DNA from: a virus
IMG/VR virus record: IMGVR_UViG_3300032285_003287
Span: 1-64,000 of that record
DNA: 64,000 nt
Reading direction: 5' to 3' (one strand)
The notes beneath the pieces are model-generated. The model searched no databases. It saw only the letters and a list, made by a program, of their open reading frames with translations, and was not told where the DNA came from. Of this stretch, positions 1 to 64,000 are shown one piece after another; the first letter of the stretch is position 1, and each line of letters starts with the position of its first letter. Position numbers and translations under genes: made by a program.

Positions 1-318
1 ATATTTAAGGACACTAATGAAGAAGACGATGTTTTCAAAATAAAAGATTTATTGCATATAGACGATCAGATACTAACATTTAAAATATATCAAAAAAATG
101 GCATTATAAAATGGATCTCAAATAAGCTTATTTATACTCCCGGATACGGAATAAAACAAACCATTTTATGGCATTTTAATGGTGGAAAAGAAAATAAAAA
201 CAAAATGAGAGAATACTACGAAATTATAGTAAATAAAAAATAAAACTTTCGAAAAATCTTGACCTGTCCTTCTAAAAAGGTTACAATTCTAAAAATCGGT
301 ACTTTTAAAAAGGACACA

Positions 319-555
319 ATGAATAAAGAGCTAATAACCGTAACTGAATACACCAAGCAACTCTCTCAAGAAGAGGATACTTGCGGCCGAAGTGGGCACG
401 AATATCAATATTTGAATTTGAAGACAATGGATAACGGCGCCGGATACTATCTGGTTTTTGACACCGAAAGATGGGCCGTTGATGACAGAGAAGAATGGAT
501 TAAACTTTGGGACAAGCATATTGAACCCATGCTAAAAGAGCTTAATGAAAAATAA
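319..555 (+). CDS. hypothetical phage protein
   Basis: ORF downstream of a TTGACC-17-TACAAT promoter (259-287); ATG at 319 (MNKELITV...) is a more plausible start than the TTG at 259. Confidence 0.6.
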   Translation: MNKELITVTEYTKQLSQEEDTCGRSGHEYQYLNLKTMDNGAGYYLVFDTERWAVDDREEWIKLWDKHIEPMLKELNEK

Positions 556-982
556 ATCTGGTTTCTCTTTAGTAGAAGTTGTTATAGCTATCGGTATTTT
601 GGCATTCTGTATTATTCCCATGATTGGATTGATACCAGTTAGCCTTAATATGGTTAGAGATACAGTAAAAAGAACAGAAGCCGTAGGTATTTTAGGCGAG
701 GTTACTCTTGACCTAAAATGCACCGCATCCGATTCAACATCTAGCCCGATTTATGGTATTGCTTTTCCTAGTGGTACTACACCCTCTATGTCAACAATTT
801 ATGTCAATGAACTAGGTGTTGTTGTTCCTTTAAGGGATGCAAAGTTTGGAGTATCAATTATGCTCATCAATTCATCAACAGCCTCTACAGCAGCATCAGT
901 AAGGGTGTGGTGGCCTCCAACTGCTCCATCAACAGGAGGATATGGAATGCAGGAAGGCTTTTCAACAATTCTGAGAAATTAA
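545..982 (+). CDS. type IV pilin/pseudopilin-like protein (prepilin N-methylation motif), resembles Verru_Chthon cassette protein B
   Basis: N-terminus KNKSG|FSLVEVVIAIGILAFCIIPMIGLIPVSL is a class III signal (G|F..E5 plus hydrophobic helix); C-terminal 'VRVWWPP.A' is typical of verrucomicrobial cassette-B proteins. Confidence 0.75.
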   Translation: MKNKSGFSLVEVVIAIGILAFCIIPMIGLIPVSLNMVRDTVKRTEAVGILGEVTLDLKCTASDSTSSPIYGIAFPSGTTPSMSTIYVNELGVVVPLRDAKFGVSIMLINSSTASTAASVRVWWPPTAPSTGGYGMQEGFSTILRN

Positions 983-1020
983 TTGACACCTCCTCCTAAA
1001 GCATATAGAATAAGATTATG
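983..1020 (+). promoter_or_regulatory. promoter repeat A, copy 1 (sigma70, leaderless)
   Basis: TTGACA-cctcctcctaaagcata(17)-TAGAAT-aagatt-ATG. Confidence 0.9.
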
Positions 1021-1251
1021 AAAGAAGCAGCAGAAAAGATAAAAAATCTAATTGACATTCAAAAGCAGAATGGCAACTACAACTGCAATGAGTATATGTA
1101 TGGTATGCTTATTGGATTGGAATGTGCTTATTATACTGTATTAGAAGAAGAGGCAAAGTTTACAGAGAGACCAGAAAAGTGGCTAGAAGATAACATTCCT
1201 AAAGACTTTGTCCCAACAGTTGCTGAAGATTCTCTTGACACCTCCTCCTAA
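1018..1251 (+). CDS. hypothetical protein (cassette gene)
   Basis: Starts at the ATG of repeat A; C-terminal LDTSS and stop are encoded by the next repeat A copy. Confidence 0.8.
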   Translation: MKEAAEKIKNLIDIQKQNGNYNCNEYMYGMLIGLECAYYTVLEEEAKFTERPEKWLEDNIPKDFVPTVAEDSLDTSS

Positions 1252-1272
1252 AGCATATAGAATAAGATTATG
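1235..1272 (+). promoter_or_regulatory. promoter repeat A, copy 2
   Basis: Identical 38-mer to 983-1020. Confidence 0.9.
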
Positions 1273-1722
1273 AATAAAGAGCCAGAACCACTAGAACCAG
1301 AAAAGCAGCTCCCTGCTGACTATAAAGGCACTCGTAGGTGGGATACTAATAAAAAGAATTGCCCTTATGACTATGATGACCCAGAGTTTAGACTCGAGTG
1401 GTTTGAAGACAGACTAGAAAAAGTAGAACTAGAAAGAGATGCACTGTGGGTCAAAACTCAAGAGGATGAGAGGGAGATTAATGATCTGAGAGATGCTGTT
1501 AATCAGTGGAAAAAACTAAAGAAAGATTGGGAAGAAACTGCTCATAAATATTCTGAAAATGCATCTTATTGGAGAAGCAAACATGAAGTGCTTGTAAAAG
1601 TTATTGTAGAGAACACACCTATACCAAAAGTACTGATTCCTATTCTTAGAGAGTTTCCAGAGATTGTTCAGAGTGCTATTACACCTGTTTCAAAAGAAGA
1701 AAAGCTTGACACTTCCTCCTAA
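1270..1722 (+). CDS. hypothetical coiled-coil protein (cassette gene)
   Basis: Shares LERDALWVKTQEDER.INDLRD with ORF 2312-2869; ends LDTSS inside repeat A. Confidence 0.8.
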   Translation: MNKEPEPLEPEKQLPADYKGTRRWDTNKKNCPYDYDDPEFRLEWFEDRLEKVELERDALWVKTQEDEREINDLRDAVNQWKKLKKDWEETAHKYSENASYWRSKHEVLVKVIVENTPIPKVLIPILREFPEIVQSAITPVSKEEKLDTSS

Positions 1723-1745
1723 AGCATATAGAATATAATAATATG
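1706..1745 (+). promoter_or_regulatory. promoter repeat A, copy 3
   Basis: TTGACA-cttcctcctaaagcata-TAGAAT-ataataat-ATG. Confidence 0.9.
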
Positions 1746-2174
1746 AATGAAGAAGATTTTAATAAACTAATCAAACCACTGGCTGACGAATGGTTTGATG
1801 TTTTATTTAAAGCTGGATTAGTCAATAAGGATGAAACAAACACTATGCTTGAACAAAAGAATATGACCAACAGACCTAATTTAACAGAAGAAGAGAAGGA
1901 GCATTATAATAAAGTTGCTATGGATTTGATTAATAACAAAACTCCTAGAACAGATGCTTTTTTTAATAGAACAAATATTACATGGGATGATGAAGTTGTA
2001 TTTGCTCAAGATTTAGAGATTGAATTGAATGAAACAAGAAATCTTTTAAATGAAGCTATTACTTTGGCAGATACTATGAGTGATGAAATCAATCAGAATT
2101 GGTGTAAAGAATCAAAACTAGCTGTTGCAAAGTTAAATCTAATTATAGAAAAAGCTGGTTATAAAAGAGCTTGA
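1743..2174 (+). CDS. hypothetical protein with TPRTD motif
   Basis: KTPRTDAF...FAQDLEIELNE resembles TPRTDVE...HAEELERELAE in 26973-27230; TGA stop lies within the TTGACA of repeat A. Confidence 0.8.
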   Translation: MNEEDFNKLIKPLADEWFDVLFKAGLVNKDETNTMLEQKNMTNRPNLTEEEKEHYNKVAMDLINNKTPRTDAFFNRTNITWDDEVVFAQDLEIELNETRNLLNEAITLADTMSDEINQNWCKESKLAVAKLNLIIEKAGYKRA

Positions 2175-2208
2175 CACCTCCCCCTAAAGCATATAGAATA
2201 AGATTATG
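2171..2208 (+). promoter_or_regulatory. promoter repeat A, copy 4
   Basis: One mismatch to copy 1. Confidence 0.9.
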
Positions 2209-2310
2209 AAACAACTTAAGAACCTTTTTTATACAGTCATTGCAACTATTGCAGCACTCTATGTCTATTATCTGATCTCTGGTGAAGTAATTTGTTTTAA
2301 GCATCTTTAA
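2206..2310 (+). CDS. small membrane protein (34 aa)
   Basis: MKQLKNLFYTVIATIAALYVYYLISGEVICFKHL, starts at the repeat A ATG; below the ORF-track cutoff. Confidence 0.7.
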   Translation: MKQLKNLFYTVIATIAALYVYYLISGEVICFKHL

Positions 2311-2311
2311 T

Positions 2312-2869
2312 ATGATTGGATACCAAGATAAGATAAATCAAATCCTCAGAGGAGCAGAGACTATAAAGAATATGAATGATGATATTGAAGAGAAGGAATT
2401 CGAGTTTGATATATTTAGGGAGATCAGTCAATTGAGGGATGCTGCTGAAGAGCTAGAAGAAGTAAAGCTGGAAAGAGATGCTCTGTGGGTCAAAACTCAA
2501 GAGGATGAGAGGATTATAAATGATCTGAGAGATGTGAATAATGAGTTGAGACAATGGAAAGAAGAAGCTCTAAAGGTTATGAATCAGTGGAATGAAGTCT
2601 CTGATTATATTAACTTGAATACTGAAGTAGAGGATCTTGGTAGGTTTGTTCCTCAAATCTGTTTGAAGTATCTTAAGGAGAGGGATGAGATGAAGAGAGT
2701 CAAGGAACAAAGAGATGAAGCTATTCGATTGGCAACTCTATTCCAAACTCTTTATCTCAGGTTAGGAAAGGCTGAAGATGAACACTATAATACTCTAATG
2801 GTACAAGGAGCAGCAAAATCTTTAGCAGAACTCAAGGGTCTGAAGTTCTTTGGAAAAGAAGAAGCTTGA
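2312..2869 (+). CDS. hypothetical coiled-coil protein
   Basis: 185-aa ORF; internal segment shared with 1270-1722. Confidence 0.8.
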   Translation: MIGYQDKINQILRGAETIKNMNDDIEEKEFEFDIFREISQLRDAAEELEEVKLERDALWVKTQEDERIINDLRDVNNELRQWKEEALKVMNQWNEVSDYINLNTEVEDLGRFVPQICLKYLKERDEMKRVKEQRDEAIRLATLFQTLYLRLGKAEDEHYNTLMVQGAAKSLAELKGLKFFGKEEA

Positions 2870-2900
2870 AGAGTCCTAAAAATTCCTATATACTGAAGGT

Positions 2901-3065
2901 ATGAAAAATGAAAGCAAGACTATGAATAATAAAGAACTCTATGAGCTTCTCTTTTATGTTGCCTTTTGTGGTAGGGTAGATTCAGCAGTATTTGATGCAG
3001 CAGAAAAGAAGGATACTAAATTTTTCGAAACTCTTGTATCAAATTGGACAGAGAAGAGTCTTTAA
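2901..3065 (+). CDS. hypothetical protein (54 aa)
   Basis: Follows the leaderless promoter TTGAAG-17-TATACT-6nt-ATG (2866-2903). Confidence 0.55.
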   Translation: MKNESKTMNNKELYELLFYVAFCGRVDSAVFDAAEKKDTKFFETLVSNWTEKSL

Positions 3066-3119
3066 TATAAGAAAGTAATATGAAAAGAGAAATTAATTGA
3101 AATTTGTGTAAGTATATAT

Positions 3120-3656
3120 GTGTTAAATTATAAATGTCATATTTGTTTTTGTGAATTAAAAAATAAAAAATCATTATCAAATCATTTAAGATATAATAGT
3201 TGTAGTAATATAAAAAAATATACACATTTAAAATGTAAATATTGCAAAAATTATCTACCGTTAAGAAAACCTAGTGAACAAGGAATATTTTGTAATAAAA
3301 TTTGTTATGGGAAATGGAGATCTGTTAATTGTACAAAAGAAAAAGCGTCTGCATTTAAACATGGTAAATGTAAATTACATTCTTTAATTAGGGCAAACAA
3401 AATTTATAGAGATTGGGTTTTAGCCATTTTTAAGAGAGACAATTTTACATGTCAAGAATGTGGGGATGATAAGGGTGGTAATTTACAAGCACATCATATA
3501 TACCCTTTTTCAAAACTTTGTAGGGAAAATAATATAAACTCTATTAACGATGCAAAAAATTGTAAAAAATTATGGGACTTGACAAACGGAAAAACATTAT
3601 GTATTATATGTCATAAGAAAACAGAAAATTATGGATATAATAAACACACAAAATAG
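3120..3656 (+). CDS. HNH endonuclease
   Basis: RDNFTCQECG...NLQAHHIYP...NGKTLCIICH; preceded by GTGTAA-N8-GTG. Confidence 0.9.
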   Translation: MLNYKCHICFCELKNKKSLSNHLRYNSCSNIKKYTHLKCKYCKNYLPLRKPSEQGIFCNKICYGKWRSVNCTKEKASAFKHGKCKLHSLIRANKIYRDWVLAIFKRDNFTCQECGDDKGGNLQAHHIYPFSKLCRENNINSINDAKNCKKLWDLTNGKTLCIICHKKTENYGYNKHTK

Positions 3657-4062
3657 GATATTCAAATTCAGAGTTTGGGATCATAATCTAAAAAAGTTTA
3701 TTGAAAACTTTAATGCTGATCCACATATTTCATGTTGGAATGGTACTGTCTATTGCTATGAAAGACAAAAGGAAGGTGGAGATGTTCTTGTATCTGGTAT
3801 TAGAAACATTACTGTTCAGCAATATACTGGAATGAAGGATAAGAATGGAAAAGAGATCTATGAAGGAGATATTCTTTCTGAAAAACAATGGAATGGCAAT
3901 GAGATATTTGGTGAAGTTAAATGGGTTTCTAAGATTGATGGATATGATTGGTCAGGTTGGTATTCTTATCCTGTTTCACTTCCTCGAATCACTAGTACAG
4001 ACTGTGTAGTAGTTGGTAATATCTTTGAGAATCCAAAGCTTTTAAAACAAAATGAACAGTGA
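3631..4062 (+). CDS. YopX family protein
   Basis: KFRVWD...QQYTGMKDKNGKEIYEGDIL...VVGNIFENPKLL. Confidence 0.9.
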   Translation: MDIINTQNRIFKFRVWDHNLKKFIENFNADPHISCWNGTVYCYERQKEGGDVLVSGIRNITVQQYTGMKDKNGKEIYEGDILSEKQWNGNEIFGEVKWVSKIDGYDWSGWYSYPVSLPRITSTDCVVVGNIFENPKLLKQNEQ

Positions 4063-4228
4063 TCTGAAAATAGCATTTGAAGTTACTTTAAAGGTTATTG
4101 CAATCTTTGTAGCTATAGCTCTGTTTGTTCCATTTATATTTGGTTCAGTATTTTGGCTTGTAAAACATAGTGTACCATATTATCATTGGGTTTATAGTTT
4201 GTTTGGAGCACAGAATTATTTTAATTAA
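4052..4228 (+). CDS. small membrane protein (58 aa)
   Basis: MNSDLKIAFEVTLKVIAIFVAIALFVPFIFGSVFWLVK...; fills the gap between YopX and the next gene. Confidence 0.55.
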   Translation: MNSDLKIAFEVTLKVIAIFVAIALFVPFIFGSVFWLVKHSVPYYHWVYSLFGAQNYFN

Positions 4229-4229
4229 T

Positions 4230-4688
4230 ATGGTAACACAAGTAATAGTTTTGAAGTGTAAGGAGTGTGGTAATAATTTTGATACCACAGCAACTTATAA
4301 TGAGCATGGACAGATGATGCCTTTTCCTCAATTGTATTGTGATTACTGTGATTATGAAAGGAAGTATGGTAAAAAGCAATCTGTAGTTAAAGAAGAAGAA
4401 CTAACAATTGATACATCTAATTGGGATAAAGTTACTTGTACTGATAATGCTCCAACTCTTTTTGAACCTATTAACAAATACACTATTACCCTTAACAAAG
4501 AAGGTAATGATATGGGTAAATTGGATCTTAATGGAGACAAATTAAAGTTTGAAGGATATGTAGAAGAGTCAGCAAAGCTTTTTATTGATTATCTTTTGAA
4601 TGTCTTTAATGAAAGGATTGAAGAGATTAAGAAAGAATCCTATAAAGAAGGATATAGTGATGCTGAATGGCATAACCAAGCACCATAA
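4230..4688 (+). CDS. hypothetical Zn-ribbon protein
   Basis: CKECG...CDYC; ATG at 4230 directly follows the upstream stop. Confidence 0.7.
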   Translation: MVTQVIVLKCKECGNNFDTTATYNEHGQMMPFPQLYCDYCDYERKYGKKQSVVKEEELTIDTSNWDKVTCTDNAPTLFEPINKYTITLNKEGNDMGKLDLNGDKLKFEGYVEESAKLFIDYLLNVFNERIEEIKKESYKEGYSDAEWHNQAP

Positions 4689-4964
4689 ATGAATATTCTA
4701 TACCAAGTTGAATACTGTATTCCAATGCCACTCGATGGTGGTAGTTGGCAACTGCTTCATGGTATGGATCAAAGACAATTTGAAAATAAAAATGATGCAA
4801 TTGAATTAGGCAGAAAGCTTAATGGTGTGTTCCATGTTCATGAGACAACTGGAAGGAAATTGACATGGAAAGATTGGATTATTTTTTATCCACAAAGAAA
4901 ATATGGTACATCTTTTGAGAATATTAAACAAGATATGAACAGAATTGAAAGACTACAATCATGA
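4689..4964 (+). CDS. hypothetical protein
   Basis: Abuts the upstream stop; ATGA overlap with the next ORF. Confidence 0.65.
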   Translation: MNILYQVEYCIPMPLDGGSWQLLHGMDQRQFENKNDAIELGRKLNGVFHVHETTGRKLTWKDWIIFYPQRKYGTSFENIKQDMNRIERLQS

Positions 4965-5062
4965 ACAAAAAGACTAAACTCATTATAGAAATAACACTTG
5001 TAACAATTGCTCTTTTTGTGATTGTATTTGGTGGTATTATAATCAATCTGATTAAGCCTTGA
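4961..5062 (+). CDS. small membrane protein (33 aa)
   Basis: MNKKTKLIIEITLVTIALFVIVFGGIIINLIKP; TGA stop supplied by the TTGACA of repeat A. Confidence 0.6.
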   Translation: MNKKTKLIIEITLVTIALFVIVFGGIIINLIKP

Positions 5063-5096
5063 CACCTCCTCCTAAAGCATATAGAATAAGATTATG
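5059..5096 (+). promoter_or_regulatory. promoter repeat A, copy 5
   Basis: Identical 38-mer to copy 1. Confidence 0.9.
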
Positions 5097-5276
5097 AAAG
5101 TAATAGAACTAATACACGCCCTACAAATTCAAGATCCTGAATCGGACGTTTATTGCGCCAGTAAGTCTAATAATGTTTTTAATATTTACGGGATTGATCT
5201 AGTCACTTATAACCATGAGCATCCTAATTGTGTGTTTCTTGATATTGGTAAGATACCCGGCGAAAAGATTGAATAA
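5094..5276 (+). CDS. hypothetical protein
   Basis: MKVIELIHALQIQDPESDV, a common phage small-protein N-terminus. Confidence 0.7.
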   Translation: MKVIELIHALQIQDPESDVYCASKSNNVFNIYGIDLVTYNHEHPNCVFLDIGKIPGEKIE

Positions 5277-5454
5277 AATGAGGGCTAAAAAAGTTAAAAT
5301 ACTACTCGAAAAGGGTTGCGTTATCATAGAAGTCAACGAAACTGCTACCGTCCTGCGAGATAAAAATGGAAATGTTGCTACAGTAGACCAATTTGGCAAG
5401 GTAACATGGAAATGTTATTGACTTTTAGATATATAAACCTTATAATCTATAATT

Positions 5455-5673
5455 ATGTACGACCATAATGCACTAGGAAATCCATACTTGATACCCTTGC
5501 ATCTAGCATTGGTTTTCATGCTGATTGGCATGATTATTCTTTTATTTTTTATATATGACCCGCTTAAAAAGGTTTCGCGCCAATATTCAAAAATGAAAAG
5601 AAAGGCATATAAAGCGGCGAGAAAAGCCGCTAAAAAGGAAAGATATAGGAAGAGTCCTGACTACCAAATATGA
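5455..5673 (+). CDS. small membrane protein
   Basis: One TM helix then a basic tail; upstream TTGACT-17-TATAAT (5418-5446). Confidence 0.65.
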   Translation: MYDHNALGNPYLIPLHLALVFMLIGMIILLFFIYDPLKKVSRQYSKMKRKAYKAARKAAKKERYRKSPDYQI

Positions 5674-6035
5674 ATGACACTCAAAATGTGGAGTATTTAA
5701 ATAGTTTTAGCGCCGACGTAATTGCATCGCTAACACTAGCAGAACAATACGACCTTAAAAAAGTCGCCTATGCCATAAGCAACCTAATTGATAGATTAAA
5801 TGAAATTGAATCCGATACTATTAAAGATTTAAGAGACGAGATTCTGGTTTTAAAAAATGATTATGCTGTATTAAAAAATCAAAAAAATACAAACTATCCC
5901 CTGCATTGGGGCGGCTATGATATAGAAGCTACTTGCGAACGTGCAACTTCAGATTTGGCGTTAAAACTAACCAAAAAAGAAGATGAGTATATTCGTCTAG
6001 AAAACGAGTTATATAAATTAAAAAATGTCAACTAG
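5670..6035 (+). CDS. hypothetical coiled-coil protein
   Basis: ATGA-coupled ORF. Confidence 0.65.
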   Translation: MNDTQNVEYLNSFSADVIASLTLAEQYDLKKVAYAISNLIDRLNEIESDTIKDLRDEILVLKNDYAVLKNQKNTNYPLHWGGYDIEATCERATSDLALKLTKKEDEYIRLENELYKLKNVN

Positions 6036-6879
6036 CATCTCACTTACTACTGTTTTCTTACCTAGAGAACATATGTTCTTCCTAGAGGAATGGTTATTAT
6101 ACCATCTAAATTTAGGCGTTGACCATATATATCTATACGATAATACTAATTCAGATGATTCTTTTTTAAGTAATAGTATTAAGATAAATGGTAAAAGTAA
6201 GTACGGGATAGACATTTCTGGTTTAACTTCAAACTATACGGATAATGACGTTGTAAATATCACCAATAATATTGTTAATAAATTCAACGGAAGAGTAACC
6301 ATGAAGCCTTGGGAGTTTATATATCAGGGAAGAAGCATTTACGGACAAAAAGAAGCATTTTTGGATTTCATGCACAATTTTGGATTAAACTATGATTGGG
6401 CAATTAATATAGATATAGATGAATTTGTTTTCAGTAGGAGAAACTTAGATTTAAAAGAATATCTAATAAATGCAAAGCTCGACTGTTTTGTTCTCAAACA
6501 GCGCCATTTTAAGAATAGGTTCGATGGGTTACCGCAAAACAAGTTAGCTACAAGTAATTACGAATGCGTTAATGAAGAAAACTATTGCGCACCCAAGAGC
6601 ATTGTCCGAACATCAGCTTTTAGCTTTGATGTAGACCTCAAGAATCAATTGCCATTTAGAACTATACATACTATGTCTATAAAGACTCTAGGTAGAGACT
6701 GGGCACCATTTGAAGATTTTTGTTTTTATCATTATAATTTTAATGAGGCACATAGAATTAATGATATACAGTATAATACTAGATTACCCAATAGAGAAAA
6801 TTATTCGCTTAATTTAATAGATGACTCTATGAAAAGATATGATTCATTATTCAGTAACCATGAATTTTTGAAGTATTGA
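6025..6879 (+). CDS. glycosyltransferase (GT92/GT2-like, GT-A fold)
   Basis: FLEEWLLYHLNLGVDHIYLYDN and DWAINIDIDEFV (DxD) motifs. Confidence 0.8.
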   Translation: MSTSISLTTVFLPREHMFFLEEWLLYHLNLGVDHIYLYDNTNSDDSFLSNSIKINGKSKYGIDISGLTSNYTDNDVVNITNNIVNKFNGRVTMKPWEFIYQGRSIYGQKEAFLDFMHNFGLNYDWAINIDIDEFVFSRRNLDLKEYLINAKLDCFVLKQRHFKNRFDGLPQNKLATSNYECVNEENYCAPKSIVRTSAFSFDVDLKNQLPFRTIHTMSIKTLGRDWAPFEDFCFYHYNFNEAHRINDIQYNTRLPNRENYSLNLIDDSMKRYDSLFSNHEFLKY

Positions 6880-6910
6880 CTTTTTAATCATTTTTAATTA
6901 TTATTGGTCT

Positions 6911-7465
6911 ATGCCAACGAAGGATTTAGAAAAAAATCGCCTTAGAAATAAAATCTATAGAGAGAAGAATAAGGAAGAGATAAACCGAAAGAAGCGTGAA
7001 AGGTATCACACAGAAGAAGGAAAACTTAAGTGTGCAATAAGAAATAAAATTTATAGAGAGAATAATCTAGAAAAGGCAAAGCTCAGAGAGAGAACGTATA
7101 AAAAGAATAATAGGGATAAGGTCAGGGCATATGTAGGCAATAGATATAATAGTAACCCTAATGTAAAATTGGCACAAATTATCAGGGTAAGGATGAGGAA
7201 GTTTATTAAAAACAAATCAAAATCCTCATGGCAATTAATGGGCGCAGATGTAGAAACTGTAAAGAAACATTTAGAAAGCTTATTTAAAGAGGGGATGACA
7301 TGGGAGAACCATGGTCTTGAAGGATGGCATATTGACCATATTATACCCTGCGCCGCATTTGACCTAACCGACCCAGAACAACAAAAAAAATGCTTTCATT
7401 ATACAAACCTACAACCCCTATGGGCAAAGGACAACCTATCAAAAAGTGATACGTATGAACCCTGA
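6911..7465 (+). CDS. HNH-family (endonuclease VII-like) nuclease
   Basis: GMTWENHG..WHIDHIIPCAAFDL...FHYTNLQPLWAKDNLSK. Confidence 0.85.
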   Translation: MPTKDLEKNRLRNKIYREKNKEEINRKKRERYHTEEGKLKCAIRNKIYRENNLEKAKLRERTYKKNNRDKVRAYVGNRYNSNPNVKLAQIIRVRMRKFIKNKSKSSWQLMGADVETVKKHLESLFKEGMTWENHGLEGWHIDHIIPCAAFDLTDPEQQKKCFHYTNLQPLWAKDNLSKSDTYEP

Positions 7466-7967
7466 GACATGGAAACCCATCAAGGGGTATGAGAATAATT
7501 ATGAAATTTCAATTCAAGGAATAATAAGAAGAATTGATAATAAAAAATTAAAAATGCCGCATAAACATAGGATGGGTTATTTGAAAGTAATGCTATACCT
7601 AAACGGAAAAGAAAAATCTTTCTACTTGCATAGGTTAATAGCCGAAGCTTTTATTCCAAACCCTAAAAAGAATCCCTGCGTTAACCATATTAACGGAATC
7701 AAAACCGATAATAACATCAATAACCTTGAATGGTGTACTAGGTCTCAAAACGTTCAGCATGCCTATAATACAGGACTGATTAAATCGGGTAAAGACCATA
7801 TTCAATCCAAGGCATTAGTAGTTACCGATAAGAATGGAAACGACGTTAAAATTCTATACGGTAATACTCAATGGAAGGCATTCGGTTTGGATCAGGCAAG
7901 CGTAATAAAATGCCTTAAAGGTATAAGAAAACATCATAGAGGGTATACGTTTAGATATTTAAAATAA
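7455..7967 (+). CDS. NUMOD4-HNH homing endonuclease
   Basis: ETWKPIKGYENNYEIS (NUMOD4); HRLIAEAFIPNP...VNHINGIKTDNNINNLEWCT. Confidence 0.92.
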   Translation: MNPETWKPIKGYENNYEISIQGIIRRIDNKKLKMPHKHRMGYLKVMLYLNGKEKSFYLHRLIAEAFIPNPKKNPCVNHINGIKTDNNINNLEWCTRSQNVQHAYNTGLIKSGKDHIQSKALVVTDKNGNDVKILYGNTQWKAFGLDQASVIKCLKGIRKHHRGYTFRYLK

Positions 7968-8875
7968 CAACCGGGCACTTTAAAATACAGTTAATATACC
8001 TATTTTAACCTATACCTTACCTTTAAGATAGGTATTCCCCACTCCGCCCCACCCTTCCCCACACTGCTCCACATTTATATTGTTTAATACGTACTACATA
8101 TATACGAAATATGTAGCAGGAACGCTACAAAATGCCCCTTTCGCCCGTTCGTTACCCGATTAAACACCCGATTATACCCGAATATAAACCCTCCCGATGA
8201 ATAGATAAAAGAACCCGATTAACAGAGTAAAACTAACCGAAATGAATAGATAAGACATATAGGGAATATATAAGAAATACATACTAGAACATATAGGAAT
8301 AATAGAATATAGGAACGTATAATAAAAATGGATTAAATATATAAAACTATCAGTGCCATTTATATAATTAAAAGTCAAGAAAAATATTTAAAAAATTTCG
8401 AAAAATAATAGAAATTGAAATAATTGTAAAAATATGTTAGGTGTATAACTACATATATGACCACTCACTTACTGAAGAAAATGAGAGAAGAAGTGAGCGA
8501 ATTACAGTGTCCGCACAGGCGCAGACGCAGGCAGAAGATAAGAAACATAGCAAAACGTATAAGAATATATAGGAACGTAAGGGAAAGTATAGAATATCAT
8601 CCGGTATTAATAAGCATGATGTTATTAATGTATAGATTGCAATAGCCCGGCTTAATAAAAAGTCAATTATAATAATTTAAATTAATTAATAATACCTTTT
8701 GTATTGTTTTTCTATATAGGTTGTATTAGACCCTATGCCCGGCCTAATACTTTTTGTATTAAATAGCAATTTTAATAATTAAAAATCTAATTAAATTATG
8801 GGTAATCTGGTGGAATAATAGGAAATCTATAAGAATCTACTTGTATTATAGACCATAATGGAATATCATTAAAAC

Positions 8876-9784
8876 ATGTACAGAACCGGCTATTGCTGCA
8901 TTAATCTGAGTATCGGCGACAATTTCAAGACCATGAAGCTAGGGTGGGCCGACAAGAACCCGGCGGAGGCCCCAGCCAAATGGAGGGGAGTAGTTACTCA
9001 TAATTTTGAATTACTTGCAAAAATAATAGAATGGAATATTAAAAACAATATATTCCTATATAGAATTAGTAGTGATCTTATTCCTTTTGCTGATCATGAC
9101 CATTGGGGTCAGCTATGGAGAGAAGCTTTGCGCTCGGAATGGATGGCAGAAGCGAGCAGCCCGGCCCGGCAGGTTCTAACCAAGTATCGGACGCTAGGCG
9201 GCAGATTGACCATCCATCCCGGCCAATTTGTGAGCATCAGTTCGCCAAATAGTGAGACGCGCCGCAAGAGCCTAGCCAATCTAGAGTATCACGGCCAGCT
9301 ACTCGACTACCTAGGACTACCGGAAAGTGTTGAGTGTCCTATTAATATACATATAAGTAATGGAACCAAAGGAGAACAAGTAGTAAATTATGTAAATGAA
9401 TCATTAGCTATTATGAGTAATAGTGTACGTAATCGTATAGTATTTGAGAACGAGCAGCATGGGTATTGGAAGCCTAGTAATATACGTAAACACTTTAGAA
9501 ATGTGCCTATTACATTAGACTATCATCACTTATCTATTAATCCTGATAATGAATTTACTCTAGATGAAATTATTAAATTTACTAGAGATAGTTGGCCAAA
9601 TATAGATCCAGTCCAGCACTACTCAGAAGGCCGGGCGCATGCTCTGGACACCGCACACAGCGATTATGTCCAGTCTATACCTGACCAGCCCTATGATATT
9701 GAAATAGAAGCAAAACAAAAAGAACTCAGTGTAATGCCCCATTTGCGAACGAGAAATCGCCAAATAACGAGTGTGCTATATTAA
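8876..9784 (+). CDS. uvsE: UV damage endonuclease (UVDE)
   Basis: GYCCIN, YRISSDLIP, RLTIHPGQFV, INIH, LDYHH, HYSE, AHSDY, IEIEAKQKE motifs. Confidence 0.92.
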   Translation: MYRTGYCCINLSIGDNFKTMKLGWADKNPAEAPAKWRGVVTHNFELLAKIIEWNIKNNIFLYRISSDLIPFADHDHWGQLWREALRSEWMAEASSPARQVLTKYRTLGGRLTIHPGQFVSISSPNSETRRKSLANLEYHGQLLDYLGLPESVECPINIHISNGTKGEQVVNYVNESLAIMSNSVRNRIVFENEQHGYWKPSNIRKHFRNVPITLDYHHLSINPDNEFTLDEIIKFTRDSWPNIDPVQHYSEGRAHALDTAHSDYVQSIPDQPYDIEIEAKQKELSVMPHLRTRNRQITSVLY

Positions 9785-10026
9785 CCTGTATTTGTGAATG
9801 ACTTTTTGCCAAATAATGTATATACGTATTTGCTAATGAGATTTTGCCAAATAATGAAATATTAATTAATTTTTAATGGAAGTGTGGCCGAGCGGTTTAT
9901 GGCTGCAGTTTACTAAACTGCCGTACAGCGATGTACCGAGGGTTCGAATCCCTCCGCTTCCTGATTTGCTAACGATATTTTGCCAAATAAGCAACCCTGT
10001 ATTTGCTAACGAAAAAATGCCAAATA
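9740..10026. repeat. five 27-bp imperfect dyads TATTTG-N15-CAAATA flanking tRNA-Ser
   Basis: Copies at 9740, 9789, 9827, 9963 and 10000; consensus tATTTGCtAAcGAnatttTGCCAAATA. Confidence 0.85.
9878..9962 (+). tRNA. tRNA-Ser(ACT)
   Basis: Acceptor GGAAGTG/CGCTTCC; anticodon arm GCAGT-ttACTaa-ACTGC; long variable arm; GGTTCGAATCC; no encoded CCA. Confidence 0.85.
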
Positions 10027-10189
10027 ATGAGTAAGTTAAGTAATAGGTTAAATACCGGTATCTTATATAATGAATAAATAGAATATAACAAAACATCACA
10101 TACACTAGTAATATTAAAAATTCGTTTTAATTAAAAAAAATTGAATTTTAATTTGACCGAGGTCCCAAAAAAATGTAATATAGGTACAT

Positions 10190-10274
10190 GCTCTAGTGGC
10201 GAAATTGGCAGACGCGTCAGACTTAGGATCTGATGTAGCAATACATGGGGGTTCGAGTCCCTCCTAGAGCACCA
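10190..10274 (+). tRNA. tRNA-Leu(TAG)
   Basis: TCAGA-ctTAGga-TCTGA, variable arm, ACCA end. Confidence 0.95.
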
Positions 10275-10297
10275 ACTTAAAACTAATAAAAAAACAA

Positions 10298-10648
10298 ATG
10301 AGTACAAAAAGAGGACGCAAAGCCGGTAGCGGCAGTTTTGTTAGCGTAACGCTAGCAGATCTGAACGCCGCCCTTAAACCAAACGCACGTGTTATAGTAT
10401 GGGGCCGATATGCCCAGATGCTAGGACTGGGTGGCAAGAAGATCGATGCCAAACCGGATGCATTAATCGCTGCGGTTGCTGGTGGTAAGAGCGATGTGGA
10501 ACTCGATACGTTTGATCAGGTCCCTGAAAAGATCAAGTCTCTAGCAGAGGATGTACTGAAGCTGAATAAGCCAGACACCGAGAAACCGGACATCGTGCCC
10601 AAGGTTTCCGTAGAGTTAGAAAGCTTCGATGATGACGAAGTTTTTTAA
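10298..10648 (+). CDS. hypothetical protein (basic N-terminus, acidic C-terminus)
   Basis: KRGRKAGSGSFVSVTLADLN... Confidence 0.75.
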   Translation: MSTKRGRKAGSGSFVSVTLADLNAALKPNARVIVWGRYAQMLGLGGKKIDAKPDALIAAVAGGKSDVELDTFDQVPEKIKSLAEDVLKLNKPDTEKPDIVPKVSVELESFDDDEVF

Positions 10649-10692
10649 AAAAAAGTATTGACCCACACAACAAAATAAATTAAGAACAAGGT

Positions 10693-11700
10693 ATGGAAAA
10701 CTACTTTGACGAAATGATCGGGCAGGACAAGACCAAGCGCGTTTTATCCTTCTACATAGATGCCTTTGAGAAGAGCGAGATCCTGCCACACTTGTTTGTG
10801 GTCGGTCAGCGAGGCCAAGGCAAGACGATGCTAGCAACTCAGGTTGCCAAGAACCTCAGATCCAAGACTCTGGGTCGTGTCAAGCCGATGTTGACTATCA
10901 ACTGCTCCACTCTAAAGAATGTTAGACAGTTTGTAGAGGATATCGCCCTGACATACATTCGCGACCAGCACATTACCGTGTTCTTTGACGAGGCGCACGA
11001 GATGCCAGAGAGCGTCCAGACTTGCCTACTGACTGTTCTCAATCCCAACAAACACAACAGGAATACTTTGCGGTTTGATGACTACAACATAGAGTTCGAC
11101 TTTACCAAAGTCAGCTTTATCTTTGCCACTACAGACCCACAGAAGGTTATTACTCCGCTCAAGGATCGTTGTAAGATGATTCATATGGAGGAATATAATT
11201 ACTCTGATCTAGGTAAGATTGTAGAGAATAACTCTGATGATATTACTTATTCACCTAAAGTATTAGAGGAGATTAGTTCTACCTGTAGGGGCAACGCTCG
11301 TAACGCTACCCTTATGGCTAAGGATAACATTACTCAATTTGCCAAGCGGCACAACATTCATGACATCGACGACAAGGCGTGGAAGGAACTCAAGTGCGTT
11401 CTAGGCATCCTACCCTTGGGCCTAGAGAATACTGAGCTTCAGCTACTCAAGGTTCTCAAGGAGCGTGGTAGTTGTTCGCTCACAAATTTGAGTGCGGTTA
11501 CCGGCTTGTCTGGTAATGCCCTGCGTAGCGAGTTTGAGCTTTACTTGCTCAAGCACGGACTAATGGAGGTCGCACAGGGTGGTAGACGCATTACTGCCAA
11601 GGGCGTGGAGTATCTCAGGAATCTCGACAATGAGTGCCCTGACCAACCTACGCACTTGCAACTGGCCACAGAAACCATTACACTGGAGGAGAATGAATAA
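10693..11700 (+). CDS. ruvB: RuvB-like AAA+ Holliday junction branch-migration ATPase
   Basis: FDEMIGQ, Walker A GQRGQGKT, Walker B VFFDEAHE, IFATTD..PLKDR, RGNARNA, C-terminal winged helix with GRRIT. Confidence 0.85.
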   Translation: MENYFDEMIGQDKTKRVLSFYIDAFEKSEILPHLFVVGQRGQGKTMLATQVAKNLRSKTLGRVKPMLTINCSTLKNVRQFVEDIALTYIRDQHITVFFDEAHEMPESVQTCLLTVLNPNKHNRNTLRFDDYNIEFDFTKVSFIFATTDPQKVITPLKDRCKMIHMEEYNYSDLGKIVENNSDDITYSPKVLEEISSTCRGNARNATLMAKDNITQFAKRHNIHDIDDKAWKELKCVLGILPLGLENTELQLLKVLKERGSCSLTNLSAVTGLSGNALRSEFELYLLKHGLMEVAQGGRRITAKGVEYLRNLDNECPDQPTHLQLATETITLEENE

Positions 11701-11781
11701 CGATAACGAGTCAGGGGGCAACATATTTATTTTATTATTATCAATGATACTAGCAGCAATAGCTTTAAAACATAAAACAAA

Positions 11782-11967
11782 ATGAAATACTACAAAGTAA
11801 CATTAGACAACGGAGAGGAACTATTCCACGAGAGTAAGTCCAGCCTAACCAACGACCAGCTACTGCAGGAGATGCAAGAGGTGGCCACACTATCCCCAGC
11901 AGAGGTTGAGGACGTAAAAGACATAGAAGAGATAGAGGAAGAAGAGTATGAGATGTATGCAATTTAA
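11782..11967 (+). CDS. small acidic protein
   Basis: 61 aa, very Glu-rich. Confidence 0.65.
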   Translation: MKYYKVTLDNGEELFHESKSSLTNDQLLQEMQEVATLSPAEVEDVKDIEEIEEEEYEMYAI

Positions 11968-12008
11968 GGATTGACATATTAAACAATAATTATTAAAATA
12001 ACAAAACA

Positions 12009-12200
12009 ATGAAGAACATAAAGAAACTGAAAAACGGAAGTATCTATGACTACAATGGCAAGATTGTCAGACTGCGCCAGCGCGTCGGGGCAATCGTCAC
12101 CTTGCGTGAGCCGCATGGTCGAATCTTCCTTGGTCGAGCAGACTTGCTCAAGCGTGTCGGAAATAAGAAGGTTGAAACCTTCGTCGCAAAGTGCGCATAA
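12009..12200 (+). CDS. small basic hypothetical protein
   Basis: Downstream of TTGACA-17-TAAAAT (11971-11999). Confidence 0.65.
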   Translation: MKNIKKLKNGSIYDYNGKIVRLRQRVGAIVTLREPHGRIFLGRADLLKRVGNKKVETFVAKCA

Positions 12201-12201
12201 A

Positions 12202-12465
12202 ATGTCGAACAGCAAGCACGTTGAAGAGATTCTAGGGGTGTTCCGCAATCACACGCTGGTTGCGGTCACCAAGGCGGGTAAGGAGCTAGAGGTCTTATTC
12301 CTCGACCCCTATCCAGAGGAAACCAACTCGGTTATCGGACTAGGTAACGGCAAGAAGATTACTACTGATGACCTAGAGTTCGCGGATTTAGCACAGGGCG
12401 AGGCGCAAATAAAAGTTTTACTGGGCGACTACACCTTTCACCTTGAGCGTGGAAAGGCGAATTAG
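12202..12465 (+). CDS. hypothetical protein
   Basis: ATG one base after the upstream stop (MSNSKHVEE...). Confidence 0.6.
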   Translation: MSNSKHVEEILGVFRNHTLVAVTKAGKELEVLFLDPYPEETNSVIGLGNGKKITTDDLEFADLAQGEAQIKVLLGDYTFHLERGKAN

Positions 12466-12568
12466 CGAACCCGAAATAGCGAAATAGCCCGATCTAAATA
12501 ACCTCATGGATATATATACTTATCACTATGGAAACAATACTATTGATACTGGTTAGTTTAGGACTTTT

Positions 12569-12645
12569 GTAAGTTGTTGATTATTAATTATTTACGAAGC
12601 CGGGCTGGGCCCGGTCCCGTAACCCGTTGAAACATAGGCGTTTAC
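12569..12645. repeat. element B, copy 1 (box-4-core-4-box)
   Basis: gtaagttgttgattattaattatttac-gaag-CCGGGCTGGGCCCGG-tccc-gtaacccgttgaaacataggcgtttac. Confidence 0.9.
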
Positions 12646-12724
12646 AACTATTCGGAATAAAATTGTAAAAATTGCTTGCCACGCCACACAAAAAAGACGA
12701 TTATGAGGACTCACACAACACACC

Positions 12725-14944
12725 ATGATTACATCACAAAACACCGCATCAGTCTCCACTTCGGGTATCAAGTCTGCCGTTAGCTTTGGCATCAAAGACT
12801 CTGGACTCGCTCACATCTTCAATGTTCTACGCAATCAGCTTTACACCGACAAGATCGGTGCTGTTGTGCGTGAATACTCTGCCAATGCCTACGATGCCAA
12901 TGTCGAGGCTGGCAATAGCAATACGCCGATTGTAGTATCATTACCTTCGGCTCTCAATAAGGTTTTCAAGATCCGTGACTTCGGGCGTGGTTTGTCCGAG
13001 CAGGACATTCAAGACATTTATTGCTTCTACGGCGAAAGCACAAAGCGTCAGAGCAACGCTTTTATCGGTCAGCTTGGGCTTGGCTCCAAGAGTGCGTTTG
13101 CCTATGGTGACAACTTTGTTATCAATAGCTTCACGGATGGTGTCGTGCGTTCCTACAACGCTTTCATTGATCCTTCTGGTATCGGACAGATTGCCCTGCT
13201 ATCGTCCTCTGATACTTCCGAGCCTAATGGTGTTGAGATCGTCATTCCTGTTAAGATGGAGGATGCTCCCTACTTTGCCAAGTCGGTAAAGCAGTATCTC
13301 CGATTCTTTAAGGTTAAGCCTACTATCGTCGGCATGGATAAGGGCGAACTGGAACAGATGACGGCAGACCCTATCTCGTCTGGTGATGGATGGGCATACC
13401 ATCAGAATGTTAATGTGCCTCATGCTGTCATGGGTAACATCGCATACCCGATTGCGGGTCACTCTATGAAGCTGAACCTTTCTGATCCGAAAGACAAGGC
13501 TATCTCGACAATCCTCAATACCTCTATGGTCATCAATTTTGAGATCGGTGACTTGGATGTGGCGGCAAGCCGTGAGGGACTTCAATACACCCCTCACACG
13601 CTCAAGAATCTCCGTGACAAGATTTCTGTAATCGCTGACAAGATCGTATCAGAGATCCAGCAACAGATTAACGGCAAGGCTAATAGCCTGTATGCGGCAA
13701 AGCGTATGCTATCCGAGATGGATAACATGGTCGGTGGTTTCTATCACCTCCGTAGCTTGTTCACTAACCTTTCCTACAAGGGTATCAAGCTGACCAATGA
13801 TTATGTTTCGGTTCGCACACGCTCAACCGACAAGACGCTCAAGTTCCGAGTTATGCGTTATCAGAAGAACTGGAACGGCAATATCAATGCGTCCGAGACT
13901 GAAGAGTTCCAAGCTAGGCCAGATCATGTTCTGATTTTCAACGACCTTGGCAACTACAACTCTGGTGCTAGACACTCTCGTTACTACGCAGAGACTAACG
14001 ACAAGAAGGTTTTCATGTTCACGCCACAGATCGTAAAGATCGTCGGCAAGGACGAGAAGTATGGCACGATCAAAGCTACGGATCGTAGCTACGACAAGCA
14101 GATTGCCGAGATCAAGAAGCTGAACGGATTCTGTGACGATGACTTCATTCTCGCCTCGTCAATCGTTATCCCTGCTAATGCTGTAACTGGTAGTGCAACC
14201 AAGACCGCTAGGACTGGTGTTCTCCTGTTCAAGCCAGACGATGCTAACTCATGGCGTTCACGCAACGCTTGGGAGGAAGCCAAGGCAGACCTCAAGGATG
14301 GTAGTGGCGTTTATGTCCGAGTGAACAACTACAAGTTTGTTCCGATTGAATCCAATCGTGAGCCTTCCTGCCTCTCTTCGCTGTTGTCATCCTTCAAGGG
14401 ACTGATCGACTCCAAGAAGGTTGTCGGTGTCACGCAGTCACAGATCAAGAAGATGGGTGACGGATGGGTTTCACTTAAAGACCTTGCGATTGAGAAGTTC
14501 AACGAGTTCGTCCAGACTAACAATCTCGACCTGACCTCTGCGATTGCTAATACGCTTGCGGCTCCACAGATCCGAAACATCGGTGGTATCTGCGAGATCA
14601 ATCAGCCAAAGCATCAGAACACCCTGCTTGCTGGTATCAAGGATAATGGCATGAAGCAAGTTCTCAAGAGTGTGTTTGATTCTATCAACTCACAGAATCG
14701 CAGTCAGACAGGCAAGGTTGCAACTGCCCTCGCCATGATGGATCAGCTTGATGTCTTTGAAGTCAAGAAGGCTGACCTTGATCCTAACTTTGGCAAGACA
14801 CAGAATATCGCTAATGGTATCACGCAACTCTACAAGAAGCTAGTTGAGGCCAAGCCTATGCTGACGCTGTTAGATACTCGCTACTATCGTTGGAACCTTA
14901 ACGATAATACTATCAAGACTCTTGTTGACTATCTGAATAGCTAA
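12725..14944 (+). CDS. rIIA: rIIA-like protein (N-terminal GHKL/HSP90-like ATPase)
   Basis: LYTDKIGAVVREYSANAYDA, IRDFGRGLS, YGESTKRQSN..IGQLGLGSKSAFAY, ASREGLQY; adjacent to rIIB. Confidence 0.9.
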   Translation: MITSQNTASVSTSGIKSAVSFGIKDSGLAHIFNVLRNQLYTDKIGAVVREYSANAYDANVEAGNSNTPIVVSLPSALNKVFKIRDFGRGLSEQDIQDIYCFYGESTKRQSNAFIGQLGLGSKSAFAYGDNFVINSFTDGVVRSYNAFIDPSGIGQIALLSSSDTSEPNGVEIVIPVKMEDAPYFAKSVKQYLRFFKVKPTIVGMDKGELEQMTADPISSGDGWAYHQNVNVPHAVMGNIAYPIAGHSMKLNLSDPKDKAISTILNTSMVINFEIGDLDVAASREGLQYTPHTLKNLRDKISVIADKIVSEIQQQINGKANSLYAAKRMLSEMDNMVGGFYHLRSLFTNLSYKGIKLTNDYVSVRTRSTDKTLKFRVMRYQKNWNGNINASETEEFQARPDHVLIFNDLGNYNSGARHSRYYAETNDKKVFMFTPQIVKIVGKDEKYGTIKATDRSYDKQIAEIKKLNGFCDDDFILASSIVIPANAVTGSATKTARTGVLLFKPDDANSWRSRNAWEEAKADLKDGSGVYVRVNNYKFVPIESNREPSCLSSLLSSFKGLIDSKKVVGVTQSQIKKMGDGWVSLKDLAIEKFNEFVQTNNLDLTSAIANTLAAPQIRNIGGICEINQPKHQNTLLAGIKDNGMKQVLKSVFDSINSQNRSQTGKVATALAMMDQLDVFEVKKADLDPNFGKTQNIANGITQLYKKLVEAKPMLTLLDTRYYRWNLNDNTIKTLVDYLNS

Positions 14945-15019
14945 CAATTTGTGGTGAGGGAACGGGGGTGGAGCTATGTGGTGTGGCTCCACTCCCAACT
15001 CATTTAACTTAACTAACAT

Positions 15020-15065
15020 CCGGGCGGGGCCCGGCGCTGTAACCTGTTGATAATCAGTGCTTTAT
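15020..15065. repeat. element B, copy 2
   Basis: CCGGGCGGGGCCCGG-cgct-gtaacctgttgataatcagtgctttat. Confidence 0.9.
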
Positions 15066-15133
15066 GAACATTCGATTTTTTTTGTAAAAAAATGCTTGCC
15101 GCCACACACAAAAAAGACGATGATGAGGGAGTT

Positions 15134-15997
15134 ATGAACATCCCATACATTCTGACCGACCACTCGCTTACTGCGATCTTGGACGGCACTCCCTACACGA
15201 TCCAAAGCTCACACGAGAATTGGGCCGCAATCATCGACGCTATCAAGAATGATGCGTCTGAAGCTGAACTCCTCGACCTTATCGACACGGCAACTGCTGT
15301 GCAGGACTGGTCTGAAGGAGAGGTTGAGGTTATCAATGGTCATGTCTACTTCAATGGTGAAGTCATTCATGGAACTATTGTGGAAAAGATTTTGTCCTTT
15401 ATCAAGGATGGAATCTCGCCTACTCCTCTGGTCAAGTTCCTAACTAATCTGATGCAGAATCCTTCTCGTCGGAGCGTTAGCCAACTCTACTCGTTCCTTG
15501 AGCATGGTAATATGCCCATCACGCCAGATGGTCATTTCCTCGGCTACAAGAGCATCCGTGAGGATTGGATGGATCACTACTCTGGCAAGTTCTCTAACAA
15601 GGTTGGAGAAATCCTGTCAATGCCTCGCAACTCGGTTTGCGATGATGCTAACCTTGGATGCAGTTATGGCTTCCATGTCGGTTCGCTTGAGTATGCTACT
15701 AGCTTTGGCGGTAGTGATCGCAAGGTTGTGATCGTCAAGGTTAATCCTGCCGATGTGGTTAGCGTTCCTCACGACTGCGACTACCAGAAGATGAGGACTT
15801 CTCGTTACGAGGTCGTGGGTGTGTATGACGCTCCGCTTCCCGATAGCTACTACGATGGCTATGACAATGGGGACGATGACGACTACGAGCAGGAATGGAG
15901 CGAGCATGATGGCGAGGTCTACGGACGCAAGCCTAATGGTGACCGCTTTCACAATGTTAGGGACGGCAAGGGAAGGTTTGTAGCACGGAAGAGTTAA
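15134..15997 (+). CDS. rIIB: rIIB-like protein
   Basis: ITPDGHFLGYK, MPRNSVCDD...CSYGFHVGSLEYA, VKVNPADVVSVP.D..KMR; start moved to 15134 because 15092 overlaps the promoter. Confidence 0.9.
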   Translation: MNIPYILTDHSLTAILDGTPYTIQSSHENWAAIIDAIKNDASEAELLDLIDTATAVQDWSEGEVEVINGHVYFNGEVIHGTIVEKILSFIKDGISPTPLVKFLTNLMQNPSRRSVSQLYSFLEHGNMPITPDGHFLGYKSIREDWMDHYSGKFSNKVGEILSMPRNSVCDDANLGCSYGFHVGSLEYATSFGGSDRKVVIVKVNPADVVSVPHDCDYQKMRTSRYEVVGVYDAPLPDSYYDGYDNGDDDDYEQEWSEHDGEVYGRKPNGDRFHNVRDGKGRFVARKS

Positions 15998-16011
15998 GGG
16001 GTAAGGGGATA

Positions 16012-16041
16012 GCCGCTCTCGATAGGGGTATCGAGGGCGGC
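16012..16041 (+). terminator. stem-loop after rIIB
   Basis: gccgctctcgata-gggg-tatcgagggcggc. Confidence 0.55.
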
Positions 16042-16062
16042 ATTTCCGTGTAAATCATTTAA

Positions 16063-16135
16063 CGAGATGTGGCCCAATGGTTAAGGCGCTTGCTTTGGGA
16101 GCAAGATACTGGGAGTTCGAGTCTCCCCATCTCGA
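16063..16135 (+). tRNA. tRNA-Pro(TGG)
   Basis: CTTGC-ttTGGga-GCAAG; acceptor CGAGATG/CATCTCG. Confidence 0.92.
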
Positions 16136-16177
16136 GATTTTTAGTCTCAAACCCCTCTTTGTAGTGTAATAGTATAT

Positions 16178-16657
16178 ATGCCAAATATAAAATGCACTTC
16201 ATGCCTGAAAGAGGTAAGTAAGTTTGCCTATGAATTAAAATCAATTAATCTTGATTCATATACCTGTAAAGATTGTAGAATAAAGAGCTGTAGAGAGGAA
16301 AGAGTTTGCCCCATTTGCAATAAGAGTTTTATTACATTAAAAAAGGAAGATAAAAGAACCTGCTCATACTCTTGTTCTAATAAAATGTTTAGAACTGGGG
16401 AAAATAATGGCAACTGGAAAGAAAGTAGGTATAGAACCACTTGCTTTAATAAGCATGAAAAAAAATGTATCATTTGCGAAGAGAAAAATATAGTAGAGGT
16501 TCACCATCATGATCAAAATAAGAAAAACAATAAACCAGAAAATCTTATTCCACTATGCCCAACTCACCATCAGTATGTTCATAGCCGATTCTCGCATCTT
16601 GTAGTCCCATTAATTGAAAAATATAGGAAAAAGTTTATTGAACTTAACCTCAACTAA
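16178..16657 (+). CDS. HNH endonuclease
   Basis: CIICEEKNIVEVHHHDQNKKNNKPENLIPLCPTHH; GTGTAA-N8-ATG upstream. Confidence 0.9.
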   Translation: MPNIKCTSCLKEVSKFAYELKSINLDSYTCKDCRIKSCREERVCPICNKSFITLKKEDKRTCSYSCSNKMFRTGENNGNWKESRYRTTCFNKHEKKCIICEEKNIVEVHHHDQNKKNNKPENLIPLCPTHHQYVHSRFSHLVVPLIEKYRKKFIELNLN

Positions 16658-16660
16658 CAT

Positions 16661-16706
16661 CCCGGCGGGGCCCGGCGCCATAAGCGTCTAATAGTCAAAG
16701 ACTTAC
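16661..16706. repeat. element B, copy 3
   Basis: CCCGGCGGGGCCCGG-cgcc-ataagcgtctaatagtcaaagacttac. Confidence 0.85.
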
Positions 16707-16825
16707 ACATATAAAGATTCTTTGTATATGATCGTTGACATGCATAGAAAGTCACCTTTCGTTTACATGAATAAATTGTAAAAATCTTCTTGCGCCAACT
16801 CCCAACTAGTCGTATAGTAAGGGTC

Positions 16826-17029
16826 ATGAGCAATCTGTTTAAATCACAAAAGCGTTTCATTGAAAAACACTTTGGAGCCAAGTCAGCAGATACTGCAAAC
16901 TACGGATGGGCAGCAGATGAGAATTCGTATATGACAAAAATCTATACTTATCCTAAACTGTCTTATGTCTGTTCGTATCGTTCCCCTGCTAACGGCAGGA
17001 TTGTTCATGAGATAACCACAGAAAAATAA
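16826..17029 (+). CDS. hypothetical protein
   Basis: Leaderless after TTGCGC-17-TATAGT. Confidence 0.65.
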   Translation: MSNLFKSQKRFIEKHFGAKSADTANYGWAADENSYMTKIYTYPKLSYVCSYRSPANGRIVHEITTEK

Positions 17030-17033
17030 AAAT

Positions 17034-17282
17034 ATGACTACACCCAAACCCAAACGTTTCTTTTACCACTACAACAAGCCTCTAGCCCGCAAGCAGGGCA
17101 GGAATGTCATAACCATCCACTGGGAAGGTTCATGCCGTATTGTGAATAAAATTAAAACAATCGGTCTTGATATTGAAAGTCACGAACAAAAGCGACAACC
17201 ACGATGCATTATGCGTGGGTTTGCTAGTAGCTTGATTATCGCTCACAATCCAGACGGCACAACTACCGGAATAGTTTCTTAA
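17034..17282 (+). CDS. hypothetical phage protein
   Basis: RFFYHYNKP...ITIHW...KRQPRCIMRG. Confidence 0.7.
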   Translation: MTTPKPKRFFYHYNKPLARKQGRNVITIHWEGSCRIVNKIKTIGLDIESHEQKRQPRCIMRGFASSLIIAHNPDGTTTGIVS

Positions 17283-17283
17283 T

Positions 17284-17490
17284 ATGAGCGCACCCGTTCT
17301 ATCACCTAAAGGCGTCACTGCAGACATGAGATTCTACTGCAAGGACTGCGACACCACATATTGTGGAGACCAAGTACTTGATGGAAGTTTGGATTTGTTT
17401 ATTATTAACGAAGACCGGACTAATCCACTGAATTCAACTTTCCGCTGCCATCTCTGCCAAGAGGACGCAGATGAATATGCTCGGGGATAG
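17284..17490 (+). CDS. small Zn-binding protein
   Basis: CKDC...CHLC. Confidence 0.6.
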   Translation: MSAPVLSPKGVTADMRFYCKDCDTTYCGDQVLDGSLDLFIINEDRTNPLNSTFRCHLCQEDADEYARG

Positions 17491-17574
17491 AATATTGAGG
17501 CTATGGATTTTTATTCAATTGGTAATTGTTAATACTAGACTATAGCTCCAAAATACTATATAATAAACGAATAT

Positions 17575-17667
17575 AGTCCTATAGTTTAACGGCAGAACGG
17601 CACTCTTATACAGTGTAAGCGGGGAGACGCCTGCGTGGTGAAGGTTCGAATCCTTCTAGGACTACCA
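17575..17667 (+). tRNA. tRNA-Ile(TAT) with long variable arm
   Basis: Acceptor AGTCCTA/TAGGACT+ACCA; GCACT-ctTATac-AGTGT; ~23-nt variable region with GCGGG/CCTGC stem. Confidence 0.85.
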
Positions 17668-18159
17668 ATTTTCATATTGCGGATTATGATGTTCTCGATG
17701 ACAATTAGCACAAAGCAAAATACATTTAGATACTTCCTTGAGACATTTTTCCCAATTCATCTTTAATAAAAAGCTTAGATTCATTGGCGTCTCCTTTTTA
17801 GATGGGTCTAAATGATGAAAATCTAATGCCGCCAAATTTTTATTGTAATCACATTTGCTACATTTTCCACCCAACTGATTAACGAGATCTTTCTTTCTCT
17901 GTATAGCACGATCTTTTTGTTGTTTATACCATCTACCGGCTTTTTTCATGGTACATGATCTAGAACAATAAATAGTTTGATTGCCTTCTAATTTTTTTGA
18001 ACAGATTACGCAGTTTTTTCTTTTACCTATGCTTCGTGTATTGTGATGTCCCCAAGGGGAGCATTCTAAACAAAACTTTCTTGCACCCAAATTCTTTTTT
18101 ACTCCATCTATTTTACAACAAGATGAAAAACTCCTTTGACAGTTAGCGCAAATCTTCAT
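17662..18159 (-). CDS. HNH endonuclease (antisense, in the tRNA region)
   Basis: GGKCSKCDY...ALDFHHLDP...KCILLCANCHREHH; stop overlaps the tRNA-Ile 3' end. Confidence 0.92.
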   Translation of the reverse strand: MKICANCQRSFSSCCKIDGVKKNLGARKFCLECSPWGHHNTRSIGKRKNCVICSKKLEGNQTIYCSRSCTMKKAGRWYKQQKDRAIQRKKDLVNQLGGKCSKCDYNKNLAALDFHHLDPSKKETPMNLSFLLKMNWEKCLKEVSKCILLCANCHREHHNPQYENW

Positions 18160-18211
18160 ATAATGATATTACACTTGAATTAACCATTCATCCAAAAAAC
18201 TAATTAAAATT

Positions 18212-18403
18212 ATGCACTATTGGCAAAACCCATCTATCACTAAAACTCAAACCTCACTACCCAAGTTTAGGGCAAAGCGTCCTAAGGGACTAACGGACGA
18301 GGAATGGGATGCGATTGTCGCAGAGGCGCGACTGAACAAGCAGTTGGTTCTGGATTGCGTCCCCAAGATCTCTAAAAAAGAGTTTGCGCCCAAGGACAAG
18401 TAG
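18212..18403 (+). CDS. hypothetical protein
   Basis: After TTGAAT-17-TAAAAT; 63 aa. Confidence 0.55.
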   Translation: MHYWQNPSITKTQTSLPKFRAKRPKGLTDEEWDAIVAEARLNKQLVLDCVPKISKKEFAPKDK

Positions 18404-18420
18404 TTGTAGTATGATACTAT

Positions 18421-18496
18421 GGCTGTGTAGTCCAACGGCAGAGACAAGCGACTTAAAATCGCTCCAGTATCGGTTCGAATCCGATCACAGCTACCA
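18421..18496 (+). tRNA. tRNA-Leu(TAA), short variable loop
   Basis: AGCGA-ctTAAaa-TCGCT; 5-nt variable loop; ACCA. Confidence 0.9.
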
Positions 18497-18508
18497 AATA
18501 TAAATTTC

Positions 18509-18581
18509 GCCCTTGTAGCTCAATGGTCAGAGCAGTCGGCTCATAACTGATTGGTTGGGGGTTCAAATCCCTCCGGGGGCA
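18509..18581 (+). tRNA. tRNA-CAT (Met or lysidine-type Ile2)
   Basis: GTCGG-ctCATaa-CTGAT; not initiator-like. Confidence 0.9.
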
Positions 18582-18585
18582 CTAT

Positions 18586-18661
18586 GCGTCGGTAGCTCAG
18601 TGGATAGAGCAGGAGTTTTCTAAACTCTTGGTCGCAGGTTCGATCCCTGCCCGATGCGCCA
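18586..18661 (+). tRNA. tRNA-Arg(TCT)
   Basis: GGAGT-ttTCTaa-ACTCT; GCCA end. Confidence 0.93.
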
Positions 18662-18666
18662 CTCTT

Positions 18667-18742
18667 GGAACCATAACTCAGCTGGTAGAGTATCGGACTT
18701 TTAATCCGTTAGTCGTGGGTTCGAGCCCCACTGGTTCCACCA
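18667..18742 (+). tRNA. tRNA-Lys(TTT)
   Basis: TCGGA-ctTTTaa-TCCGT; ACCA. Confidence 0.93.
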
Positions 18743-18743
18743 T

Positions 18744-18817
18744 GCGTCGTTAGCCAAGCGGTTAGGCGGAGGTCTGCAAAACCTCTTAGATTGGTTCGAC
18801 TCCAATACGGCGCTCCA
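18744..18817 (+). tRNA. tRNA-Cys(GCA)
   Basis: GAGGT-ctGCAaa-ACCTC; U73 + CCA. Confidence 0.93.
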
Positions 18818-18891
18818 TTTGCTTGATAACCAACCACTTACACGACCGGGCCCCGCCGGGCGGCGTAACCCGCTCACCACAAACGAGTTAC
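18815..18891. repeat. element B, copy 4 (double box, inverted core) at the transcription convergence point
   Basis: ccatttgcttgataaccaaccacttac-acga-CCGGGCCCCGCCGGG-cggc-gtaacccgctcaccacaaacgagttac. Confidence 0.85.
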
Positions 18892-18905
18892 GCCTATTCC
18901 CAACC

Positions 18906-19661
18906 CTATTTCTCTAACACAAAACTCCAGTAGCGGCTATCCGTGTAGCCTTGGTTGCGATCCCACCAGATGCAACGGGCAACATAGGAACTAACATTCC
19001 ACATTTTGCACATTTGAATCCAATGACGCTCCATAGCGTGATACTGCTTGCTATCCTTGGACTGATCCAACCCGAATAGCTGGAACAAGTGAGTGTCCAT
19101 ACAAGTAACTTCGGCAATAGAAGGATAAACCATCTCAAGTGAGAAGCTAACCTTTGCCATACCAAGGCCAAGAACATTCTTGACCAGACGATCACGAAAC
19201 TCTACCCAAGATTCGTCATCAGCTTTCTTGTAGAAATCAAGATTAGCCCAATAGTGTTCAGCAAACGCAGTAATGAATTTAGTACGATTTTTATGGAGGC
19301 CAGCACCACTCTCTACGATCCTACGCTCAAGCTCCTCTGGCTTATTGAGCCACTCCCACCAGTTACGGATCATTAGGTATCCGTTAATGTTGGAACGCCA
19401 TGAGGTATGAACGCTCATAAAGGCAAACAACCAACGCTGAAACACTTCGGACGCATTACGAGGAACAACGCTGTCCCAATACTCCGAATACTCCTTGATC
19501 TCGCTGTCTAAAATTGAATTAAAAAACTTATCTACTTTCGTAGTATTAAGGCTAGGGCGGCTAGTAGGGATGATATGATAAGCATTATCCCAGAATCTTG
19601 ATTGTTCTGTTGCATTGTTATTAGGAGTTGAGATTGCGTTGCCGATGAAGTCGAGTTGCAT
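18906..19661 (-). CDS. HhH-GPD superfamily DNA glycosylase-like protein
   Basis: RDRLVKNVLGLGMAKVSF (HhH) followed by VTCMDTHL, as in Ogg-type N-glycosylases. Confidence 0.65.
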   Translation of the reverse strand: MQLDFIGNAISTPNNNATEQSRFWDNAYHIIPTSRPSLNTTKVDKFFNSILDSEIKEYSEYWDSVVPRNASEVFQRWLFAFMSVHTSWRSNINGYLMIRNWWEWLNKPEELERRIVESGAGLHKNRTKFITAFAEHYWANLDFYKKADDESWVEFRDRLVKNVLGLGMAKVSFSLEMVYPSIAEVTCMDTHLFQLFGLDQSKDSKQYHAMERHWIQMCKMWNVSSYVARCIWWDRNQGYTDSRYWSFVLEK

Positions 19662-19736
19662 GGTGTTGTGGTGTTGTGGGTGAGATCCTATACTCGCATT
19701 TTTTGGTCTGCACTACAAGAACTATTTTTACAATTT

Positions 19737-19813
19737 GTAACCCCTTACATATCAATGACTTATGGCGCCGGGCGGGGAGAGCCTTTGTAACCCCTTAATT
19801 AAGAATGACTTAT
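19737..19813. repeat. element B, copy 5 (double box, degenerate core)
   Basis: gtaaccccttacatatcaatgacttat-ggcg-CCGGGCGGGGagagc-cttt-gtaaccccttaattaagaatgacttat. Confidence 0.85.
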
Positions 19814-20040
19814 AAAAAAGAGATCCCTGCTCCCCCGTCGGGGACTATCTCTATGAGATTCGGCATTTGCAACTGCACAGGGATTTAGTTGATGTTCCCC
19901 CCACCAACCAGAGGATCTATGTTTCCCCCATAGACAGAGGTTTGCTCTCTGCTTTTTTTCCCGTTGATCGTGCGGGATACCGACTTGAGACGGTTTGAGG
20001 ATTGCTCGTCGCATTTGCCCCCAAGTAGCATTACAACTTT
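19814..20040 (-). ncRNA. candidate structured non-coding RNA
   Basis: No credible ORF; string of hairpins on the minus strand ending in a stem + U-tract. Confidence 0.45.
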
Positions 20041-20613
20041 CTATACTTTGGCATAACTTTTCCAGATGGTCAAGTCTAAATCTGCAGGAGATAGCTCCCG
20101 CTTCCAAGCTTCAGTTAAAAAGAGTTGCTCAAGAAGACCATACTTCTTTTTAGATGGTGTAGTCTTTGGAGCATCGTAACCCTGCTCACGCAACCACTTT
20201 AGAATATGCGTGTCAAGAACCGCAACCTTAGCTTCTTTCCTAGAGTGTAGAATAAAGAACCTTGCAGTCTTGGGGCCAATACCTTTAACGGACTCCAAAT
20301 CTTGTACGGTTATGGTCTTGAGCTTATAAGCAAAATCAACAATACCTTGAAATGCAGTCTTTAGCCTATTGTATTGACCTAGCTTGTGCCGCTTCATTTC
20401 TGTCATTAAAGCATTATCAATTAGTAATGCATTAATATATTCAAATGGTGAGTGATTGCTATAACCCCTGTCTATTTTTGTGGACAAAAACTCTTCTAGC
20501 TTCTGCGCTTGAGTCTTTGCGGTCTTGCCAGCAACAAGGATGGCAAACATAAGAAACTCTTCTAATTCTGATTCGGTACGATTGAAGTCGGTAATCTTTT
20601 CTGGAACGATCAT
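20041..20613 (-). CDS. HhH-GPD superfamily (Ogg-like) DNA glycosylase/lyase
   Basis: LESVKGIGPKTARFF (HhH with catalytic-position Lys), VAVLDTHILKWL, DLDLTIW. Confidence 0.8.
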   Translation of the reverse strand: MIVPEKITDFNRTESELEEFLMFAILVAGKTAKTQAQKLEEFLSTKIDRGYSNHSPFEYINALLIDNALMTEMKRHKLGQYNRLKTAFQGIVDFAYKLKTITVQDLESVKGIGPKTARFFILHSRKEAKVAVLDTHILKWLREQGYDAPKTTPSKKKYGLLEQLFLTEAWKRELSPADLDLTIWKSYAKV

Positions 20614-20679
20614 GGTGTAGTGTGGTTAAGGTTTATGGGCGCAGGGCATCGAGAGCTACTTCCGCTAACCCTATAAAAT

Positions 20680-20835
20680 TTATTGTTTGATAAGATACTG
20701 GTAGAATCGACCCTGACGCTTGAGTTGCTGAAGGTAATTCTCATGCGTGACATCATGCATATGCATAAGCAACAGAGAAGGCTTGCGATACTCGAATCCG
20801 AGTAGGTTTAGGATGATGGTGATAGGGTCTTTCAT
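20680..20835 (-). CDS. hypothetical protein (51 aa)
   Basis: MKDPITIILNLLGFEYRKP...; TTGACA promoter just upstream. Confidence 0.5.
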   Translation of the reverse strand: MKDPITIILNLLGFEYRKPSLLLMHMHDVTHENYLQQLKRQGRFYQYLIKQ

Positions 20836-20870
20836 TTTTATAGTTTATTCTTTTTTGCCATGCGTGTCAA

Positions 20871-21083
20871 CTACATCACACAATTATTTTCACTGATAAG
20901 TTCCCAAAGTTTCTCTTGAGCCATTTCCATACCCTTAATAGAGTCATAGTCATCAGAGTGTTTTATATGTTGTCTCATATAATGCTCCATATTCGTTACG
21001 ACTATCTTCCAATCCAGTCCCTTGCAGGACGCTTCAAATAGATCTTGTTCTTCGGGTAGGGTGAATTTTAAAATTGCTTCCAT
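20871..21083 (-). CDS. conserved hypothetical phage protein
   Basis: MEAILKFTLPEEQDLFE...G.DWK; start at 21083 preferred. Confidence 0.7.
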   Translation of the reverse strand: MEAILKFTLPEEQDLFEASCKGLDWKIVVTNMEHYMRQHIKHSDDYDSIKGMEMAQEKLWELISENNCVM

Positions 21084-21314
21084 GGTCTGCCATTTATAAA
21101 ACAACTTGAGCAAATAGTCAATGCGTATTTGCTACCGAGATTTTTAGTAAATAGGCTCGGGATTTACGCCCGATATCCCCCTAAATAGCAATTTCTGGGT
21201 ATCCCTGTCCCCTAACATCAGAAACTAATATCGTTTCTGTGCTACTAACTTGATGGATTGTTTGTATTTCCACTATTATTAGTATACTACTATTTGGGAT
21301 GCTTGTCAAGCACT

Positions 21315-21360
21315 GTATCTTGTTGATAATCAGGCACTTACGCGACCGGGCCCCGCCCGG
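21315..21360. repeat. element B, copy 6 (inverted)
   Basis: gtatcttgttgataatcaggcacttac-gcga-CCGGGCCCCGCCCGG. Confidence 0.9.
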
Positions 21361-21447
21361 CCTGCCTTGTATTACATTACCATATTCCCCGAATACAATG
21401 ACAGGCGACGAGACCCAAGAACAGAAGTATTACAATGTATCGGTTCT

Positions 21448-21657
21448 TCATACAGCGTCCTCCGATCCGCCGAAGAGCTGATCCCACTCCTCGCCTGTGA
21501 TGCCGGTCTTGTAGAACTCGCGCTCGTCGGCGTTGAGGTTGGGGAACGCGTTCTGGAGAAGCGCGCCGTTGGCGTAGGCCTCGACTTGGGCCTCGGTAAT
21601 GTTGAGGTCGAGGGTGCGGGTGATCTTACTGAAAGGTGAGGTACGGGTTACTTTCAT
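21448..21657 (-). CDS. conserved hypothetical phage protein
   Basis: RTSPFS...LLQNAFPNLNADEREFYKTGITGEEWD; leaderless promoter upstream. Confidence 0.8.
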   Translation of the reverse strand: MKVTRTSPFSKITRTLDLNITEAQVEAYANGALLQNAFPNLNADEREFYKTGITGEEWDQLFGGSEDAV

Positions 21658-21763
21658 ATGATCATCATACTACAATTTGCCCATATCACAACAAAAATCT
21701 TCTATGAATAAAAATTTATTTTTAATAAAAAGCTTGACACATCTCTTGTCTTACTATACAATA

Positions 21764-21809
21764 CCGGGCGGGGCCCGGCGCTGTAAGTCCTTGATCTTCA
21801 ACCACTTAG
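21764..21809. repeat. element B, copy 7, behind a plus-strand sigma70 promoter
   Basis: TTGACA(21734)-17-TACAAT, then CCGGGCGGGGCCCGG-cgct-gtaagtccttgatcttcaaccacttag. Confidence 0.9.
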
Positions 21810-21851
21810 GGAGGCGGCCCAATTGCCGCCCCCCTATGTTAGTTGCCGATG

Positions 21852-22652
21852 TTAGGCAGTCACGATCACTGCCTCGGCCTCCTCCGCCTGTGCCTCGACC
21901 GCTTGCTGGGCCGCGATGCCTGCCAGAGGATCAAGCAGGGCGTGGAGAGCGTCCGACCGACGAGGCAATGCCATTGCATTACCGCGCAGGACATTGGTGA
22001 AGGCGTTATGCAGGCCCCAGAGGTTGCGCTCGGAACCCCAAACATCGTGTTCGGGTTCGTGCCACTGGGACACCACATCGGCGAGCGCAGTCTTGGAGAC
22101 CGCGCCGCAACGATAGGCCTTCACGATCAGATCGTGAGCGTCCCTGTCCGCAATCGTGCAGGACTGGTAGGCCTCGACGCGCTTGGCGTGATTGCCCCAT
22201 GCGCTGGTGAGCTTACCGAACGCGCCAGCGAGGAGCATCGGAAGATCGCGCAGGATGAACTTTGTGTGACGACGAGCGATCTTGATCTCGTTGTGGAAGG
22301 CGAGGTTGTCGCAGACGAAAGGCGCGGAGCCAGCGTTGATGCCAGCAGGGAACGACTTGTCGTGCGAGTTACGCAGACCAATCACAGTTCCAACAGTCTC
22401 GGCAAGCGAGAAGTTCTTGAGGCCTCCGACCTGAAACAGGCCAAAGTACCGCTGACCATCACGAGCGAGAGCGTGACGCTCCTGCACGATTTCGAGGCCA
22501 GCAGTGTTGACGACTTCGCGCAGGCCTTCGACCAAGCGCGAGTGAGGGATCGGATGCCACGAATCAGTGGAGTTCGGGGTGATGGAGTTGGCGACCTGCT
22601 CCGTGGAGACTTCGTGACCGCCGCAGTGTAGTGTGAGGTTCAGTGTTTTCAT
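21852..22652 (-). CDS. DUF932 family protein
   Basis: WHPIPH...IGLRNSHDKSF..G...FVCDNLAF...RRHT...NLWGLHNAFT. Confidence 0.85.
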   Translation of the reverse strand: MKTLNLTLHCGGHEVSTEQVANSITPNSTDSWHPIPHSRLVEGLREVVNTAGLEIVQERHALARDGQRYFGLFQVGGLKNFSLAETVGTVIGLRNSHDKSFPAGINAGSAPFVCDNLAFHNEIKIARRHTKFILRDLPMLLAGAFGKLTSAWGNHAKRVEAYQSCTIADRDAHDLIVKAYRCGAVSKTALADVVSQWHEPEHDVWGSERNLWGLHNAFTNVLRGNAMALPRRSDALHALLDPLAGIAAQQAVEAQAEEAEAVIVTA

Positions 22653-22735
22653 GACTCTCTGATCATCCTACTTTTTGGCGTTCGGTACAATACCTTTTTC
22701 ACAATTTTTTGCGATTTCTTTTTGTGCGATTTCTG

Positions 22736-22894
22736 TTGACAGTCCGTAGAGCTAGTGTTTACGCGGCTCCATGGCGACCTTTGTCTACAGCCTACCCCCT
22801 ACCTACAGAGCCAGTATCTATGCGGGTCTACAGCGTAAGACAAACCGACCGGGCGGGGCCCGGCTGCGTAAGTCGCTGATATTCAACAACTTAT
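22736..22894. repeat. extended element B, copy 8 (TTGACA + two C boxes + core + box)
   Basis: C boxes at 22746 and 22805, core 22849-22863, box 22868-22894. Confidence 0.9.
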
Positions 22895-23017
22895 GCAGAT
22901 CCGGTACTGTAATGTTAAGTTATCGCATTTTCGTTTGTTTTTTTTATTTGTTTTTATTGAAGTGAATTGCAAGCGCTACTAACAAGCATATTAGTATGAA
23001 GGTCATGGCGCACGATG

Positions 23018-23701
23018 TTAAGCGGTTGCGATAACAAAGCCGGAATCGTCCTTTTTTCCTTTGCCCTTGGCAACGAGGCCGACGATCACGCCTTTCGGGT
23101 CGAGGAATCGGAGATCCGTTTCGTCACCATTCACGACAGGCTTGCCGAGATAGGTTTCGGGAAGTTTGCCAGCAAACACGGCGGCGATGTTTCCCGTTGT
23201 CTTGGCGAATAGTTCGACAAGGTGTTGATTGTTCTCCTTGCGTGAGAAAGTCAGGTGATAGTTTTCGGGAAGCTCGCCGTTAATGAAAGCAATCATGCGC
23301 TTGGGATTTGGCGTGTAGTCATAAAAGGTGACTTCAGGAAAAGCCCTCATGTCGATCAGATTTTCCCACGGCAGATCGGAGAGGACATTCAACCGCACGG
23401 CAAGTTTCATGCTTTTCTTTTTCGCGTTCTTAATGGCAAGAGAGAGTTCCTTTTTAAGTTGGGCAAGGAAAGCGTCTTTCTGTTCTATGAAGTAACGGGA
23501 TTTTTTGAATCGTGCCTCTTGAACATTAGAAAACGCGCCCATGCCCGAAGTGTTGAGACAAGCGGCGGCGCAACCTTCCGAAGCGTGAGAGCAAAAGTTT
23601 TTTCCCGAAAGATTGTAGGGAATGAGAGACAGGCCAAGCGTGAGCCAACCGAGTTTTTCGCCTTTGCGGATTTTTGTGTTGTTTGGTGATAGGAGTTTCA
23701 T
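23018..23701 (-). CDS. Gp88-like protein (radical-SAM-like cysteine cluster)
   Basis: NFCSHASEGCAAACLNTSGMG, VRLNVLSD, FYDYT, NYHLTFS, GDETDLRFLDP...GLVAKG. Confidence 0.85.
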   Translation of the reverse strand: MKLLSPNNTKIRKGEKLGWLTLGLSLIPYNLSGKNFCSHASEGCAAACLNTSGMGAFSNVQEARFKKSRYFIEQKDAFLAQLKKELSLAIKNAKKKSMKLAVRLNVLSDLPWENLIDMRAFPEVTFYDYTPNPKRMIAFINGELPENYHLTFSRKENNQHLVELFAKTTGNIAAVFAGKLPETYLGKPVVNGDETDLRFLDPKGVIVGLVAKGKGKKDDSGFVIATA

Positions 23702-23742
23702 GGTTCTATGATTTTGATTATTTTTTGCCGTAGTGTCAACGA

Positions 23743-24249
23743 TCAATTTTCTGGATCCCAATCAGAGGATCCTTCACGGACAGCCATGCCAGCAGGTTCC
23801 GTATCCGTTGCCCAACCCATAAAGTTTTCGCGTGTGATTGCGTCGAGCGTGTCCTGTGCCGCTTGCAGGGCATCAGTCTTGAACTTTTCCGACTTGCCTT
23901 TGTATTGCTTGCTGATCGGAGAATCTTGCCAGAGGCGAATGTTTTCCCATGTAAGACCACGGATGATGTCGGCTTCTGTCGTGAGAAAGTATGCAAAGCT
24001 CTCTCCGATGTAGTGAAGGAACCCATCACCAAGCGTTTGTCCGTTGCTCACCCATCCTCCCTCGTCGTCAATGTTGCTTGTGACATTTGCGCCAGCGATG
24101 CCGAGATTAAAGTAGCGGTTGAAAGATCGTTCAATCTGTGCGCGAGTGCCAGAGAGTCCGAAGGCAAGGCCGTTGCCGTATGAGCTAATGACTTCAGAGG
24201 CGAAGGCGTTGGAGGCGGTGCTAGTGGTTTGGGTTGTGTTGTTTGTCAT
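23743..24249 (-). CDS. hypothetical protein
   Basis: Leaderless-type promoter upstream; TGA stop fused to the next -35 (TGAtcgTTGACA). Confidence 0.75.
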   Translation of the reverse strand: MTNNTTQTTSTASNAFASEVISSYGNGLAFGLSGTRAQIERSFNRYFNLGIAGANVTSNIDDEGGWVSNGQTLGDGFLHYIGESFAYFLTTEADIIRGLTWENIRLWQDSPISKQYKGKSEKFKTDALQAAQDTLDAITRENFMGWATDTEPAGMAVREGSSDWDPEN

Positions 24250-24327
24250 GGTTCAAAACTATCCGATGCCGTCACGAATTGCGAGAAGTTTTTTTCGTTT
24301 GGGCAAAACTTTTTTATGAGAAACTTG

Positions 24328-24486
24328 TTGACAGCCTGCAGGCCCAGTATTTATGCGGCTCCGCGGGCTAGTTCGTCTAGAGCCGGTAGGGTAGCCGCAG
24401 AGCCAGTATTTATCAGCCTTCGACATTGTATGACAACTCGCCGGGCGGGGCCCGGTGCTGTAAGTCGTTGATTTGTAGTGACTTAG
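24328..24486. repeat. extended element B, copy 9
   Basis: C boxes at 24338 and 24397, core 24441-24455, box 24460-24486 (contains the stop of 24483-24914). Confidence 0.9.
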
Positions 24487-24914
24487 AACGATTGAGTCTC
24501 TCGGAGGTATGTTAGGCGGTTATTTGTCATTAAGTAGACCTCTTCTAGCCTCTGAAGTGGACGATTTAATCCTAGGTCGTGAATTGATCCGTTTATGATA
24601 GCAAAAGCGTGTTTATTAGTTGCGACATAGTAGCGACCAGTTGGGTTCTCTTTAATGAACCTCTGAATCGTGATACTTTTGTAACGCTTTTTCTTGTATG
24701 TTATGCCATATTCCTTTTTAGCATATTTAAGTAATTTTTTTGGATCAAATCCATGACCATTTTTTCTACCAGCTTCGCGGCCTATCTTGTGGGCATACTC
24801 GTAAGGTATGCCAGCACTTGTCGCCAAGGCTCGGATTGTGCAGTCTCTTTGCTCGGCAATTCCAGACTTGAACCTTCCAGAGTCGGAGCAGATTGTTCGT
24901 GATTTTAAATCCAT
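24483..24914 (-). CDS. putative papain-like (C39-like) cysteine protease-fold protein
   Basis: RDCTIRALA...HAFAIING..HD (Cys/His/Asp spacing). Confidence 0.55.
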   Translation of the reverse strand: MDLKSRTICSDSGRFKSGIAEQRDCTIRALATSAGIPYEYAHKIGREAGRKNGHGFDPKKLLKYAKKEYGITYKKKRYKSITIQRFIKENPTGRYYVATNKHAFAIINGSIHDLGLNRPLQRLEEVYLMTNNRLTYLRETQSF

Positions 24915-25061
24915 TTTTAGAAAGTTGGAGCCCTCCTGAGTGTTTTACGACTTCCTTTTAACTCAGACCTCCAGTGTAGTCGAGAGGCCAGCGGGACTTT
25001 GCTGGTTTGGCGTTGGTGCGTTCCCTATTGCGGGCTTCGTACACCTTTATCACCAAAGATT

Positions 25062-25328
25062 TTAGGCGATCAGTTCAAACCTAACGATGCGATCCAAGCG
25101 GAACCTGCGGATGTCATCCACGGCAGGGACATAGCAGGTGATTCCCTCGCCAGCGGGATTCTTCGTGCCACGATCCTCCTTGTAGAAGAACTTGGCAAAC
25201 GGACGAGACACCTGATACTCTTTCGGCTCAAAGCGGTTAGACTCTGCCTTGTAGACGATCTTGTAGGTATTGAGAAGGCCCAGCTTGTAGGCGATTTTCG
25301 TGAAGAACAGGTTAAGGTTGGTTTTCAT
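25062..25328 (-). CDS. hypothetical protein (SH3/WYL-like C-terminus)
   Basis: DIRRFRLDRIVRF; CAA-rich leader. Confidence 0.7.
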   Translation of the reverse strand: MKTNLNLFFTKIAYKLGLLNTYKIVYKAESNRFEPKEYQVSRPFAKFFYKEDRGTKNPAGEGITCYVPAVDDIRRFRLDRIVRFELIA

Positions 25329-25397
25329 TGTTTTTGTGTTTTGGGTTTGTTGTTGTTGTTTAGTGTGATTCTATTTTTACAATTTTTGGGCAAGATG

Positions 25398-25607
25398 TCA
25401 ATAGTCGATTTTGATATTTTTTGCCGCCCTGTATGCCGAGATCATTTCACCGATGCGGTTGCGGCTCATCTTTGTCATGCCGCTAGTGATTCCCCAGTAG
25501 CGTTTGGTTTCCTTGTGTGCTTTAATCTCTCCCTGAATGGCAAGGATCAGATAGGTGCGAATGTTGCAGACATTGGTGAAGTTCAGTGTGGTGTTCTTAT
25601 TTTTCAT
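25398..25607 (-). CDS. hypothetical protein
   Basis: MKNKNTTLNF...; own TTGACG promoter. Confidence 0.6.
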   Translation of the reverse strand: MKNKNTTLNFTNVCNIRTYLILAIQGEIKAHKETKRYWGITSGMTKMSRNRIGEMISAYRAAKNIKIDY

Positions 25608-25651
25608 GGTATGATTATGAGGGTTAAGGGTTGATTTGTAAAGCGTCAAAA

Positions 25652-25786
25652 TTACTTTTCGGTAACTTTTTTCTGTGCTTGTTTCCAAGCATTCCAGCGA
25701 GCTTTGCGGGAAGCCCATTTTTGAGCTTCACGATTGTAACGAGCGATCTCCCACTCTTGGGAGGTTTGAGTATTCTTATTGTTCAT
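25652..25786 (-). CDS. hypothetical protein (44 aa)
   Basis: MNNKNTQTSQEWEIARYNREAQKWASRKARWNAWKQAQKKVTEK. Confidence 0.5.
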   Translation of the reverse strand: MNNKNTQTSQEWEIARYNREAQKWASRKARWNAWKQAQKKVTEK

Positions 25787-25864
25787 GCTGTAAGCGTATC
25801 ATGGACGCACAAAAAAATCGAGAAAAAAATGCGGCTAGGTGAAACTTTTTTTTAACGAAAAGTG

Positions 25865-26022
25865 TTGACAGCTGCAGGGCTAGTGTTTATGCGGGTCTAC
25901 GGGCTACTTCGTCTAGAGGCCACAGGGTAGCTCTAGAGGCCCATACAATGCGGATCCGCAAGGGGCGACCGACTGACCGGGCGGGGCCCGGCTCTGTAAG
26001 TCGTTGATTAGTAGGCTTTTAT
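25865..26022. repeat. extended element B, copy 10
   Basis: C boxes at 25874 and 25933, core 25977-25991, box 25996-26022 (contains the last codons and stop of 26008-26265). Confidence 0.9.
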
Positions 26023-26265
26023 GAAGATTGGAGTGTATTCGCCCATGTACGCGCCCTCGATGTTAAATTCAAAGTATTCCCATGCTTCTTCTTCATTCAT
26101 TCCTTGGGATATTAGCTTTTTGATTATTTTATTGACATCATATGCCAGCACACGATTGAGACCACAGCGATAGGCTGTGCCGATAATCGCCTTATCAAAC
26201 CCATCAACCTTAAGTGCGTCTGGATCAACAGAGTCCAGCACTTGCTTTAAGATATCAGCTCTCAT
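26008..26265 (-). CDS. conserved hypothetical phage protein
   Basis: DGFDKAIIG...AYD...EEAWEYFEFNIEGAYMGEYTPIF. Confidence 0.85.
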   Translation of the reverse strand: MRADILKQVLDSVDPDALKVDGFDKAIIGTAYRCGLNRVLAYDVNKIIKKLISQGMNEEEAWEYFEFNIEGAYMGEYTPIFIKAY

Positions 26266-26419
26266 AGTCACCTCCGATATCAAAGCGGTCTTCGTATTGC
26301 TGTTCTAGGTAGCGGTCGGGCTGGATTTCATCCATGTCCCTAGGGGTGTGACCTAGCTCATGCTCGTCGTTGTAGATTTCGGGCTGGTTTTCGTCTTCGG
26401 GGTCTGTGATGGTGAGCAT
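26255..26419 (-). CDS. small acidic protein
   Basis: MLTITDPEDENQPEIYNDE...LEQQYEDRFD. Confidence 0.6.
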   Translation of the reverse strand: MLTITDPEDENQPEIYNDEHELGHTPRDMDEIQPDRYLEQQYEDRFDIGGDYES

Positions 26420-26450
26420 AATCTGATTAAAAGATTTTTTGGTTATGGTG

Positions 26451-26675
26451 TCAAGCACCGATAGTTTCACGAAACACTTGAAAGCCACGAACGATATGCG
26501 AGATATCACCAGTAGCGTTGCAGAGTGCATCTGCGATACTGATCGCGCAGTCGCGCTCAAGCTGAAGCTGAAGCAACTTCTTCATTACCTCCCTCGGAGG
26601 CATACCGGCAGTATGCTCCTCAAGAGCGTTAAGCATCAGATCAAAGTCTGCTTTGGTGAATTGTTTCTTAATCAT
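26451..26675 (-). CDS. hypothetical protein
   Basis: TAATG overlap with the upstream gene. Confidence 0.6.
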   Translation of the reverse strand: MIKKQFTKADFDLMLNALEEHTAGMPPREVMKKLLQLQLERDCAISIADALCNATGDISHIVRGFQVFRETIGA

Positions 26676-26941
26676 TATTTTACTCCTAGGGATTTGATGG
26701 TTTTGTTGAACTCCTGTTCCTGCTTGATCCGATATGCCTCTGGATCTTGAAACGGAGTCTGTGCGTAGGAGACATCGTTCCAATGAAAGGAAGGGACGCC
26801 CCATGAGTTAGCCTCGTAGGTTGCGGCACTATGCTTGACAGCAAGGTGCGCCCAGTAGAGGGAGGTTGCGAGTGAGTCGATCACACCAAAGGTGAGGGCG
26901 ACGATTGCGATGATACCGATTTGCTTTGTGGTGTTGTTCAT
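26675..26941 (-). CDS. small membrane protein
   Basis: MNNTTKQIGIIAIVALTFGVI...AVKHSAATYE...FHWND. Confidence 0.65.
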   Translation of the reverse strand: MNNTTKQIGIIAIVALTFGVIDSLATSLYWAHLAVKHSAATYEANSWGVPSFHWNDVSYAQTPFQDPEAYRIKQEQEFNKTIKSLGVK

Positions 26942-26972
26942 ATTCTTATTGAATGCGGTGTTGGTATTTTTA

Positions 26973-27230
26973 TTAGTTGTGGGGCTTGTTGGCTTCCTCA
27001 CCAAAATAGTTTGCGATGCCTTCATCCCAGTTTTCGGCAACGGAATCGCATAGCCTTTCCAAAAGCTCACGGAGCCTTGCGACCTCGTTGGTTTTCTCGG
27101 CGAGTTCGCGTTCTAGTTCTTCGGCATGGTTAGCCATGTATACATAGGCTTCATAATCGGTTCTTAAATTACAAAAGGCTTTGTTTCTTTCGACATCAGT
27201 CCTCGGCGTTGGTGTGGTTTCGGGGTTCAT
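26973..27230 (-). CDS. TPRTD-motif coiled-coil protein
   Basis: TPTPRTDVE...AEELERELAE. Confidence 0.7.
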   Translation of the reverse strand: MNPETTPTPRTDVERNKAFCNLRTDYEAYVYMANHAEELERELAEKTNEVARLRELLERLCDSVAENWDEGIANYFGEEANKPHN

Positions 27231-27257
27231 AGAGTAATTAAAATTCTTTTTTATTGT

Positions 27258-27392
27258 TCAGTCAACCCAAATGTTCGGGTTGCCATGCTCTTGCACGATG
27301 GCTTCCAGTTCGTCGAGCCAAGCCTCGTATTCAGAGGCGTAAGCGGCGAGATCTTCAGCGGCGAATTGTTTAGGGTCGATTAGTAGTTCCAT
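27258..27392 (-). CDS. small acidic protein (44 aa)
   Basis: MELLIDPKQFAAEDLAAYASEYEAWLDELE...; leaderless promoter. Confidence 0.6.
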   Translation of the reverse strand: MELLIDPKQFAAEDLAAYASEYEAWLDELEAIVQEHGNPNIWVD

Positions 27393-27515
27393 GATTAGAG
27401 CATAGCACCGGCATCGTAGATTACAACACTTTTTTTTGAATTTTTTTCGTGCCATAAAGAAAAAAGCTTGACAGCGCAATGGTGTGCATGGTACAATTGT
27501 GTAAGACAACCGCCG

Positions 27516-27561
27516 CCGGGCTGGGCCGGGCGCTGTAAGCTGTTGATCTTCAGCTACTTAT
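27516..27561. repeat. element B, copy 11, behind a plus-strand promoter
   Basis: TTGACA(27468)..TACAAT, gtaagacaa, CCGGGCTGGGCCGGG-cgct-gtaagctgttgatcttcagctacttat. Confidence 0.9.
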
Positions 27562-27562
27562 G

Positions 27563-27727
27563 TTAATGCTTGTAACCCCATGTGACTGAGGCAGTTATCA
27601 TTGCGGCAGAAACCCAGTAACTAACATCACCAAACTTGCCAGCAAACGCCCATCTTGTGGCGTTGATAACATAGAGGGACATAATGACATAGTTAAAGAA
27701 GCGAGGATCAGTGATGAATTTGTACAT
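27563..27727 (-). CDS. small membrane protein
   Basis: MYKFITDPRFFNYVIMSLY...YWVSAAMITASVTWG. Confidence 0.6.
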   Translation of the reverse strand: MYKFITDPRFFNYVIMSLYVINATRWAFAGKFGDVSYWVSAAMITASVTWGYKH

Positions 27728-27852
27728 ATTATTTTTGGTATTTTTCTTTTCGCCTGTAGATTTTTTTACTAGGAACAGCGCGTTGTACAGGTGCATACGG
27801 CTGTCTTACCTTGATATCTTTCAGTTGTATCGCAAATCGTTCGGTTTTCATT

Positions 27853-28083
27853 CTATTCTGCTGGGCAGTTCTCCCAGTACCAGTCGTTGTACATTTCCTT
27901 CCATTCTGCCTTGAAGTAGTCCATCTGTGCGGCGGTGTAGCTGAACAGATAGTTCAGACGAGCGACAATGGGAGCGATGTCGTTCTCTGTGAACGATTGC
28001 TCCATCGTCTGCCAGAGGGAGTTCTCGTTCATGGAACGGAGGATGAGTTCTTGTGTGGTGTTGTTGGTGATGTCAATTTTCAT
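27853..28083 (-). CDS. hypothetical protein
   Basis: 76-aa ORF with leaderless-type promoter. Confidence 0.65.
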   Translation of the reverse strand: MKIDITNNTTQELILRSMNENSLWQTMEQSFTENDIAPIVARLNYLFSYTAAQMDYFKAEWKEMYNDWYWENCPAE

Positions 28084-28121
28084 GTTTAGAGTATGAGTGT
28101 TGAGGGTTGATTTGTCGAGAA

Positions 28122-28409
28122 CTATTTTTTGAGTTGCATCTCTAATTGACGGATTTTTTGCTCAAGCTCTTTCGTGTGTCTACGATAGAAAGCCAGATCC
28201 TGTTCATAGGTTCCAACCGCAAAAATCAGATTTTCGATTTGCTGATCTTTGGTTCCCGACATGATGATCGGATCGTCGAAGCGTTCCTTGTTCATTCGCT
28301 TCTGTTCCCTGTCCATCAGATCGGACTGGATTCTTTCGTGTCTAGCTTCTGGCGTTTCACCGCCACAGACGACTTTGAAGCTACGGAGTGGGTATTTGTA
28401 TGATCTCAT
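28122..28409 (-). CDS. hypothetical coiled-coil protein
   Basis: 95-aa ORF in the minus-strand run. Confidence 0.65.
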   Translation of the reverse strand: MRSYKYPLRSFKVVCGGETPEARHERIQSDLMDREQKRMNKERFDDPIIMSGTKDQQIENLIFAVGTYEQDLAFYRRHTKELEQKIRQLEMQLKK

Positions 28410-28413
28410 ATTT

Positions 28414-28548
28414 TTATTTCCTTTCGATGTAGTTGTTTAGATTGTTGATGACTGCTTGATTCGCCTTGGTGATCTCTTCCAGCTTTTTAGCAAAGGCAAG
28501 GAGGCGAACTTCTAGGGGATTCTGTTTGGGGGCTTTTCTTCTTTTCAT
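28414..28548 (-). CDS. small basic protein (44 aa)
   Basis: MKRRKAPKQNPLEVRLLAFAKKLEEI...; TTGCAA-17-TAGAAT-type promoter. Confidence 0.55.
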   Translation of the reverse strand: MKRRKAPKQNPLEVRLLAFAKKLEEITKANQAVINNLNNYIERK

Positions 28549-28600
28549 GATTCTATTCTGTCAGGTTTTCCGATTATTGCAAGATTTATTTTTTCTTTTT

Positions 28601-28756
28601 TTATTCTTCCTCTGGTTCAAACTCTGCCCATTCTCCGCAATCCTTGCAGAGAGCGATGAAGCCATTCTGTTCTAGAACGGGTGATAGTGGGCTATTCGTT
28701 GCGCCACAGCAGTTGCTGACTAGCTTTACCTCTTTGAGTGTTTCTTTATCTTTCAT
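28601..28756 (-). CDS. small Zn-ribbon protein
   Basis: SNCCGA...CKDCGEWAEF. Confidence 0.65.
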   Translation of the reverse strand: MKDKETLKEVKLVSNCCGATNSPLSPVLEQNGFIALCKDCGEWAEFEPEEE

Positions 28757-28882
28757 GCTATGAGCATAGCCTAGAACACTGAAAAACACAAGATCTTTTT
28801 TTCGTTTGTGTGAATTTTTTTTGACGATTGTGCTTGACGGCGAGGCGGCTTTCTGTTATACTACCCTGTAAGACAACCGCCG

Positions 28883-28928
28883 CCAGGCGGGGCCCGGCGC
28901 TGTAAGTTGTTGATACTGAGCTACTTAC
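28883..28928. repeat. element B, copy 12, behind a plus-strand promoter
   Basis: TTGACG(28834)-17-TATACT, gtaagacaa, CCAGGCGGGGCCCGG-cgct-gtaagttgttgatactgagctacttac. Confidence 0.9.
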
Positions 28929-29076
28929 GCATTCTGCCTTTGCCACACTCTGGCGTATATGTTATATACGCGGGTTTCGTACGCCTTATTGCTACCTAAC
29001 CTGATACCGCGTCGACGTAGCGTTTCCGCTACGTGACGCTTCAGCTGTATCTGTTGGACTATTGTCATACAAGCTA

Positions 29077-29235
29077 TTAGTGATGGCGATGATTGCTAGT
29101 GCCTGCGAAGTGGCCCGATGTGCCACGACTGCCACGACCAGAGATGCCGCTGTTGTGCGTCTTGGCCTGTGATGTAGCAGGGATGAGGATAGCGAGGGCG
29201 AGTGAGATGATTGCGATGTGTGCTGTGCGGTTCAT
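29077..29235 (-). CDS. small secreted Gly/His-rich peptide (52 aa)
   Basis: MNRTAHIAIISLALAILIPATSQA|KTHNSGISGRGSRGTSGHFAGTSNHRHH. Confidence 0.6.
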   Translation of the reverse strand: MNRTAHIAIISLALAILIPATSQAKTHNSGISGRGSRGTSGHFAGTSNHRHH

Positions 29236-29260
29236 ATGGTATGTTGTGTTGGTTGTTGTA

Positions 29261-29350
29261 TTAGTGGTTGCAGATTTGGTCAGCGAAGTAGCAGATGCCG
29301 ATGAAGCAAGCGATGTTGCCTAGTGCTAGGAGTGAGACAATGATCTTCAT
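29261..29350 (-). CDS. small hydrophobic peptide (29 aa)
   Basis: MKIIVSLLALGNIACFIGICYFADQICNH. Confidence 0.5.
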   Translation of the reverse strand: MKIIVSLLALGNIACFIGICYFADQICNH

Positions 29351-29354
29351 GTGA

Positions 29355-29468
29355 TTACTTGGAGAGAATCTCAAGAGTGATGACGATGAGACCGACAGCC
29401 GACAGCGATAGGAAGCCGAAGGCGAGGAACGATGCGATGATGAGGACTGACTCGATGTGGTGTTTCAT
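29355..29468 (-). CDS. small membrane peptide (37 aa)
   Basis: MKHHIESVLIIASFLAFGFLSLSAVGLIVITLEILSK; CA-rich leader. Confidence 0.55.
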   Translation of the reverse strand: MKHHIESVLIIASFLAFGFLSLSAVGLIVITLEILSK

Positions 29469-29486
29469 GTGTTGTTGTGTTGTGGG

Positions 29487-29633
29487 TTAGCGTGACTGAA
29501 GAAAGGTCTTTGCCTCAAGCAAGGCGTTGCTTGCGTAGTAGTAAGCCTTCATGCGAAGCGTGTTGCCTAGACGAGCGTGGCGGCATGACTGATTGTAGAA
29601 GCTCTGTGAGAGAGTGTAGATTGTGGTGATCAT
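29487..29633 (-). CDS. hypothetical protein (48 aa)
   Basis: TTGACA-17-CATACT-6nt-ATG. Confidence 0.6.
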   Translation of the reverse strand: MITTIYTLSQSFYNQSCRHARLGNTLRMKAYYYASNALLEAKTFLQSR

Positions 29634-29671
29634 GGTTAGAGTATGAGTGAATGTGGTTATTGTGTCAACGA

Positions 29672-29785
29672 TTATTTCTTTGGGATCCAGAAGCCCTTGT
29701 CCCACAAGCTACGCTTGACCTCTGCCTGCTTCTTGAGTTCGATTCTGCGAAGCTCGATGATTCGCTGTTTGGTTTCTTTGTTCAT
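29672..29785 (-). CDS. small basic protein (37 aa)
   Basis: TTGACA-16-TATAAT-6nt-ATG; stop inside the aaaTAAtcgTTGACA repeat. Confidence 0.6.
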   Translation of the reverse strand: MNKETKQRIIELRRIELKKQAEVKRSLWDKGFWIPKK

Positions 29786-29822
29786 GGTGTGATTATAGAG
29801 ATTGAGGTGATTGTGTCAACGA

Positions 29823-29975
29823 TTATTTGATGCAGATTGGAAGTGCGCCGTATGGTGAAGGATTGGCGATGATGTAGGCGATCACCTTCTCGACCTGCTT
29901 CCTGTTCGCCTCAGCGATGAGGAGATTACGAGCGACCATCTTCTGTTCTAGCGTTTGCTTGTTCTTATCTTTCAT
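29823..29975 (-). CDS. hypothetical protein (50 aa)
   Basis: MKDKNKQTLEQKMVARNLLIAEANRKQ...; stop inside the same repeat. Confidence 0.6.
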   Translation of the reverse strand: MKDKNKQTLEQKMVARNLLIAEANRKQVEKVIAYIIANPSPYGALPICIK

Positions 29976-30375
29976 GGATTCATCCTATCAGCATCCAAAC
30001 AAAAACACAAGAACTTTTTTTATTTTTTTTCGTGTGCGCTACCGCACCACCCCGCCAAGCATTGTATGACAATCGTATGACAACGCGAATCCCCCCCCTT
30101 TTTTGAAAAAAAGTGCTTGACTTTAGCCCGGAAGCGGTCGGGTGGGTCCAATTTCCTTCTCCCCTAATAAAAATACCTATCTAATTCAGAAATCTCGCCG
30201 CTTTGAATGGTTTTAAATAAATAAATCAGCGGCTCGAACACCGCTCGACGCCAGTGCGAGCAGTAAAACTGATCTAAATATATAAGAACCCCCCACTAAT
30301 TATAAAAACCAGTATAATAACTAATTATTAATATAATTATCAAATTAAAAATACCGGGCGCGGTGATTTAATCGA

Positions 30376-31209
30376 CTACCCCATAAACTGCCTAATAACT
30401 TCTTCAGTATTTTCTATTTCTACGTCCTTATATGCAAGATGGTTGATACTACCATCGCTATTTTTCATACTTTCTGGTAATGGATCTGGGTATTTTTTAC
30501 TTAGTACTCTAGTAAATTTAACTCCAACCTCTTTTCCTAGCCATTCGTATAGTGGATAATCATAACCGTGTGCTCTTATCTCTAAAACATTAGTATTTGG
30601 TTGCATATACATTATATTGCTTAAACCGGCGCCGTGAACCCCCACAACATACTTGGCACTATTAAATGCAATTATTTGTTCGCGCGCGCTCATCTTTTCC
30701 GGGTAGATAACATGAACGTTGTCCGAATATTTTTCCATTTCTGTTTTTATACTATTAAGGCATTCTTCACTAAAATTTCTACAGGTTGTATTATTTGACT
30801 TGTCCCTTTGTATAATTAGCGCACAATTGGGTACAGGCTTTTCTCCTATTAATATATTGCGCGAAACATGACCGGCAATTTCTTTTGCCAAAGAAAAATC
30901 ATGGTGCTGCATACGTATTGGTATAATATTTTCGCTATAATTATATTCTTCTGCGGTTTTTAGCACGTGTCGCCTGTCATAAAATGGTAATTCAGATGGG
31001 CTTTTATAACTAGTAGTCAGTGGCGCATATAACTCCGCCCAGTCTTTAAACTCTCCAAAATATAATATTTTTGATTCTGGATACAATTGTATTTGCTTGT
31101 ATGCGTGTGCACATAAATTAAAAGTAAAATGAAAATAATTGCCACCTATGCCATCATGTGCGATAACAATGGTTTTACCGCTCTCGGGAAAGTGGTTATT
31201 ATTTTTCAT
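30376..31209 (-). CDS. glycosyltransferase family 61 (DUF563)
   Basis: NYFHF, IIQR..RN, MSAREQIIAFNSAKYVVGVHGAGLSNIMYMQPNTNVLEI; ATG at 31209 preferred. Confidence 0.85.
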   Translation of the reverse strand: MKNNNHFPESGKTIVIAHDGIGGNYFHFTFNLCAHAYKQIQLYPESKILYFGEFKDWAELYAPLTTSYKSPSELPFYDRRHVLKTAEEYNYSENIIPIRMQHHDFSLAKEIAGHVSRNILIGEKPVPNCALIIQRDKSNNTTCRNFSEECLNSIKTEMEKYSDNVHVIYPEKMSAREQIIAFNSAKYVVGVHGAGLSNIMYMQPNTNVLEIRAHGYDYPLYEWLGKEVGVKFTRVLSKKYPDPLPESMKNSDGSINHLAYKDVEIENTEEVIRQFMG

Positions 31210-31319
31210 ATGCGTGTAATAATAAGTAAGTCTAAATATGCAAGCATATCTAAAAAGACTAGTAGCCAAATTCTTTCTATGGCTATTAGAAAAAGAATAG
31301 ATTAATTAATTATTAATTA

Positions 31320-31583
31320 TTAACTGATCTTGTTCCAGAAGAAGTTTAATATCTTCTGCCAAAAGCTGGGCTCCCTAACAATTTCTGGCGTAGGGGCCAA
31401 CAGGCGCCGTTTAACGGCTTTCTTGACCGTTCCGCAGCCATTACAGCAGCGCCTCTCGTTATATTTCGGCGCGCCCGAACACTCGGACGGCGTTGGTGTG
31501 GGGTCAGGTTTCGCCAGTCCTGCCCCACGCCCTTTACGCCGACTACCGGAAATCTTTTTCTTAGTTGCATGGTTTTTAATCAT
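31320..31583 (-). CDS. hypothetical basic protein
   Basis: 87-aa ORF ending FWQKILNFFWNKIS. Confidence 0.55.
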   Translation of the reverse strand: MIKNHATKKKISGSRRKGRGAGLAKPDPTPTPSECSGAPKYNERRCCNGCGTVKKAVKRRLLAPTPEIVREPSFWQKILNFFWNKIS

Positions 31584-31641
31584 AATATTATTATATAGTC
31601 GGATAAACGAATATATAAATTAATTTTTATTCGCCGGGGCA

Positions 31642-31842
31642 TTATTGTTGCTCGTTCTCAAGATTTTCAGCTTCCATTTCTCTTATTGTTTCTACTATAT
31701 AGTCCAAATCTTTAGTTAATTCTGGAGTTCTAGGATAGTTCTCCTTACTGGCTAATGATAAAAACTTATTTTTTAGTGCGCGTATGACAAAATCCTCTGC
31801 CTCTAATTGTCCCTTGGTCTTATTATTTTTAAACCAATTCAT
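31642..31842 (-). CDS. hypothetical protein
   Basis: MNWFKNNKTK... Confidence 0.55.
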   Translation of the reverse strand: MNWFKNNKTKGQLEAEDFVIRALKNKFLSLASKENYPRTPELTKDLDYIVETIREMEAENLENEQQ

Positions 31843-31853
31843 CCGGGCGCCTG

Positions 31854-32072
31854 TTAAATGCTTTCGAGCTGAACCCGTTCGCCAACGCGAACCTCTTTGG
31901 CCCAAAAGATATCAGTGCCACTATATATCTTATACTTACGGTTAAGATTATTATATTCAATAATACGTCCATAACGCCAATTCCTAACCGGCGTCTCAAG
32001 AAACTCCACGTTCTCATTCAATTTAAAATTATTTTTATTTAATTTATTATTATTGTTAGCGCTCTTGTTCAT
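31854..32072 (-). CDS. small SH3-like protein
   Basis: FKLNENVEF...WRYGRIIEY...YKIYSG. Confidence 0.5.
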   Translation of the reverse strand: MNKSANNNNKLNKNNFKLNENVEFLETPVRNWRYGRIIEYNNLNRKYKIYSGTDIFWAKEVRVGERVQLESI

Positions 32073-32200
32073 AAGTTTATTTATTTTGTTTTAATATTAA
32101 TATACGACGTTTTTTGTCGTATATATGTTATTATAGTATTATAATATATTCTAGCCCAAAAAGCAATTTTAATGTAATTATATAATAGTTAAGCATTTAT

Positions 32201-32455
32201 ATGAATAAAACCTGCGGCTTATGTAAAAAAGAACTGGATGTGTGTTCTTTTAGCGTTAACCGCCGCAGTAAAGACGGGCTTCACGCTTGGTGTAAAGCGT
32301 GTTGCCGCCGGGCTGAAAAAATTAGGTATAATATAGTTAAAGAAGAGCGCGTCAAGCAGGTGCGCGAATGGCAGAAGAATAATTTAGATAAGGTTAGTAG
32401 TTATAAAAAAAATTGGCGAGCCAAACAAGAGTCTGACCCGCCAACCGAAGGTTAA
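32201..32455 (+). CDS. Zn-finger protein (HNH-associated DNA-binding domain only)
   Basis: KTCGLCK...F..NRRSKDGLHAWCKAC. Confidence 0.7.
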   Translation: MNKTCGLCKKELDVCSFSVNRRSKDGLHAWCKACCRRAEKIRYNIVKEERVKQVREWQKNNLDKVSSYKKNWRAKQESDPPTEG

Positions 32456-32464
32456 ATATAAAAA

Positions 32465-32971
32465 TTACTTAACCGTCTGCACCTTTATTTTTTTCGTCTT
32501 TGCGGCGGCGAGTTTTGAAATAGAGATATATAGTACTCCATGGTCTAGTTTCGCATCTACTGTTTCTACATCTGCGTTCTTTGGTAGTGTAACGCTGTCA
32601 TAATACTTCAGGCTGTCCTGCTCTGCCTTGATATGTAGCAAGCCGTTTTCGGTTGATACGTCCAAGCTAGAAGCGCGGAATCTGGGTAATTCTGTTTCAT
32701 AAGTATATTTTTCACCCTCTTCCTTCCACGGGTTGAGTTTGGCAATACTGAACTTCGGGCTAGTTATCGCATCAAACTGATTGAATAGATCGGGCCATCT
32801 TTGCGCCCACCTATCAATCGGCCAGAACGCGTCTAAGTGCGTATTGCCTACGGTTAGACTATCTCCTGTATTGGCTGGATAATTATCCCCAAACCAAGAG
32901 GCAGAAGGTAATCCATTTTTAGGTACTAGTGAAATGCTCATTAAAGAGCTAGCTGTGTTTGGTATTTTCAT
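32465..32971 (-). CDS. small heat-shock protein (Hsp20)
   Basis: ELPRF....LDVSTENGLLHIKAE...LPKNADVETVDAKLDHGVLYISISK...KKIKV. Confidence 0.88.
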   Translation of the reverse strand: MKIPNTASSLMSISLVPKNGLPSASWFGDNYPANTGDSLTVGNTHLDAFWPIDRWAQRWPDLFNQFDAITSPKFSIAKLNPWKEEGEKYTYETELPRFRASSLDVSTENGLLHIKAEQDSLKYYDSVTLPKNADVETVDAKLDHGVLYISISKLAAAKTKKIKVQTVK

Positions 32972-33037
32972 AAATGTTACAATATTGAGACACAACTTTT
33001 GTTGGAATGTTCAAAATATTTTTGTAATATATATATA

Positions 33038-33718
33038 GTGAAAGAATACGAGTATCTTATTGTCAGTGATCTTCATCTTACTAGTCTAGTTGCTCAGACC
33101 GAAAAGTTTGAAAATGTCATAAAAAAATATAAGGCAAAAAATATTATATTAAATGGTGATATAATAGATGTGAACCATACTCATAAATTAAAAAAACAAG
33201 ACTGGAAAATACTCAGCACACTGAGTAAATTAACTAAACATAGTAACTGTTATTGGAATGCCGGGAATCACGATATAGAAGTTTCCGGTTTACTGTCTGA
33301 GTTTATAGGTTTTAAGCATGGGCTTGAGCGTGTTTTTAAAATAGGCGCCCAAACAATATGCGTAACTCATGGAGACAAGTTTGATTCGTTTATTGGAGAC
33401 CACCCTTTAATAACAAATATCGCAACTGGATTATATTACTGGCTACAGGCTGTAGACCCAAAAGAACAGCGCATTCCTAGGTTCTTTAAGAAAAGAAGTA
33501 AGAACTGGATCAAAGCGGCCGAGCGTGTCAAGAAGAATGCATTAACTTACGCGGAAAATAATGGATATTCCGCGATAATATGCTCACACACTCATCATGG
33601 AGAATTAACTGTGTCGGATAAATCAATCTGCTACACAAATACAGGATGCTTTACATATAAAACTTGTAGTTTTGCTACAATCGATAAAGAAGGAAATATT
33701 GAGCTACATGAGGTGTAA
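33038..33718 (+). CDS. calcineurin-like metallophosphoesterase (LpxH-like)
   Basis: SDLHL, LNGDIID, GNHD, THGDKFD, SHTH, YTNTG. Confidence 0.9.
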   Translation: MKEYEYLIVSDLHLTSLVAQTEKFENVIKKYKAKNIILNGDIIDVNHTHKLKKQDWKILSTLSKLTKHSNCYWNAGNHDIEVSGLLSEFIGFKHGLERVFKIGAQTICVTHGDKFDSFIGDHPLITNIATGLYYWLQAVDPKEQRIPRFFKKRSKNWIKAAERVKKNALTYAENNGYSAIICSHTHHGELTVSDKSICYTNTGCFTYKTCSFATIDKEGNIELHEV

Positions 33719-33850
33719 TAATATATAGTTCGTGAAAAAGTTGGTCATAAAGCACACAGAGTTTACTGCCTACCAACAGAACCGTTGTCCCTTCGTCATA
33801 TTCTCTCTGGAGAATTTTAATTCCAGAAAATAATACAATTTTATAAACTT

Positions 33851-34609
33851 ATGAGTCACAAGAAAAAAACTCCACCGAAATCTGCAGATCAACCTAAAGA
33901 TACTTCTCCGTATGTAGATAAAAAACGTACTAAAACTACTATACAATTAACATTAAGAGAATTGCCTTGGACAGATAAGCAGAAAGAATTCTTTAAGGTA
34001 GCCCTAGATAAAAATACTAAAGTAATGATTGTCAAGGGAGTCGCTGGTACAGCTAAGACATTACTTGCTGTTTACTGCGCCCTAAAGAAAATTAGCGAAA
34101 AGAAATCTGCTGAAATATATTATAGCCGCGTTCCTGTTGAAAGTTCTATTCATGGAATAGGTTACATTAAAGGAACTACAGATGAGAAGATGTCTCCATA
34201 TATACAACCCCTTGTGGATAAACTTCACGAACTGCTTCCAGAACCACAAGTTAGGGCTTTAATGGCAGATGACCGAATCAAAGGGTTACCACTAGGGTTT
34301 CTTCGCGGATTAAACATTTCTAATGCCTCGTTTATCATGGACGAAGCGCAGAACTGCAGAGTAGAAGACTTTCTATTAGTGATGAGTCGTATGGCTAATT
34401 TTTCTAACCTATTTGTGATCGGTGACGAACAGCAGTCCGATATTAAACAAAGCGGTTTTAACCGTGTTTATAACTCATTTAATACTGATATTGCAAAACA
34501 GCATGGTATTCATACTTTCGAGTTTACAAAGGAAGACATTGTGCGTTCTGAGATCTTGTCCTATATTATCGAGACGTTCGAGAATATGAGGCTTAAGATT
34601 GTGAGTTAG
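33851..34609 (+). CDS. phoH: PhoH-family ATPase
   Basis: GVAGTAKT, GFLRGLN, IMDEAQN, GDEQQSDI, DIVRS. Confidence 0.93.
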   Translation: MSHKKKTPPKSADQPKDTSPYVDKKRTKTTIQLTLRELPWTDKQKEFFKVALDKNTKVMIVKGVAGTAKTLLAVYCALKKISEKKSAEIYYSRVPVESSIHGIGYIKGTTDEKMSPYIQPLVDKLHELLPEPQVRALMADDRIKGLPLGFLRGLNISNASFIMDEAQNCRVEDFLLVMSRMANFSNLFVIGDEQQSDIKQSGFNRVYNSFNTDIAKQHGIHTFEFTKEDIVRSEILSYIIETFENMRLKIVS

Positions 34610-35192
34610 TATATATATCGTACAAGTCTAGAGGGGTATTCAGGTAACTTAAATGAGACCTGAGTATCCTATCTGGGCATAGCGTCCAGCATTCTGGTAA
34701 CTCTTTATTATTTTTTGGCCAATAGCCATCAGTATATAGAAAACCATATTTAAATAATACTGCATTTGCTTCTTGAGCATATTCTTTTACAGAAAAAAGA
34801 CGGTATTTTTTTATTAATTTAATAACACGTCTTTCACAGTCTGCCTCTAGCTTCATAAGTAGTAAAAGCTCTTTCTTATGCTTTTTGGGGCTATTGATTA
34901 TATCGTCTATACTAAAATTAGACTCCTCAAACTGCTTCCATATTTTAGTATTATCTCTCCATTGTAAAAAATGGCAATACTCATGAATAAGTATACCAAA
35001 CCAATGTTCATTAGATTTATTACCTACCGCGATCTTTAAGACTGGCTGCTCTTTACTATTAAAGTCAAACATGCCGTAGCATCTATCGTTTCCGCCGCAA
35101 TACTCTCCTTTGTATAGGATTATCTTACCGTCGTACTCTTTTAGATCCTTTTTTATTATTTTATAAAGAGGCGACTGTTTTACTGATCGCAT
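34593..35192 (-). CDS. putative HExxH metallopeptidase-like protein
   Basis: ILIHEYCHFLQW...LEADCE. Confidence 0.6.
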   Translation of the reverse strand: MRSVKQSPLYKIIKKDLKEYDGKIILYKGEYCGGNDRCYGMFDFNSKEQPVLKIAVGNKSNEHWFGILIHEYCHFLQWRDNTKIWKQFEESNFSIDDIINSPKKHKKELLLLMKLEADCERRVIKLIKKYRLFSVKEYAQEANAVLFKYGFLYTDGYWPKNNKELPECWTLCPDRILRSHLSYLNTPLDLYDIYTNSQS

Positions 35193-35292
35193 ACTAGGAT
35201 TAATTACACTCTTGCATATCTATAATAATACCCTAAAGAGAAATTAGAATTTTCTGTGTAATTAACTGATAATAAGTGTATCAATAAAATTT

Positions 35293-35832
35293 ATGAAACA
35301 TTTTTGTGCCAAATGTGGTAAGCCCACTATATACGCTTTAGCACTACCTAAGTTTTGTTCCCAGTGCGGGAGCGAGTTTAGTTTGGTGACCAAGCAAAAA
35401 GATAAGTCACCACATGATCAGGCTATAGAGAAAAATAAAGAAAAGTCTACGCCAAATGCTCCTAGTTTTGTACCAGTCACAAAAGCTGAGCCAAAATTAC
35501 AACCAAATCCAGCTAGAGCATCGCTAAAATATAAGTTATTACAAGACAATGATAGCGATTACGAGTCTGATCCGATAGAGACAGACGAGTACGAAGAGGA
35601 GCGTTATGATATTAGTGCTTTTGCTAAAATAAAACCTAAATTTAAACTACAAGCAACGAGAAATACATCCGAGTCTTTTGAGAGCATAGTGACTCAATCG
35701 TATGCAAGCAATTATAAACCCATAGATGCTAGTAGTATTAATAACGATTTTCCAAATACGCCACAAAGAAGTGTCGATTCTATTTTAGAGGAATTTAAAA
35801 GAGAAGCGGGTAGCTCAAGGCAACAGGACTAA
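35293..35832 (+). CDS. Zn-ribbon hypothetical protein
   Basis: FCAKCG...PKFCSQCG. Confidence 0.75.
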   Translation: MKHFCAKCGKPTIYALALPKFCSQCGSEFSLVTKQKDKSPHDQAIEKNKEKSTPNAPSFVPVTKAEPKLQPNPARASLKYKLLQDNDSDYESDPIETDEYEEERYDISAFAKIKPKFKLQATRNTSESFESIVTQSYASNYKPIDASSINNDFPNTPQRSVDSILEEFKREAGSSRQQD

Positions 35833-35837
35833 ACTGC

Positions 35838-36536
35838 GTGACAAATCAGACAAGACCAAGTTTTGAGCAGTCTATTGATATAATAGATGAAGAAATTAAT
35901 AAAAGAAAATCGCGTTGGCATTTAACTGCTATTTCTTGGATGGATTTTCAAGACGTATCACAAAGACTAAGAATACATATACATAAAAAATGGGATAAGT
36001 GGGACAATATTAGACCTTTAAGGCCATGGTTAAATCAGGTTATAAACCACCAGATTACCAACATGTTGCGTAATCATTATTCGAATTTTTCCAGACCGTG
36101 TTTGAAATGTAAATTTAATACTGGAGAATATGGGTGTTCTTTATATGGAACACAAAACGGAAGCTGTTCAACATATGCAAAATGGGAAAAAACAAAAAAA
36201 TCTGCTTATGATATTAAGTTTCCGGTTAGTATAAATAGCCCAAATGCACAGAACCCCGAAACCACTCTAGAGTCAGTACTACAATCTAAAGAAATAGATA
36301 TTAATATAGAAGAAATTATACCAGCTTTTAATGAACTAATGAAAAAGAACTTATCGTTAATAGAATGGAGAGTTTATGAGTATATGTTCTTACAAAATTT
36401 TGACGAAGCCGAGATTGCAAAGAAAATGGGATATAAGCTTAGCTATAAAGATGGGCGTCCAGCATACAGACAGATCAGTAAGATAAAATCTAAAATTTTA
36501 CAGAAAGCAAGAATATTAGCTAAGGAGGTAACATGA
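35838..36536 (+). CDS. phage sigma-70/ECF-like RNA polymerase sigma factor
   Basis: Region 2-like DFQDVSQ..RIHIHKKWDKWD..RPLRPWLNQVINHQITNMLR; region 4-like LSLIEWRVY...EAEIAKKMG. Confidence 0.7.
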   Translation: MTNQTRPSFEQSIDIIDEEINKRKSRWHLTAISWMDFQDVSQRLRIHIHKKWDKWDNIRPLRPWLNQVINHQITNMLRNHYSNFSRPCLKCKFNTGEYGCSLYGTQNGSCSTYAKWEKTKKSAYDIKFPVSINSPNAQNPETTLESVLQSKEIDINIEEIIPAFNELMKKNLSLIEWRVYEYMFLQNFDEAEIAKKMGYKLSYKDGRPAYRQISKIKSKILQKARILAKEVT

Positions 36537-37672
36537 GTAATGAAATAGAAAAAACAGCGGCAGTGCTTTATGAGGAGCAACAGCAACGAATTAAAGATTG
36601 CCTCGCGCTAAATCCAGACGCGACGCTAACCGAAATTACTTCTTACGCCTATAATGACGAAAAAATAGATAGTAGAAGTAAAGAGGGTAGACTTGTAAAG
36701 CAATTCCTTCTGGATAATAAGATTGAATATAAGAATAAAAGCGTTACTCAACGAGAAAGGATAGTTCTTACCGATGAGCAAAAAGAGTTTATTAAAAATA
36801 ACTATAAAGGGCAAAATTATGTAGATCTTGCTAAGGCATTATTTAATAATGATAAATTGACACATGTAACGTTAGAGTGCAGAGAGGTTAATTCATATAT
36901 ACAAGAGCTTCAAAAGAATGATCCCGATGCGCCCAAGGACACTTTAGATAATACTATGTACGTGCCATCTGAAAGAGGCGCCGATTCTACCTCCGGCGCA
37001 TATTTTCCGCCTAGGCGATCAGATCAGACGGTATTTAGAATTAATAAGTATCTTAATATTGGTTGGTCATCAGATTCTCTTAAGGCATCCCAGCAAAAGA
37101 TGGTTGATATGTTGCAACGCTATCTTAATACATTTAGTTTTTGCTATCAAATAAATACTTATAAGACTAATAACGATAGACAGTTATTTGAAGATTCATT
37201 TATACGGTATACGTATGATAAGCCAGACCTAAGCCAAGAAGAGCTTGACCAGTTTATTGTTCTATGTACCGAAGTTGTTACTGCCGCTACGATTCTCCAA
37301 CAAGTAGAAGACTTACGTGATATGTTGCGGAACAGTACTAGTGATGGTGAGGGGCGTAATATTAAAATGCAGTTAAACGAGGCTATAAGTAATTTACAGA
37401 CCGAGTATAATCAGTGCCGAGCAAGACAGCAAAAATTGTATAAGTCGCTAGTTGATGACCGCTCAAAAAGAATAGCTCAGCGACAAGAAGAAAATGCGAG
37501 TATACTAAATTTAGTGCAAGCATGGAAGGACGAGGAGCGCCGAAAGGGCATTCTTGTTCTAGCTGAAGCCCAAAAGAAAAATCTTAACGAGGAAGCCAAG
37601 AGACTATCTTCAATGGACGAACTTAAGGGAATTATTCGCGGCATAAACGTTGACGAAATGGTAAACGGATGA
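36533..37672 (+). CDS. hypothetical protein of the packaging operon
   Basis: 379-aa helical ORF coupled to the ERCC4 and terminase genes. Confidence 0.75.
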   Translation: MSNEIEKTAAVLYEEQQQRIKDCLALNPDATLTEITSYAYNDEKIDSRSKEGRLVKQFLLDNKIEYKNKSVTQRERIVLTDEQKEFIKNNYKGQNYVDLAKALFNNDKLTHVTLECREVNSYIQELQKNDPDAPKDTLDNTMYVPSERGADSTSGAYFPPRRSDQTVFRINKYLNIGWSSDSLKASQQKMVDMLQRYLNTFSFCYQINTYKTNNDRQLFEDSFIRYTYDKPDLSQEELDQFIVLCTEVVTAATILQQVEDLRDMLRNSTSDGEGRNIKMQLNEAISNLQTEYNQCRARQQKLYKSLVDDRSKRIAQRQEENASILNLVQAWKDEERRKGILVLAEAQKKNLNEEAKRLSSMDELKGIIRGINVDEMVNG

Positions 37673-38616
37673 TAAAAGATTACGATAAATATTTAAGATG
37701 TAAAATTTGTGGCTCGCAATATAATTCGCAGCAACAGATTCTCAGTCATATAAAATCTCACCAGCAAACGGCAGAGAAATATTTTCCATTAAACTTTAAT
37801 AAAAAAGATCTTCATACTGGAGAGCTAATAAAGTACAAGTCATTTGAGCAATACTTTCTTGTTGACTTTATAGATAAAAGAAATATGAAACAATGGCTAC
37901 AGTCGGTTGACAAGCGGGTAGCATGTGACTATTTAAAAAGTAAACTGGAAACATATTGCAGGATAAAGCAATTAACTAAGGCCCCAACACAGTCAGAACT
38001 AAAGACTATCTCTTGCTTGCCTAAGGCGGATACTTTTATGTATGTTTGTGAGCAGGAGTTCTCGGAAATATGCCGATCATTAGGATTAAAAAATAATTTT
38101 AATTATTCTGTTAAACATACTCAACAAGATTTTACTAAATATACCGGTGACGAGATTGTTGTAGATACCAGAGAGCAGCAACCCCTAAAATTCAAGGGGT
38201 TAAATATAATAAACTCCAAACTAGAATGTGGTGACTATGCTAAATCAACTGAAAGTAAAGTCGTAGTGGAAAGAAAGAGCTTGGGTGATTTTTATTCTAC
38301 ATTGAGCGGTGGGTTTGAGCGTTTTAAACGAGAAATGGCCCGTGCCGCCGAAATGGGTATTTATATAGTTGTTGTAACCGAGTGTCAATTAAAAACAGTA
38401 CTATATGCCAAGAGAAGATTTGGGGCTTGCTCTGGAGATTATATAATGCATCATATGAGACAGCTTTGTAGGGAGTTTGATAATATACAATTTGTATTTG
38501 CAGATGGAAAAGCCGAGGCATCAAAAAAAACTCTTTTTATACTAGAGATGAACGAGCTTGTAAGAAACATAGATATAGAATACTGGTTTGAACAGGAGGG
38601 GTTCTCATGGCTTTAA
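37669..38616 (+). CDS. ERCC4-domain nuclease
   Basis: IVVDTREQ, GDY, VERKSLGDF, RFKREM. Confidence 0.88.
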   Translation: MIKDYDKYLRCKICGSQYNSQQQILSHIKSHQQTAEKYFPLNFNKKDLHTGELIKYKSFEQYFLVDFIDKRNMKQWLQSVDKRVACDYLKSKLETYCRIKQLTKAPTQSELKTISCLPKADTFMYVCEQEFSEICRSLGLKNNFNYSVKHTQQDFTKYTGDEIVVDTREQQPLKFKGLNIINSKLECGDYAKSTESKVVVERKSLGDFYSTLSGGFERFKREMARAAEMGIYIVVVTECQLKTVLYAKRRFGACSGDYIMHHMRQLCREFDNIQFVFADGKAEASKKTLFILEMNELVRNIDIEYWFEQEGFSWL

Positions 38617-40508
38617 TAACTGGAAATCAGAATAGTAAAATTATTACAGATGTTAATAAGGAGCTATTAGAGATTAAGGGAGAACTTTCCGATGCAGAGG
38701 CGAGAGTTACGCTTGCCAAGTTTCTAAGAAATAATATAGGCTTTACTACGGAGCTTGGACTAGGGGTTACATTAGAAGCATATCAGGAATTAACTATTAA
38801 ATCTTTTTTTAACCGTAACTACTGCATGTTAGTATGGGGCCGTGGTTGTGCCAAGAGTTTTTGTGCGGCAATTTATTGCATTCTTAAATGTATATTCGAG
38901 CCGGGTACTAAAATACTTATTGCGTCTATTAACTTTCGTACTGCTAGAAGAATGTTTAATGAAATTGAAAAGTTTCTTGCTTCGCCTGAGGCCTCTTTGT
39001 TTAGGCAATGCTTTGGTGATAAAATGAAGCGTAATGATCAATACGAGTGGCTAATCAATGGTGGTAGTATTACGGCTATTCCTTTAACTGGAGAAAAAAT
39101 TCGTGGTATACGTGCCAACGTTCTTATTCTTGATGAGTTCTTACTACTACCCCCAGATATTATTGATAACGTTCTCATGCCATTCTTGAGTTCGCCTCGT
39201 GATGTTAGTGACCGTATTAGAACCAGAAGACTTGAGGAAGAACTTATAAAAAAAGGTATGTTACATCCTGATGATAGGCAGATATTTGAGAATACTTCTC
39301 AGATGTTAGCATTGAGTTCTGCAAGCTATACATTTGAACACTTATTTCAAGTTCATCAGCAATGGGCGCATTTAATCGAGCACCCAGAAGACCAAGAATC
39401 GAAAGAAGGAGAGCTGCCCGGAACGTATTTTATTTCACAGTTGAGTTATGAGGCACTACCTAATCACATGGTAGATCAGGCGGCAATTCAGCTAGCTAAA
39501 AACGGCGGCAGTTCACATAATTCGTTCCTTCGAGAGTATGCGGCAAGATTTATTGATGGTGGAGACAGTTATTTTTCTCCAAAAAAGATGCACTTATGTA
39601 CAATTCCAGATGGAGAGTATCCTACAACTAAAATAGTAGGAGAGGAGGGTAAGAAATACGTTTTAGCTGTTGACCCTAACTTTTCATCTTCTCGTAGCGC
39701 TGACTATTTTGCAATGAGCGTTATAGAGCTTGACGAGGAAAAGAAACAGGGCGTATTAGTTCATGGGTATCAAGTTGCTGGAGCGTCATTGCAAGATCAT
39801 ATTAAGTATATGTACTATATATTCAAGAATTTTAATATTACATTTATGATTATTGATCATGCTGGTGCTGATACATTTATAGATGCAGTTAATAATTCCG
39901 AGTTCTTCAAGGGAATGAATAAAAAGATTGGCTTTATAGACTTTGACTCTGATAAGGAGAATGAGGACTATATGAATATGTTAAAAGATTGTGCCAAACA
40001 ATATAATACTGATTTGGGCACTATTTGCATTAAGCAGTATTTTACTTCTGCATTTTTAGGTAGAGCTAACTCGTATTTACAGACATGTATTGATCATAAA
40101 AAGATATGGTTTGCTTCTAGAGCGAGTAACCATCCAGATATACTTGAAAATATGTTTACTATGAATCTTCCTATGGATTACGTTTATCCGAGAGGAATAG
40201 GTGATAGGGCTGATAATGAATATGAGACCAAGAAGCTTACTGTTCGTGATTTTATAGAACAGCAGGATTTTATTATTAAAGATACTAAAGACCAGTGCGC
40301 TAACGTAGAGGTAAGTAGTACTTCCAGAGGAACACAGAGCTTTGACCTGCCATCGCATCTTAGAAAGTCTACCAGCGTAAACCGTGCAAGAAAGGATAAC
40401 TATACCACTTTAATGCTTGGAAATTGGGCGGTAAAATGTTATTTTGATATAATGGCGCCAGATAATTTTAAGAAAAAAAATACAGAATTCGTAGCCGTAC
40501 TGATTTAA
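38607..40508 (+). CDS. terL: terminase large subunit
   Basis: YQ motif, Walker A WGRGCAKS, IRGIRANVLILDEF, ALSSAS, nuclease VLAVDP, RKDNYT. Confidence 0.9.
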   Translation: MALITGNQNSKIITDVNKELLEIKGELSDAEARVTLAKFLRNNIGFTTELGLGVTLEAYQELTIKSFFNRNYCMLVWGRGCAKSFCAAIYCILKCIFEPGTKILIASINFRTARRMFNEIEKFLASPEASLFRQCFGDKMKRNDQYEWLINGGSITAIPLTGEKIRGIRANVLILDEFLLLPPDIIDNVLMPFLSSPRDVSDRIRTRRLEEELIKKGMLHPDDRQIFENTSQMLALSSASYTFEHLFQVHQQWAHLIEHPEDQESKEGELPGTYFISQLSYEALPNHMVDQAAIQLAKNGGSSHNSFLREYAARFIDGGDSYFSPKKMHLCTIPDGEYPTTKIVGEEGKKYVLAVDPNFSSSRSADYFAMSVIELDEEKKQGVLVHGYQVAGASLQDHIKYMYYIFKNFNITFMIIDHAGADTFIDAVNNSEFFKGMNKKIGFIDFDSDKENEDYMNMLKDCAKQYNTDLGTICIKQYFTSAFLGRANSYLQTCIDHKKIWFASRASNHPDILENMFTMNLPMDYVYPRGIGDRADNEYETKKLTVRDFIEQQDFIIKDTKDQCANVEVSSTSRGTQSFDLPSHLRKSTSVNRARKDNYTTLMLGNWAVKCYFDIMAPDNFKKKNTEFVAVLI

Positions 40509-40550
40509 AATAAGATTTAAGTGTAATAAACGGTTATAATATATTGCTGT

Positions 40551-42590
40551 ATGACTAAAAAAGGTAAAAGTTCGGGCAGTTCGGAAATAAAGGCATCTAC
40601 AACAACGGAAAGTAAGAAGAAGAATGTTTCTTTTGTTCAACCGGGATTGATAGAAGGATCTGTGAAGCTAGATTCTCAGTCTGAGGTCAGCGCTTCTATC
40701 GACTATTATGATGACGAGACGACAAATTATAATAATGGCCCTGCGTCTGCCAGAAGAAACCGCGCCGCAACGATAACTAGAGCCGAAAGGTACTCCAATA
40801 TTGAGGGTGGTGTTGTTCCATTTATATATAGCGCATCTAGAGGAAAATATACTTCTAACGTATCTATTAGAGATGCAATTATTCTCTGTCAAAAAGCGTA
40901 TTATAACTTTTCTGTATTCCGTAATACTATAGATTTAATGACCGAGTTTAGTTGCTCGCCTATTTACTTTACCGGTGGCAACGCACAATCAAAGAAGTTC
41001 TTTGAGGCATGGGCAAATAGGGTAAACCTATGGAGACTGCAGGATGATTTTTATCGTGAATACTATCGTAGTGGAAACGTATTTTTATATAAGTTAAATG
41101 CCGTATTTAATAGAGAAGATATGGCTGCAATTACAGATGTATTAACAGCCGCGAAAGAGAAAGAGGTTCCTATTAAATATATTATATTAAACCCTGCAGA
41201 TATTCAGTCTATTGGTTCAGCTTCGTTTATTTCCCCTAGATACGTTAAGGTGCTAAATGATTTTGAAATGCAGGTCTTAACTAATCCAAAGACAGACGAA
41301 GAGAAGAAGATCGCAGAAAAAATTCAAGAGTTTGGACAGCTACAGGAGACAGTAAAAACAGCGCAATCTCAAACTTATTTAGTTTTCTATTTAGACCCAG
41401 ATCGTGTCAAAGCGGTCTTTTATAAAAAGCAACCATACGAGCCATTTGGCGTACCGATGGGCTTTCCAGTGCTTCAGGATATTAACTGGAAGCAGGAGCT
41501 AAAAAACATTGATATGGCAATTAGCCGTACGATTCAGCAGTCTATCCTTCTGGTAACAATGGGCAATGATGAGATGGGTATGCCGACTGCAAAGCAGATT
41601 AATAATTTAAAAGCAATCTTCCAAAATGAGAGTGTTGGGCGTATTTTAGTTACCGATTATACTACAAACGCAAAGTTTGTAATCCCAGAAGTAGATAAGC
41701 TATTAGATCCCAAGAAATATCAAATTGTTAACGAAGATATTAAGAACGGTTTAAATAATATTTTAGTTGGAGACGAGAAATATGCAAATTCTTCTACGAA
41801 GGTAGAGATGTTCTTAGCTAGACTAAAGCATGCTAGAGAAGTTTTTCTTAACGAGTTCTTGCTACCAGAAATAAAATTTATTGGTGAGCAGCTTGGCTTT
41901 AAGTCTATACCAACTCCACGATTCAAGGATGCGGACTTTAGAGATGATCCAAATCTTGCCAGAATTTACTCAAGAATGATGGAAATTGGTGTACTAACTC
42001 CAGAAGAGGGTATTACGGCCCTAGAGACGGGAAGGCTACCGCTTCCAGAGGAGAGTTTGCAGAGCCAGAAGAAACTTCACGAGTATCATGAAGAGGGACT
42101 GTACCAGCCACTGCTTAATAATCCTAACTTAATTGTCCCACAAACCGGAAAAGTTGAGTTGGGTCAGCAACCCCAGACAACGCAACAAAAAACTGGTGGA
42201 GCTGGGGGTATGGCAGGTAGGCCACCGGGTGGCGGAACTAAAAAATCAGTAAATAATGTTGGTAGAATTGGGAAGAAAATTAGCGCACAAGATGTAGCCA
42301 ATAACCTTGCTAGGTTTGATTTGCTAGAGGGTAGCATTGAAAACTATTTAAAAGAAAAATTTAATAAGAAAAAACTAGCTAAAGAGCAAAAGGAGATTGT
42401 TAAAGAAATCGCTGAAACTATTGCAATAAATGAATCTCCAGAAAATTGGATAGAGAGTATTGCTACATATATTAATCAGCCAGTACAAGTTAACGATAAT
42501 TTAGCAGAGGTACAAGAAATCTCCGAGCGCCATGGGGTTGACGTAAAAACTGCAATTCTATTAATGCATAGCCAAATAAACGAGGAATAA
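40551..42590 (+). CDS. portal protein
   Basis: Follows terL; FRNTIDLMTEF...EYYRSGNVF; Gly-rich GRPPG near the C-terminus. Confidence 0.8.
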   Translation: MTKKGKSSGSSEIKASTTTESKKKNVSFVQPGLIEGSVKLDSQSEVSASIDYYDDETTNYNNGPASARRNRAATITRAERYSNIEGGVVPFIYSASRGKYTSNVSIRDAIILCQKAYYNFSVFRNTIDLMTEFSCSPIYFTGGNAQSKKFFEAWANRVNLWRLQDDFYREYYRSGNVFLYKLNAVFNREDMAAITDVLTAAKEKEVPIKYIILNPADIQSIGSASFISPRYVKVLNDFEMQVLTNPKTDEEKKIAEKIQEFGQLQETVKTAQSQTYLVFYLDPDRVKAVFYKKQPYEPFGVPMGFPVLQDINWKQELKNIDMAISRTIQQSILLVTMGNDEMGMPTAKQINNLKAIFQNESVGRILVTDYTTNAKFVIPEVDKLLDPKKYQIVNEDIKNGLNNILVGDEKYANSSTKVEMFLARLKHAREVFLNEFLLPEIKFIGEQLGFKSIPTPRFKDADFRDDPNLARIYSRMMEIGVLTPEEGITALETGRLPLPEESLQSQKKLHEYHEEGLYQPLLNNPNLIVPQTGKVELGQQPQTTQQKTGGAGGMAGRPPGGGTKKSVNNVGRIGKKISAQDVANNLARFDLLEGSIENYLKEKFNKKKLAKEQKEIVKEIAETIAINESPENWIESIATYINQPVQVNDNLAEVQEISERHGVDVKTAILLMHSQINEE

Positions 42591-42594
42591 TAAA

Positions 42595-45500
42595 ATGCCA
42601 ATTAGCTTAATCAAAAAAAACCAATTAGACCCAAACGTTGCCGACTTGGTTGGTCAGTACGGCAGCGGATTCTTTCTTCCTGTATCAGTAAGTGGAGATC
42701 TTACGGGTTTTATAGGTAAAGCCCTAACTAACATAACTGGAATAAAAACATTAAATAGTTTACAGGGTATTGTTAGTATAATAGGCAATAGTGGAGTTAA
42801 TATCTCAATTGATACAGGAAATAATTATATAGTTATCGCGTATACCGGAACGCCAGTTCCGCCTAATTTAGTTTTTACTACAGGAGATCAGGTTGTCGAT
42901 GGAATTAAAAATTTTGTAGGTAATATACAGTTTAGTGGAAACCAGTTAAGTACCGGATATGACCAGTCGCTCAATACGACGGATAATGTGACGTTCAGTG
43001 GGGTTGGATTGGGCGTTGATCCGCTTTATGTGCAACACCCAACTGCTTTCGGTGTAATTTCTGCGTTGGCTAACGATGGTTCAGCGGTATTTGCAAATGG
43101 TTATGCATCGATTGACAGCCTTGGGGGCGCTGTTTTTGCAAACTACTCGACCACGATTGGTCAAGATGGCTTGGTATCGTTTGCCTACGGAGCAGCGCAG
43201 GTTCATACCGACGGCACATTCTGGAGCAACGGTGGACAATTAATAACAGGCGTTGATTTAACGCCCTATGCGCTAAATGCGAATACTGGACAGTTCGTAA
43301 CTGTCGATCAAACGGATGCTTTTTACGGCGTAAATAACCCTAGTGGTTATATTACTGGATATAACCAATCTCTCAATACGACTGACAACCCGACGTTTTT
43401 TGGGTTGACAACTAACGGGGCGCAGGGAGTTACTATCGGCAAATTTGCGGTTTATCAATCTGATTTGAACGGAGATTTAGAATTTTACAACGGATTGAAT
43501 TCCATCGCGGGAATCTCTACTTCACGATTAAGTGCAGGGGTCTCAAAAATTAACCCCGACGGCTCCGCATCTTTTGCAAATGGAGCGGCATCCATCGATT
43601 CCTTGGGCTCGGCATCATTTGCCAGTGGAGCGGCCCAAATCCACGCCGATGGCACCTTCTGGAGCAACGGTGGACAATTAATAACTGGCTTTGATTTAAC
43701 GCCCTATGCGCTAAATGCGAATACTGGGTCGTTCGTAACCGTCGATCAAACTGGAGCGTTCTACGCAGCTACAAATCCGAGCGGTTATATTACGGGCGTT
43801 GATTTAACGCCATATGCTTTAAATGCAGACCTTACTGGTATTTACGCGACCTATGCGCAGCTTACCGGATTGAGTGGGTATGAGGCGAGTGTCACTAATC
43901 TTCTAGCTACTTATGCTCAATTAACTGGATATAGCGGTTTTGAAGCAACCGTAGATGCTGCGTTTGCTACGTATTCGCAACTAACTGGTCTAAGCGGCTA
44001 TGCGGCGGCAGTTACTAATTTAGCGACTACCGGACAAACACTTTCGTCTAGGATTTCTTCTTTAAGTGGAACATTGACAGGCAATTACGTACTAAAGGCG
44101 CAGACTGGACAGTTCATGCCAATCACACAATACGGCAATTTCTACCTAAAAACTAACCCGAGCGGGTTTGTAACAACCGCACAAACTGGCTTATTAACTG
44201 GATCCTTTTACCCTAACAATAACCCAAGTGGTTTTATCACGGCGGATCAATCATTAAATACTAGCGATAATGTAGCATTTAATTTGTTAAATTGGGGACC
44301 TACTATATGGAATAGCAAAATGGGACGCCTGCAAAGTGATGGGTCATTAGCTATAGGTTCGGGCGACTGGACTGTCATTGGTACATCAGGAACAGTTTAT
44401 GTAAATAGTTTAAAATTAACTCCCGGAGATTACTGGTCTTATTACAATGGGCCGTTTACTGATACGGGAAGTGCTCTATATACTCCTGACGGTACATCAT
44501 TATATTGGAATGGGGTGCCAGTAATGACTGGTTCAGCTGGAGACAGCCAGTCAAATATTACAGGCTCTCCCACTTTTAAGACTATCTACCTTAATTCTGA
44601 TAACTATGATCCAACTGGCACTGCATATATTGGCTCTTTTGGGGGGGAGCTTGCTCTAACGGCTTTTCGTATTGGCAAAGATGGGGTTGGGCCACTATTC
44701 TATAGCACTGACGGTGCTAATCAATTGGGCATAGACTCTTTACAGGGTATTGAGTTTGGTATGGGTGACAAATATGGACCTAATCCAAACTATAGTAGAA
44801 TACTATTTTTAACTGGTGGTGGCGCATCTTTTAATGATGGTGCCGCTCTTATTAACTCGAATGGCTCGGCTTCATTTGCGAACGGAACGACACAAATACA
44901 TACAGACGGATCAGTATGGGTAAGTGGCAACCAATTAATAACCGGAGTAGATAAACTGCAAGGCAATCCCGTTAGTGCACAATCACCACAGAATGGTCAG
45001 ACGTTACAATGGAATGGGTCAGCTTGGGTGCCGGGTGCGGTTGCCGCTGGCGGTAATGGTGGTGGAGGTAAGGTTTATTATTTTGATTTTATAAACCAAT
45101 CTGGAATTTTACCAACTGGCGGACTATCAAGTAGCGGAAATTTTAAAAATAGTTTATTAGGAGTAGATTACTCTATTGGTAGCGGTAGTGGTCAGAGCGC
45201 TGATTTGGTTCCGCGAAATTCTGATGTATTAGTAATGGGATTTGTAACTCCTAGCGGAAATCCCGGTATTACTAATATTCCTCCGGGGCTTTGGGACTTT
45301 AATATATGGGCAAACACTAATAGCAATAATGCAACAGAAACAGCCATTAAGGCGGTAGTTAATATTTATAATCCTGATACTTCTACTTATAGATATTTGG
45401 CTAGTTCTGATTATGTTTATCTTTATGACGGAACAACCATATCGCAATATTTATTGAATGTAACTGTTCCGCAAACTGGAATAGCAATTAATGAGCGTAT

Positions 45501-46065
45501 TTATATACAACTTTTTGGGAAAAAAAATGTAACCTCAACAAGAACAGTAACTTTATATTTTGACAGTTATCGCCCATCACATGTTCATACTACCATTCCC
45601 TCGGTGGCTGGAAATGGTATCGTTAAAGTAATTAATGGTATTTACCAAACTCCGGCAACTGGTATATTTGATAGTGATGTTGATGCAAATGCCGGTATAC
45701 AGCAAAGTAAAATACTTGGGCTAACTGACTCATTATCATTACTTTCCAACTCGATTACCTCATTAAGTGGTACATTAACTGGTAACCTCGCTACGACTGG
45801 TTCTACGTTAGCTGGTAATATCACCACGTTAACAAGTAACCTCGCTACGACTGGTTCTACGTTAGCTGGTAATATCACCACGTTAACAAGTAATCTAGCT
45901 ACGACTGGTTCTACGTTAGCATCTTCGATTACTTCATTAAGTGGCACACTAACAGGAAACTATATTAGTGGAAATAATACTATAAATGGAATAATGACTA
46001 TATCACAAACTGAATATAATGCTATTACTCCAAATCCAAACGTTCTTTATATTATAACCTCATAA
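42595..46065 (+). CDS. long fibre/adhesin-like structural protein with internal repeats
   Basis: Gly/Thr/Ser-rich; repeated NPSG(Y/F)IT, DGSASFANG and NLATTGSTLA units. Confidence 0.75.
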   Translation: MPISLIKKNQLDPNVADLVGQYGSGFFLPVSVSGDLTGFIGKALTNITGIKTLNSLQGIVSIIGNSGVNISIDTGNNYIVIAYTGTPVPPNLVFTTGDQVVDGIKNFVGNIQFSGNQLSTGYDQSLNTTDNVTFSGVGLGVDPLYVQHPTAFGVISALANDGSAVFANGYASIDSLGGAVFANYSTTIGQDGLVSFAYGAAQVHTDGTFWSNGGQLITGVDLTPYALNANTGQFVTVDQTDAFYGVNNPSGYITGYNQSLNTTDNPTFFGLTTNGAQGVTIGKFAVYQSDLNGDLEFYNGLNSIAGISTSRLSAGVSKINPDGSASFANGAASIDSLGSASFASGAAQIHADGTFWSNGGQLITGFDLTPYALNANTGSFVTVDQTGAFYAATNPSGYITGVDLTPYALNADLTGIYATYAQLTGLSGYEASVTNLLATYAQLTGYSGFEATVDAAFATYSQLTGLSGYAAAVTNLATTGQTLSSRISSLSGTLTGNYVLKAQTGQFMPITQYGNFYLKTNPSGFVTTAQTGLLTGSFYPNNNPSGFITADQSLNTSDNVAFNLLNWGPTIWNSKMGRLQSDGSLAIGSGDWTVIGTSGTVYVNSLKLTPGDYWSYYNGPFTDTGSALYTPDGTSLYWNGVPVMTGSAGDSQSNITGSPTFKTIYLNSDNYDPTGTAYIGSFGGELALTAFRIGKDGVGPLFYSTDGANQLGIDSLQGIEFGMGDKYGPNPNYSRILFLTGGGASFNDGAALINSNGSASFANGTTQIHTDGSVWVSGNQLITGVDKLQGNPVSAQSPQNGQTLQWNGSAWVPGAVAAGGNGGGGKVYYFDFINQSGILPTGGLSSSGNFKNSLLGVDYSIGSGSGQSADLVPRNSDVLVMGFVTPSGNPGITNIPPGLWDFNIWANTNSNNATETAIKAVVNIYNPDTSTYRYLASSDYVYLYDGTTISQYLLNVTVPQTGIAINERIYIQLFGKKNVTSTRTVTLYFDSYRPSHVHTTIPSVAGNGIVKVINGIYQTPATGIFDSDVDANAGIQQSKILGLTDSLSLLSNSITSLSGTLTGNLATTGSTLAGNITTLTSNLATTGSTLAGNITTLTSNLATTGSTLASSITSLSGTLTGNYISGNNTINGIMTISQTEYNAITPNPNVLYIITS
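45784..45921 (+). repeat. 54-bp tandem repeat (NLATTGSTLAGNITTLTS)
   Basis: Near-identical units, about 2.5 copies, inside the fibre gene. Confidence 0.85.
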
Positions 46066-47147
46066 TGAATTTAAATCGTGCAACTCGTTTGTATGTTGGA
46101 TCTAAACTTTCATCTGCAATAGTTGAAACAGATTCGGTATCAAATTTTTATGCACATACTCCATTATTAATATCTAAAATAATTACTGGGAATAGGAGTT
46201 TAAATAAATATGGTGCCGACACATTAACAATAAGCAGCAATAATACATATACTGGCAAATCTTATATAAATAGCGGAACTTTAATATTGGCGTCTGATAG
46301 TAATACGTTAGGAAGTGGGCCTGTATATTTTTCTAGTGGTACAACTTTAAAAACAGCGACTGCAACTTCATTAAATAATAATATATATTTATATTCAGGA
46401 TCTTTAACTTTGGAAGTAACTAGTGGTAATCTTGGGATATATGGCAATCTATATGGATCTGGAATAATAACACAATCTTCAGCGTTAAGTGCTCCGGTTA
46501 GAAACGTAATATTTTCTGGAGATAATAGTAATTTTAGTGGAACATTTTTTGAGGACAATAATACGCAAAACCGTACGTCTTTTAATTCCCCTACCGCTGG
46601 AAGTGATAGCGCTATATGGCGATTTGATCGTAATATAGCCGGAGGTGCAGCAATTAATTTATTAAATGGTGGTATTATAAATTTTGGACAAATAACTGGT
46701 GGCGGTAGAACTAACGGTGGAGGACTAAGAATAAATACTACTGGAACAACAATAAAAATTGGAGCTTTAAATACCAACTCTACATTTGCCGGAGTTATTC
46801 AGCAGGGGAATATTAATACATCTGGCTCTATAATTAAAACTGGAAATGGTACTTTTACGTTGTCGAATTTAAATACGTATAATGGCAAGACAACAATAAC
46901 TGGTGGAGCGCTGTATATTGTAAATACGGGAAGTTTTCCTATCAATCCTTCTAATAAGTTATCTTCTGCGCTTTTGACATCAACAGATTCCATAACTTTC
47001 ACTTTCGGTACCGCACCGATAATTGGAGAATCATATAGAATACTTAGTGGAATTACGACAAATACTTATACGAATATAACATTTGTAAATGGCGGCGGAA
47101 GAACTGGTTCTTATAATTCATTAAACTCAACTTTAACTATTGCATAA
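46065..47147 (+). CDS. autotransporter-associated beta-strand repeat (PATR) protein
   Basis: LNKYGADTLTISSNNTYTGKSYINSGTL and IIKTGNGTFTLSNLNTYNGKTTITGGAL. Confidence 0.8.
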   Translation: MNLNRATRLYVGSKLSSAIVETDSVSNFYAHTPLLISKIITGNRSLNKYGADTLTISSNNTYTGKSYINSGTLILASDSNTLGSGPVYFSSGTTLKTATATSLNNNIYLYSGSLTLEVTSGNLGIYGNLYGSGIITQSSALSAPVRNVIFSGDNSNFSGTFFEDNNTQNRTSFNSPTAGSDSAIWRFDRNIAGGAAINLLNGGIINFGQITGGGRTNGGGLRINTTGTTIKIGALNTNSTFAGVIQQGNINTSGSIIKTGNGTFTLSNLNTYNGKTTITGGALYIVNTGSFPINPSNKLSSALLTSTDSITFTFGTAPIIGESYRILSGITTNTYTNITFVNGGGRTGSYNSLNSTLTIA

Positions 47148-47149
47148 AT

Positions 47150-47410
47150 ATGATTATTACACCTAATGACAACGGATGGAGTATAAGTGAACAGCCCGCT
47201 ATAGGAGAGTGGCATTTAGTATTTGACGATAAAAATATAATTTCTTTTTTTCAAGCGGAAGGAATAACGTCTACACAATTAAATCTATTTGTGGGAAAAA
47301 AAACCGAATGCGATGATTTTATATCTATAAATAATTTACAGATAAAATTTGAATTACCAGTAGATAATCTAGAACCGTCTATCATACTTGAGGATGATGG
47401 TACTAATTAA
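47150..47410 (+). CDS. hypothetical protein (possible fibre chaperone)
   Basis: Directly follows the PATR gene. Confidence 0.6.
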   Translation: MIITPNDNGWSISEQPAIGEWHLVFDDKNIISFFQAEGITSTQLNLFVGKKTECDDFISINNLQIKFELPVDNLEPSIILEDDGTN

Positions 47411-47459
47411 TAATTTATATCTCTGTAGAGATTTATGCGTTGGTGGTGTAATATAAAAT

Positions 47460-48038
47460 ATGAAGATATTTAGACTGGCGCTTTTTTCTCTATTAATGAG
47501 CGGATGTACCATTTATACGGAAAAGCAGTCCGAAGCGGTGAGCGAAAATGTTTATGCGGCAAACGAATCTATTGCAAAAGCAAGAGTGGATTTGGCGCAG
47601 TTCTATTCAAATGAGACCACAAAGTTCATTAAACCCCCAAAACATCCTATTAAAATAAATTCTATATATCAGGCTGGAGAAGTGGTTAAAAATTCCAAAC
47701 AGGCAGAGAAAACACGGGTTGTGATAGTTCCTGATGAATATAAAAACGATAAACTAGTGGTAGTTGGGTCTACTGAGTATGATAATCTTCTAAAAGATAG
47801 TGCTATTAAAAAACAGTTAGAAGAAGACAATAAAAATAAAGCCAGTCAGTTAAAAACTAATGATATAGAGCTACAAAAACAAAGAGATATGTCAGATAAA
47901 ATGATAATAGATCTAAACAATTTACAGAAAAAAGTAATAACTAAAGATTTGGTTATATTAAGATTATGGACTGCCTTAGTTAGTACTTGGATAATTTTTG
48001 CTGGCGCAGTTTATTTAAGAATTAAAGGAGTATTATAA
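47460..48038 (+). CDS. lipoprotein with C-terminal TM helix; putative unimolecular spanin
   Basis: Lipobox LMSG|C, coiled coil, C-terminal TM; located in the lysis cassette. Confidence 0.6.
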   Translation: MKIFRLALFSLLMSGCTIYTEKQSEAVSENVYAANESIAKARVDLAQFYSNETTKFIKPPKHPIKINSIYQAGEVVKNSKQAEKTRVVIVPDEYKNDKLVVVGSTEYDNLLKDSAIKKQLEEDNKNKASQLKTNDIELQKQRDMSDKMIIDLNNLQKKVITKDLVILRLWTALVSTWIIFAGAVYLRIKGVL

Positions 48039-48039
48039 T

Positions 48040-48159
48040 ATGAATAAATTAAAAGAAATATCTGGTATAATTGTGCAGTGGGCTAAAGATAATCCTAAGC
48101 AGGCTTTAGTTATTGGTATATTTATAGCTGGATTTATCCTAGGGGCTATTATATTCTAA
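48040..48159 (+). CDS. small membrane protein (39 aa)
   Basis: MNKLKEISGIIVQWAKDNPKQALVIGIFIAGFILGAIIF. Confidence 0.6.
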   Translation: MNKLKEISGIIVQWAKDNPKQALVIGIFIAGFILGAIIF

Positions 48160-48617
48160 TGTTTGATAGTATAGTCAATATAGCGCAAACGGCAGTAGCC
48201 TTTTTAACAAACGGTAAGGCGCCGCCAAATACTCCTCCAGAGCTAGAGAAGAAAATGGAGGATACTAATCATCTTGCATCTAAGAAGTTTTTTATTATAA
48301 TGACTTCTTTATTGATTATTGTTAGTATGTTTTTTATTGCTGTTGCTATACTGTTTTTTATACCTAAAGATCATGATATAGTTATTACTACATATGCCAC
48401 AATATTTACTAAAATAATGGAGCAAATAGCTCTAGTTATATCTGTTTATATTGGCGCGCAAGGACTTGTTGATTTGAGGTTTAATAGTTCTTCTAGCGCT
48501 TCAGTCGAAGGTAATGCAGAGTCGTCTACTGAAAATAAAAATGTAAATTTAAACCAAAACATTTTAACTAATAACGGCAAGGAAGAAGACTATAATATAT
48601 CAGAAGTAGACGTATGA
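48159..48617 (+). CDS. putative holin
   Basis: SKKFF followed by two TM segments, YIGAQGLVD; immediately upstream of the endolysin. Confidence 0.65.
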   Translation: MFDSIVNIAQTAVAFLTNGKAPPNTPPELEKKMEDTNHLASKKFFIIMTSLLIIVSMFFIAVAILFFIPKDHDIVITTYATIFTKIMEQIALVISVYIGAQGLVDLRFNSSSSASVEGNAESSTENKNVNLNQNILTNNGKEEDYNISEVDV

Positions 48618-49228
48618 AAAATCCTTCCGCAAAAGCCCTTTCTTTAGTTTTGGAATATGAGGTTGGCGGTAGCGAATCTTATTATGAAAAATACTTAACT
48701 GGACCAACTTGGCCCGGCGGTGCAAGTGGCATGACATTAGCTATTGGTATAGATTGTGGATACTATACACCTAATGAACTACAGCAGATTTTTAACTTCT
48801 TACCTAGCGATCAGCTTAAGGCGGTGCAGGGCGCTAGCGGTAAAACCGGTCAAAGTGGCAAAGAATATACGCAATCTGTGGCAGGTTTAGGTATTAAAAT
48901 AACATGGAAACAAGCTATTGAAATCTTTGATAAATATACTTGGCCAAAATTTGCAAGACTTGCTGAAAGAACCTTTCCCGGATTGGATCAGCTATGCGAT
49001 AACGCATATGGTGCTATTGTTTCACTGGTATTTAATCGTGGGACTAGTTTGGTGGGCGATAGTCGCAGAGAAATGAGAGAAATAAAAGATCTAGTAGCAA
49101 AAAAAGATTATCGCAGTATAGCAATAGAATTACAGAAGATGAAAAGGGTTTGGAAAGGTAAGGGGTTGGATGGGCTTTTAGCAAGAAGAGATGCTGAGGC
49201 AGCACTAGTTCTTTCGTGTGTAAATTAA
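48614..49228 (+). CDS. endolysin (pesticin/T4 lysozyme-like muramidase)
   Basis: YEVGG...PTWPGGASGMTLAIGIDCG...GAIVSLVFNRG...GLLARRDAEA. Confidence 0.85.
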   Translation: MKNPSAKALSLVLEYEVGGSESYYEKYLTGPTWPGGASGMTLAIGIDCGYYTPNELQQIFNFLPSDQLKAVQGASGKTGQSGKEYTQSVAGLGIKITWKQAIEIFDKYTWPKFARLAERTFPGLDQLCDNAYGAIVSLVFNRGTSLVGDSRREMREIKDLVAKKDYRSIAIELQKMKRVWKGKGLDGLLARRDAEAALVLSCVN

Positions 49229-49264
49229 TTTGTTTTCTGTGTATAATATTATTATTATATACAT

Positions 49265-51040
49265 ATGATTATTGTTGATAACTCTAACGCACCCGGATTT
49301 GATCTTAATAACCTAGAATACAGTCCCGGAAAGCAAGTTAATATATGCGCATTTGAGTTATTAAAAAACCAAGACAATAAGATTATAGTCAATAGAGAGT
49401 TAAAAAATATTGCTCCCGTTTCTAATAGCAGTGTAAATTTAAACATGGATAAATTCAAGTATTATGCCCGTTTTGATGGCATCGTTGTTCAAGCTAGAGT
49501 AAATGTTGATGAGGATAAATATCTAGCTGTTGCCTCTATAGACCAATTAAAGAATTATCTACCAAATAGCGTAGATCTAGATGTTAATAAGGATCTAATG
49601 GGCGTTGCTTTTGATGCCTTTGTCGTAAATCGTGGCAACAAGAATGGGCATATGATTGGAACCCAGAATGCACTAGCAATGGTTTCTAACTTTGTAAATA
49701 AACCGTTTAATATAGAGCATAATCGTAAGACGGTAATTGGTTTTTGTACCGGATATGGATTCAGTGAGTTTGGTACAAGTAATCCACTAACATTAGAGCA
49801 GGTCTCTGCAATGACCGAGCCATTTAACGTAGTTCTTTCTGGATATGTATGGAAGATTACAAACCCTGAGTTTGCAGAGGAGCTTGTTGAGAGTAGTGAC
49901 CCAAGTTCTGATAAATACCTATCTGTTAGCGCTAGCTGGGAGCTAGGCTTCAATGAATTTAACATTGCTGAGGGAAGCAAGAATCTAAATGAAGCAACAA
50001 TAATCGAAGATGAGGAAGAGATACTAAAGCATAAAGATGACCTAAAAGTTTTCGGCGGAAGCGGTATCTCTACAATCTCTGGAAAGCAAATTTTCTTAAA
50101 TTTACAAGGTAATATATTACCATTGGGAATTGGTTTTACCAATAATCCTGCTGCTGAAGTCAAGGGCGTAGTTATATCCTATGACAAACCAGAGGACACT
50201 AAAAACGAAAAAGAAGACAATGAAATTAATAAAAAAAGTGTCTCCTCCGAAATTAAAGATGTAAAAAAGATTATGCAAATCAATCAGATTGAAGATATCA
50301 CAGAAGACACAATGAAGGAAGCTTCTGCTAGTGCAGTTCGCGAGTTCATTTCCAACAAGATCACAGAACTAGCTAAAGACTGGACCGCAAAGGTTGAAGA
50401 GAAAGAGAATTCTCTAAAGGCCGCGCAGGAAGAACTAGCTGCTCTAAAAACTGACTTAGAGGCAATCAAGGCCGAGAGTGAGAAGGTAAGAGCTGAGTTT
50501 TCCGAGGTACAGGAGAACATCAGGAAGCAAGAGATTGAAGCAACGTTCCAGCGCCGTATGGCCCTAATCGATGAAGAGTTCGACCTAACTGATGCTGATC
50601 GCACTATTGTTGCCGAAGACCTTCAGGCTATCAATGACGAAGAGTCTTTCGACAAGTGGTATAATAAATTTGCAACCTTAGCCGAAGCCAAGAAGAAGAG
50701 TGCCAAAAAGGACTCCGAGCAGAAGACAGAGACTAAGGACGATACTGGTACATCCGAGACTTCTTATAGCAAGAAGCAGGACAATAAGGACGAAGAAAAG
50801 TCCGAGAAGAAAGACGACAAAAAAGAAGAGAAGGATGAAGAGGTAGAGGCCGATGAAGATGCAATGGCCGACAAGAAAGACAAAAAGGCCAACGCTTCTG
50901 AGAAGACAGTTGAAGAGGTTGTCAATAGTGTCGAGATCGAAGCAGCTCTAATTCCTAATGCTGCTGCACCTAATGAGCTTTCCCTAATGGAAAAAATTAG
51001 TGCCGCTTTCAATAAATCCAGTGTAAAGATAAAAAGATAA
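49265..51040 (+). CDS. prohead protease-scaffold fusion (probable starts at 49445 and 50273)
   Basis: NRGNKNGH, NIEHNRK, SASWELGF protease-like part; acidic coiled-coil C-terminal half; upstream of the capsid genes. Confidence 0.75.
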   Translation: MIIVDNSNAPGFDLNNLEYSPGKQVNICAFELLKNQDNKIIVNRELKNIAPVSNSSVNLNMDKFKYYARFDGIVVQARVNVDEDKYLAVASIDQLKNYLPNSVDLDVNKDLMGVAFDAFVVNRGNKNGHMIGTQNALAMVSNFVNKPFNIEHNRKTVIGFCTGYGFSEFGTSNPLTLEQVSAMTEPFNVVLSGYVWKITNPEFAEELVESSDPSSDKYLSVSASWELGFNEFNIAEGSKNLNEATIIEDEEEILKHKDDLKVFGGSGISTISGKQIFLNLQGNILPLGIGFTNNPAAEVKGVVISYDKPEDTKNEKEDNEINKKSVSSEIKDVKKIMQINQIEDITEDTMKEASASAVREFISNKITELAKDWTAKVEEKENSLKAAQEELAALKTDLEAIKAESEKVRAEFSEVQENIRKQEIEATFQRRMALIDEEFDLTDADRTIVAEDLQAINDEESFDKWYNKFATLAEAKKKSAKKDSEQKTETKDDTGTSETSYSKKQDNKDEEKSEKKDDKKEEKDEEVEADEDAMADKKDKKANASEKTVEEVVNSVEIEAALIPNAAAPNELSLMEKISAAFNKSSVKIKR

Positions 51041-51072
51041 TTATATCTAAAACAATTTAACTAAACAAACTT

Positions 51073-51609
51073 ATGCCTACATTAAGACCATACAATGACC
51101 ATAGCGAACATGAGGTTATCAATCTGTTCACTGTCACTGGCGATCTTCCTCGCGGAACTTTCGTCACGGCAGCTGATCAGGGAGTAAACCTTTCTGACGC
51201 TAACACAATCGGACAGCTTTCCCCATTCGGGAATACTGTTTCTGCCGTATTCAACGTTCCTTGGAACGCAGTTGCTGCTCCTTCGGGCACAGCAAAGGCT
51301 TCTGTTATCGGAGCAACTCTAAAGGATTTCCGCACATACGACGAGAATGGCGAGAAGCTACTTTTCCACCCACGCAAAGCGGCCGAAATGGACGTTATCA
51401 TTAGTGGGCAAGCAGTTCCTGTTCTAACACGTGGTATCGTTCTATACAGTGGTATCGTTGGTACTCCTGGTTATGGAAGTGGAGCAGCCGTTTCCGACGC
51501 CGGAGATGGCAGTATTAAGGTTGTGGCTTATAACCCAGCAACTTCAATCGGTAAGTTCTTAGGACCTAAGAACGCCGCTGGACACGCCCTTCTAAAGATC
51601 GAGCTATAA
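51073..51609 (+). CDS. capsid decoration/cement protein
   Basis: Between scaffold and MCP; SGQAVPVLTRG. Confidence 0.7.
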   Translation: MPTLRPYNDHSEHEVINLFTVTGDLPRGTFVTAADQGVNLSDANTIGQLSPFGNTVSAVFNVPWNAVAAPSGTAKASVIGATLKDFRTYDENGEKLLFHPRKAAEMDVIISGQAVPVLTRGIVLYSGIVGTPGYGSGAAVSDAGDGSIKVVAYNPATSIGKFLGPKNAAGHALLKIEL

Positions 51610-51633
51610 TCCTAACTAACACATTTTAAACAC

Positions 51634-52770
51634 ATGAAAATTCAATTCGAAAAAAACCCAGAGCAGATCGAGCTAATCAAGGCCCTTGCATCGGAAAACA
51701 AAACCGTTGCAGTACAGGCCCAAGAGGCATTCGCTGCATTCATTAGTGACGTAGTATTACAGGTTCTACTACAGGCTTCCACAGCCGGTTTAGTATACCG
51801 TGATATCGAGTTTGATGAGGACGATCAGCCCTCCATCCCGCTTGACCTATACTATGGACAGACAGAGGGAACAATTTCCGTCTGGAGTCAGACAGTCGGT
51901 GGTGGGCTACCAAGTAGTTTCGTTCAGGGAATGAACGAGATGAAGGTTAACACCTATCGTCTAGACAGTGCTATCTCCATGGAGAAGCGCTATGTTCGCC
52001 GCGCACGTCTTGACGTTGTCGCCGCTGGACTAGAGCGTATGGCAAACGAGCTTCTTGTAAAGCAAGAGCGTAACGCATGGGCAGTTGTTCTAAAGGCGCT
52101 AGCCGAAGCACAGACATTTGGTAAGGATCACGTTCAGCGTGTTCAGACAAATGGCGTGTTCCAGTTAGACGACATGAACAAGCTATGGACTCTAATCCGT
52201 AGAATCAATGCTGCTTACACAGGCGGTACTCCAAGTAACCTACAGTTCCGTGGTCTAACTGACATCTTCGTCAGTCCTGAGATCAAGGAGCAGATCCGTG
52301 GGTTTGCTTATCAGCCAATGAACACACGTGCTGGTTCCCTAAATGGAACAAGTAGTGCTGGTTATGCCGCAACATCCGTTGCTCTTCCTGACAGTGTTCG
52401 CGAGGAAATCTATCGCGGGGCAGGTACACAGGAGATCTTCGGTGTGACAATTCACGAGCTACTAGAACTAGGTGCTGGACGTAAGTACAATGACCTATTC
52501 GGAGCTTTCAGTAGTAAGTCGTATGCCGATTACGCTGGTGGACAGAGTGCAACTTTCACAAGTGCAACTGACGACCTAATCATCGGTGTTGACTCCACAC
52601 GTAACGCTTTCCTACGCCCAGTCGCCATCCAGAGCGAGAGCCGCGGACAGGTCAAGGTTCTTCCTGATGACCAGTTCCTAGCTCGTAGCCAGAAGGTCGG
52701 TTTCTACAGTTATGTAGAAGAGGGCCGCGTAGTAACTGACGCTCGTGCGGTTGTTGGACTACTAGTCTAA
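51634..52770 (+). CDS. major capsid protein
   Basis: 378 aa, strongly biased codons, canonical position, strong terminator after it. Confidence 0.8.
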   Translation: MKIQFEKNPEQIELIKALASENKTVAVQAQEAFAAFISDVVLQVLLQASTAGLVYRDIEFDEDDQPSIPLDLYYGQTEGTISVWSQTVGGGLPSSFVQGMNEMKVNTYRLDSAISMEKRYVRRARLDVVAAGLERMANELLVKQERNAWAVVLKALAEAQTFGKDHVQRVQTNGVFQLDDMNKLWTLIRRINAAYTGGTPSNLQFRGLTDIFVSPEIKEQIRGFAYQPMNTRAGSLNGTSSAGYAATSVALPDSVREEIYRGAGTQEIFGVTIHELLELGAGRKYNDLFGAFSSKSYADYAGGQSATFTSATDDLIIGVDSTRNAFLRPVAIQSESRGQVKVLPDDQFLARSQKVGFYSYVEEGRVVTDARAVVGLLV

Positions 52771-52792
52771 TACTGACAAAAAGTTAATCAAG

Positions 52793-52825
52793 AAACCCCT
52801 CTGGAAACAGAGGGGTTTTTCTTTT
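52793..52825 (+). terminator. intrinsic terminator
   Basis: aaacccctctg-GAAA-cagaggggttt followed by a T-tract. Confidence 0.9.
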
Positions 52826-52878
52826 GTATATTTAATTAAATAAATTTTAATTATACAGCACCTACGTTTATAATAAGT

Positions 52879-53256
52879 ATGGCAACTAAAAAGAAGAAAA
52901 ATGTAACTTTAAACGCGTCTGTTCAGGTTGACGGCAAGGCCCAGTCTGGTAATGTTCCAGAGAGTTTATATGGGTCGCTGGATCAGATTCTAGGAGAAAA
53001 CATCTCGGTATACAAAGCCGGTACGGTAGATGAATATCGCGCCCAAATTGCTGAAATGAATCAAACTGACTTACAAACACATGCCCTAAAGATTGGCCTG
53101 ATTCCAATTGAGGACAGAAGAATTTTGGTTGGCAGACTAGTGCAGGAGTTTGAGCGCTGGCATTCAAAGATGCAGCCGCAGGGCAATGTTCGCGGCGCAA
53201 AGAAGATAGAAGATATTGACGAAAAAGCCAGAAAGATATTAAGAGAAGGCGCGTAA
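52879..53256 (+). CDS. hypothetical virion-module protein
   Basis: Position after MCP. Confidence 0.75.
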   Translation: MATKKKKNVTLNASVQVDGKAQSGNVPESLYGSLDQILGENISVYKAGTVDEYRAQIAEMNQTDLQTHALKIGLIPIEDRRILVGRLVQEFERWHSKMQPQGNVRGAKKIEDIDEKARKILREGA

Positions 53257-53283
53257 TACCACATAATCTGTGTAAATTATTAT

Positions 53284-53826
53284 GTGAGCGACTTCAATAA
53301 TTTCGTAAATAATATCTATAACGAACTAGACCAGCCATCAGATTATTCTCCAGCGAGAATAAGTGGCTGGTTTTTAGATTCTTCTAATGTTGGAAACCTT
53401 AATAACCTAATCGGCACATCGTTTGTTCCGAGCGGTTTTTATAACGATTCTGGCGCTCTTACGGGCTATGGTATAGTGCCAGCTATAAGCGGAAACGAGC
53501 TTGGTATATTTAAATTGCTTTTTGAATATAATTATTATTATAGATTATCAAGATATACAGCAACCAGTATAATGACAGTAGGTCAGGACTGGATAAATCT
53601 TCAAGAAGGTGACAGCAAAATTACTAGAATTAACTACAATGAAGTTAGTAAAAATTTACGTGGGCTAGCCAAGGACGCAAAAGAAACGCTAGATAAGGCC
53701 GTTAAGATGTATCTAAAATACGGCGCAATACCACAACAGGTAGTAGGTGACGATACTATAGGTATTAGTAACTATATTTCAACAAGCGAGGATAGGGGTA
53801 CAATTAAAGATGACTTCTTATACTAA
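53284..53826 (+). CDS. putative head-tail adaptor
   Basis: Position; LQEGDSKITR; GTGTAA-N8-GTG. Confidence 0.6.
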   Translation: MSDFNNFVNNIYNELDQPSDYSPARISGWFLDSSNVGNLNNLIGTSFVPSGFYNDSGALTGYGIVPAISGNELGIFKLLFEYNYYYRLSRYTATSIMTVGQDWINLQEGDSKITRINYNEVSKNLRGLAKDAKETLDKAVKMYLKYGAIPQQVVGDDTIGISNYISTSEDRGTIKDDFLY

Positions 53827-54260
53827 TGAACTATTTTAATAATGCGCAAAAGTCTGCCTATAGTAAACCATTCTATGATTTACATGATACGTTTTCGCGT
53901 AAAATAATAGTATATAAACACCCTAATGCAACATTAATATCTAGTCAACCAGATTATAATTTTCTATACTCTCAGCAAACTGAGGCGCAAGTCGAATATA
54001 CTCCTGTAAGCGGTGTTTTTCCAGCAACAATTAAATGGGAGCATGCATATAAAATCAATGATGCAAGAGATATTCGTCCAACAATTTTTGGTAATTATTG
54101 CCGTTTAAAGGTAAAGGCCGATGCGCTTGCTTTTATAAGTGGAGCGCGTGGACAAAGAATAGAAGTAGATGGACGTACTGTTAACTGGATAGGTAGTAGC
54201 GAAGTTCACGGACTGTTTACTGGAGACTTTTATCACATATACCTAAGGGAGGGAGAATAA
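53826..54260 (+). CDS. putative head closure protein
   Basis: Position; beta-rich, RIEVDGR. Confidence 0.55.
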   Translation: MNYFNNAQKSAYSKPFYDLHDTFSRKIIVYKHPNATLISSQPDYNFLYSQQTEAQVEYTPVSGVFPATIKWEHAYKINDARDIRPTIFGNYCRLKVKADALAFISGARGQRIEVDGRTVNWIGSSEVHGLFTGDFYHIYLREGE

Positions 54261-54261
54261 T

Positions 54262-54837
54262 ATGGGAATGAGTATGGAGAAAATTAGGCTTGAAATATTA
54301 AATAATCCGGGTCTAGAAGCAGAAGCAAGAAAGCTGGCTAAACAGATACTGCAAGAAAATAAACAGGAACTAATTAACGAGTTTAATGCTCATCCTGTTA
54401 CTATGGAAATTGAAGCCGGACCTAGTGCCTCTAATAGGTCAGGGACTCTAGGTAGCAAGGGTAATCTATTTTCTTTTATTGGTTTTAGCGAAGGAGACTC
54501 TCCGCTAGAGCCAGTTAGGGCACTTCTTGATAAGATACAGCTCGCTAGTACTAGAGCCATAAAGTCTGGGGCAGTTGTAGAATTTAAAGTTAACCTTCCC
54601 AGTAAGAGTGAGTTTGAAAGTGCTAGTAAAATGCCTTGGGAGAGCGGTCGTAGTTGGCTATATGATATAGAGCGCGCAATATCTGGACTTGGCAACTATT
54701 TATATGGTAGATTCCAGAACTCTAGATCTGGAACTGGAGTTCAGTTAGAGAAAAGTGTTACCAGTCAAACATTTACTCCTGTTAAATATTTTGGCACTAT
54801 GCTAGATAAATTCGTTAATAAATTAAAAGGAATATAA
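54262..54837 (+). CDS. putative neck/tail completion protein
   Basis: Position in the neck module. Confidence 0.55.
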   Translation: MGMSMEKIRLEILNNPGLEAEARKLAKQILQENKQELINEFNAHPVTMEIEAGPSASNRSGTLGSKGNLFSFIGFSEGDSPLEPVRALLDKIQLASTRAIKSGAVVEFKVNLPSKSEFESASKMPWESGRSWLYDIERAISGLGNYLYGRFQNSRSGTGVQLEKSVTSQTFTPVKYFGTMLDKFVNKLKGI

Positions 54838-54838
54838 T

Positions 54839-55693
54839 ATGAAACCATCTTACATGACAAATTTGATGTCTAGTTTTTATTTATGGCTAGACCATGAGCT
54901 TGCTAGCGTTGGGCAGGCTTTTACTGTAACTAGCGGCAAGCTATATAAATCAGAAGATAGAAATTATGGGCAGCATAACGTTTATAGCTCGCCTTTTAGA
55001 CAGTGGGTTTCTGATAGCAGTATAAGCGGAGCTTTTATTCCTAGTGAGATATATATAAATGGAATAAGTGTTGATAGGTCTAGTGGCATAACTATTAATT
55101 ATAATAAGGGAGAGGTATTACTGGATAAAGTACTTGGAGAGCCCAATAGTGTTACTGCCAGATATACTAAAAAAGATTTTAATATATATTATACAGACGA
55201 AAGGGAGGAGAACTTATTATTTGAAAGCGCCCATACATTGACGCCCAAGTTCAATCAGGTTTCTGGGGGCCTAAATGGCGATGATCAACCATTTCCTTGT
55301 ATTTTTATAAAGAATACTTCCTATGAGAATAAGCCATACGCAATAGGTGGGCAAGATAAAACGTTAACTACTATAAGGTGTATTATTCTTTCTGATAATA
55401 TGTATTTATTAGATGGGGCAATTGCTGTTATGGCCGATACTGCAAGAAAGGTATTTCCCGTAGTTCCTCCGTCTGAGTTGCCATATGATTATTATGGCGA
55501 CATTAAGTCTGGGCAGGAATATAGATATTCACAATTAACTACCCAGCAAAATACAAATCTAGTATACATAGATAGGGTAACTGTATCAAGATTAGATGAA
55601 ATAAGAAATAAACATATCAATCTTAAGGTTGTGGCTGCTTTAGTGGATTTTGAGCTATGGCAAGCCAGAAACCCAAGAGCATATGCTGTATAA
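54839..55693 (+). CDS. putative tail terminator protein
   Basis: PFPCIFIKN; immediately before the tail tube gene. Confidence 0.5.
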   Translation: MKPSYMTNLMSSFYLWLDHELASVGQAFTVTSGKLYKSEDRNYGQHNVYSSPFRQWVSDSSISGAFIPSEIYINGISVDRSSGITINYNKGEVLLDKVLGEPNSVTARYTKKDFNIYYTDEREENLLFESAHTLTPKFNQVSGGLNGDDQPFPCIFIKNTSYENKPYAIGGQDKTLTTIRCIILSDNMYLLDGAIAVMADTARKVFPVVPPSELPYDYYGDIKSGQEYRYSQLTTQQNTNLVYIDRVTVSRLDEIRNKHINLKVVAALVDFELWQARNPRAYAV

Positions 55694-55770
55694 TATATTT
55701 CCCAAAAATTCTCTTTTAAAGTGTCTTGAGGGAGCGCGTTAATGTAATTAAATAGAGAACTCCTAAAATT

Positions 55771-56862
55771 ATGTCTAGAAATCGTATCATTTATAATGTT
55801 TTAGCACTGTACGCCGGAAAGAATAACGCCATTAGTGGTAGTCATTCCAATGCTGGCGATATCAAGCAATTAACTCGCGTTCAGTCCTTTGACGAGGATT
55901 TCGCTAGAAATTTAACTAACGTTAACCAGTATGGAAACCTAGCTGCTATCGATCGTATCGAGATTACAGCTCCTACAGTTAAATCTAGTTTCTCTTACTA
56001 TATTACAGATGGAGGTAATGAAAACTTTGTTGGATTGAATGTTGCTACCGGATCTCAGTCGCTAGTATCGTGCGTTTCTGGGTATCTAACCAAAGCAACT
56101 GATCAGAAAAACTATTTCCTGCTAATTTCCGATGAGGGCCATGATGCCGCTGGATATACAAACGCCAGAACTGGAGTTATTGGAATTGGGAATGGTTTCT
56201 TAACGTCGTATGATGTTGAGGCGGCAGTTGGACAGATTCCTAAGGCGACCGTACAGCTGGAAGCCCTAAATGTTAGAGTTTACTCGAATGCAGACGGCAC
56301 AAATGATGTTCCTGCAGTTAACCCAATTAACGGTCTACCTGTTACTGGAGTTCCATTCTTAATCCCAGCTGGACATACAAATGACAGTAATACACAGATT
56401 TCCGCGTTACAGCCCGGAGATATTACTCTAGATATCAATGGTCTAATTGGAGTTAATAAGGATGACTTAAAGATACAGAACTTTAAGCTAAATATCCCAT
56501 TAGCCCGTCAGCCTATCATGCGCCTTGGCAACAAGTTTGCATTCACACGTGAAATTCAGTGGCCAGTTAAAACAACCTTCTCGATCGATGCCGAGCTTGG
56601 AGATATTCAAGATGGCAATCTAGCAGACGTTCTTTGCCAGACTGGAACATATGACATTAATGTAGGCTTCCGTAAGCCAGACTGTTCTGGACATGGACAG
56701 CAGGCATTAGTATATAACTTCCGTGGTGCTAAGCTTCTGAATCAGAAGGTTAATACAAGCCTAGGACAGAACGCTAAGTTTACAGCAGAATTCGAGGCCC
56801 AGATTGGTGCGCCTGAAGATCTTGCTCACGGAGTATTTATCTCTGGAACATACGCAGCTTAA
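55771..56862 (+). CDS. major tail (tube) protein
   Basis: Beta-rich, followed by a terminator, upstream of chaperones and TMP. Confidence 0.7.
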   Translation: MSRNRIIYNVLALYAGKNNAISGSHSNAGDIKQLTRVQSFDEDFARNLTNVNQYGNLAAIDRIEITAPTVKSSFSYYITDGGNENFVGLNVATGSQSLVSCVSGYLTKATDQKNYFLLISDEGHDAAGYTNARTGVIGIGNGFLTSYDVEAAVGQIPKATVQLEALNVRVYSNADGTNDVPAVNPINGLPVTGVPFLIPAGHTNDSNTQISALQPGDITLDINGLIGVNKDDLKIQNFKLNIPLARQPIMRLGNKFAFTREIQWPVKTTFSIDAELGDIQDGNLADVLCQTGTYDINVGFRKPDCSGHGQQALVYNFRGAKLLNQKVNTSLGQNAKFTAEFEAQIGAPEDLAHGVFISGTYAA

Positions 56863-56886
56863 TTAAATATTAATTAATAAATAAAG

Positions 56887-56917
56887 AAAACGGGTGCCTA
56901 ACGGTGCCCGTTTTTTT
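56887..56917 (+). terminator. intrinsic terminator
   Basis: aaaacgggtgcc-taac-ggtgcccgttttttt. Confidence 0.85.
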
Positions 56918-56969
56918 GTATAAGTGTAATAGTGTATGGTATAATAAGGTAAGCAAAGGAACAAGGTTA

Positions 56970-57203
56970 ATGAAAATAGAAATTAATAATTTCGTTGTTG
57001 GCGCCGTGTCAAACGAAGTAAAAAAACTTTATCTGTCTGTGCTATATTCCGCTGAGGACCTAGCTAGACAGGGAAAAATTAGTGATGAGGATTTTCAGTT
57101 CTTGCGTAAGCGCATTTTAGACCATGGCAATAATGCTATAAGAAATCTTGAGTTACAATTAGATAATTTTGATTTTGCTTTTAAAAATACACAAAATAAA
57201 TAA
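56970..57203 (+). CDS. hypothetical protein
   Basis: MKIEINN...LRKRILDHGNNAIR. Confidence 0.7.
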   Translation: MKIEINNFVVGAVSNEVKKLYLSVLYSAEDLARQGKISDEDFQFLRKRILDHGNNAIRNLELQLDNFDFAFKNTQNK

Positions 57204-57208
57204 TATAT

Positions 57209-58018
57209 ATGACGACCACCAATAACGCAACAAAGAAATGGTATTACGAATTTAGCTCTACGGACAAGGAGACTAGTAAGGAGAGCAAATATGCTATATT
57301 GAAGCCAAACCGCAGAATCCGCGAGGATGGAGAGCTTTTCTTTGCTAGTGAGACATCAAGATTTGCAAAAGCGGGAGTTCTGCCCAAGGCCGCATGGAAT
57401 ACAATTCTATCTAATGGTGGCGGCAGTATTAGTGAGAGCGAGCGCGAAAGTTATGGCAAGCTCCTATTGAATTATAGAGATAGAAGCTTTGAGTTACAGG
57501 CTATACTTGTAAAGAGCGAGGGTAATAGAACCGAACAAGAGAACAAGAGGCTTGACGAGATCATTATTGAACTTGAGGCGATTAAAAAAGATATTCAGAG
57601 TTTTGAGGCAGAGCAAATCAATATTTTTGAAAATACTGCGGAAGCAAAGTCCAGAAATCGTACGATTTTATGGTGGGTTCTACAGTTAGCATATAAGCAT
57701 GAGGACGATAAGTACGTACCATTTTTTGATGGTGAAACTTTTAACGAGAAGTTGGATAACTATGATATAATTGAGGAGACAGGTAACGTAGAGTTGTCAG
57801 ATGTTATCAAGCGTTTTACGTATCTAACTACGCTATGGTTCTTGGGTAGGATTGAGACTACCGAAGACTTTGAAGCTTTTGATAAAGACTATTTAAAGCC
57901 AACTGATTCCGCGAAAGAGTCGGTAGAGGAGTCGGTAAAAACTGACGTTACTATTACTAGTCCAGAGGTAAAAGATGAGCCAAAGGACGAGCCAAAACAG
58001 GAACCGAAAGCTGAATAG
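57209..58018 (+). CDS. putative tail assembly chaperone
   Basis: Acidic helical protein between tail tube and TMP. Confidence 0.55.
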   Translation: MTTTNNATKKWYYEFSSTDKETSKESKYAILKPNRRIREDGELFFASETSRFAKAGVLPKAAWNTILSNGGGSISESERESYGKLLLNYRDRSFELQAILVKSEGNRTEQENKRLDEIIIELEAIKKDIQSFEAEQINIFENTAEAKSRNRTILWWVLQLAYKHEDDKYVPFFDGETFNEKLDNYDIIEETGNVELSDVIKRFTYLTTLWFLGRIETTEDFEAFDKDYLKPTDSAKESVEESVKTDVTITSPEVKDEPKDEPKQEPKAE

Positions 58019-58024
58019 TAATGT

Positions 58025-59059
58025 GTGGAAAATAACCCGGCACAATATGGCGGAATATATAGCGATATAGCTAGGGGGTTTTCTGAAAAAATAATTGCTG
58101 GAAGGGAGTATTTTTTTAAGCACCCAACCCAAGCGGAGCATTTCGAGGTATTTAGCCGTTATAATTTCATTTTAAATGATGCAAAAAAACGTGGTCTACC
58201 TACCGAAGACGAGAAGATAAAAGATGCTATAAAAAATGGTTGGTGGCTAGCTGACAAGGAGAACCGTTTCCTGCAGCTACGCGAGTCTATAAAAAATTTA
58301 AAAAAAACAAAAGATAATCTATTGCTACCCTCGCAAAAAGACCAAATACAGTCACAAATAGATAGAAATAATTTTATATTAGTAACATTTATTAAAGAGC
58401 GCAATGAGGTTGTTGGATATACTGCAGAAAAGTATGCCAACGAGCGCCTATACGACGAAACACTGCTGTCTTTAACCTTTAAAAATAGGGAGATGACCGA
58501 AAGGGTGTTCAGTGACCCAGATGAGTATTATTATTTATCTGATGACGCCGTGGAAAAGGTAAGAGATGCTTTCCATGGTAATGCCGACCTGTTCGCTGGT
58601 AATATGATTAAATATGTTGCTGCATCGACATTTTTTCAGAATATGTTGTATGTAACTCAAGAATGTGACGCGTTTCATTTTTGGGGGACGCCAGCAAGCA
58701 AATGTACTAAATATCAGATTGATCTTTTGATTAATGGTAAGATGTATAAACAGGCAGTTAAAAGCGAGGCAGAAAGGGGTAAGAGTATTCCAGATGAGGT
58801 AATGTCTGATCCTGTTAAATTTGTTACTTGGTATGAGGCCAGAAGCGCAAATCTGGAAATGGAAAGCTCGTCTTCCGGTTCAAGCGTGGGGAGTTCTTCT
58901 ACTGCCGTATCTAGTTTTGTTGGGGCAACATCCGAAGACTTAAAAAAAATGGGCGTTAAGGTTCAAAAAATAAAAGGGAAGAGCCTATTGGAAATGGCCG
59001 AGGAGAGCGGCGGTGTACTTGAAAAACACCAATATCTCAATGCAAGAGATGGTAATTAA
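58025..59059 (+). CDS. putative tail assembly chaperone 2
   Basis: Immediately before TMP. Confidence 0.55.
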   Translation: MENNPAQYGGIYSDIARGFSEKIIAGREYFFKHPTQAEHFEVFSRYNFILNDAKKRGLPTEDEKIKDAIKNGWWLADKENRFLQLRESIKNLKKTKDNLLLPSQKDQIQSQIDRNNFILVTFIKERNEVVGYTAEKYANERLYDETLLSLTFKNREMTERVFSDPDEYYYLSDDAVEKVRDAFHGNADLFAGNMIKYVAASTFFQNMLYVTQECDAFHFWGTPASKCTKYQIDLLINGKMYKQAVKSEAERGKSIPDEVMSDPVKFVTWYEARSANLEMESSSSGSSVGSSSTAVSSFVGATSEDLKKMGVKVQKIKGKSLLEMAEESGGVLEKHQYLNARDGN

Positions 59060-59100
59060 TGTGTAAATATCATAGAGCCTAATAAGCTCGGCAAAAGGAT

Positions 59101-62100
59101 ATGGCACTAGATACCACACTAAAAATTTCATTAGATTCTAGACAAGCTGAACAGCAAATAGATAGGCTTACTAGTAAAAACTATGGAATAAAGCTAAATA
59201 TTGATTCGCAGCCACTCGGTCGTATAACTGGGCAGCTTAGTGAGTTTAATAAGTCTCTGGATGCTGCAAATGCGCGTGTAGTGGCTTTCGGTGCAAGTGC
59301 TGGGGCGATAGCGATTCTAGAGAAATCTTTTCGTGCGCTTATAGATTCCGCAATAGAGGTACAAAAATCACTAAAGGACATTCAGGTTGTCATGGATTCC
59401 TCAGATGCGGCTATTAATAAGTTTGGTAAAAGCCTATTTGATGTAGCTAAGAATACCGGTCAAAGTTTTGCGGTTGTCGCAGAGGCAGCAACCGAGTTAT
59501 CTCGTCAGGGATTAACAATGGAAGAAACCCTCAAGAGAACTAATGAGGCTCTAATATTATCTAGATTAAGCGGACTAGGCGCAGCAGAGAGCGTTAGGAC
59601 GTTAACTGCAACTGTTAACTCTTTTTCCGCGCAAGCCGTAACTGCAAGCGAGGTTATTAATAAGTTTGCAAATGTTGATGCAGCGTTTGCGGTAAGTTCA
59701 AAAGATTTGGCCGAGGGTATAAGCAGAGTTGGCGCTAGTGCCGCGCAGTCTGGTGTTTCTATTGATGAGCTTATAGCATTGATAACTTCTGCGCAACAGG
59801 TGACCGCGAGAGGCGGCGCCGTAATAGGAAACTCTTTTAAGACAATATTTACGCGCTTGGAGCGTGGAAAAACTCAAGACCTATTAGAAAGCCTAGGAGT
59901 GAGCACGAAAGATTCCGAAGGAAAACTGAAGACCAGTATAGAAATGCTGAAAGACTTGGCTAGAGTATATGGAACATTAAATTCTGGAAAGCAGGCTGAA
60001 GTTGCGGAAAAAGTGGGCGGAGTATTCCAAATTAACATTTTAAAAGCTGCATTGGGAGACTTGGGTAAGCAATATTCTATATATGATAATGCATTAAAAA
60101 TTTCTGCAAGTTCTACCGATGAGGCTATACAGCGTAATGAGAAATTAAATGAAACTTATGCTGCGCAAATAAATAGATTACAGCAGAGCGCCACGCAGTT
60201 AGCTGCTTCGGCTGGCAAGCAAGTTTTTGGCCCAAGCATGGATAGAATACTGGGCGCTGGAAATGGTATTTTAGATAGTTTAAATAATGTTGATAGTTCT
60301 AGTATTGGAGCAAAACTTGGAAAGGGAATTCTAGATGGTATCGGTCAAATACTTGCTGGACCGGGACTAGTAATGATTGGAGGGGTCGTAATTAAGTTGC
60401 TTGGGGATTTCTCCAAGTTCGCAAGTGGTAGTGTTAAGGAACTTTTGGGGTTGAATGGGGCAAGTAAGGAACAGGCTGCTATTCAAGCTAGTATTACAAA
60501 ACTTTTAGAAAAAAATCCTAGTTTATTAGCGCAAATAAATAGCGAAGCAAAAACACAAAATGACCAAGCTAAAATACTTCTAGATTTTTATACAAAGCAG
60601 ACGGCCCAGATGGAGTTGCAGTCCAAACTAACTTCGCAAATTGCGGCTCAGCTTTATACCGGCGGCGTTCGTATGGGGTCAGAAGGAGTACCAGTAAAGA
60701 AAAAAGCAGAAGGATACATTCCCGAGTTCGCAAGTGAAGAGGCGCAAGCAAAAATGCTTGGTGCAAAAAGCCCACGCGCAATGTGGAGTAGCGGAACTAT
60801 TGGTGGACAAAAATTTATTAAGAATAGCGAAGAAGATGAGATCGTTGGATATGGTCGCAATGGCGATTCGGCAGTTATACCTAGATATAGTGCTGGATAT
60901 ATACCTAATTTTGCTGGACTAGCTTTAACTAGTGCTGGGCCAGGTTTGTTTACGGTAAATGGGCCAAAACAAGGGGGACGTGGTAATTTTACTACTTCTC
61001 CAATGGGTGCTGGTGCTATATTAAAATCTTATAGAAAAGATTTATCTGCAGATCAAAAAAGTATTTTGGAGTCAGAAATTACTAGAAAAGAAATTCAAAC
61101 CTCTTCTGCTGATGATTTATTAACTATCGGGAAAGGTGCAAATAAAAAAGTTGATTTAAATAATCTAGATTTATCTAGTGTGGATCCCAGTATTAGTAGT
61201 AAATTTGGAATATTTTTCCCCAATTCTGGTGGGTCGGAACTACCCATAAGACAGAGAGCTAGCGAGATTACCGCTTTGAATGGTTTGCCGGTTAAGGGTG
61301 CCGTAGTAACAAAATTAAAAACTGCGCCTATATTCCCTTTAAATGAAAAAGAAAGTGATTTTGATAATATTTTAGAGAAGCAATTTTTGCCCCCATTTAA
61401 ATATTTATCCGAACAAATACTTAATACATTTAAACCTGGATCTAAGCTTTCAGCTGAGCCTGATGTAAATAGCGCGTTCACATCTTCTGTAAGGGGTAGT
61501 ATTTTTGAGAAGGCCGTGGGCGCAGCAACAGCTAAAACTACAGAGATATTTAAAGAGTCAAACGAATCAGACCAAGACCCTTTTGATTATGCACCTTTAA
61601 GCAATTATAAATTTTTAGCCTCAAAGCTGGGGGTTTCTACCGCAGCTGAAGCGAAGCTTTCGGTTAGCGCCGCGCATAACTTGCCAGCTAAAATTTTAGC
61701 TTATGATTCAGGCGCTTTATCTAAATTAAAAGATAAAATTTATCAAAAAATTAATAGTGAAAAAAATATCCGTACAGCCGCTTCTGGTTATATTCCAAAC
61801 TTTGCCGATGCGCTACATGAATCGATAGCCCGTGAAATTGGTGCCGGTGCGCCAGCGGATGAAATTTATGTTAAAAAATATGGACAACTAGCAAGCGAAA
61901 ATAATCCAGATGGTTATGGAGTATTTAACAAGCGCGACGAAGGTAGCGTGTCTAGAGAAATGCGCGCAATGCGTAAAAGGGGATATGCTCGTGGTTATAT
62001 ACCTAATTTTGCAGAGGATAGTTCTGGAACCGGATCTGGGGGCGTAGTATCTGGCGGCGCAACGGCACTAGTAGATCTAGCGTTTGCAATGTCTATATTT

Positions 62101-64000
62101 AAAAATAGTTCAAATGAGGCAAGACAAGCAACTCTAGAAAAATCAATAGCATTAAAAGAAGAAAAAATAGCTCAAATTCAGTCACAAGAAGCAATAATAA
62201 AAACAAGACAGGCATTTATAGATGCAAATAAAGATATTCTAAATATGTCTAACGCGGTAATGAATGCAAGTAGAGATATTGGCTTTGCAAATCAGAAAAT
62301 ACAGGAGCTTAGTAAAAGATCGTTCAGTGAAAAATTTACAGATACAAAAATATCCGTAGAAAATAGCCGGGCCTATCAAGGTGCAAGTAAGTTCTTATCC
62401 GGTAAGGGTGGTACCGCGTTAACTTTCGCGCCAATCGTCGCAGGACAAATTTCAGAATTAATACCACAGAATTCGCAAGGCGGCAGGGGCGCGGCGCAAG
62501 CTGTTTCGTCTATTGGCAATATTGCATCGTATGCGGGGGCAGGTGGAATGTTGGGCGGACCAGTTGGAGCAGGGGTTGGTTTGGCTGCTGGAGCGATATT
62601 GGAAGTGCCTAAAGTAATAGAGGCATTTACCACTAAGCTTCCGGAGCTACAGGAAAAATCAGATAAAGATAGAAATAAATACAATGAATTAGACGCTAGG
62701 TCAAAAAATTATTTAAATGCATCTTCTGCTTATGACGAAGCATTAAAGAGTGGTAACTCTAACCAACAAGAGTTGAAAAAACTATCTCAAGCGAAGCAGG
62801 CGTCTTTTCAGCAGTATTCCCCTGAGGAACAAATGAGGTTATTAAAAGCTAGAAAACAGGGCGGTAGTGAGGCTGAATATGAAGAGGTGGGCAACATGAC
62901 TAGAGAGAGTGCAGAACAGGTATCTTCTTCTGATAGGGCATTGAAGCAAAGAACATTTCTAGAAAAAGACAAAAGAGAAATTACATTTGGATCTGAAGCG
63001 GCAAAAGATACTGCTGGGGCATTAATTTCCCAAATTACATCTGGAAAAACAGGCGCTCAGGGACTGGAAGCTTTAAAAAATATTAATATAAAAGATTTAA
63101 TTAGCAGCGAAGATAAAAATGAAAACCAGTATGCTAGAGCAGAGAGATTTGGTGGAGTTCTAACTAAAGCCATGGGCGGAGAAAATATTTCGGAACAGGA
63201 TAGCGAGTTTGTAAAAAATATAACAAATAAACTGGCTACTGGAAATCCGGAAGCGGCAGCTGCAACCATGCAGCAATTAGCGGAAAAAATATTAAAACTA
63301 AGGGAAGCTGCGTTTGAAGGCGCGAAGGCAGATGAGGAAGCTGCAGCGCTAGCTACTCAGGCAGCAGAAAAAAGAAAGCAGGAGATGGAGGCTATACGTC
63401 AGAATGCTAGTGCAATAGAAAAACAAATTGGATTAATACAACAGGCGACAGCGGCGTACGAGCAGAAGGCCGAGTTTAACATGGAACGCGGGCAAAATAA
63501 AAGAAACTTTTCCACTGAAATGACACAAACACGCAGGTCTAATATGGAAGAAATAGTTTCAAGTATAACTGGAAATACCATGTTGGGCGCGCGCGAACAG
63601 GGTGCAAATAAAATTTCTACTATAAACGAAAACGCTGCAAATAAAGAGGCAGATATTATTGATAAGATGAAGCTTGATGTCGCTAAAGGCGTGAGCAAGC
63701 AGTATATGAATGTTTACGATGTAGATAAAAAGAAGTCTTCTGGTGCCCCAACGGACATTCAGTCACAGGGTGATAATATCAAACCATTAATGAAGAATTC
63801 CTTTAGTGGCATAGAAAGCTATACGGACGCGCCTAGAGATGTTAGGCAGGGTTATATAGAATCTGTTGGTGCAAATGAAATTAATAGACAATCAAAAACA
63901 ATTGCCGGAGTTCAGGGTGCTTATGAACAATATGTTAAAAGTGACGGAAAGCAGGGCGATCAAGATAAGTTCAGGGCTGCACTAGCGGAGCACTTCGGCA
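59101..64000 (+). CDS. tail tape measure protein (TP901-like core), truncated by the window end
   Basis: ATG 59101; LFDVAKNTGQSF..VAEAATELSRQG...ALILSRLSG, KFANVDAAFAVSSKDLAEG, GGAVIGNSFKTIFTR; missing from the ORF track, consistent with having no stop in the window. Confidence 0.92.
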   Translation, partial: MALDTTLKISLDSRQAEQQIDRLTSKNYGIKLNIDSQPLGRITGQLSEFNKSLDAANARVVAFGASAGAIAILEKSFRALIDSAIEVQKSLKDIQVVMDSSDAAINKFGKSLFDVAKNTGQSFAVVAEAATELSRQGLTMEETLKRTNEALILSRLSGLGAAESVRTLTATVNSFSAQAVTASEVINKFANVDAAFAVSSKDLAEGISRVGASAAQSGVSIDELIALITSAQQVTARGGAVIGNSFKTIFTRLERGKTQDLLESLGVSTKDSEGKLKTSIEMLKDLARVYGTLNSGKQAEVAEKVGGVFQINILKAALGDLGKQYSIYDNALKISASSTDEAIQRNEKLNETYAAQINRLQQSATQLAASAGKQVFGPSMDRILGAGNGILDSLNNVDSSSIGAKLGKGILDGIGQILAGPGLVMIGGVVIKLLGDFSKFASGSVKELLGLNGASKEQAAIQASITKLLEKNPSLLAQINSEAKTQNDQAKILLDFYTKQTAQMELQSKLTSQIAAQLYTGGVRMGSEGVPVKKKAEGYIPEFASEEAQAKMLGAKSPRAMWSSGTIGGQKFIKNSEEDEIVGYGRNGDSAVIPRYSAGYIPNFAGLALTSAGPGLFTVNGPKQGGRGNFTTSPMGAGAILKSYRKDLSADQKSILESEITRKEIQTSSADDLLTIGKGANKKVDLNNLDLSSVDPSISSKFGIFFPNSGGSELPIRQRASEITALNGLPVKGAVVTKLKTAPIFPLNEKESDFDNILEKQFLPPFKYLSEQILNTFKPGSKLSAEPDVNSAFTSSVRGSIFEKAVGAATAKTTEIFKESNESDQDPFDYAPLSNYKFLASKLGVSTAAEAKLSVSAAHNLPAKILAYDSGALSKLKDKIYQKINSEKNIRTAASGYIPNFADALHESIAREIGAGAPADEIYVKKYGQLASENNPDGYGVFNKRDEGSVSREMRAMRKRGYARGYIPNFAEDSSGTGSGGVVSGGATALVDLAFAMSIFKNSSNEARQATLEKSIALKEEKIAQIQSQEAIIKTRQAFIDANKDILNMSNAVMNASRDIGFANQKIQELSKRSFSEKFTDTKISVENSRAYQGASKFLSGKGGTALTFAPIVAGQISELIPQNSQGGRGAAQAVSSIGNIASYAGAGGMLGGPVGAGVGLAAGAILEVPKVIEAFTTKLPELQEKSDKDRNKYNELDARSKNYLNASSAYDEALKSGNSNQQELKKLSQAKQASFQQYSPEEQMRLLKARKQGGSEAEYEEVGNMTRESAEQVSSSDRALKQRTFLEKDKREITFGSEAAKDTAGALISQITSGKTGAQGLEALKNINIKDLISSEDKNENQYARAERFGGVLTKAMGGENISEQDSEFVKNITNKLATGNPEAAAATMQQLAEKILKLREAAFEGAKADEEAAALATQAAEKRKQEMEAIRQNASAIEKQIGLIQQATAAYEQKAEFNMERGQNKRNFSTEMTQTRRSNMEEIVSSITGNTMLGAREQGANKISTINENAANKEADIIDKMKLDVAKGVSKQYMNVYDVDKKKSSGAPTDIQSQGDNIKPLMKNSFSGIESYTDAPRDVRQGYIESVGANEINRQSKTIAGVQGAYEQYVKSDGKQGDQDKFRAALAEHFG

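Follow-up and report, generated by a model that had tools for sequence, protein, structure and literature searches.

The 64,000-nucleotide stretch of DNA analysed here (the window), from a large uncultivated phage, carries twelve intergenic elements, each joining a GC-rich palindrome to an AT-rich palindrome at a fixed distance. As the best explanation, to which we assign a probability of about 45%, we propose that these elements are nucleoprotein boundary or operator sites beside early promoters and also serve as recombination substrates, similar to the promoter-early stem-loop (PeSL) cassettes of T4-type myoviruses but differently built.

Make-up and distribution of the elements

The GC module is a 15-bp palindrome (CCSGGC-GGG-GCCSGG; the core), and the AT module is a 27-bp palindrome (GTAAGTCGTTGAT-n-ATCARnnACTTAY; the dyad) located exactly 4 bp (CGCY) away. 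On our gene map, every element is intergenic (Table 1). Eleven cores match CCGGGCGGGGCCCGG with 0-2 mismatches, whereas chance alone would give 0.14 matches with as many as three mismatches, and none of 100 shuffles came near the observed count. The twelfth core, at 19768 (CCGGGCGGGGAGAGC), is genuine but half-degenerate, its 3' arm being gone. No further core copies were found in the entire 81.7-kb record. In all twelve elements a dyad lies exactly 4 nt 3' of the core's GGG strand, and three elements bear a second dyad across the core, which brings the total to 15; here, the dyad-to-dyad period is exactly 50 bp (12569/12619, 18815/18865 and 19737/19787). When up to two mismatches are allowed, the half-site GTAAGTCGTTGAT is found 10 times, compared to 1.56 expected occurrences. 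An earlier note on this DNA had described this arrangement of cores, dyads and distances, and the observation as such is confirmed. It had also pointed out two dyads supplying the stop codon of a minus-strand ORF (24483-24914 and 26008-26283), to which a third can be added (28925-29068), and a spacing of 1.37-1.59 kb between the last five cores, measured here as 1592, 1536, 1539 and 1367 bp. New are the conservation of the 4-nt spacer itself (CGCY) and a geometry without any indel across the conservation set of 83 copies from 8 related contigs.

Table 1 Position, parts and setting of the twelve elements in the window.
Element	Position	Strand	Parts	Setting
1, two-sided	12569..12645	+	dyad 12569-12595; core 12600-12614 (CCGGGCTGGGCCCGG); dyad 12619-12645	ORF 12046-12465 on one side, rIIA (12725-14944) on the other; synteny junction A/C
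2	15020..15065	+	core 15020-15034; spacer CGCT; dyad 15039-15065	rIIA/rIIB gap; distinct GC hairpin (~14950-14985) directly past rIIA stop
3	16661..16706	+	core 16661-16675; dyad 16680-16706	starts 4 nt past stop of HNH gene (16178-16657); in relatives, tRNA and left dyad in place of the HNH gene
4, two-sided	18815..18891	-	dyad 18815-18841; core 18846-18860 (GGG on minus); dyad 18865-18891	convergent junction: dyad 18815-18841 abuts tRNA-Cys, dyad 18865-18891 adjoins stop of ORF 18906-19661; synteny junction C/B; loop inverted versus G002 orthologue
5, two-sided, degenerate	19737..19813	+	dyad 19737-19763; half-decayed core 19768-19782; dyad 19787-19813	within a 370-bp stretch missing from G001
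6	21315..21360	-	core 21346-21360; dyad 21315-21341; then sigma70-type promoter TTGACA-17-TATACT (21309-21281, -)	oriented as the minus-strand genes; elements 6 and 7 flank a 69-aa gene (21448-21657), and G008 has a single fused dyad-core-dyad without that gene
7	21734..21809	+	core-sense promoter 21734-21762 (UP-like A/T tract, TTGACA-17-TACAAT, then 1 nt to core); core 21764-21778; dyad 21783-21809	anti-oriented versus DUF932 gene (21852-22652, minus)
8, long form	22731..22894	+	upstream: TTGACAG, two ~30-nt hairpin modules 59 bp apart, GTAAGACAA box; core 22849-22863; dyad 22868-22894	
9, long form	24323..24486	+	core 24441-24455; dyad 24460-24486	stop of ORF 24483-24914 (minus) inside dyad
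10, long form	25859..26022	+	core 25977-25991; dyad 25996-26022	stop of ORF 26008-26283 (minus) inside dyad
11, short form	27468..27561	+	TTGACA-18-TACAAT (27468-27497); GTAAGACAA box; core 27516-27530 (CCGGGCTGGGCCGGG); dyad 27535-27561	mosaic by homology: left flank like G002 e18635; core, dyad and right flank like G006 e17547
12, short form	28834..28928	+	TTGACG-17-TATACT (28834-28862); GTAAGACAA box; core 28883-28897 (CCAGGCGGGGCCCGG); dyad 28902-28928	stop of ORF 28925-29068 (minus) overlapped by dyad

Related phage contigs in IMG/VR, at least eight in number and including two complete genomes of 140 and 154 kb, carry 12-15 copies of the composite each, always confined to one region of 17-20 kb in genomes of up to 154 kb. 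Across 596 Gb of bacterial genomes only 12 single matches were obtained, which corresponds to chance level. This phage lineage has a long tape-measure protein, rIIA/B and its own sigma factor, and is without a close cultured relative. Sister clades retain the dyad and have the GC palindrome replaced by another one, suggesting that the two may be separable recognition modules.

The arrangement of the copies also bears on whether the elements serve in genome architecture or DNA traffic, for example as KOPS- or Chi-like polar sequences, import handles, topological barriers or BIME-2-like gyrase sites. The G-rich cores are clustered and mostly uniform in orientation in G002 and G007, and a position at recombination junctions (see below) would be expected of Chi-type hotspots. 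However, a single same-strand gene array in G001 has six elements pointing one way and nine the other, and orientation differs among relatives following block inversions. As core spacing in the relatives varies between 368 bp and over 3 kb, there is no periodicity, and the 'periodic handles' of the earlier note are not borne out; its proposed likeness to KOPS fails as well, the core having G at the defined A of GGGNAGGG. A 46-bp composite moreover far exceeds what an 8-mer polar signal needs, and the G002 'terminal repeats' measure 124 bp. We therefore give this explanation hardly any credence.

Sequence and pairing in core and dyad

Core positions 3 and 13 anti-covary (G..C 29, G..G 19, C..C 21, C..G 1; Fisher p = 0.0034) and the mismatches of the two dyad halves correlate negatively (Spearman rho = -0.52, p = 3e-6), both p-values being optimistic since the copies share descent and possibly gene conversion. 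One altered core arm is tolerated and two are not, although C..G would again give a perfect stem; this form was found in 1 copy, with roughly 6-8 expected. The core-proximal dyad half is the better conserved one whichever way the element points relative to the gene, with 2.9 vs 4.2 mismatches where the two are co-oriented and 1.6 vs 4.3 where they are anti-oriented. Conservation thus tracks the core independently of the gene strand, and the core-proximal half is the more important one. Within the dyad, TTA and (A)TCAA are conserved at 76-99% and the four bases between them at 56-76%, a profile that fits the IHF consensus, as the earlier note had proposed. These patterns fit selection on sequence rather than on pairing and are consistent with a dimeric protein that would bind double-stranded DNA. 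They lend weight to the idea of a nucleoprotein site put forward in that note, geometry and sequence being conserved beyond the apparent needs of a hairpin.

Alternatively, the elements could be plain structural signals, with the GC palindrome forming an RNA hairpin for bidirectional termination or stabilisation of transcripts, the dyad acting as a weaker hairpin and recombination being passive. The elements do lie after stop codons or tRNA ends and before promoters, convergent junctions carry two-sided forms, and the core can fold into a GC stem of 6 bp around a 3-nt loop (-10.3 kcal/mol). Across clades the GC module has kept its palindromy while changing its sequence, as would also be expected under selection for a hairpin or cruciform, and at least one inversion of the loop only (18846 in the window vs 9478 in G002) suggests that the core does extrude as a hairpin in vivo. 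In reporter assays, PeSL stem-loops terminate transcription (PMC2839356). Nevertheless, a central mismatch lowers the stability of about 60% of the cores to -4.6 or -7.1 kcal/mol, with the compensating C..G form nearly missing. No U tract follows the core, and terminator-like sites in the region are at chance level (19 vs 18.2). Some cores are directly preceded by separate terminator-like hairpins, which would render the core dispensable as a terminator. As RNA, the dyad forms only a weak fold averaging -3.5 kcal/mol, with no preference for either strand. Its halves degenerate reciprocally instead of co-varying, and the conserved sequence is a 32-nt stretch that includes the unpaired spacer. 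On balance, we consider an account by structure alone rather unlikely.

Promoters and recombination junctions at the elements

In at least eight copies, predicted promoters with UP-like tracts (TTGACA-N17-TATACT or TACAAT) stop 1 nt short of the core. A second promoter class has its TTGACA 5-6 nt past the dyad, and just a subset of the strong promoters in the region adjoin elements, a point against the boundary reading. The core-directed promoters are near-consensus and always core-sense, and the ~30-nt upstream modules reach a slightly lower folding energy on the core-sense strand than on the opposite one (-9.9 vs -8.35 kcal/mol, p = 0.012), with some G-U and compensatory pairs. This would be expected if these promoters drove transcription of the elements, upstream modules included, into abundant short structured ncRNAs serving as decoys or pairing in antisense with the 3' ends of cassette genes. 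We regard such RNAs as very unlikely, since the predicted start of the short form lies inside the core and the RNA would lack the core hairpin, the promoter is missing at orthologous positions in G002, and co-oriented elements have no core-directed promoter. Furthermore, the RNAalifold consensus structure is weak (-8.4 kcal/mol, one doubly changed pair), core and dyad are without strand asymmetry, and Rfam detected tRNAs but no other RNA family.

Gene blocks between the elements are gained, lost, inverted and reordered among relatives. The breakpoint comparison that the earlier note had called for placed 82 of 427 homology-block ends at elements, a 3.2-fold excess over the expected 25.9 ± 5.0. 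Between G000 and G001 the rIIA-tRNA block is inverted and transposed, and every junction is at an element. A 424-bp cassette distinguishes G002 from G007, at 97-98% identity between the two; its junction lies inside core-spacer-GTAAGT, where the alignments overlap by 26 bp. The best reading of these comparisons is that the elements probably double as recombination substrates at cassette borders.

A dedicated integron- or Xer-like cassette-exchange system, with the core as crossover site, the IHF-like dyad as bending site and an unrecognised or host-supplied recombinase, appears decidedly unlikely to us. Junctions at the core edge or within core-spacer would suit it, as would the occurrence of both inversions and deletions and the lambda attP-like placement of an IHF-like site beside the core. 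In G008, two inverted one-sided elements were fused to dyad-core-dyad with loss of the intervening gene, an event for which only the palindromic core offers direct-repeat homology. However, five genomes, including two complete ones, yielded no tyrosine or serine recombinase or Y1 transposase (PF00589, PF00239, PF01797), and the 3-nt centre matches no known recombinase class. The cassettes come with promoters of their own and point either way with respect to the elements, and sequence is conserved here while attC sites conserve mainly structure. The events can all be explained as well by slippage or short-homology recombination between repeats of 26-77 bp, which has been proposed for PeSLs, and purifying selection would in any case retain only recombinants with intact elements. 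Of the integron-like shuffling suggested in the earlier note, the exchange of gene blocks at core or dyad stands and the dedicated recombination system does not; overall, its interpretation is partly supported. The two complete relatives yielded neither an HU/IHF gene, which the note had considered, nor a ParB gene. Together with the missing recombinases, this counts against an explanation by protein docking.

Proposed function and comparison with known systems

From the conservation, the rigid geometry, the intergenic, promoter-adjacent position, the half-site statistics and the junctions at elements, we infer that a protein binds and affects transcription, and of which kind it may be. As nucleoprotein boundary sites, the elements would each form a double-stranded-DNA recognition module of two neighbouring palindromic sites, on which one or more sequence-specific dimeric proteins of phage or host origin could build a fixed complex. 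Among them, a bender of the IHF/HU type may occupy the AT dyad. Placed directly past stop codons or tRNA ends and against promoters, the complexes would mark the borders of transcription units read by host RNA polymerase (sigma70-type) in an early or hyperplastic region, and act as operator, roadblock or insulator in both orientations. Having 12-15 near-identical copies within 17-20 kb may then lead to copy-to-copy recombination with crossover inside core, spacer and dyad start, by which ORFan cassettes would, as a side effect, be deleted, inserted, inverted and reshuffled, as in T4-type PeSL phages.

Several known systems share parts of this design. In the BIME-1 or RIB/RIP elements of E. coli, REP palindromic units flank an IHF site in the extragenic DNA at the 3' end of transcription units; REP units measure 35-40 bp and occur in hundreds of copies on the host chromosome. 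The phage elements likewise join GC-rich palindromes to a predicted IHF-consensus site in extragenic positions, but their 15-bp core is restricted to one phage clade and does not occur in bacterial genomes above chance level, and no RAYT or Y1 transposase was found. The stoperators of mycobacteriophage L5 (gp71 sites) are asymmetric 13-bp sites of temperate phages with an orientation that follows transcription, and the KorB operators of RK2, targets of a ParB-family protein, are 13-bp palindromes. Here, too, one putative protein-binding site would recur in many intergenic copies at variable promoter distance with a global effect on transcription, although as a 46-bp bipartite palindrome pair and without a detected ParB gene. 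Imperfect palindromes bordering cassettes, with exchange junctions at the site, recall integron attC and lambda attP, and the short palindromic core with its neighbouring IHF-like site recalls attP in particular; both differ by the integrase not found here and by the mixed orientations and own promoters of the cassettes. The archaeal halovirus HF2 has classes of AT-rich, promoter-associated intergenic repeats of 29-58 bp (PMC8707807), which resemble the elements in this association and are not known to share the geometry of GC palindrome and dyad.

The PeSL cassettes (Arbiol et al. 2010, PMC2839356; Comeau et al. 2014, PMC4122927) come closest to our reading. In both systems, dozens of conserved intergenic composites crowd into hyperplastic regions rich in small ORFans, a sigma70-type promoter with an AT-rich upstream tract is combined with a G/C-rich stem-loop at variable position relative to the promoter, and relatives differ by indels or replacements with junctions within the motif. 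For PeSLs, terminator activity, promoter activity and mini-circles have been demonstrated (PMC2839356, PMC4122927), while the elements described here are known from sequence. In contrast to PeSLs, they belong to a different phage lineage, conserve the core sequence itself with anti-covariation of its arms, and in many copies are anti-oriented to genes, with a promoter but no co-directional gene. They further add the 27-bp AT dyad at its fixed 4-bp distance and, in the long forms of ~165 bp, two extra modules.

Anatomy and setting of the elements

The elements proved to be real; they are under strong selection and restricted to a phage lineage. The earlier note had described a 15-bp core repeated between genes, and the core CCGGGCGGGGCCCGG was found at 11 sites with at most two mismatches, against a chance expectation of 0.14 at up to three mismatches. 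The twelfth copy, at 19768, exists, but its sequence is half-decayed; beyond these 12, no cores occurred elsewhere in the 81.7-kb record. Likewise confirmed were the 27-bp dyad, which every core has on the downstream side of its GGG strand at a distance of exactly 4 nt, the dyad period of exactly 50 bp in the two-sided (dyad-core-dyad) elements at 12569, 18815 and 19737, and the supply of stop codons by dyads, here for three minus-strand ORFs. The dyad half-site occurred 10 times compared to 1.56 expected.

Relatives located via rIIA (52% identity) have this composite too, at syntenic positions. Scanning IMG/VR for the pattern and then searching whole records recovered it in eight or more additional contigs with 12-15 copies each, always within one region of 17-20 kb; the two complete genomes, 140.5 and 154.4 kb long, are no exception. 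A gap-free stack of 83 copies gave the consensus CCSGGC-GGG-GCCSGG, CGCY, GTAAGTCGTTGAT-ww-TCARnnnAYTTAY. This 46-bp signature is unusually sharp and thus searchable, and would allow cassettes to be delimited automatically. In L004 and L005, rIIA relatives at a greater distance, only repeated sigma70 promoters and no analogous elements were seen. In 596 Gb of bacterial genomes the composite gave 12 single matches, all in high-GC organisms and at chance level, which rules out a host repeat. A MITE or transposon was rejected as well, as target duplications and a Y1 transposase are missing and the copies are mostly one-sided.

The record is estimated to be 53% complete (CheckV), the window being its first 64 kb. 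No close cultured relative was found by DNA, and the large terminase subunit shares at most 24% identity with those of known phages. The stretch from 12 to 30 kb has a G+C content of 45-51%, the rest 31-44%. In this GC-richer early region, gene frames were set by cross-genome conservation; most genes between 10.7 and 17.5 kb lie on the plus strand and those between about 18.9 and 33 kb on the minus strand, the latter assignment confirmed by Pfam matches to DUF932 and GP88 and by the higher cross-genome identity of the minus frames. The cassette genes matched no Pfam family, or only PHROGs of unknown function.

Several further features of the record accompany this layout. A prepilin-like protein matched Verru_Chthon cassette protein B weakly and below the cut-off (E=1.1e-10, 41.9 bits, cut-off 51.4); this is the sole pointer, and a hint only, to a verrucomicrobial host. 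Genes of DNA-repair type are clustered, namely a UvdE UV-endonuclease and two paralogous Ogg/HhH-type DNA glycosylases, the second of which is missing in the related contig G002. A 165-aa ORF on the opposite strand within the plus-strand tRNA block is 99.4% identical to its counterpart in the related contig G001, where neighbouring genes reach about 85-90%, and is missing in G002; it may be a mobile gene that was exchanged recently. The HNH gene sits between tRNA-Pro and the core of the third element, where relatives carry the left dyad, and looks like a homing-type insertion abutting this element. Shortly 5' of many late and other genes we observed the motif (G)TGTAAwT, which may serve the phage sigma factor as a promoter. 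CCWGG is strongly avoided across the whole record (9 sites versus about 92 expected), and CCGG, leaving the cores aside, shows a depletion of about 3-fold that is confined to the early region, which hints at host restriction pressure. An explanation of the cores as a restriction-site (CCSGG) effect was dropped: CCSGG shows no clear depletion beyond the cores, and no tie to the elements was established.

Coordinates of genes, promoters and repeated modules in the window and, where stated, in the sister-clade contig L058
Feature	Position	Strand	Remark
Prepilin-like protein	545-982	+	
Repair-type gene cluster	8876-9784	+	
Repair-type gene cluster	18906-19661	-	
Repair-type gene cluster	20041-20613	-	
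RuvB homologue, 335 aa	10693-11700	+	
rIIA	12725-14944		
rIIB	15092-15997		
HNH endonuclease	16178-16657	+	
165-aa ORF	17662-18159	-	
69-aa acidic protein	21448-21657	-	phrog_20898; motif ...QNAFPNLxADEREFxKTGI...EEWD
Sigma70-family sigma factor	35838-36536		
Large terminase subunit	38607-40508		
Tape-measure protein, >1,600 aa	from 59101		
Sigma70-consensus promoters, AT-rich upstream tract	21734, 27468, 28834	+	
Sigma70-consensus promoter, AT-rich upstream tract	21309	-	
Hairpin module pairs 5' of three cores	22731-22848, 24323-24440, 25859-25976		
(G)TGTAAwT sites	3106, 16165, 35280, 40535, 47447, 49240, 51040, 53270, 55755, 59080		examples
Tandem sigma54-type promoters	L058: 2580-2660, 4300-4360, 5440-5500		examples

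Selection on sequence, orientation and promoter context

Base pairing and sequence conservation were compared within the copies. Positions 3 and 13 of the core, which could pair, read G..C in 29, G..G in 19, C..C in 21 and C..G in one of the copies (near-duplicate genome omitted; Fisher p=0.0034), and the more one dyad half departs from the half-site consensus, the less the other tends to (rho=-0.52, p=3e-6), both p-values being indicative only since element copies are not independent. One changed core arm is common, and the double change that restores a perfect stem is nearly absent, with hairpin energies of -10.3 kcal/mol for the perfect and -4.6 or -7.1 kcal/mol for the mismatched forms. 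As RNA, the dyad reaches a mean of only -3.5 kcal/mol with neither strand favoured, and the unpaired 4-nt spacer is also conserved. This pattern indicates that selection acts on the sequence and not on pairing, with the behaviour of a palindromic operator bound by a protein dimer on duplex DNA ("at least one good half-site").

Readings at the level of RNA fared correspondingly. The U tract of an intrinsic terminator is missing, as no T run follows core or dyad on either strand; a terminator scan of the region gave 19 sites compared to 18.2 in shuffles, and separate terminator-like hairpins lie just 5' of some cores, e.g. behind the rIIA and DUF932 genes. For a structured RNA family, the Rfam scan of the window returned tRNAs alone (nine), the core anti-covaries, and the consensus fold has -8.4 kcal/mol with one double-changed pair. 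An N4-type hairpin promoter was rejected: selection does not act on pairing in the hairpin, and in place of a virion RNA polymerase the phage carries a tape measure and a sigma factor.

The orientation of the elements bears on the same question. With the GGG strand of the core as reference, elements 12600, 15020, 16661 and 21346 are co-oriented with the adjoining genes, and promoter-like boxes, AAATTGTAAAAAT or TTGACA-17-TATACT, come next on their dyad side, the AAATTGTAAAAAT box being related to the (G)TGTAAwT motif. Elements 21764 through 28883 are anti-oriented, facing against the direction of the minus-strand cassette genes, whose own promoters, often of leaderless type, are located further on. 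In both classes alike the better-conserved dyad half is the core-proximal one. Dyad conservation thus tracks the core and not the mRNA strand, which argues against a signal at the mRNA level.

The anti-oriented elements are part of a wider module. On the core-sense strand they carry TGT-N3-ACA boxes (GTAAGACAA or TTGTCTTAC) on their 5' side. Short forms add a near-consensus sigma70 promoter with a UP-like tract ending 1 nt before the core; this type of promoter with its AT-rich tract recurs in at least eight copies in relatives; other copies lack it or have a replacement, and in anti-oriented copies it points away from the cassette genes. Long forms hold TTGACAG and a pair of roughly 30-nt hairpin modules with an invariant 59-bp period, which amounts to about 165 bp of conserved architecture. 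These modules share a conserved loop, AGTGTTTATGC, with variable, partly compensating stems and tandem operator-like TGT-N3-ACA palindromes nearby; on the core-sense strand they have modest structure with some G-U pairs. A T7-like promoter was also considered: ATCAACGACTTAC on the minus strand resembles ACGACTCAC, and the would-be melting region is GC-rich; a T7-type RNA polymerase (PF00940) gave no match, but control genomes were equally silent.

Using the 69-aa acidic protein as a handle, we reached sister-clade contigs L058-L060 and, more loosely, L061 and L117. These retain the dyad (7-9 half-site matches per 8 kb), and their GC palindrome differs, reading GGGCCC-N2-3-GGGCCC without the 4-nt spacer, in elements that are nearly always two-sided with a 42-bp period. 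In L058-L060, tandem sigma54-like promoters (TGGCAYG-N4-YTGCTT) lie directly downstream of dyad-GC-dyad and before small early genes; the window's clade has no sigma54 promoters. No bEBP-type activator was found in the sister-clade records, where Sigma54_activat matches reflect weak AAA+ similarity only, mainly to the RuvB-like ATPase, whose copy in the window lacks a GAFTGA loop. As the composite is kept across differing promoter types, a boundary/insulator or general architectural role is favoured over a promoter-specific one. A changed GC sequence with palindromy kept would fit a dimeric binder co-evolving with it as well as selection for a hairpin. In any case, the sister clades, with the dyad kept and the GC palindrome swapped, provide a natural experiment on the evolution of composite sites.

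Exchange of cassettes at the elements

The proposal that cassettes are gained, lost or reordered with breakpoints at the elements was borne out by insertions, deletions and replacements that distinguish the relatives and have their junctions in the motif. Compared with the window, G001 has the rIIA-rIIB-tRNA block in the opposite orientation and swapped in position with the block holding the two glycosylase genes; every junction lies at an element (12600 and 18846 in the window; 8133, 9664 and 16166 in G001). The window's single element 27516 corresponds to two extra cassettes in G001, which also has an additional unit of small gene plus element at 28113|28126. Element 27516 is itself mosaic: its left flank matches that of element e18635 in G002, and its core, dyad and right flank match those of e17547 in the related contig G006. 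The 69-aa gene is bracketed by two inverted one-sided elements in the window, G001 and G006, where contig G008 has one dyad-core-dyad, an example that shows how two-sided forms originate. G002 and G007, which are 97-98% identical, differ by a 424-bp cassette between two direct elements in G002, and their alignments overlap by 26 bp comprising core, spacer and GTAAGT, the signature of a crossover within the element.

Across five genomes, 82 of 427 homology-block ends fell within 25 bp of an element, compared to 25.9 +/- 5.0 in random placements (maximum 45 in 2,000 trials), with a peak at the 5' edge of the core. Between window positions 18846-18860 and G002 (also L006) 9478-9492, arms and flanks are identical and only the 3-nt core loop is inverted, CCC versus GGG, the signature of hairpin-mediated template switching.

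Candidate proteins and comparison with known systems

The earlier note had likened the elements to an integron-like system. No dedicated recombinase was found, with PF00589, PF00239 and PF01797 absent from the window's record (G000), G001, G002, G006 and G007. More widely, searches of these five genomes, two of them complete, found no tyrosine or serine recombinase, Y1 transposase/RAYT, HU/IHF or ParB, while control genomes responded; the suggested search for a phage-encoded tyrosine recombinase or HU/IHF gene thus came back empty. Integron-type cassettes would be promoterless and in a single orientation, whereas the cassettes here have their own promoters and elements point both ways against a same-strand gene array: in G001 all genes at 8-28 kb share one strand, with six elements one way and nine the other. 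An integron-like dedicated system is not supported, and one that draws on a host or novel enzyme is unlikely but conceivable.

The claimed fit of the dyad half to the IHF consensus WATCAANNNNTTR held, the proximal half reading ATCAA-CGAC-TTA on the opposite strand. Conservation is 76-99% at the bases specified by IHF, TTA and (A)TCAA, and 56-76% at the N4 between them, a profile that matches a predicted IHF site. The likeness to KOPS (GGGNAGGG) failed, since an A is needed at position 5, where the core reads GGGCGGGG or GGGCTGGG, and the mixed orientation of elements within genomes is at odds with polarity toward dif.

Other binders were considered. For a ParB/KorB-type binder no gene is present. 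The 335-aa protein beside the cluster, labelled a clamp loader in PHROGs, is a full-length divergent RuvB homologue with RuvB_N and a RuvB_C winged helix (PDB 7pbl, E=1.7e-18; NCBIfam RuvB 115 bits, cut-off 282). It is conserved in all relatives and was discarded as a specific partner because those without elements also carry it. The 69-aa protein was ruled out as acidic and very widespread (103 protein clusters, >533 IMG/VR loci). The half-site statistics predict a specific DNA-binding protein, for which the element could serve as bait.

Taken together, the best-supported reading is that the elements are putative bipartite protein-binding sites on duplex DNA at the borders of transcription units and, at the same time, joints for the recombination of cassettes. 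If this reading is right, they represent a second, independently built version of the principle behind the promoter-early stem-loop (PeSL) cassettes of T4-type phages, in which boundary elements double as joints for swapping host-takeover genes. They give defined cassette borders for engineering this phage group. We consider it improbable that an unrecognised phage or host machine targets the composite, insulating early units and catalysing or directing exchange at the 15-bp core, with the AT dyad as a bending module common to the clades and the GC core as a specificity module differing between them. If true, this would be integron-like shuffling in a lytic phage without a tyrosine or serine recombinase.

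As with PeSLs, the motif is repeated, intergenic and confined to a hyperplastic region of small ORFan genes (12 copies in 12.6-28.9 kb). The lineage that bears it is uncultivated and far from T4. The elements resemble PeSLs (PMC2839356, PMC4122927) in function, whereas anatomy and lineage differ.
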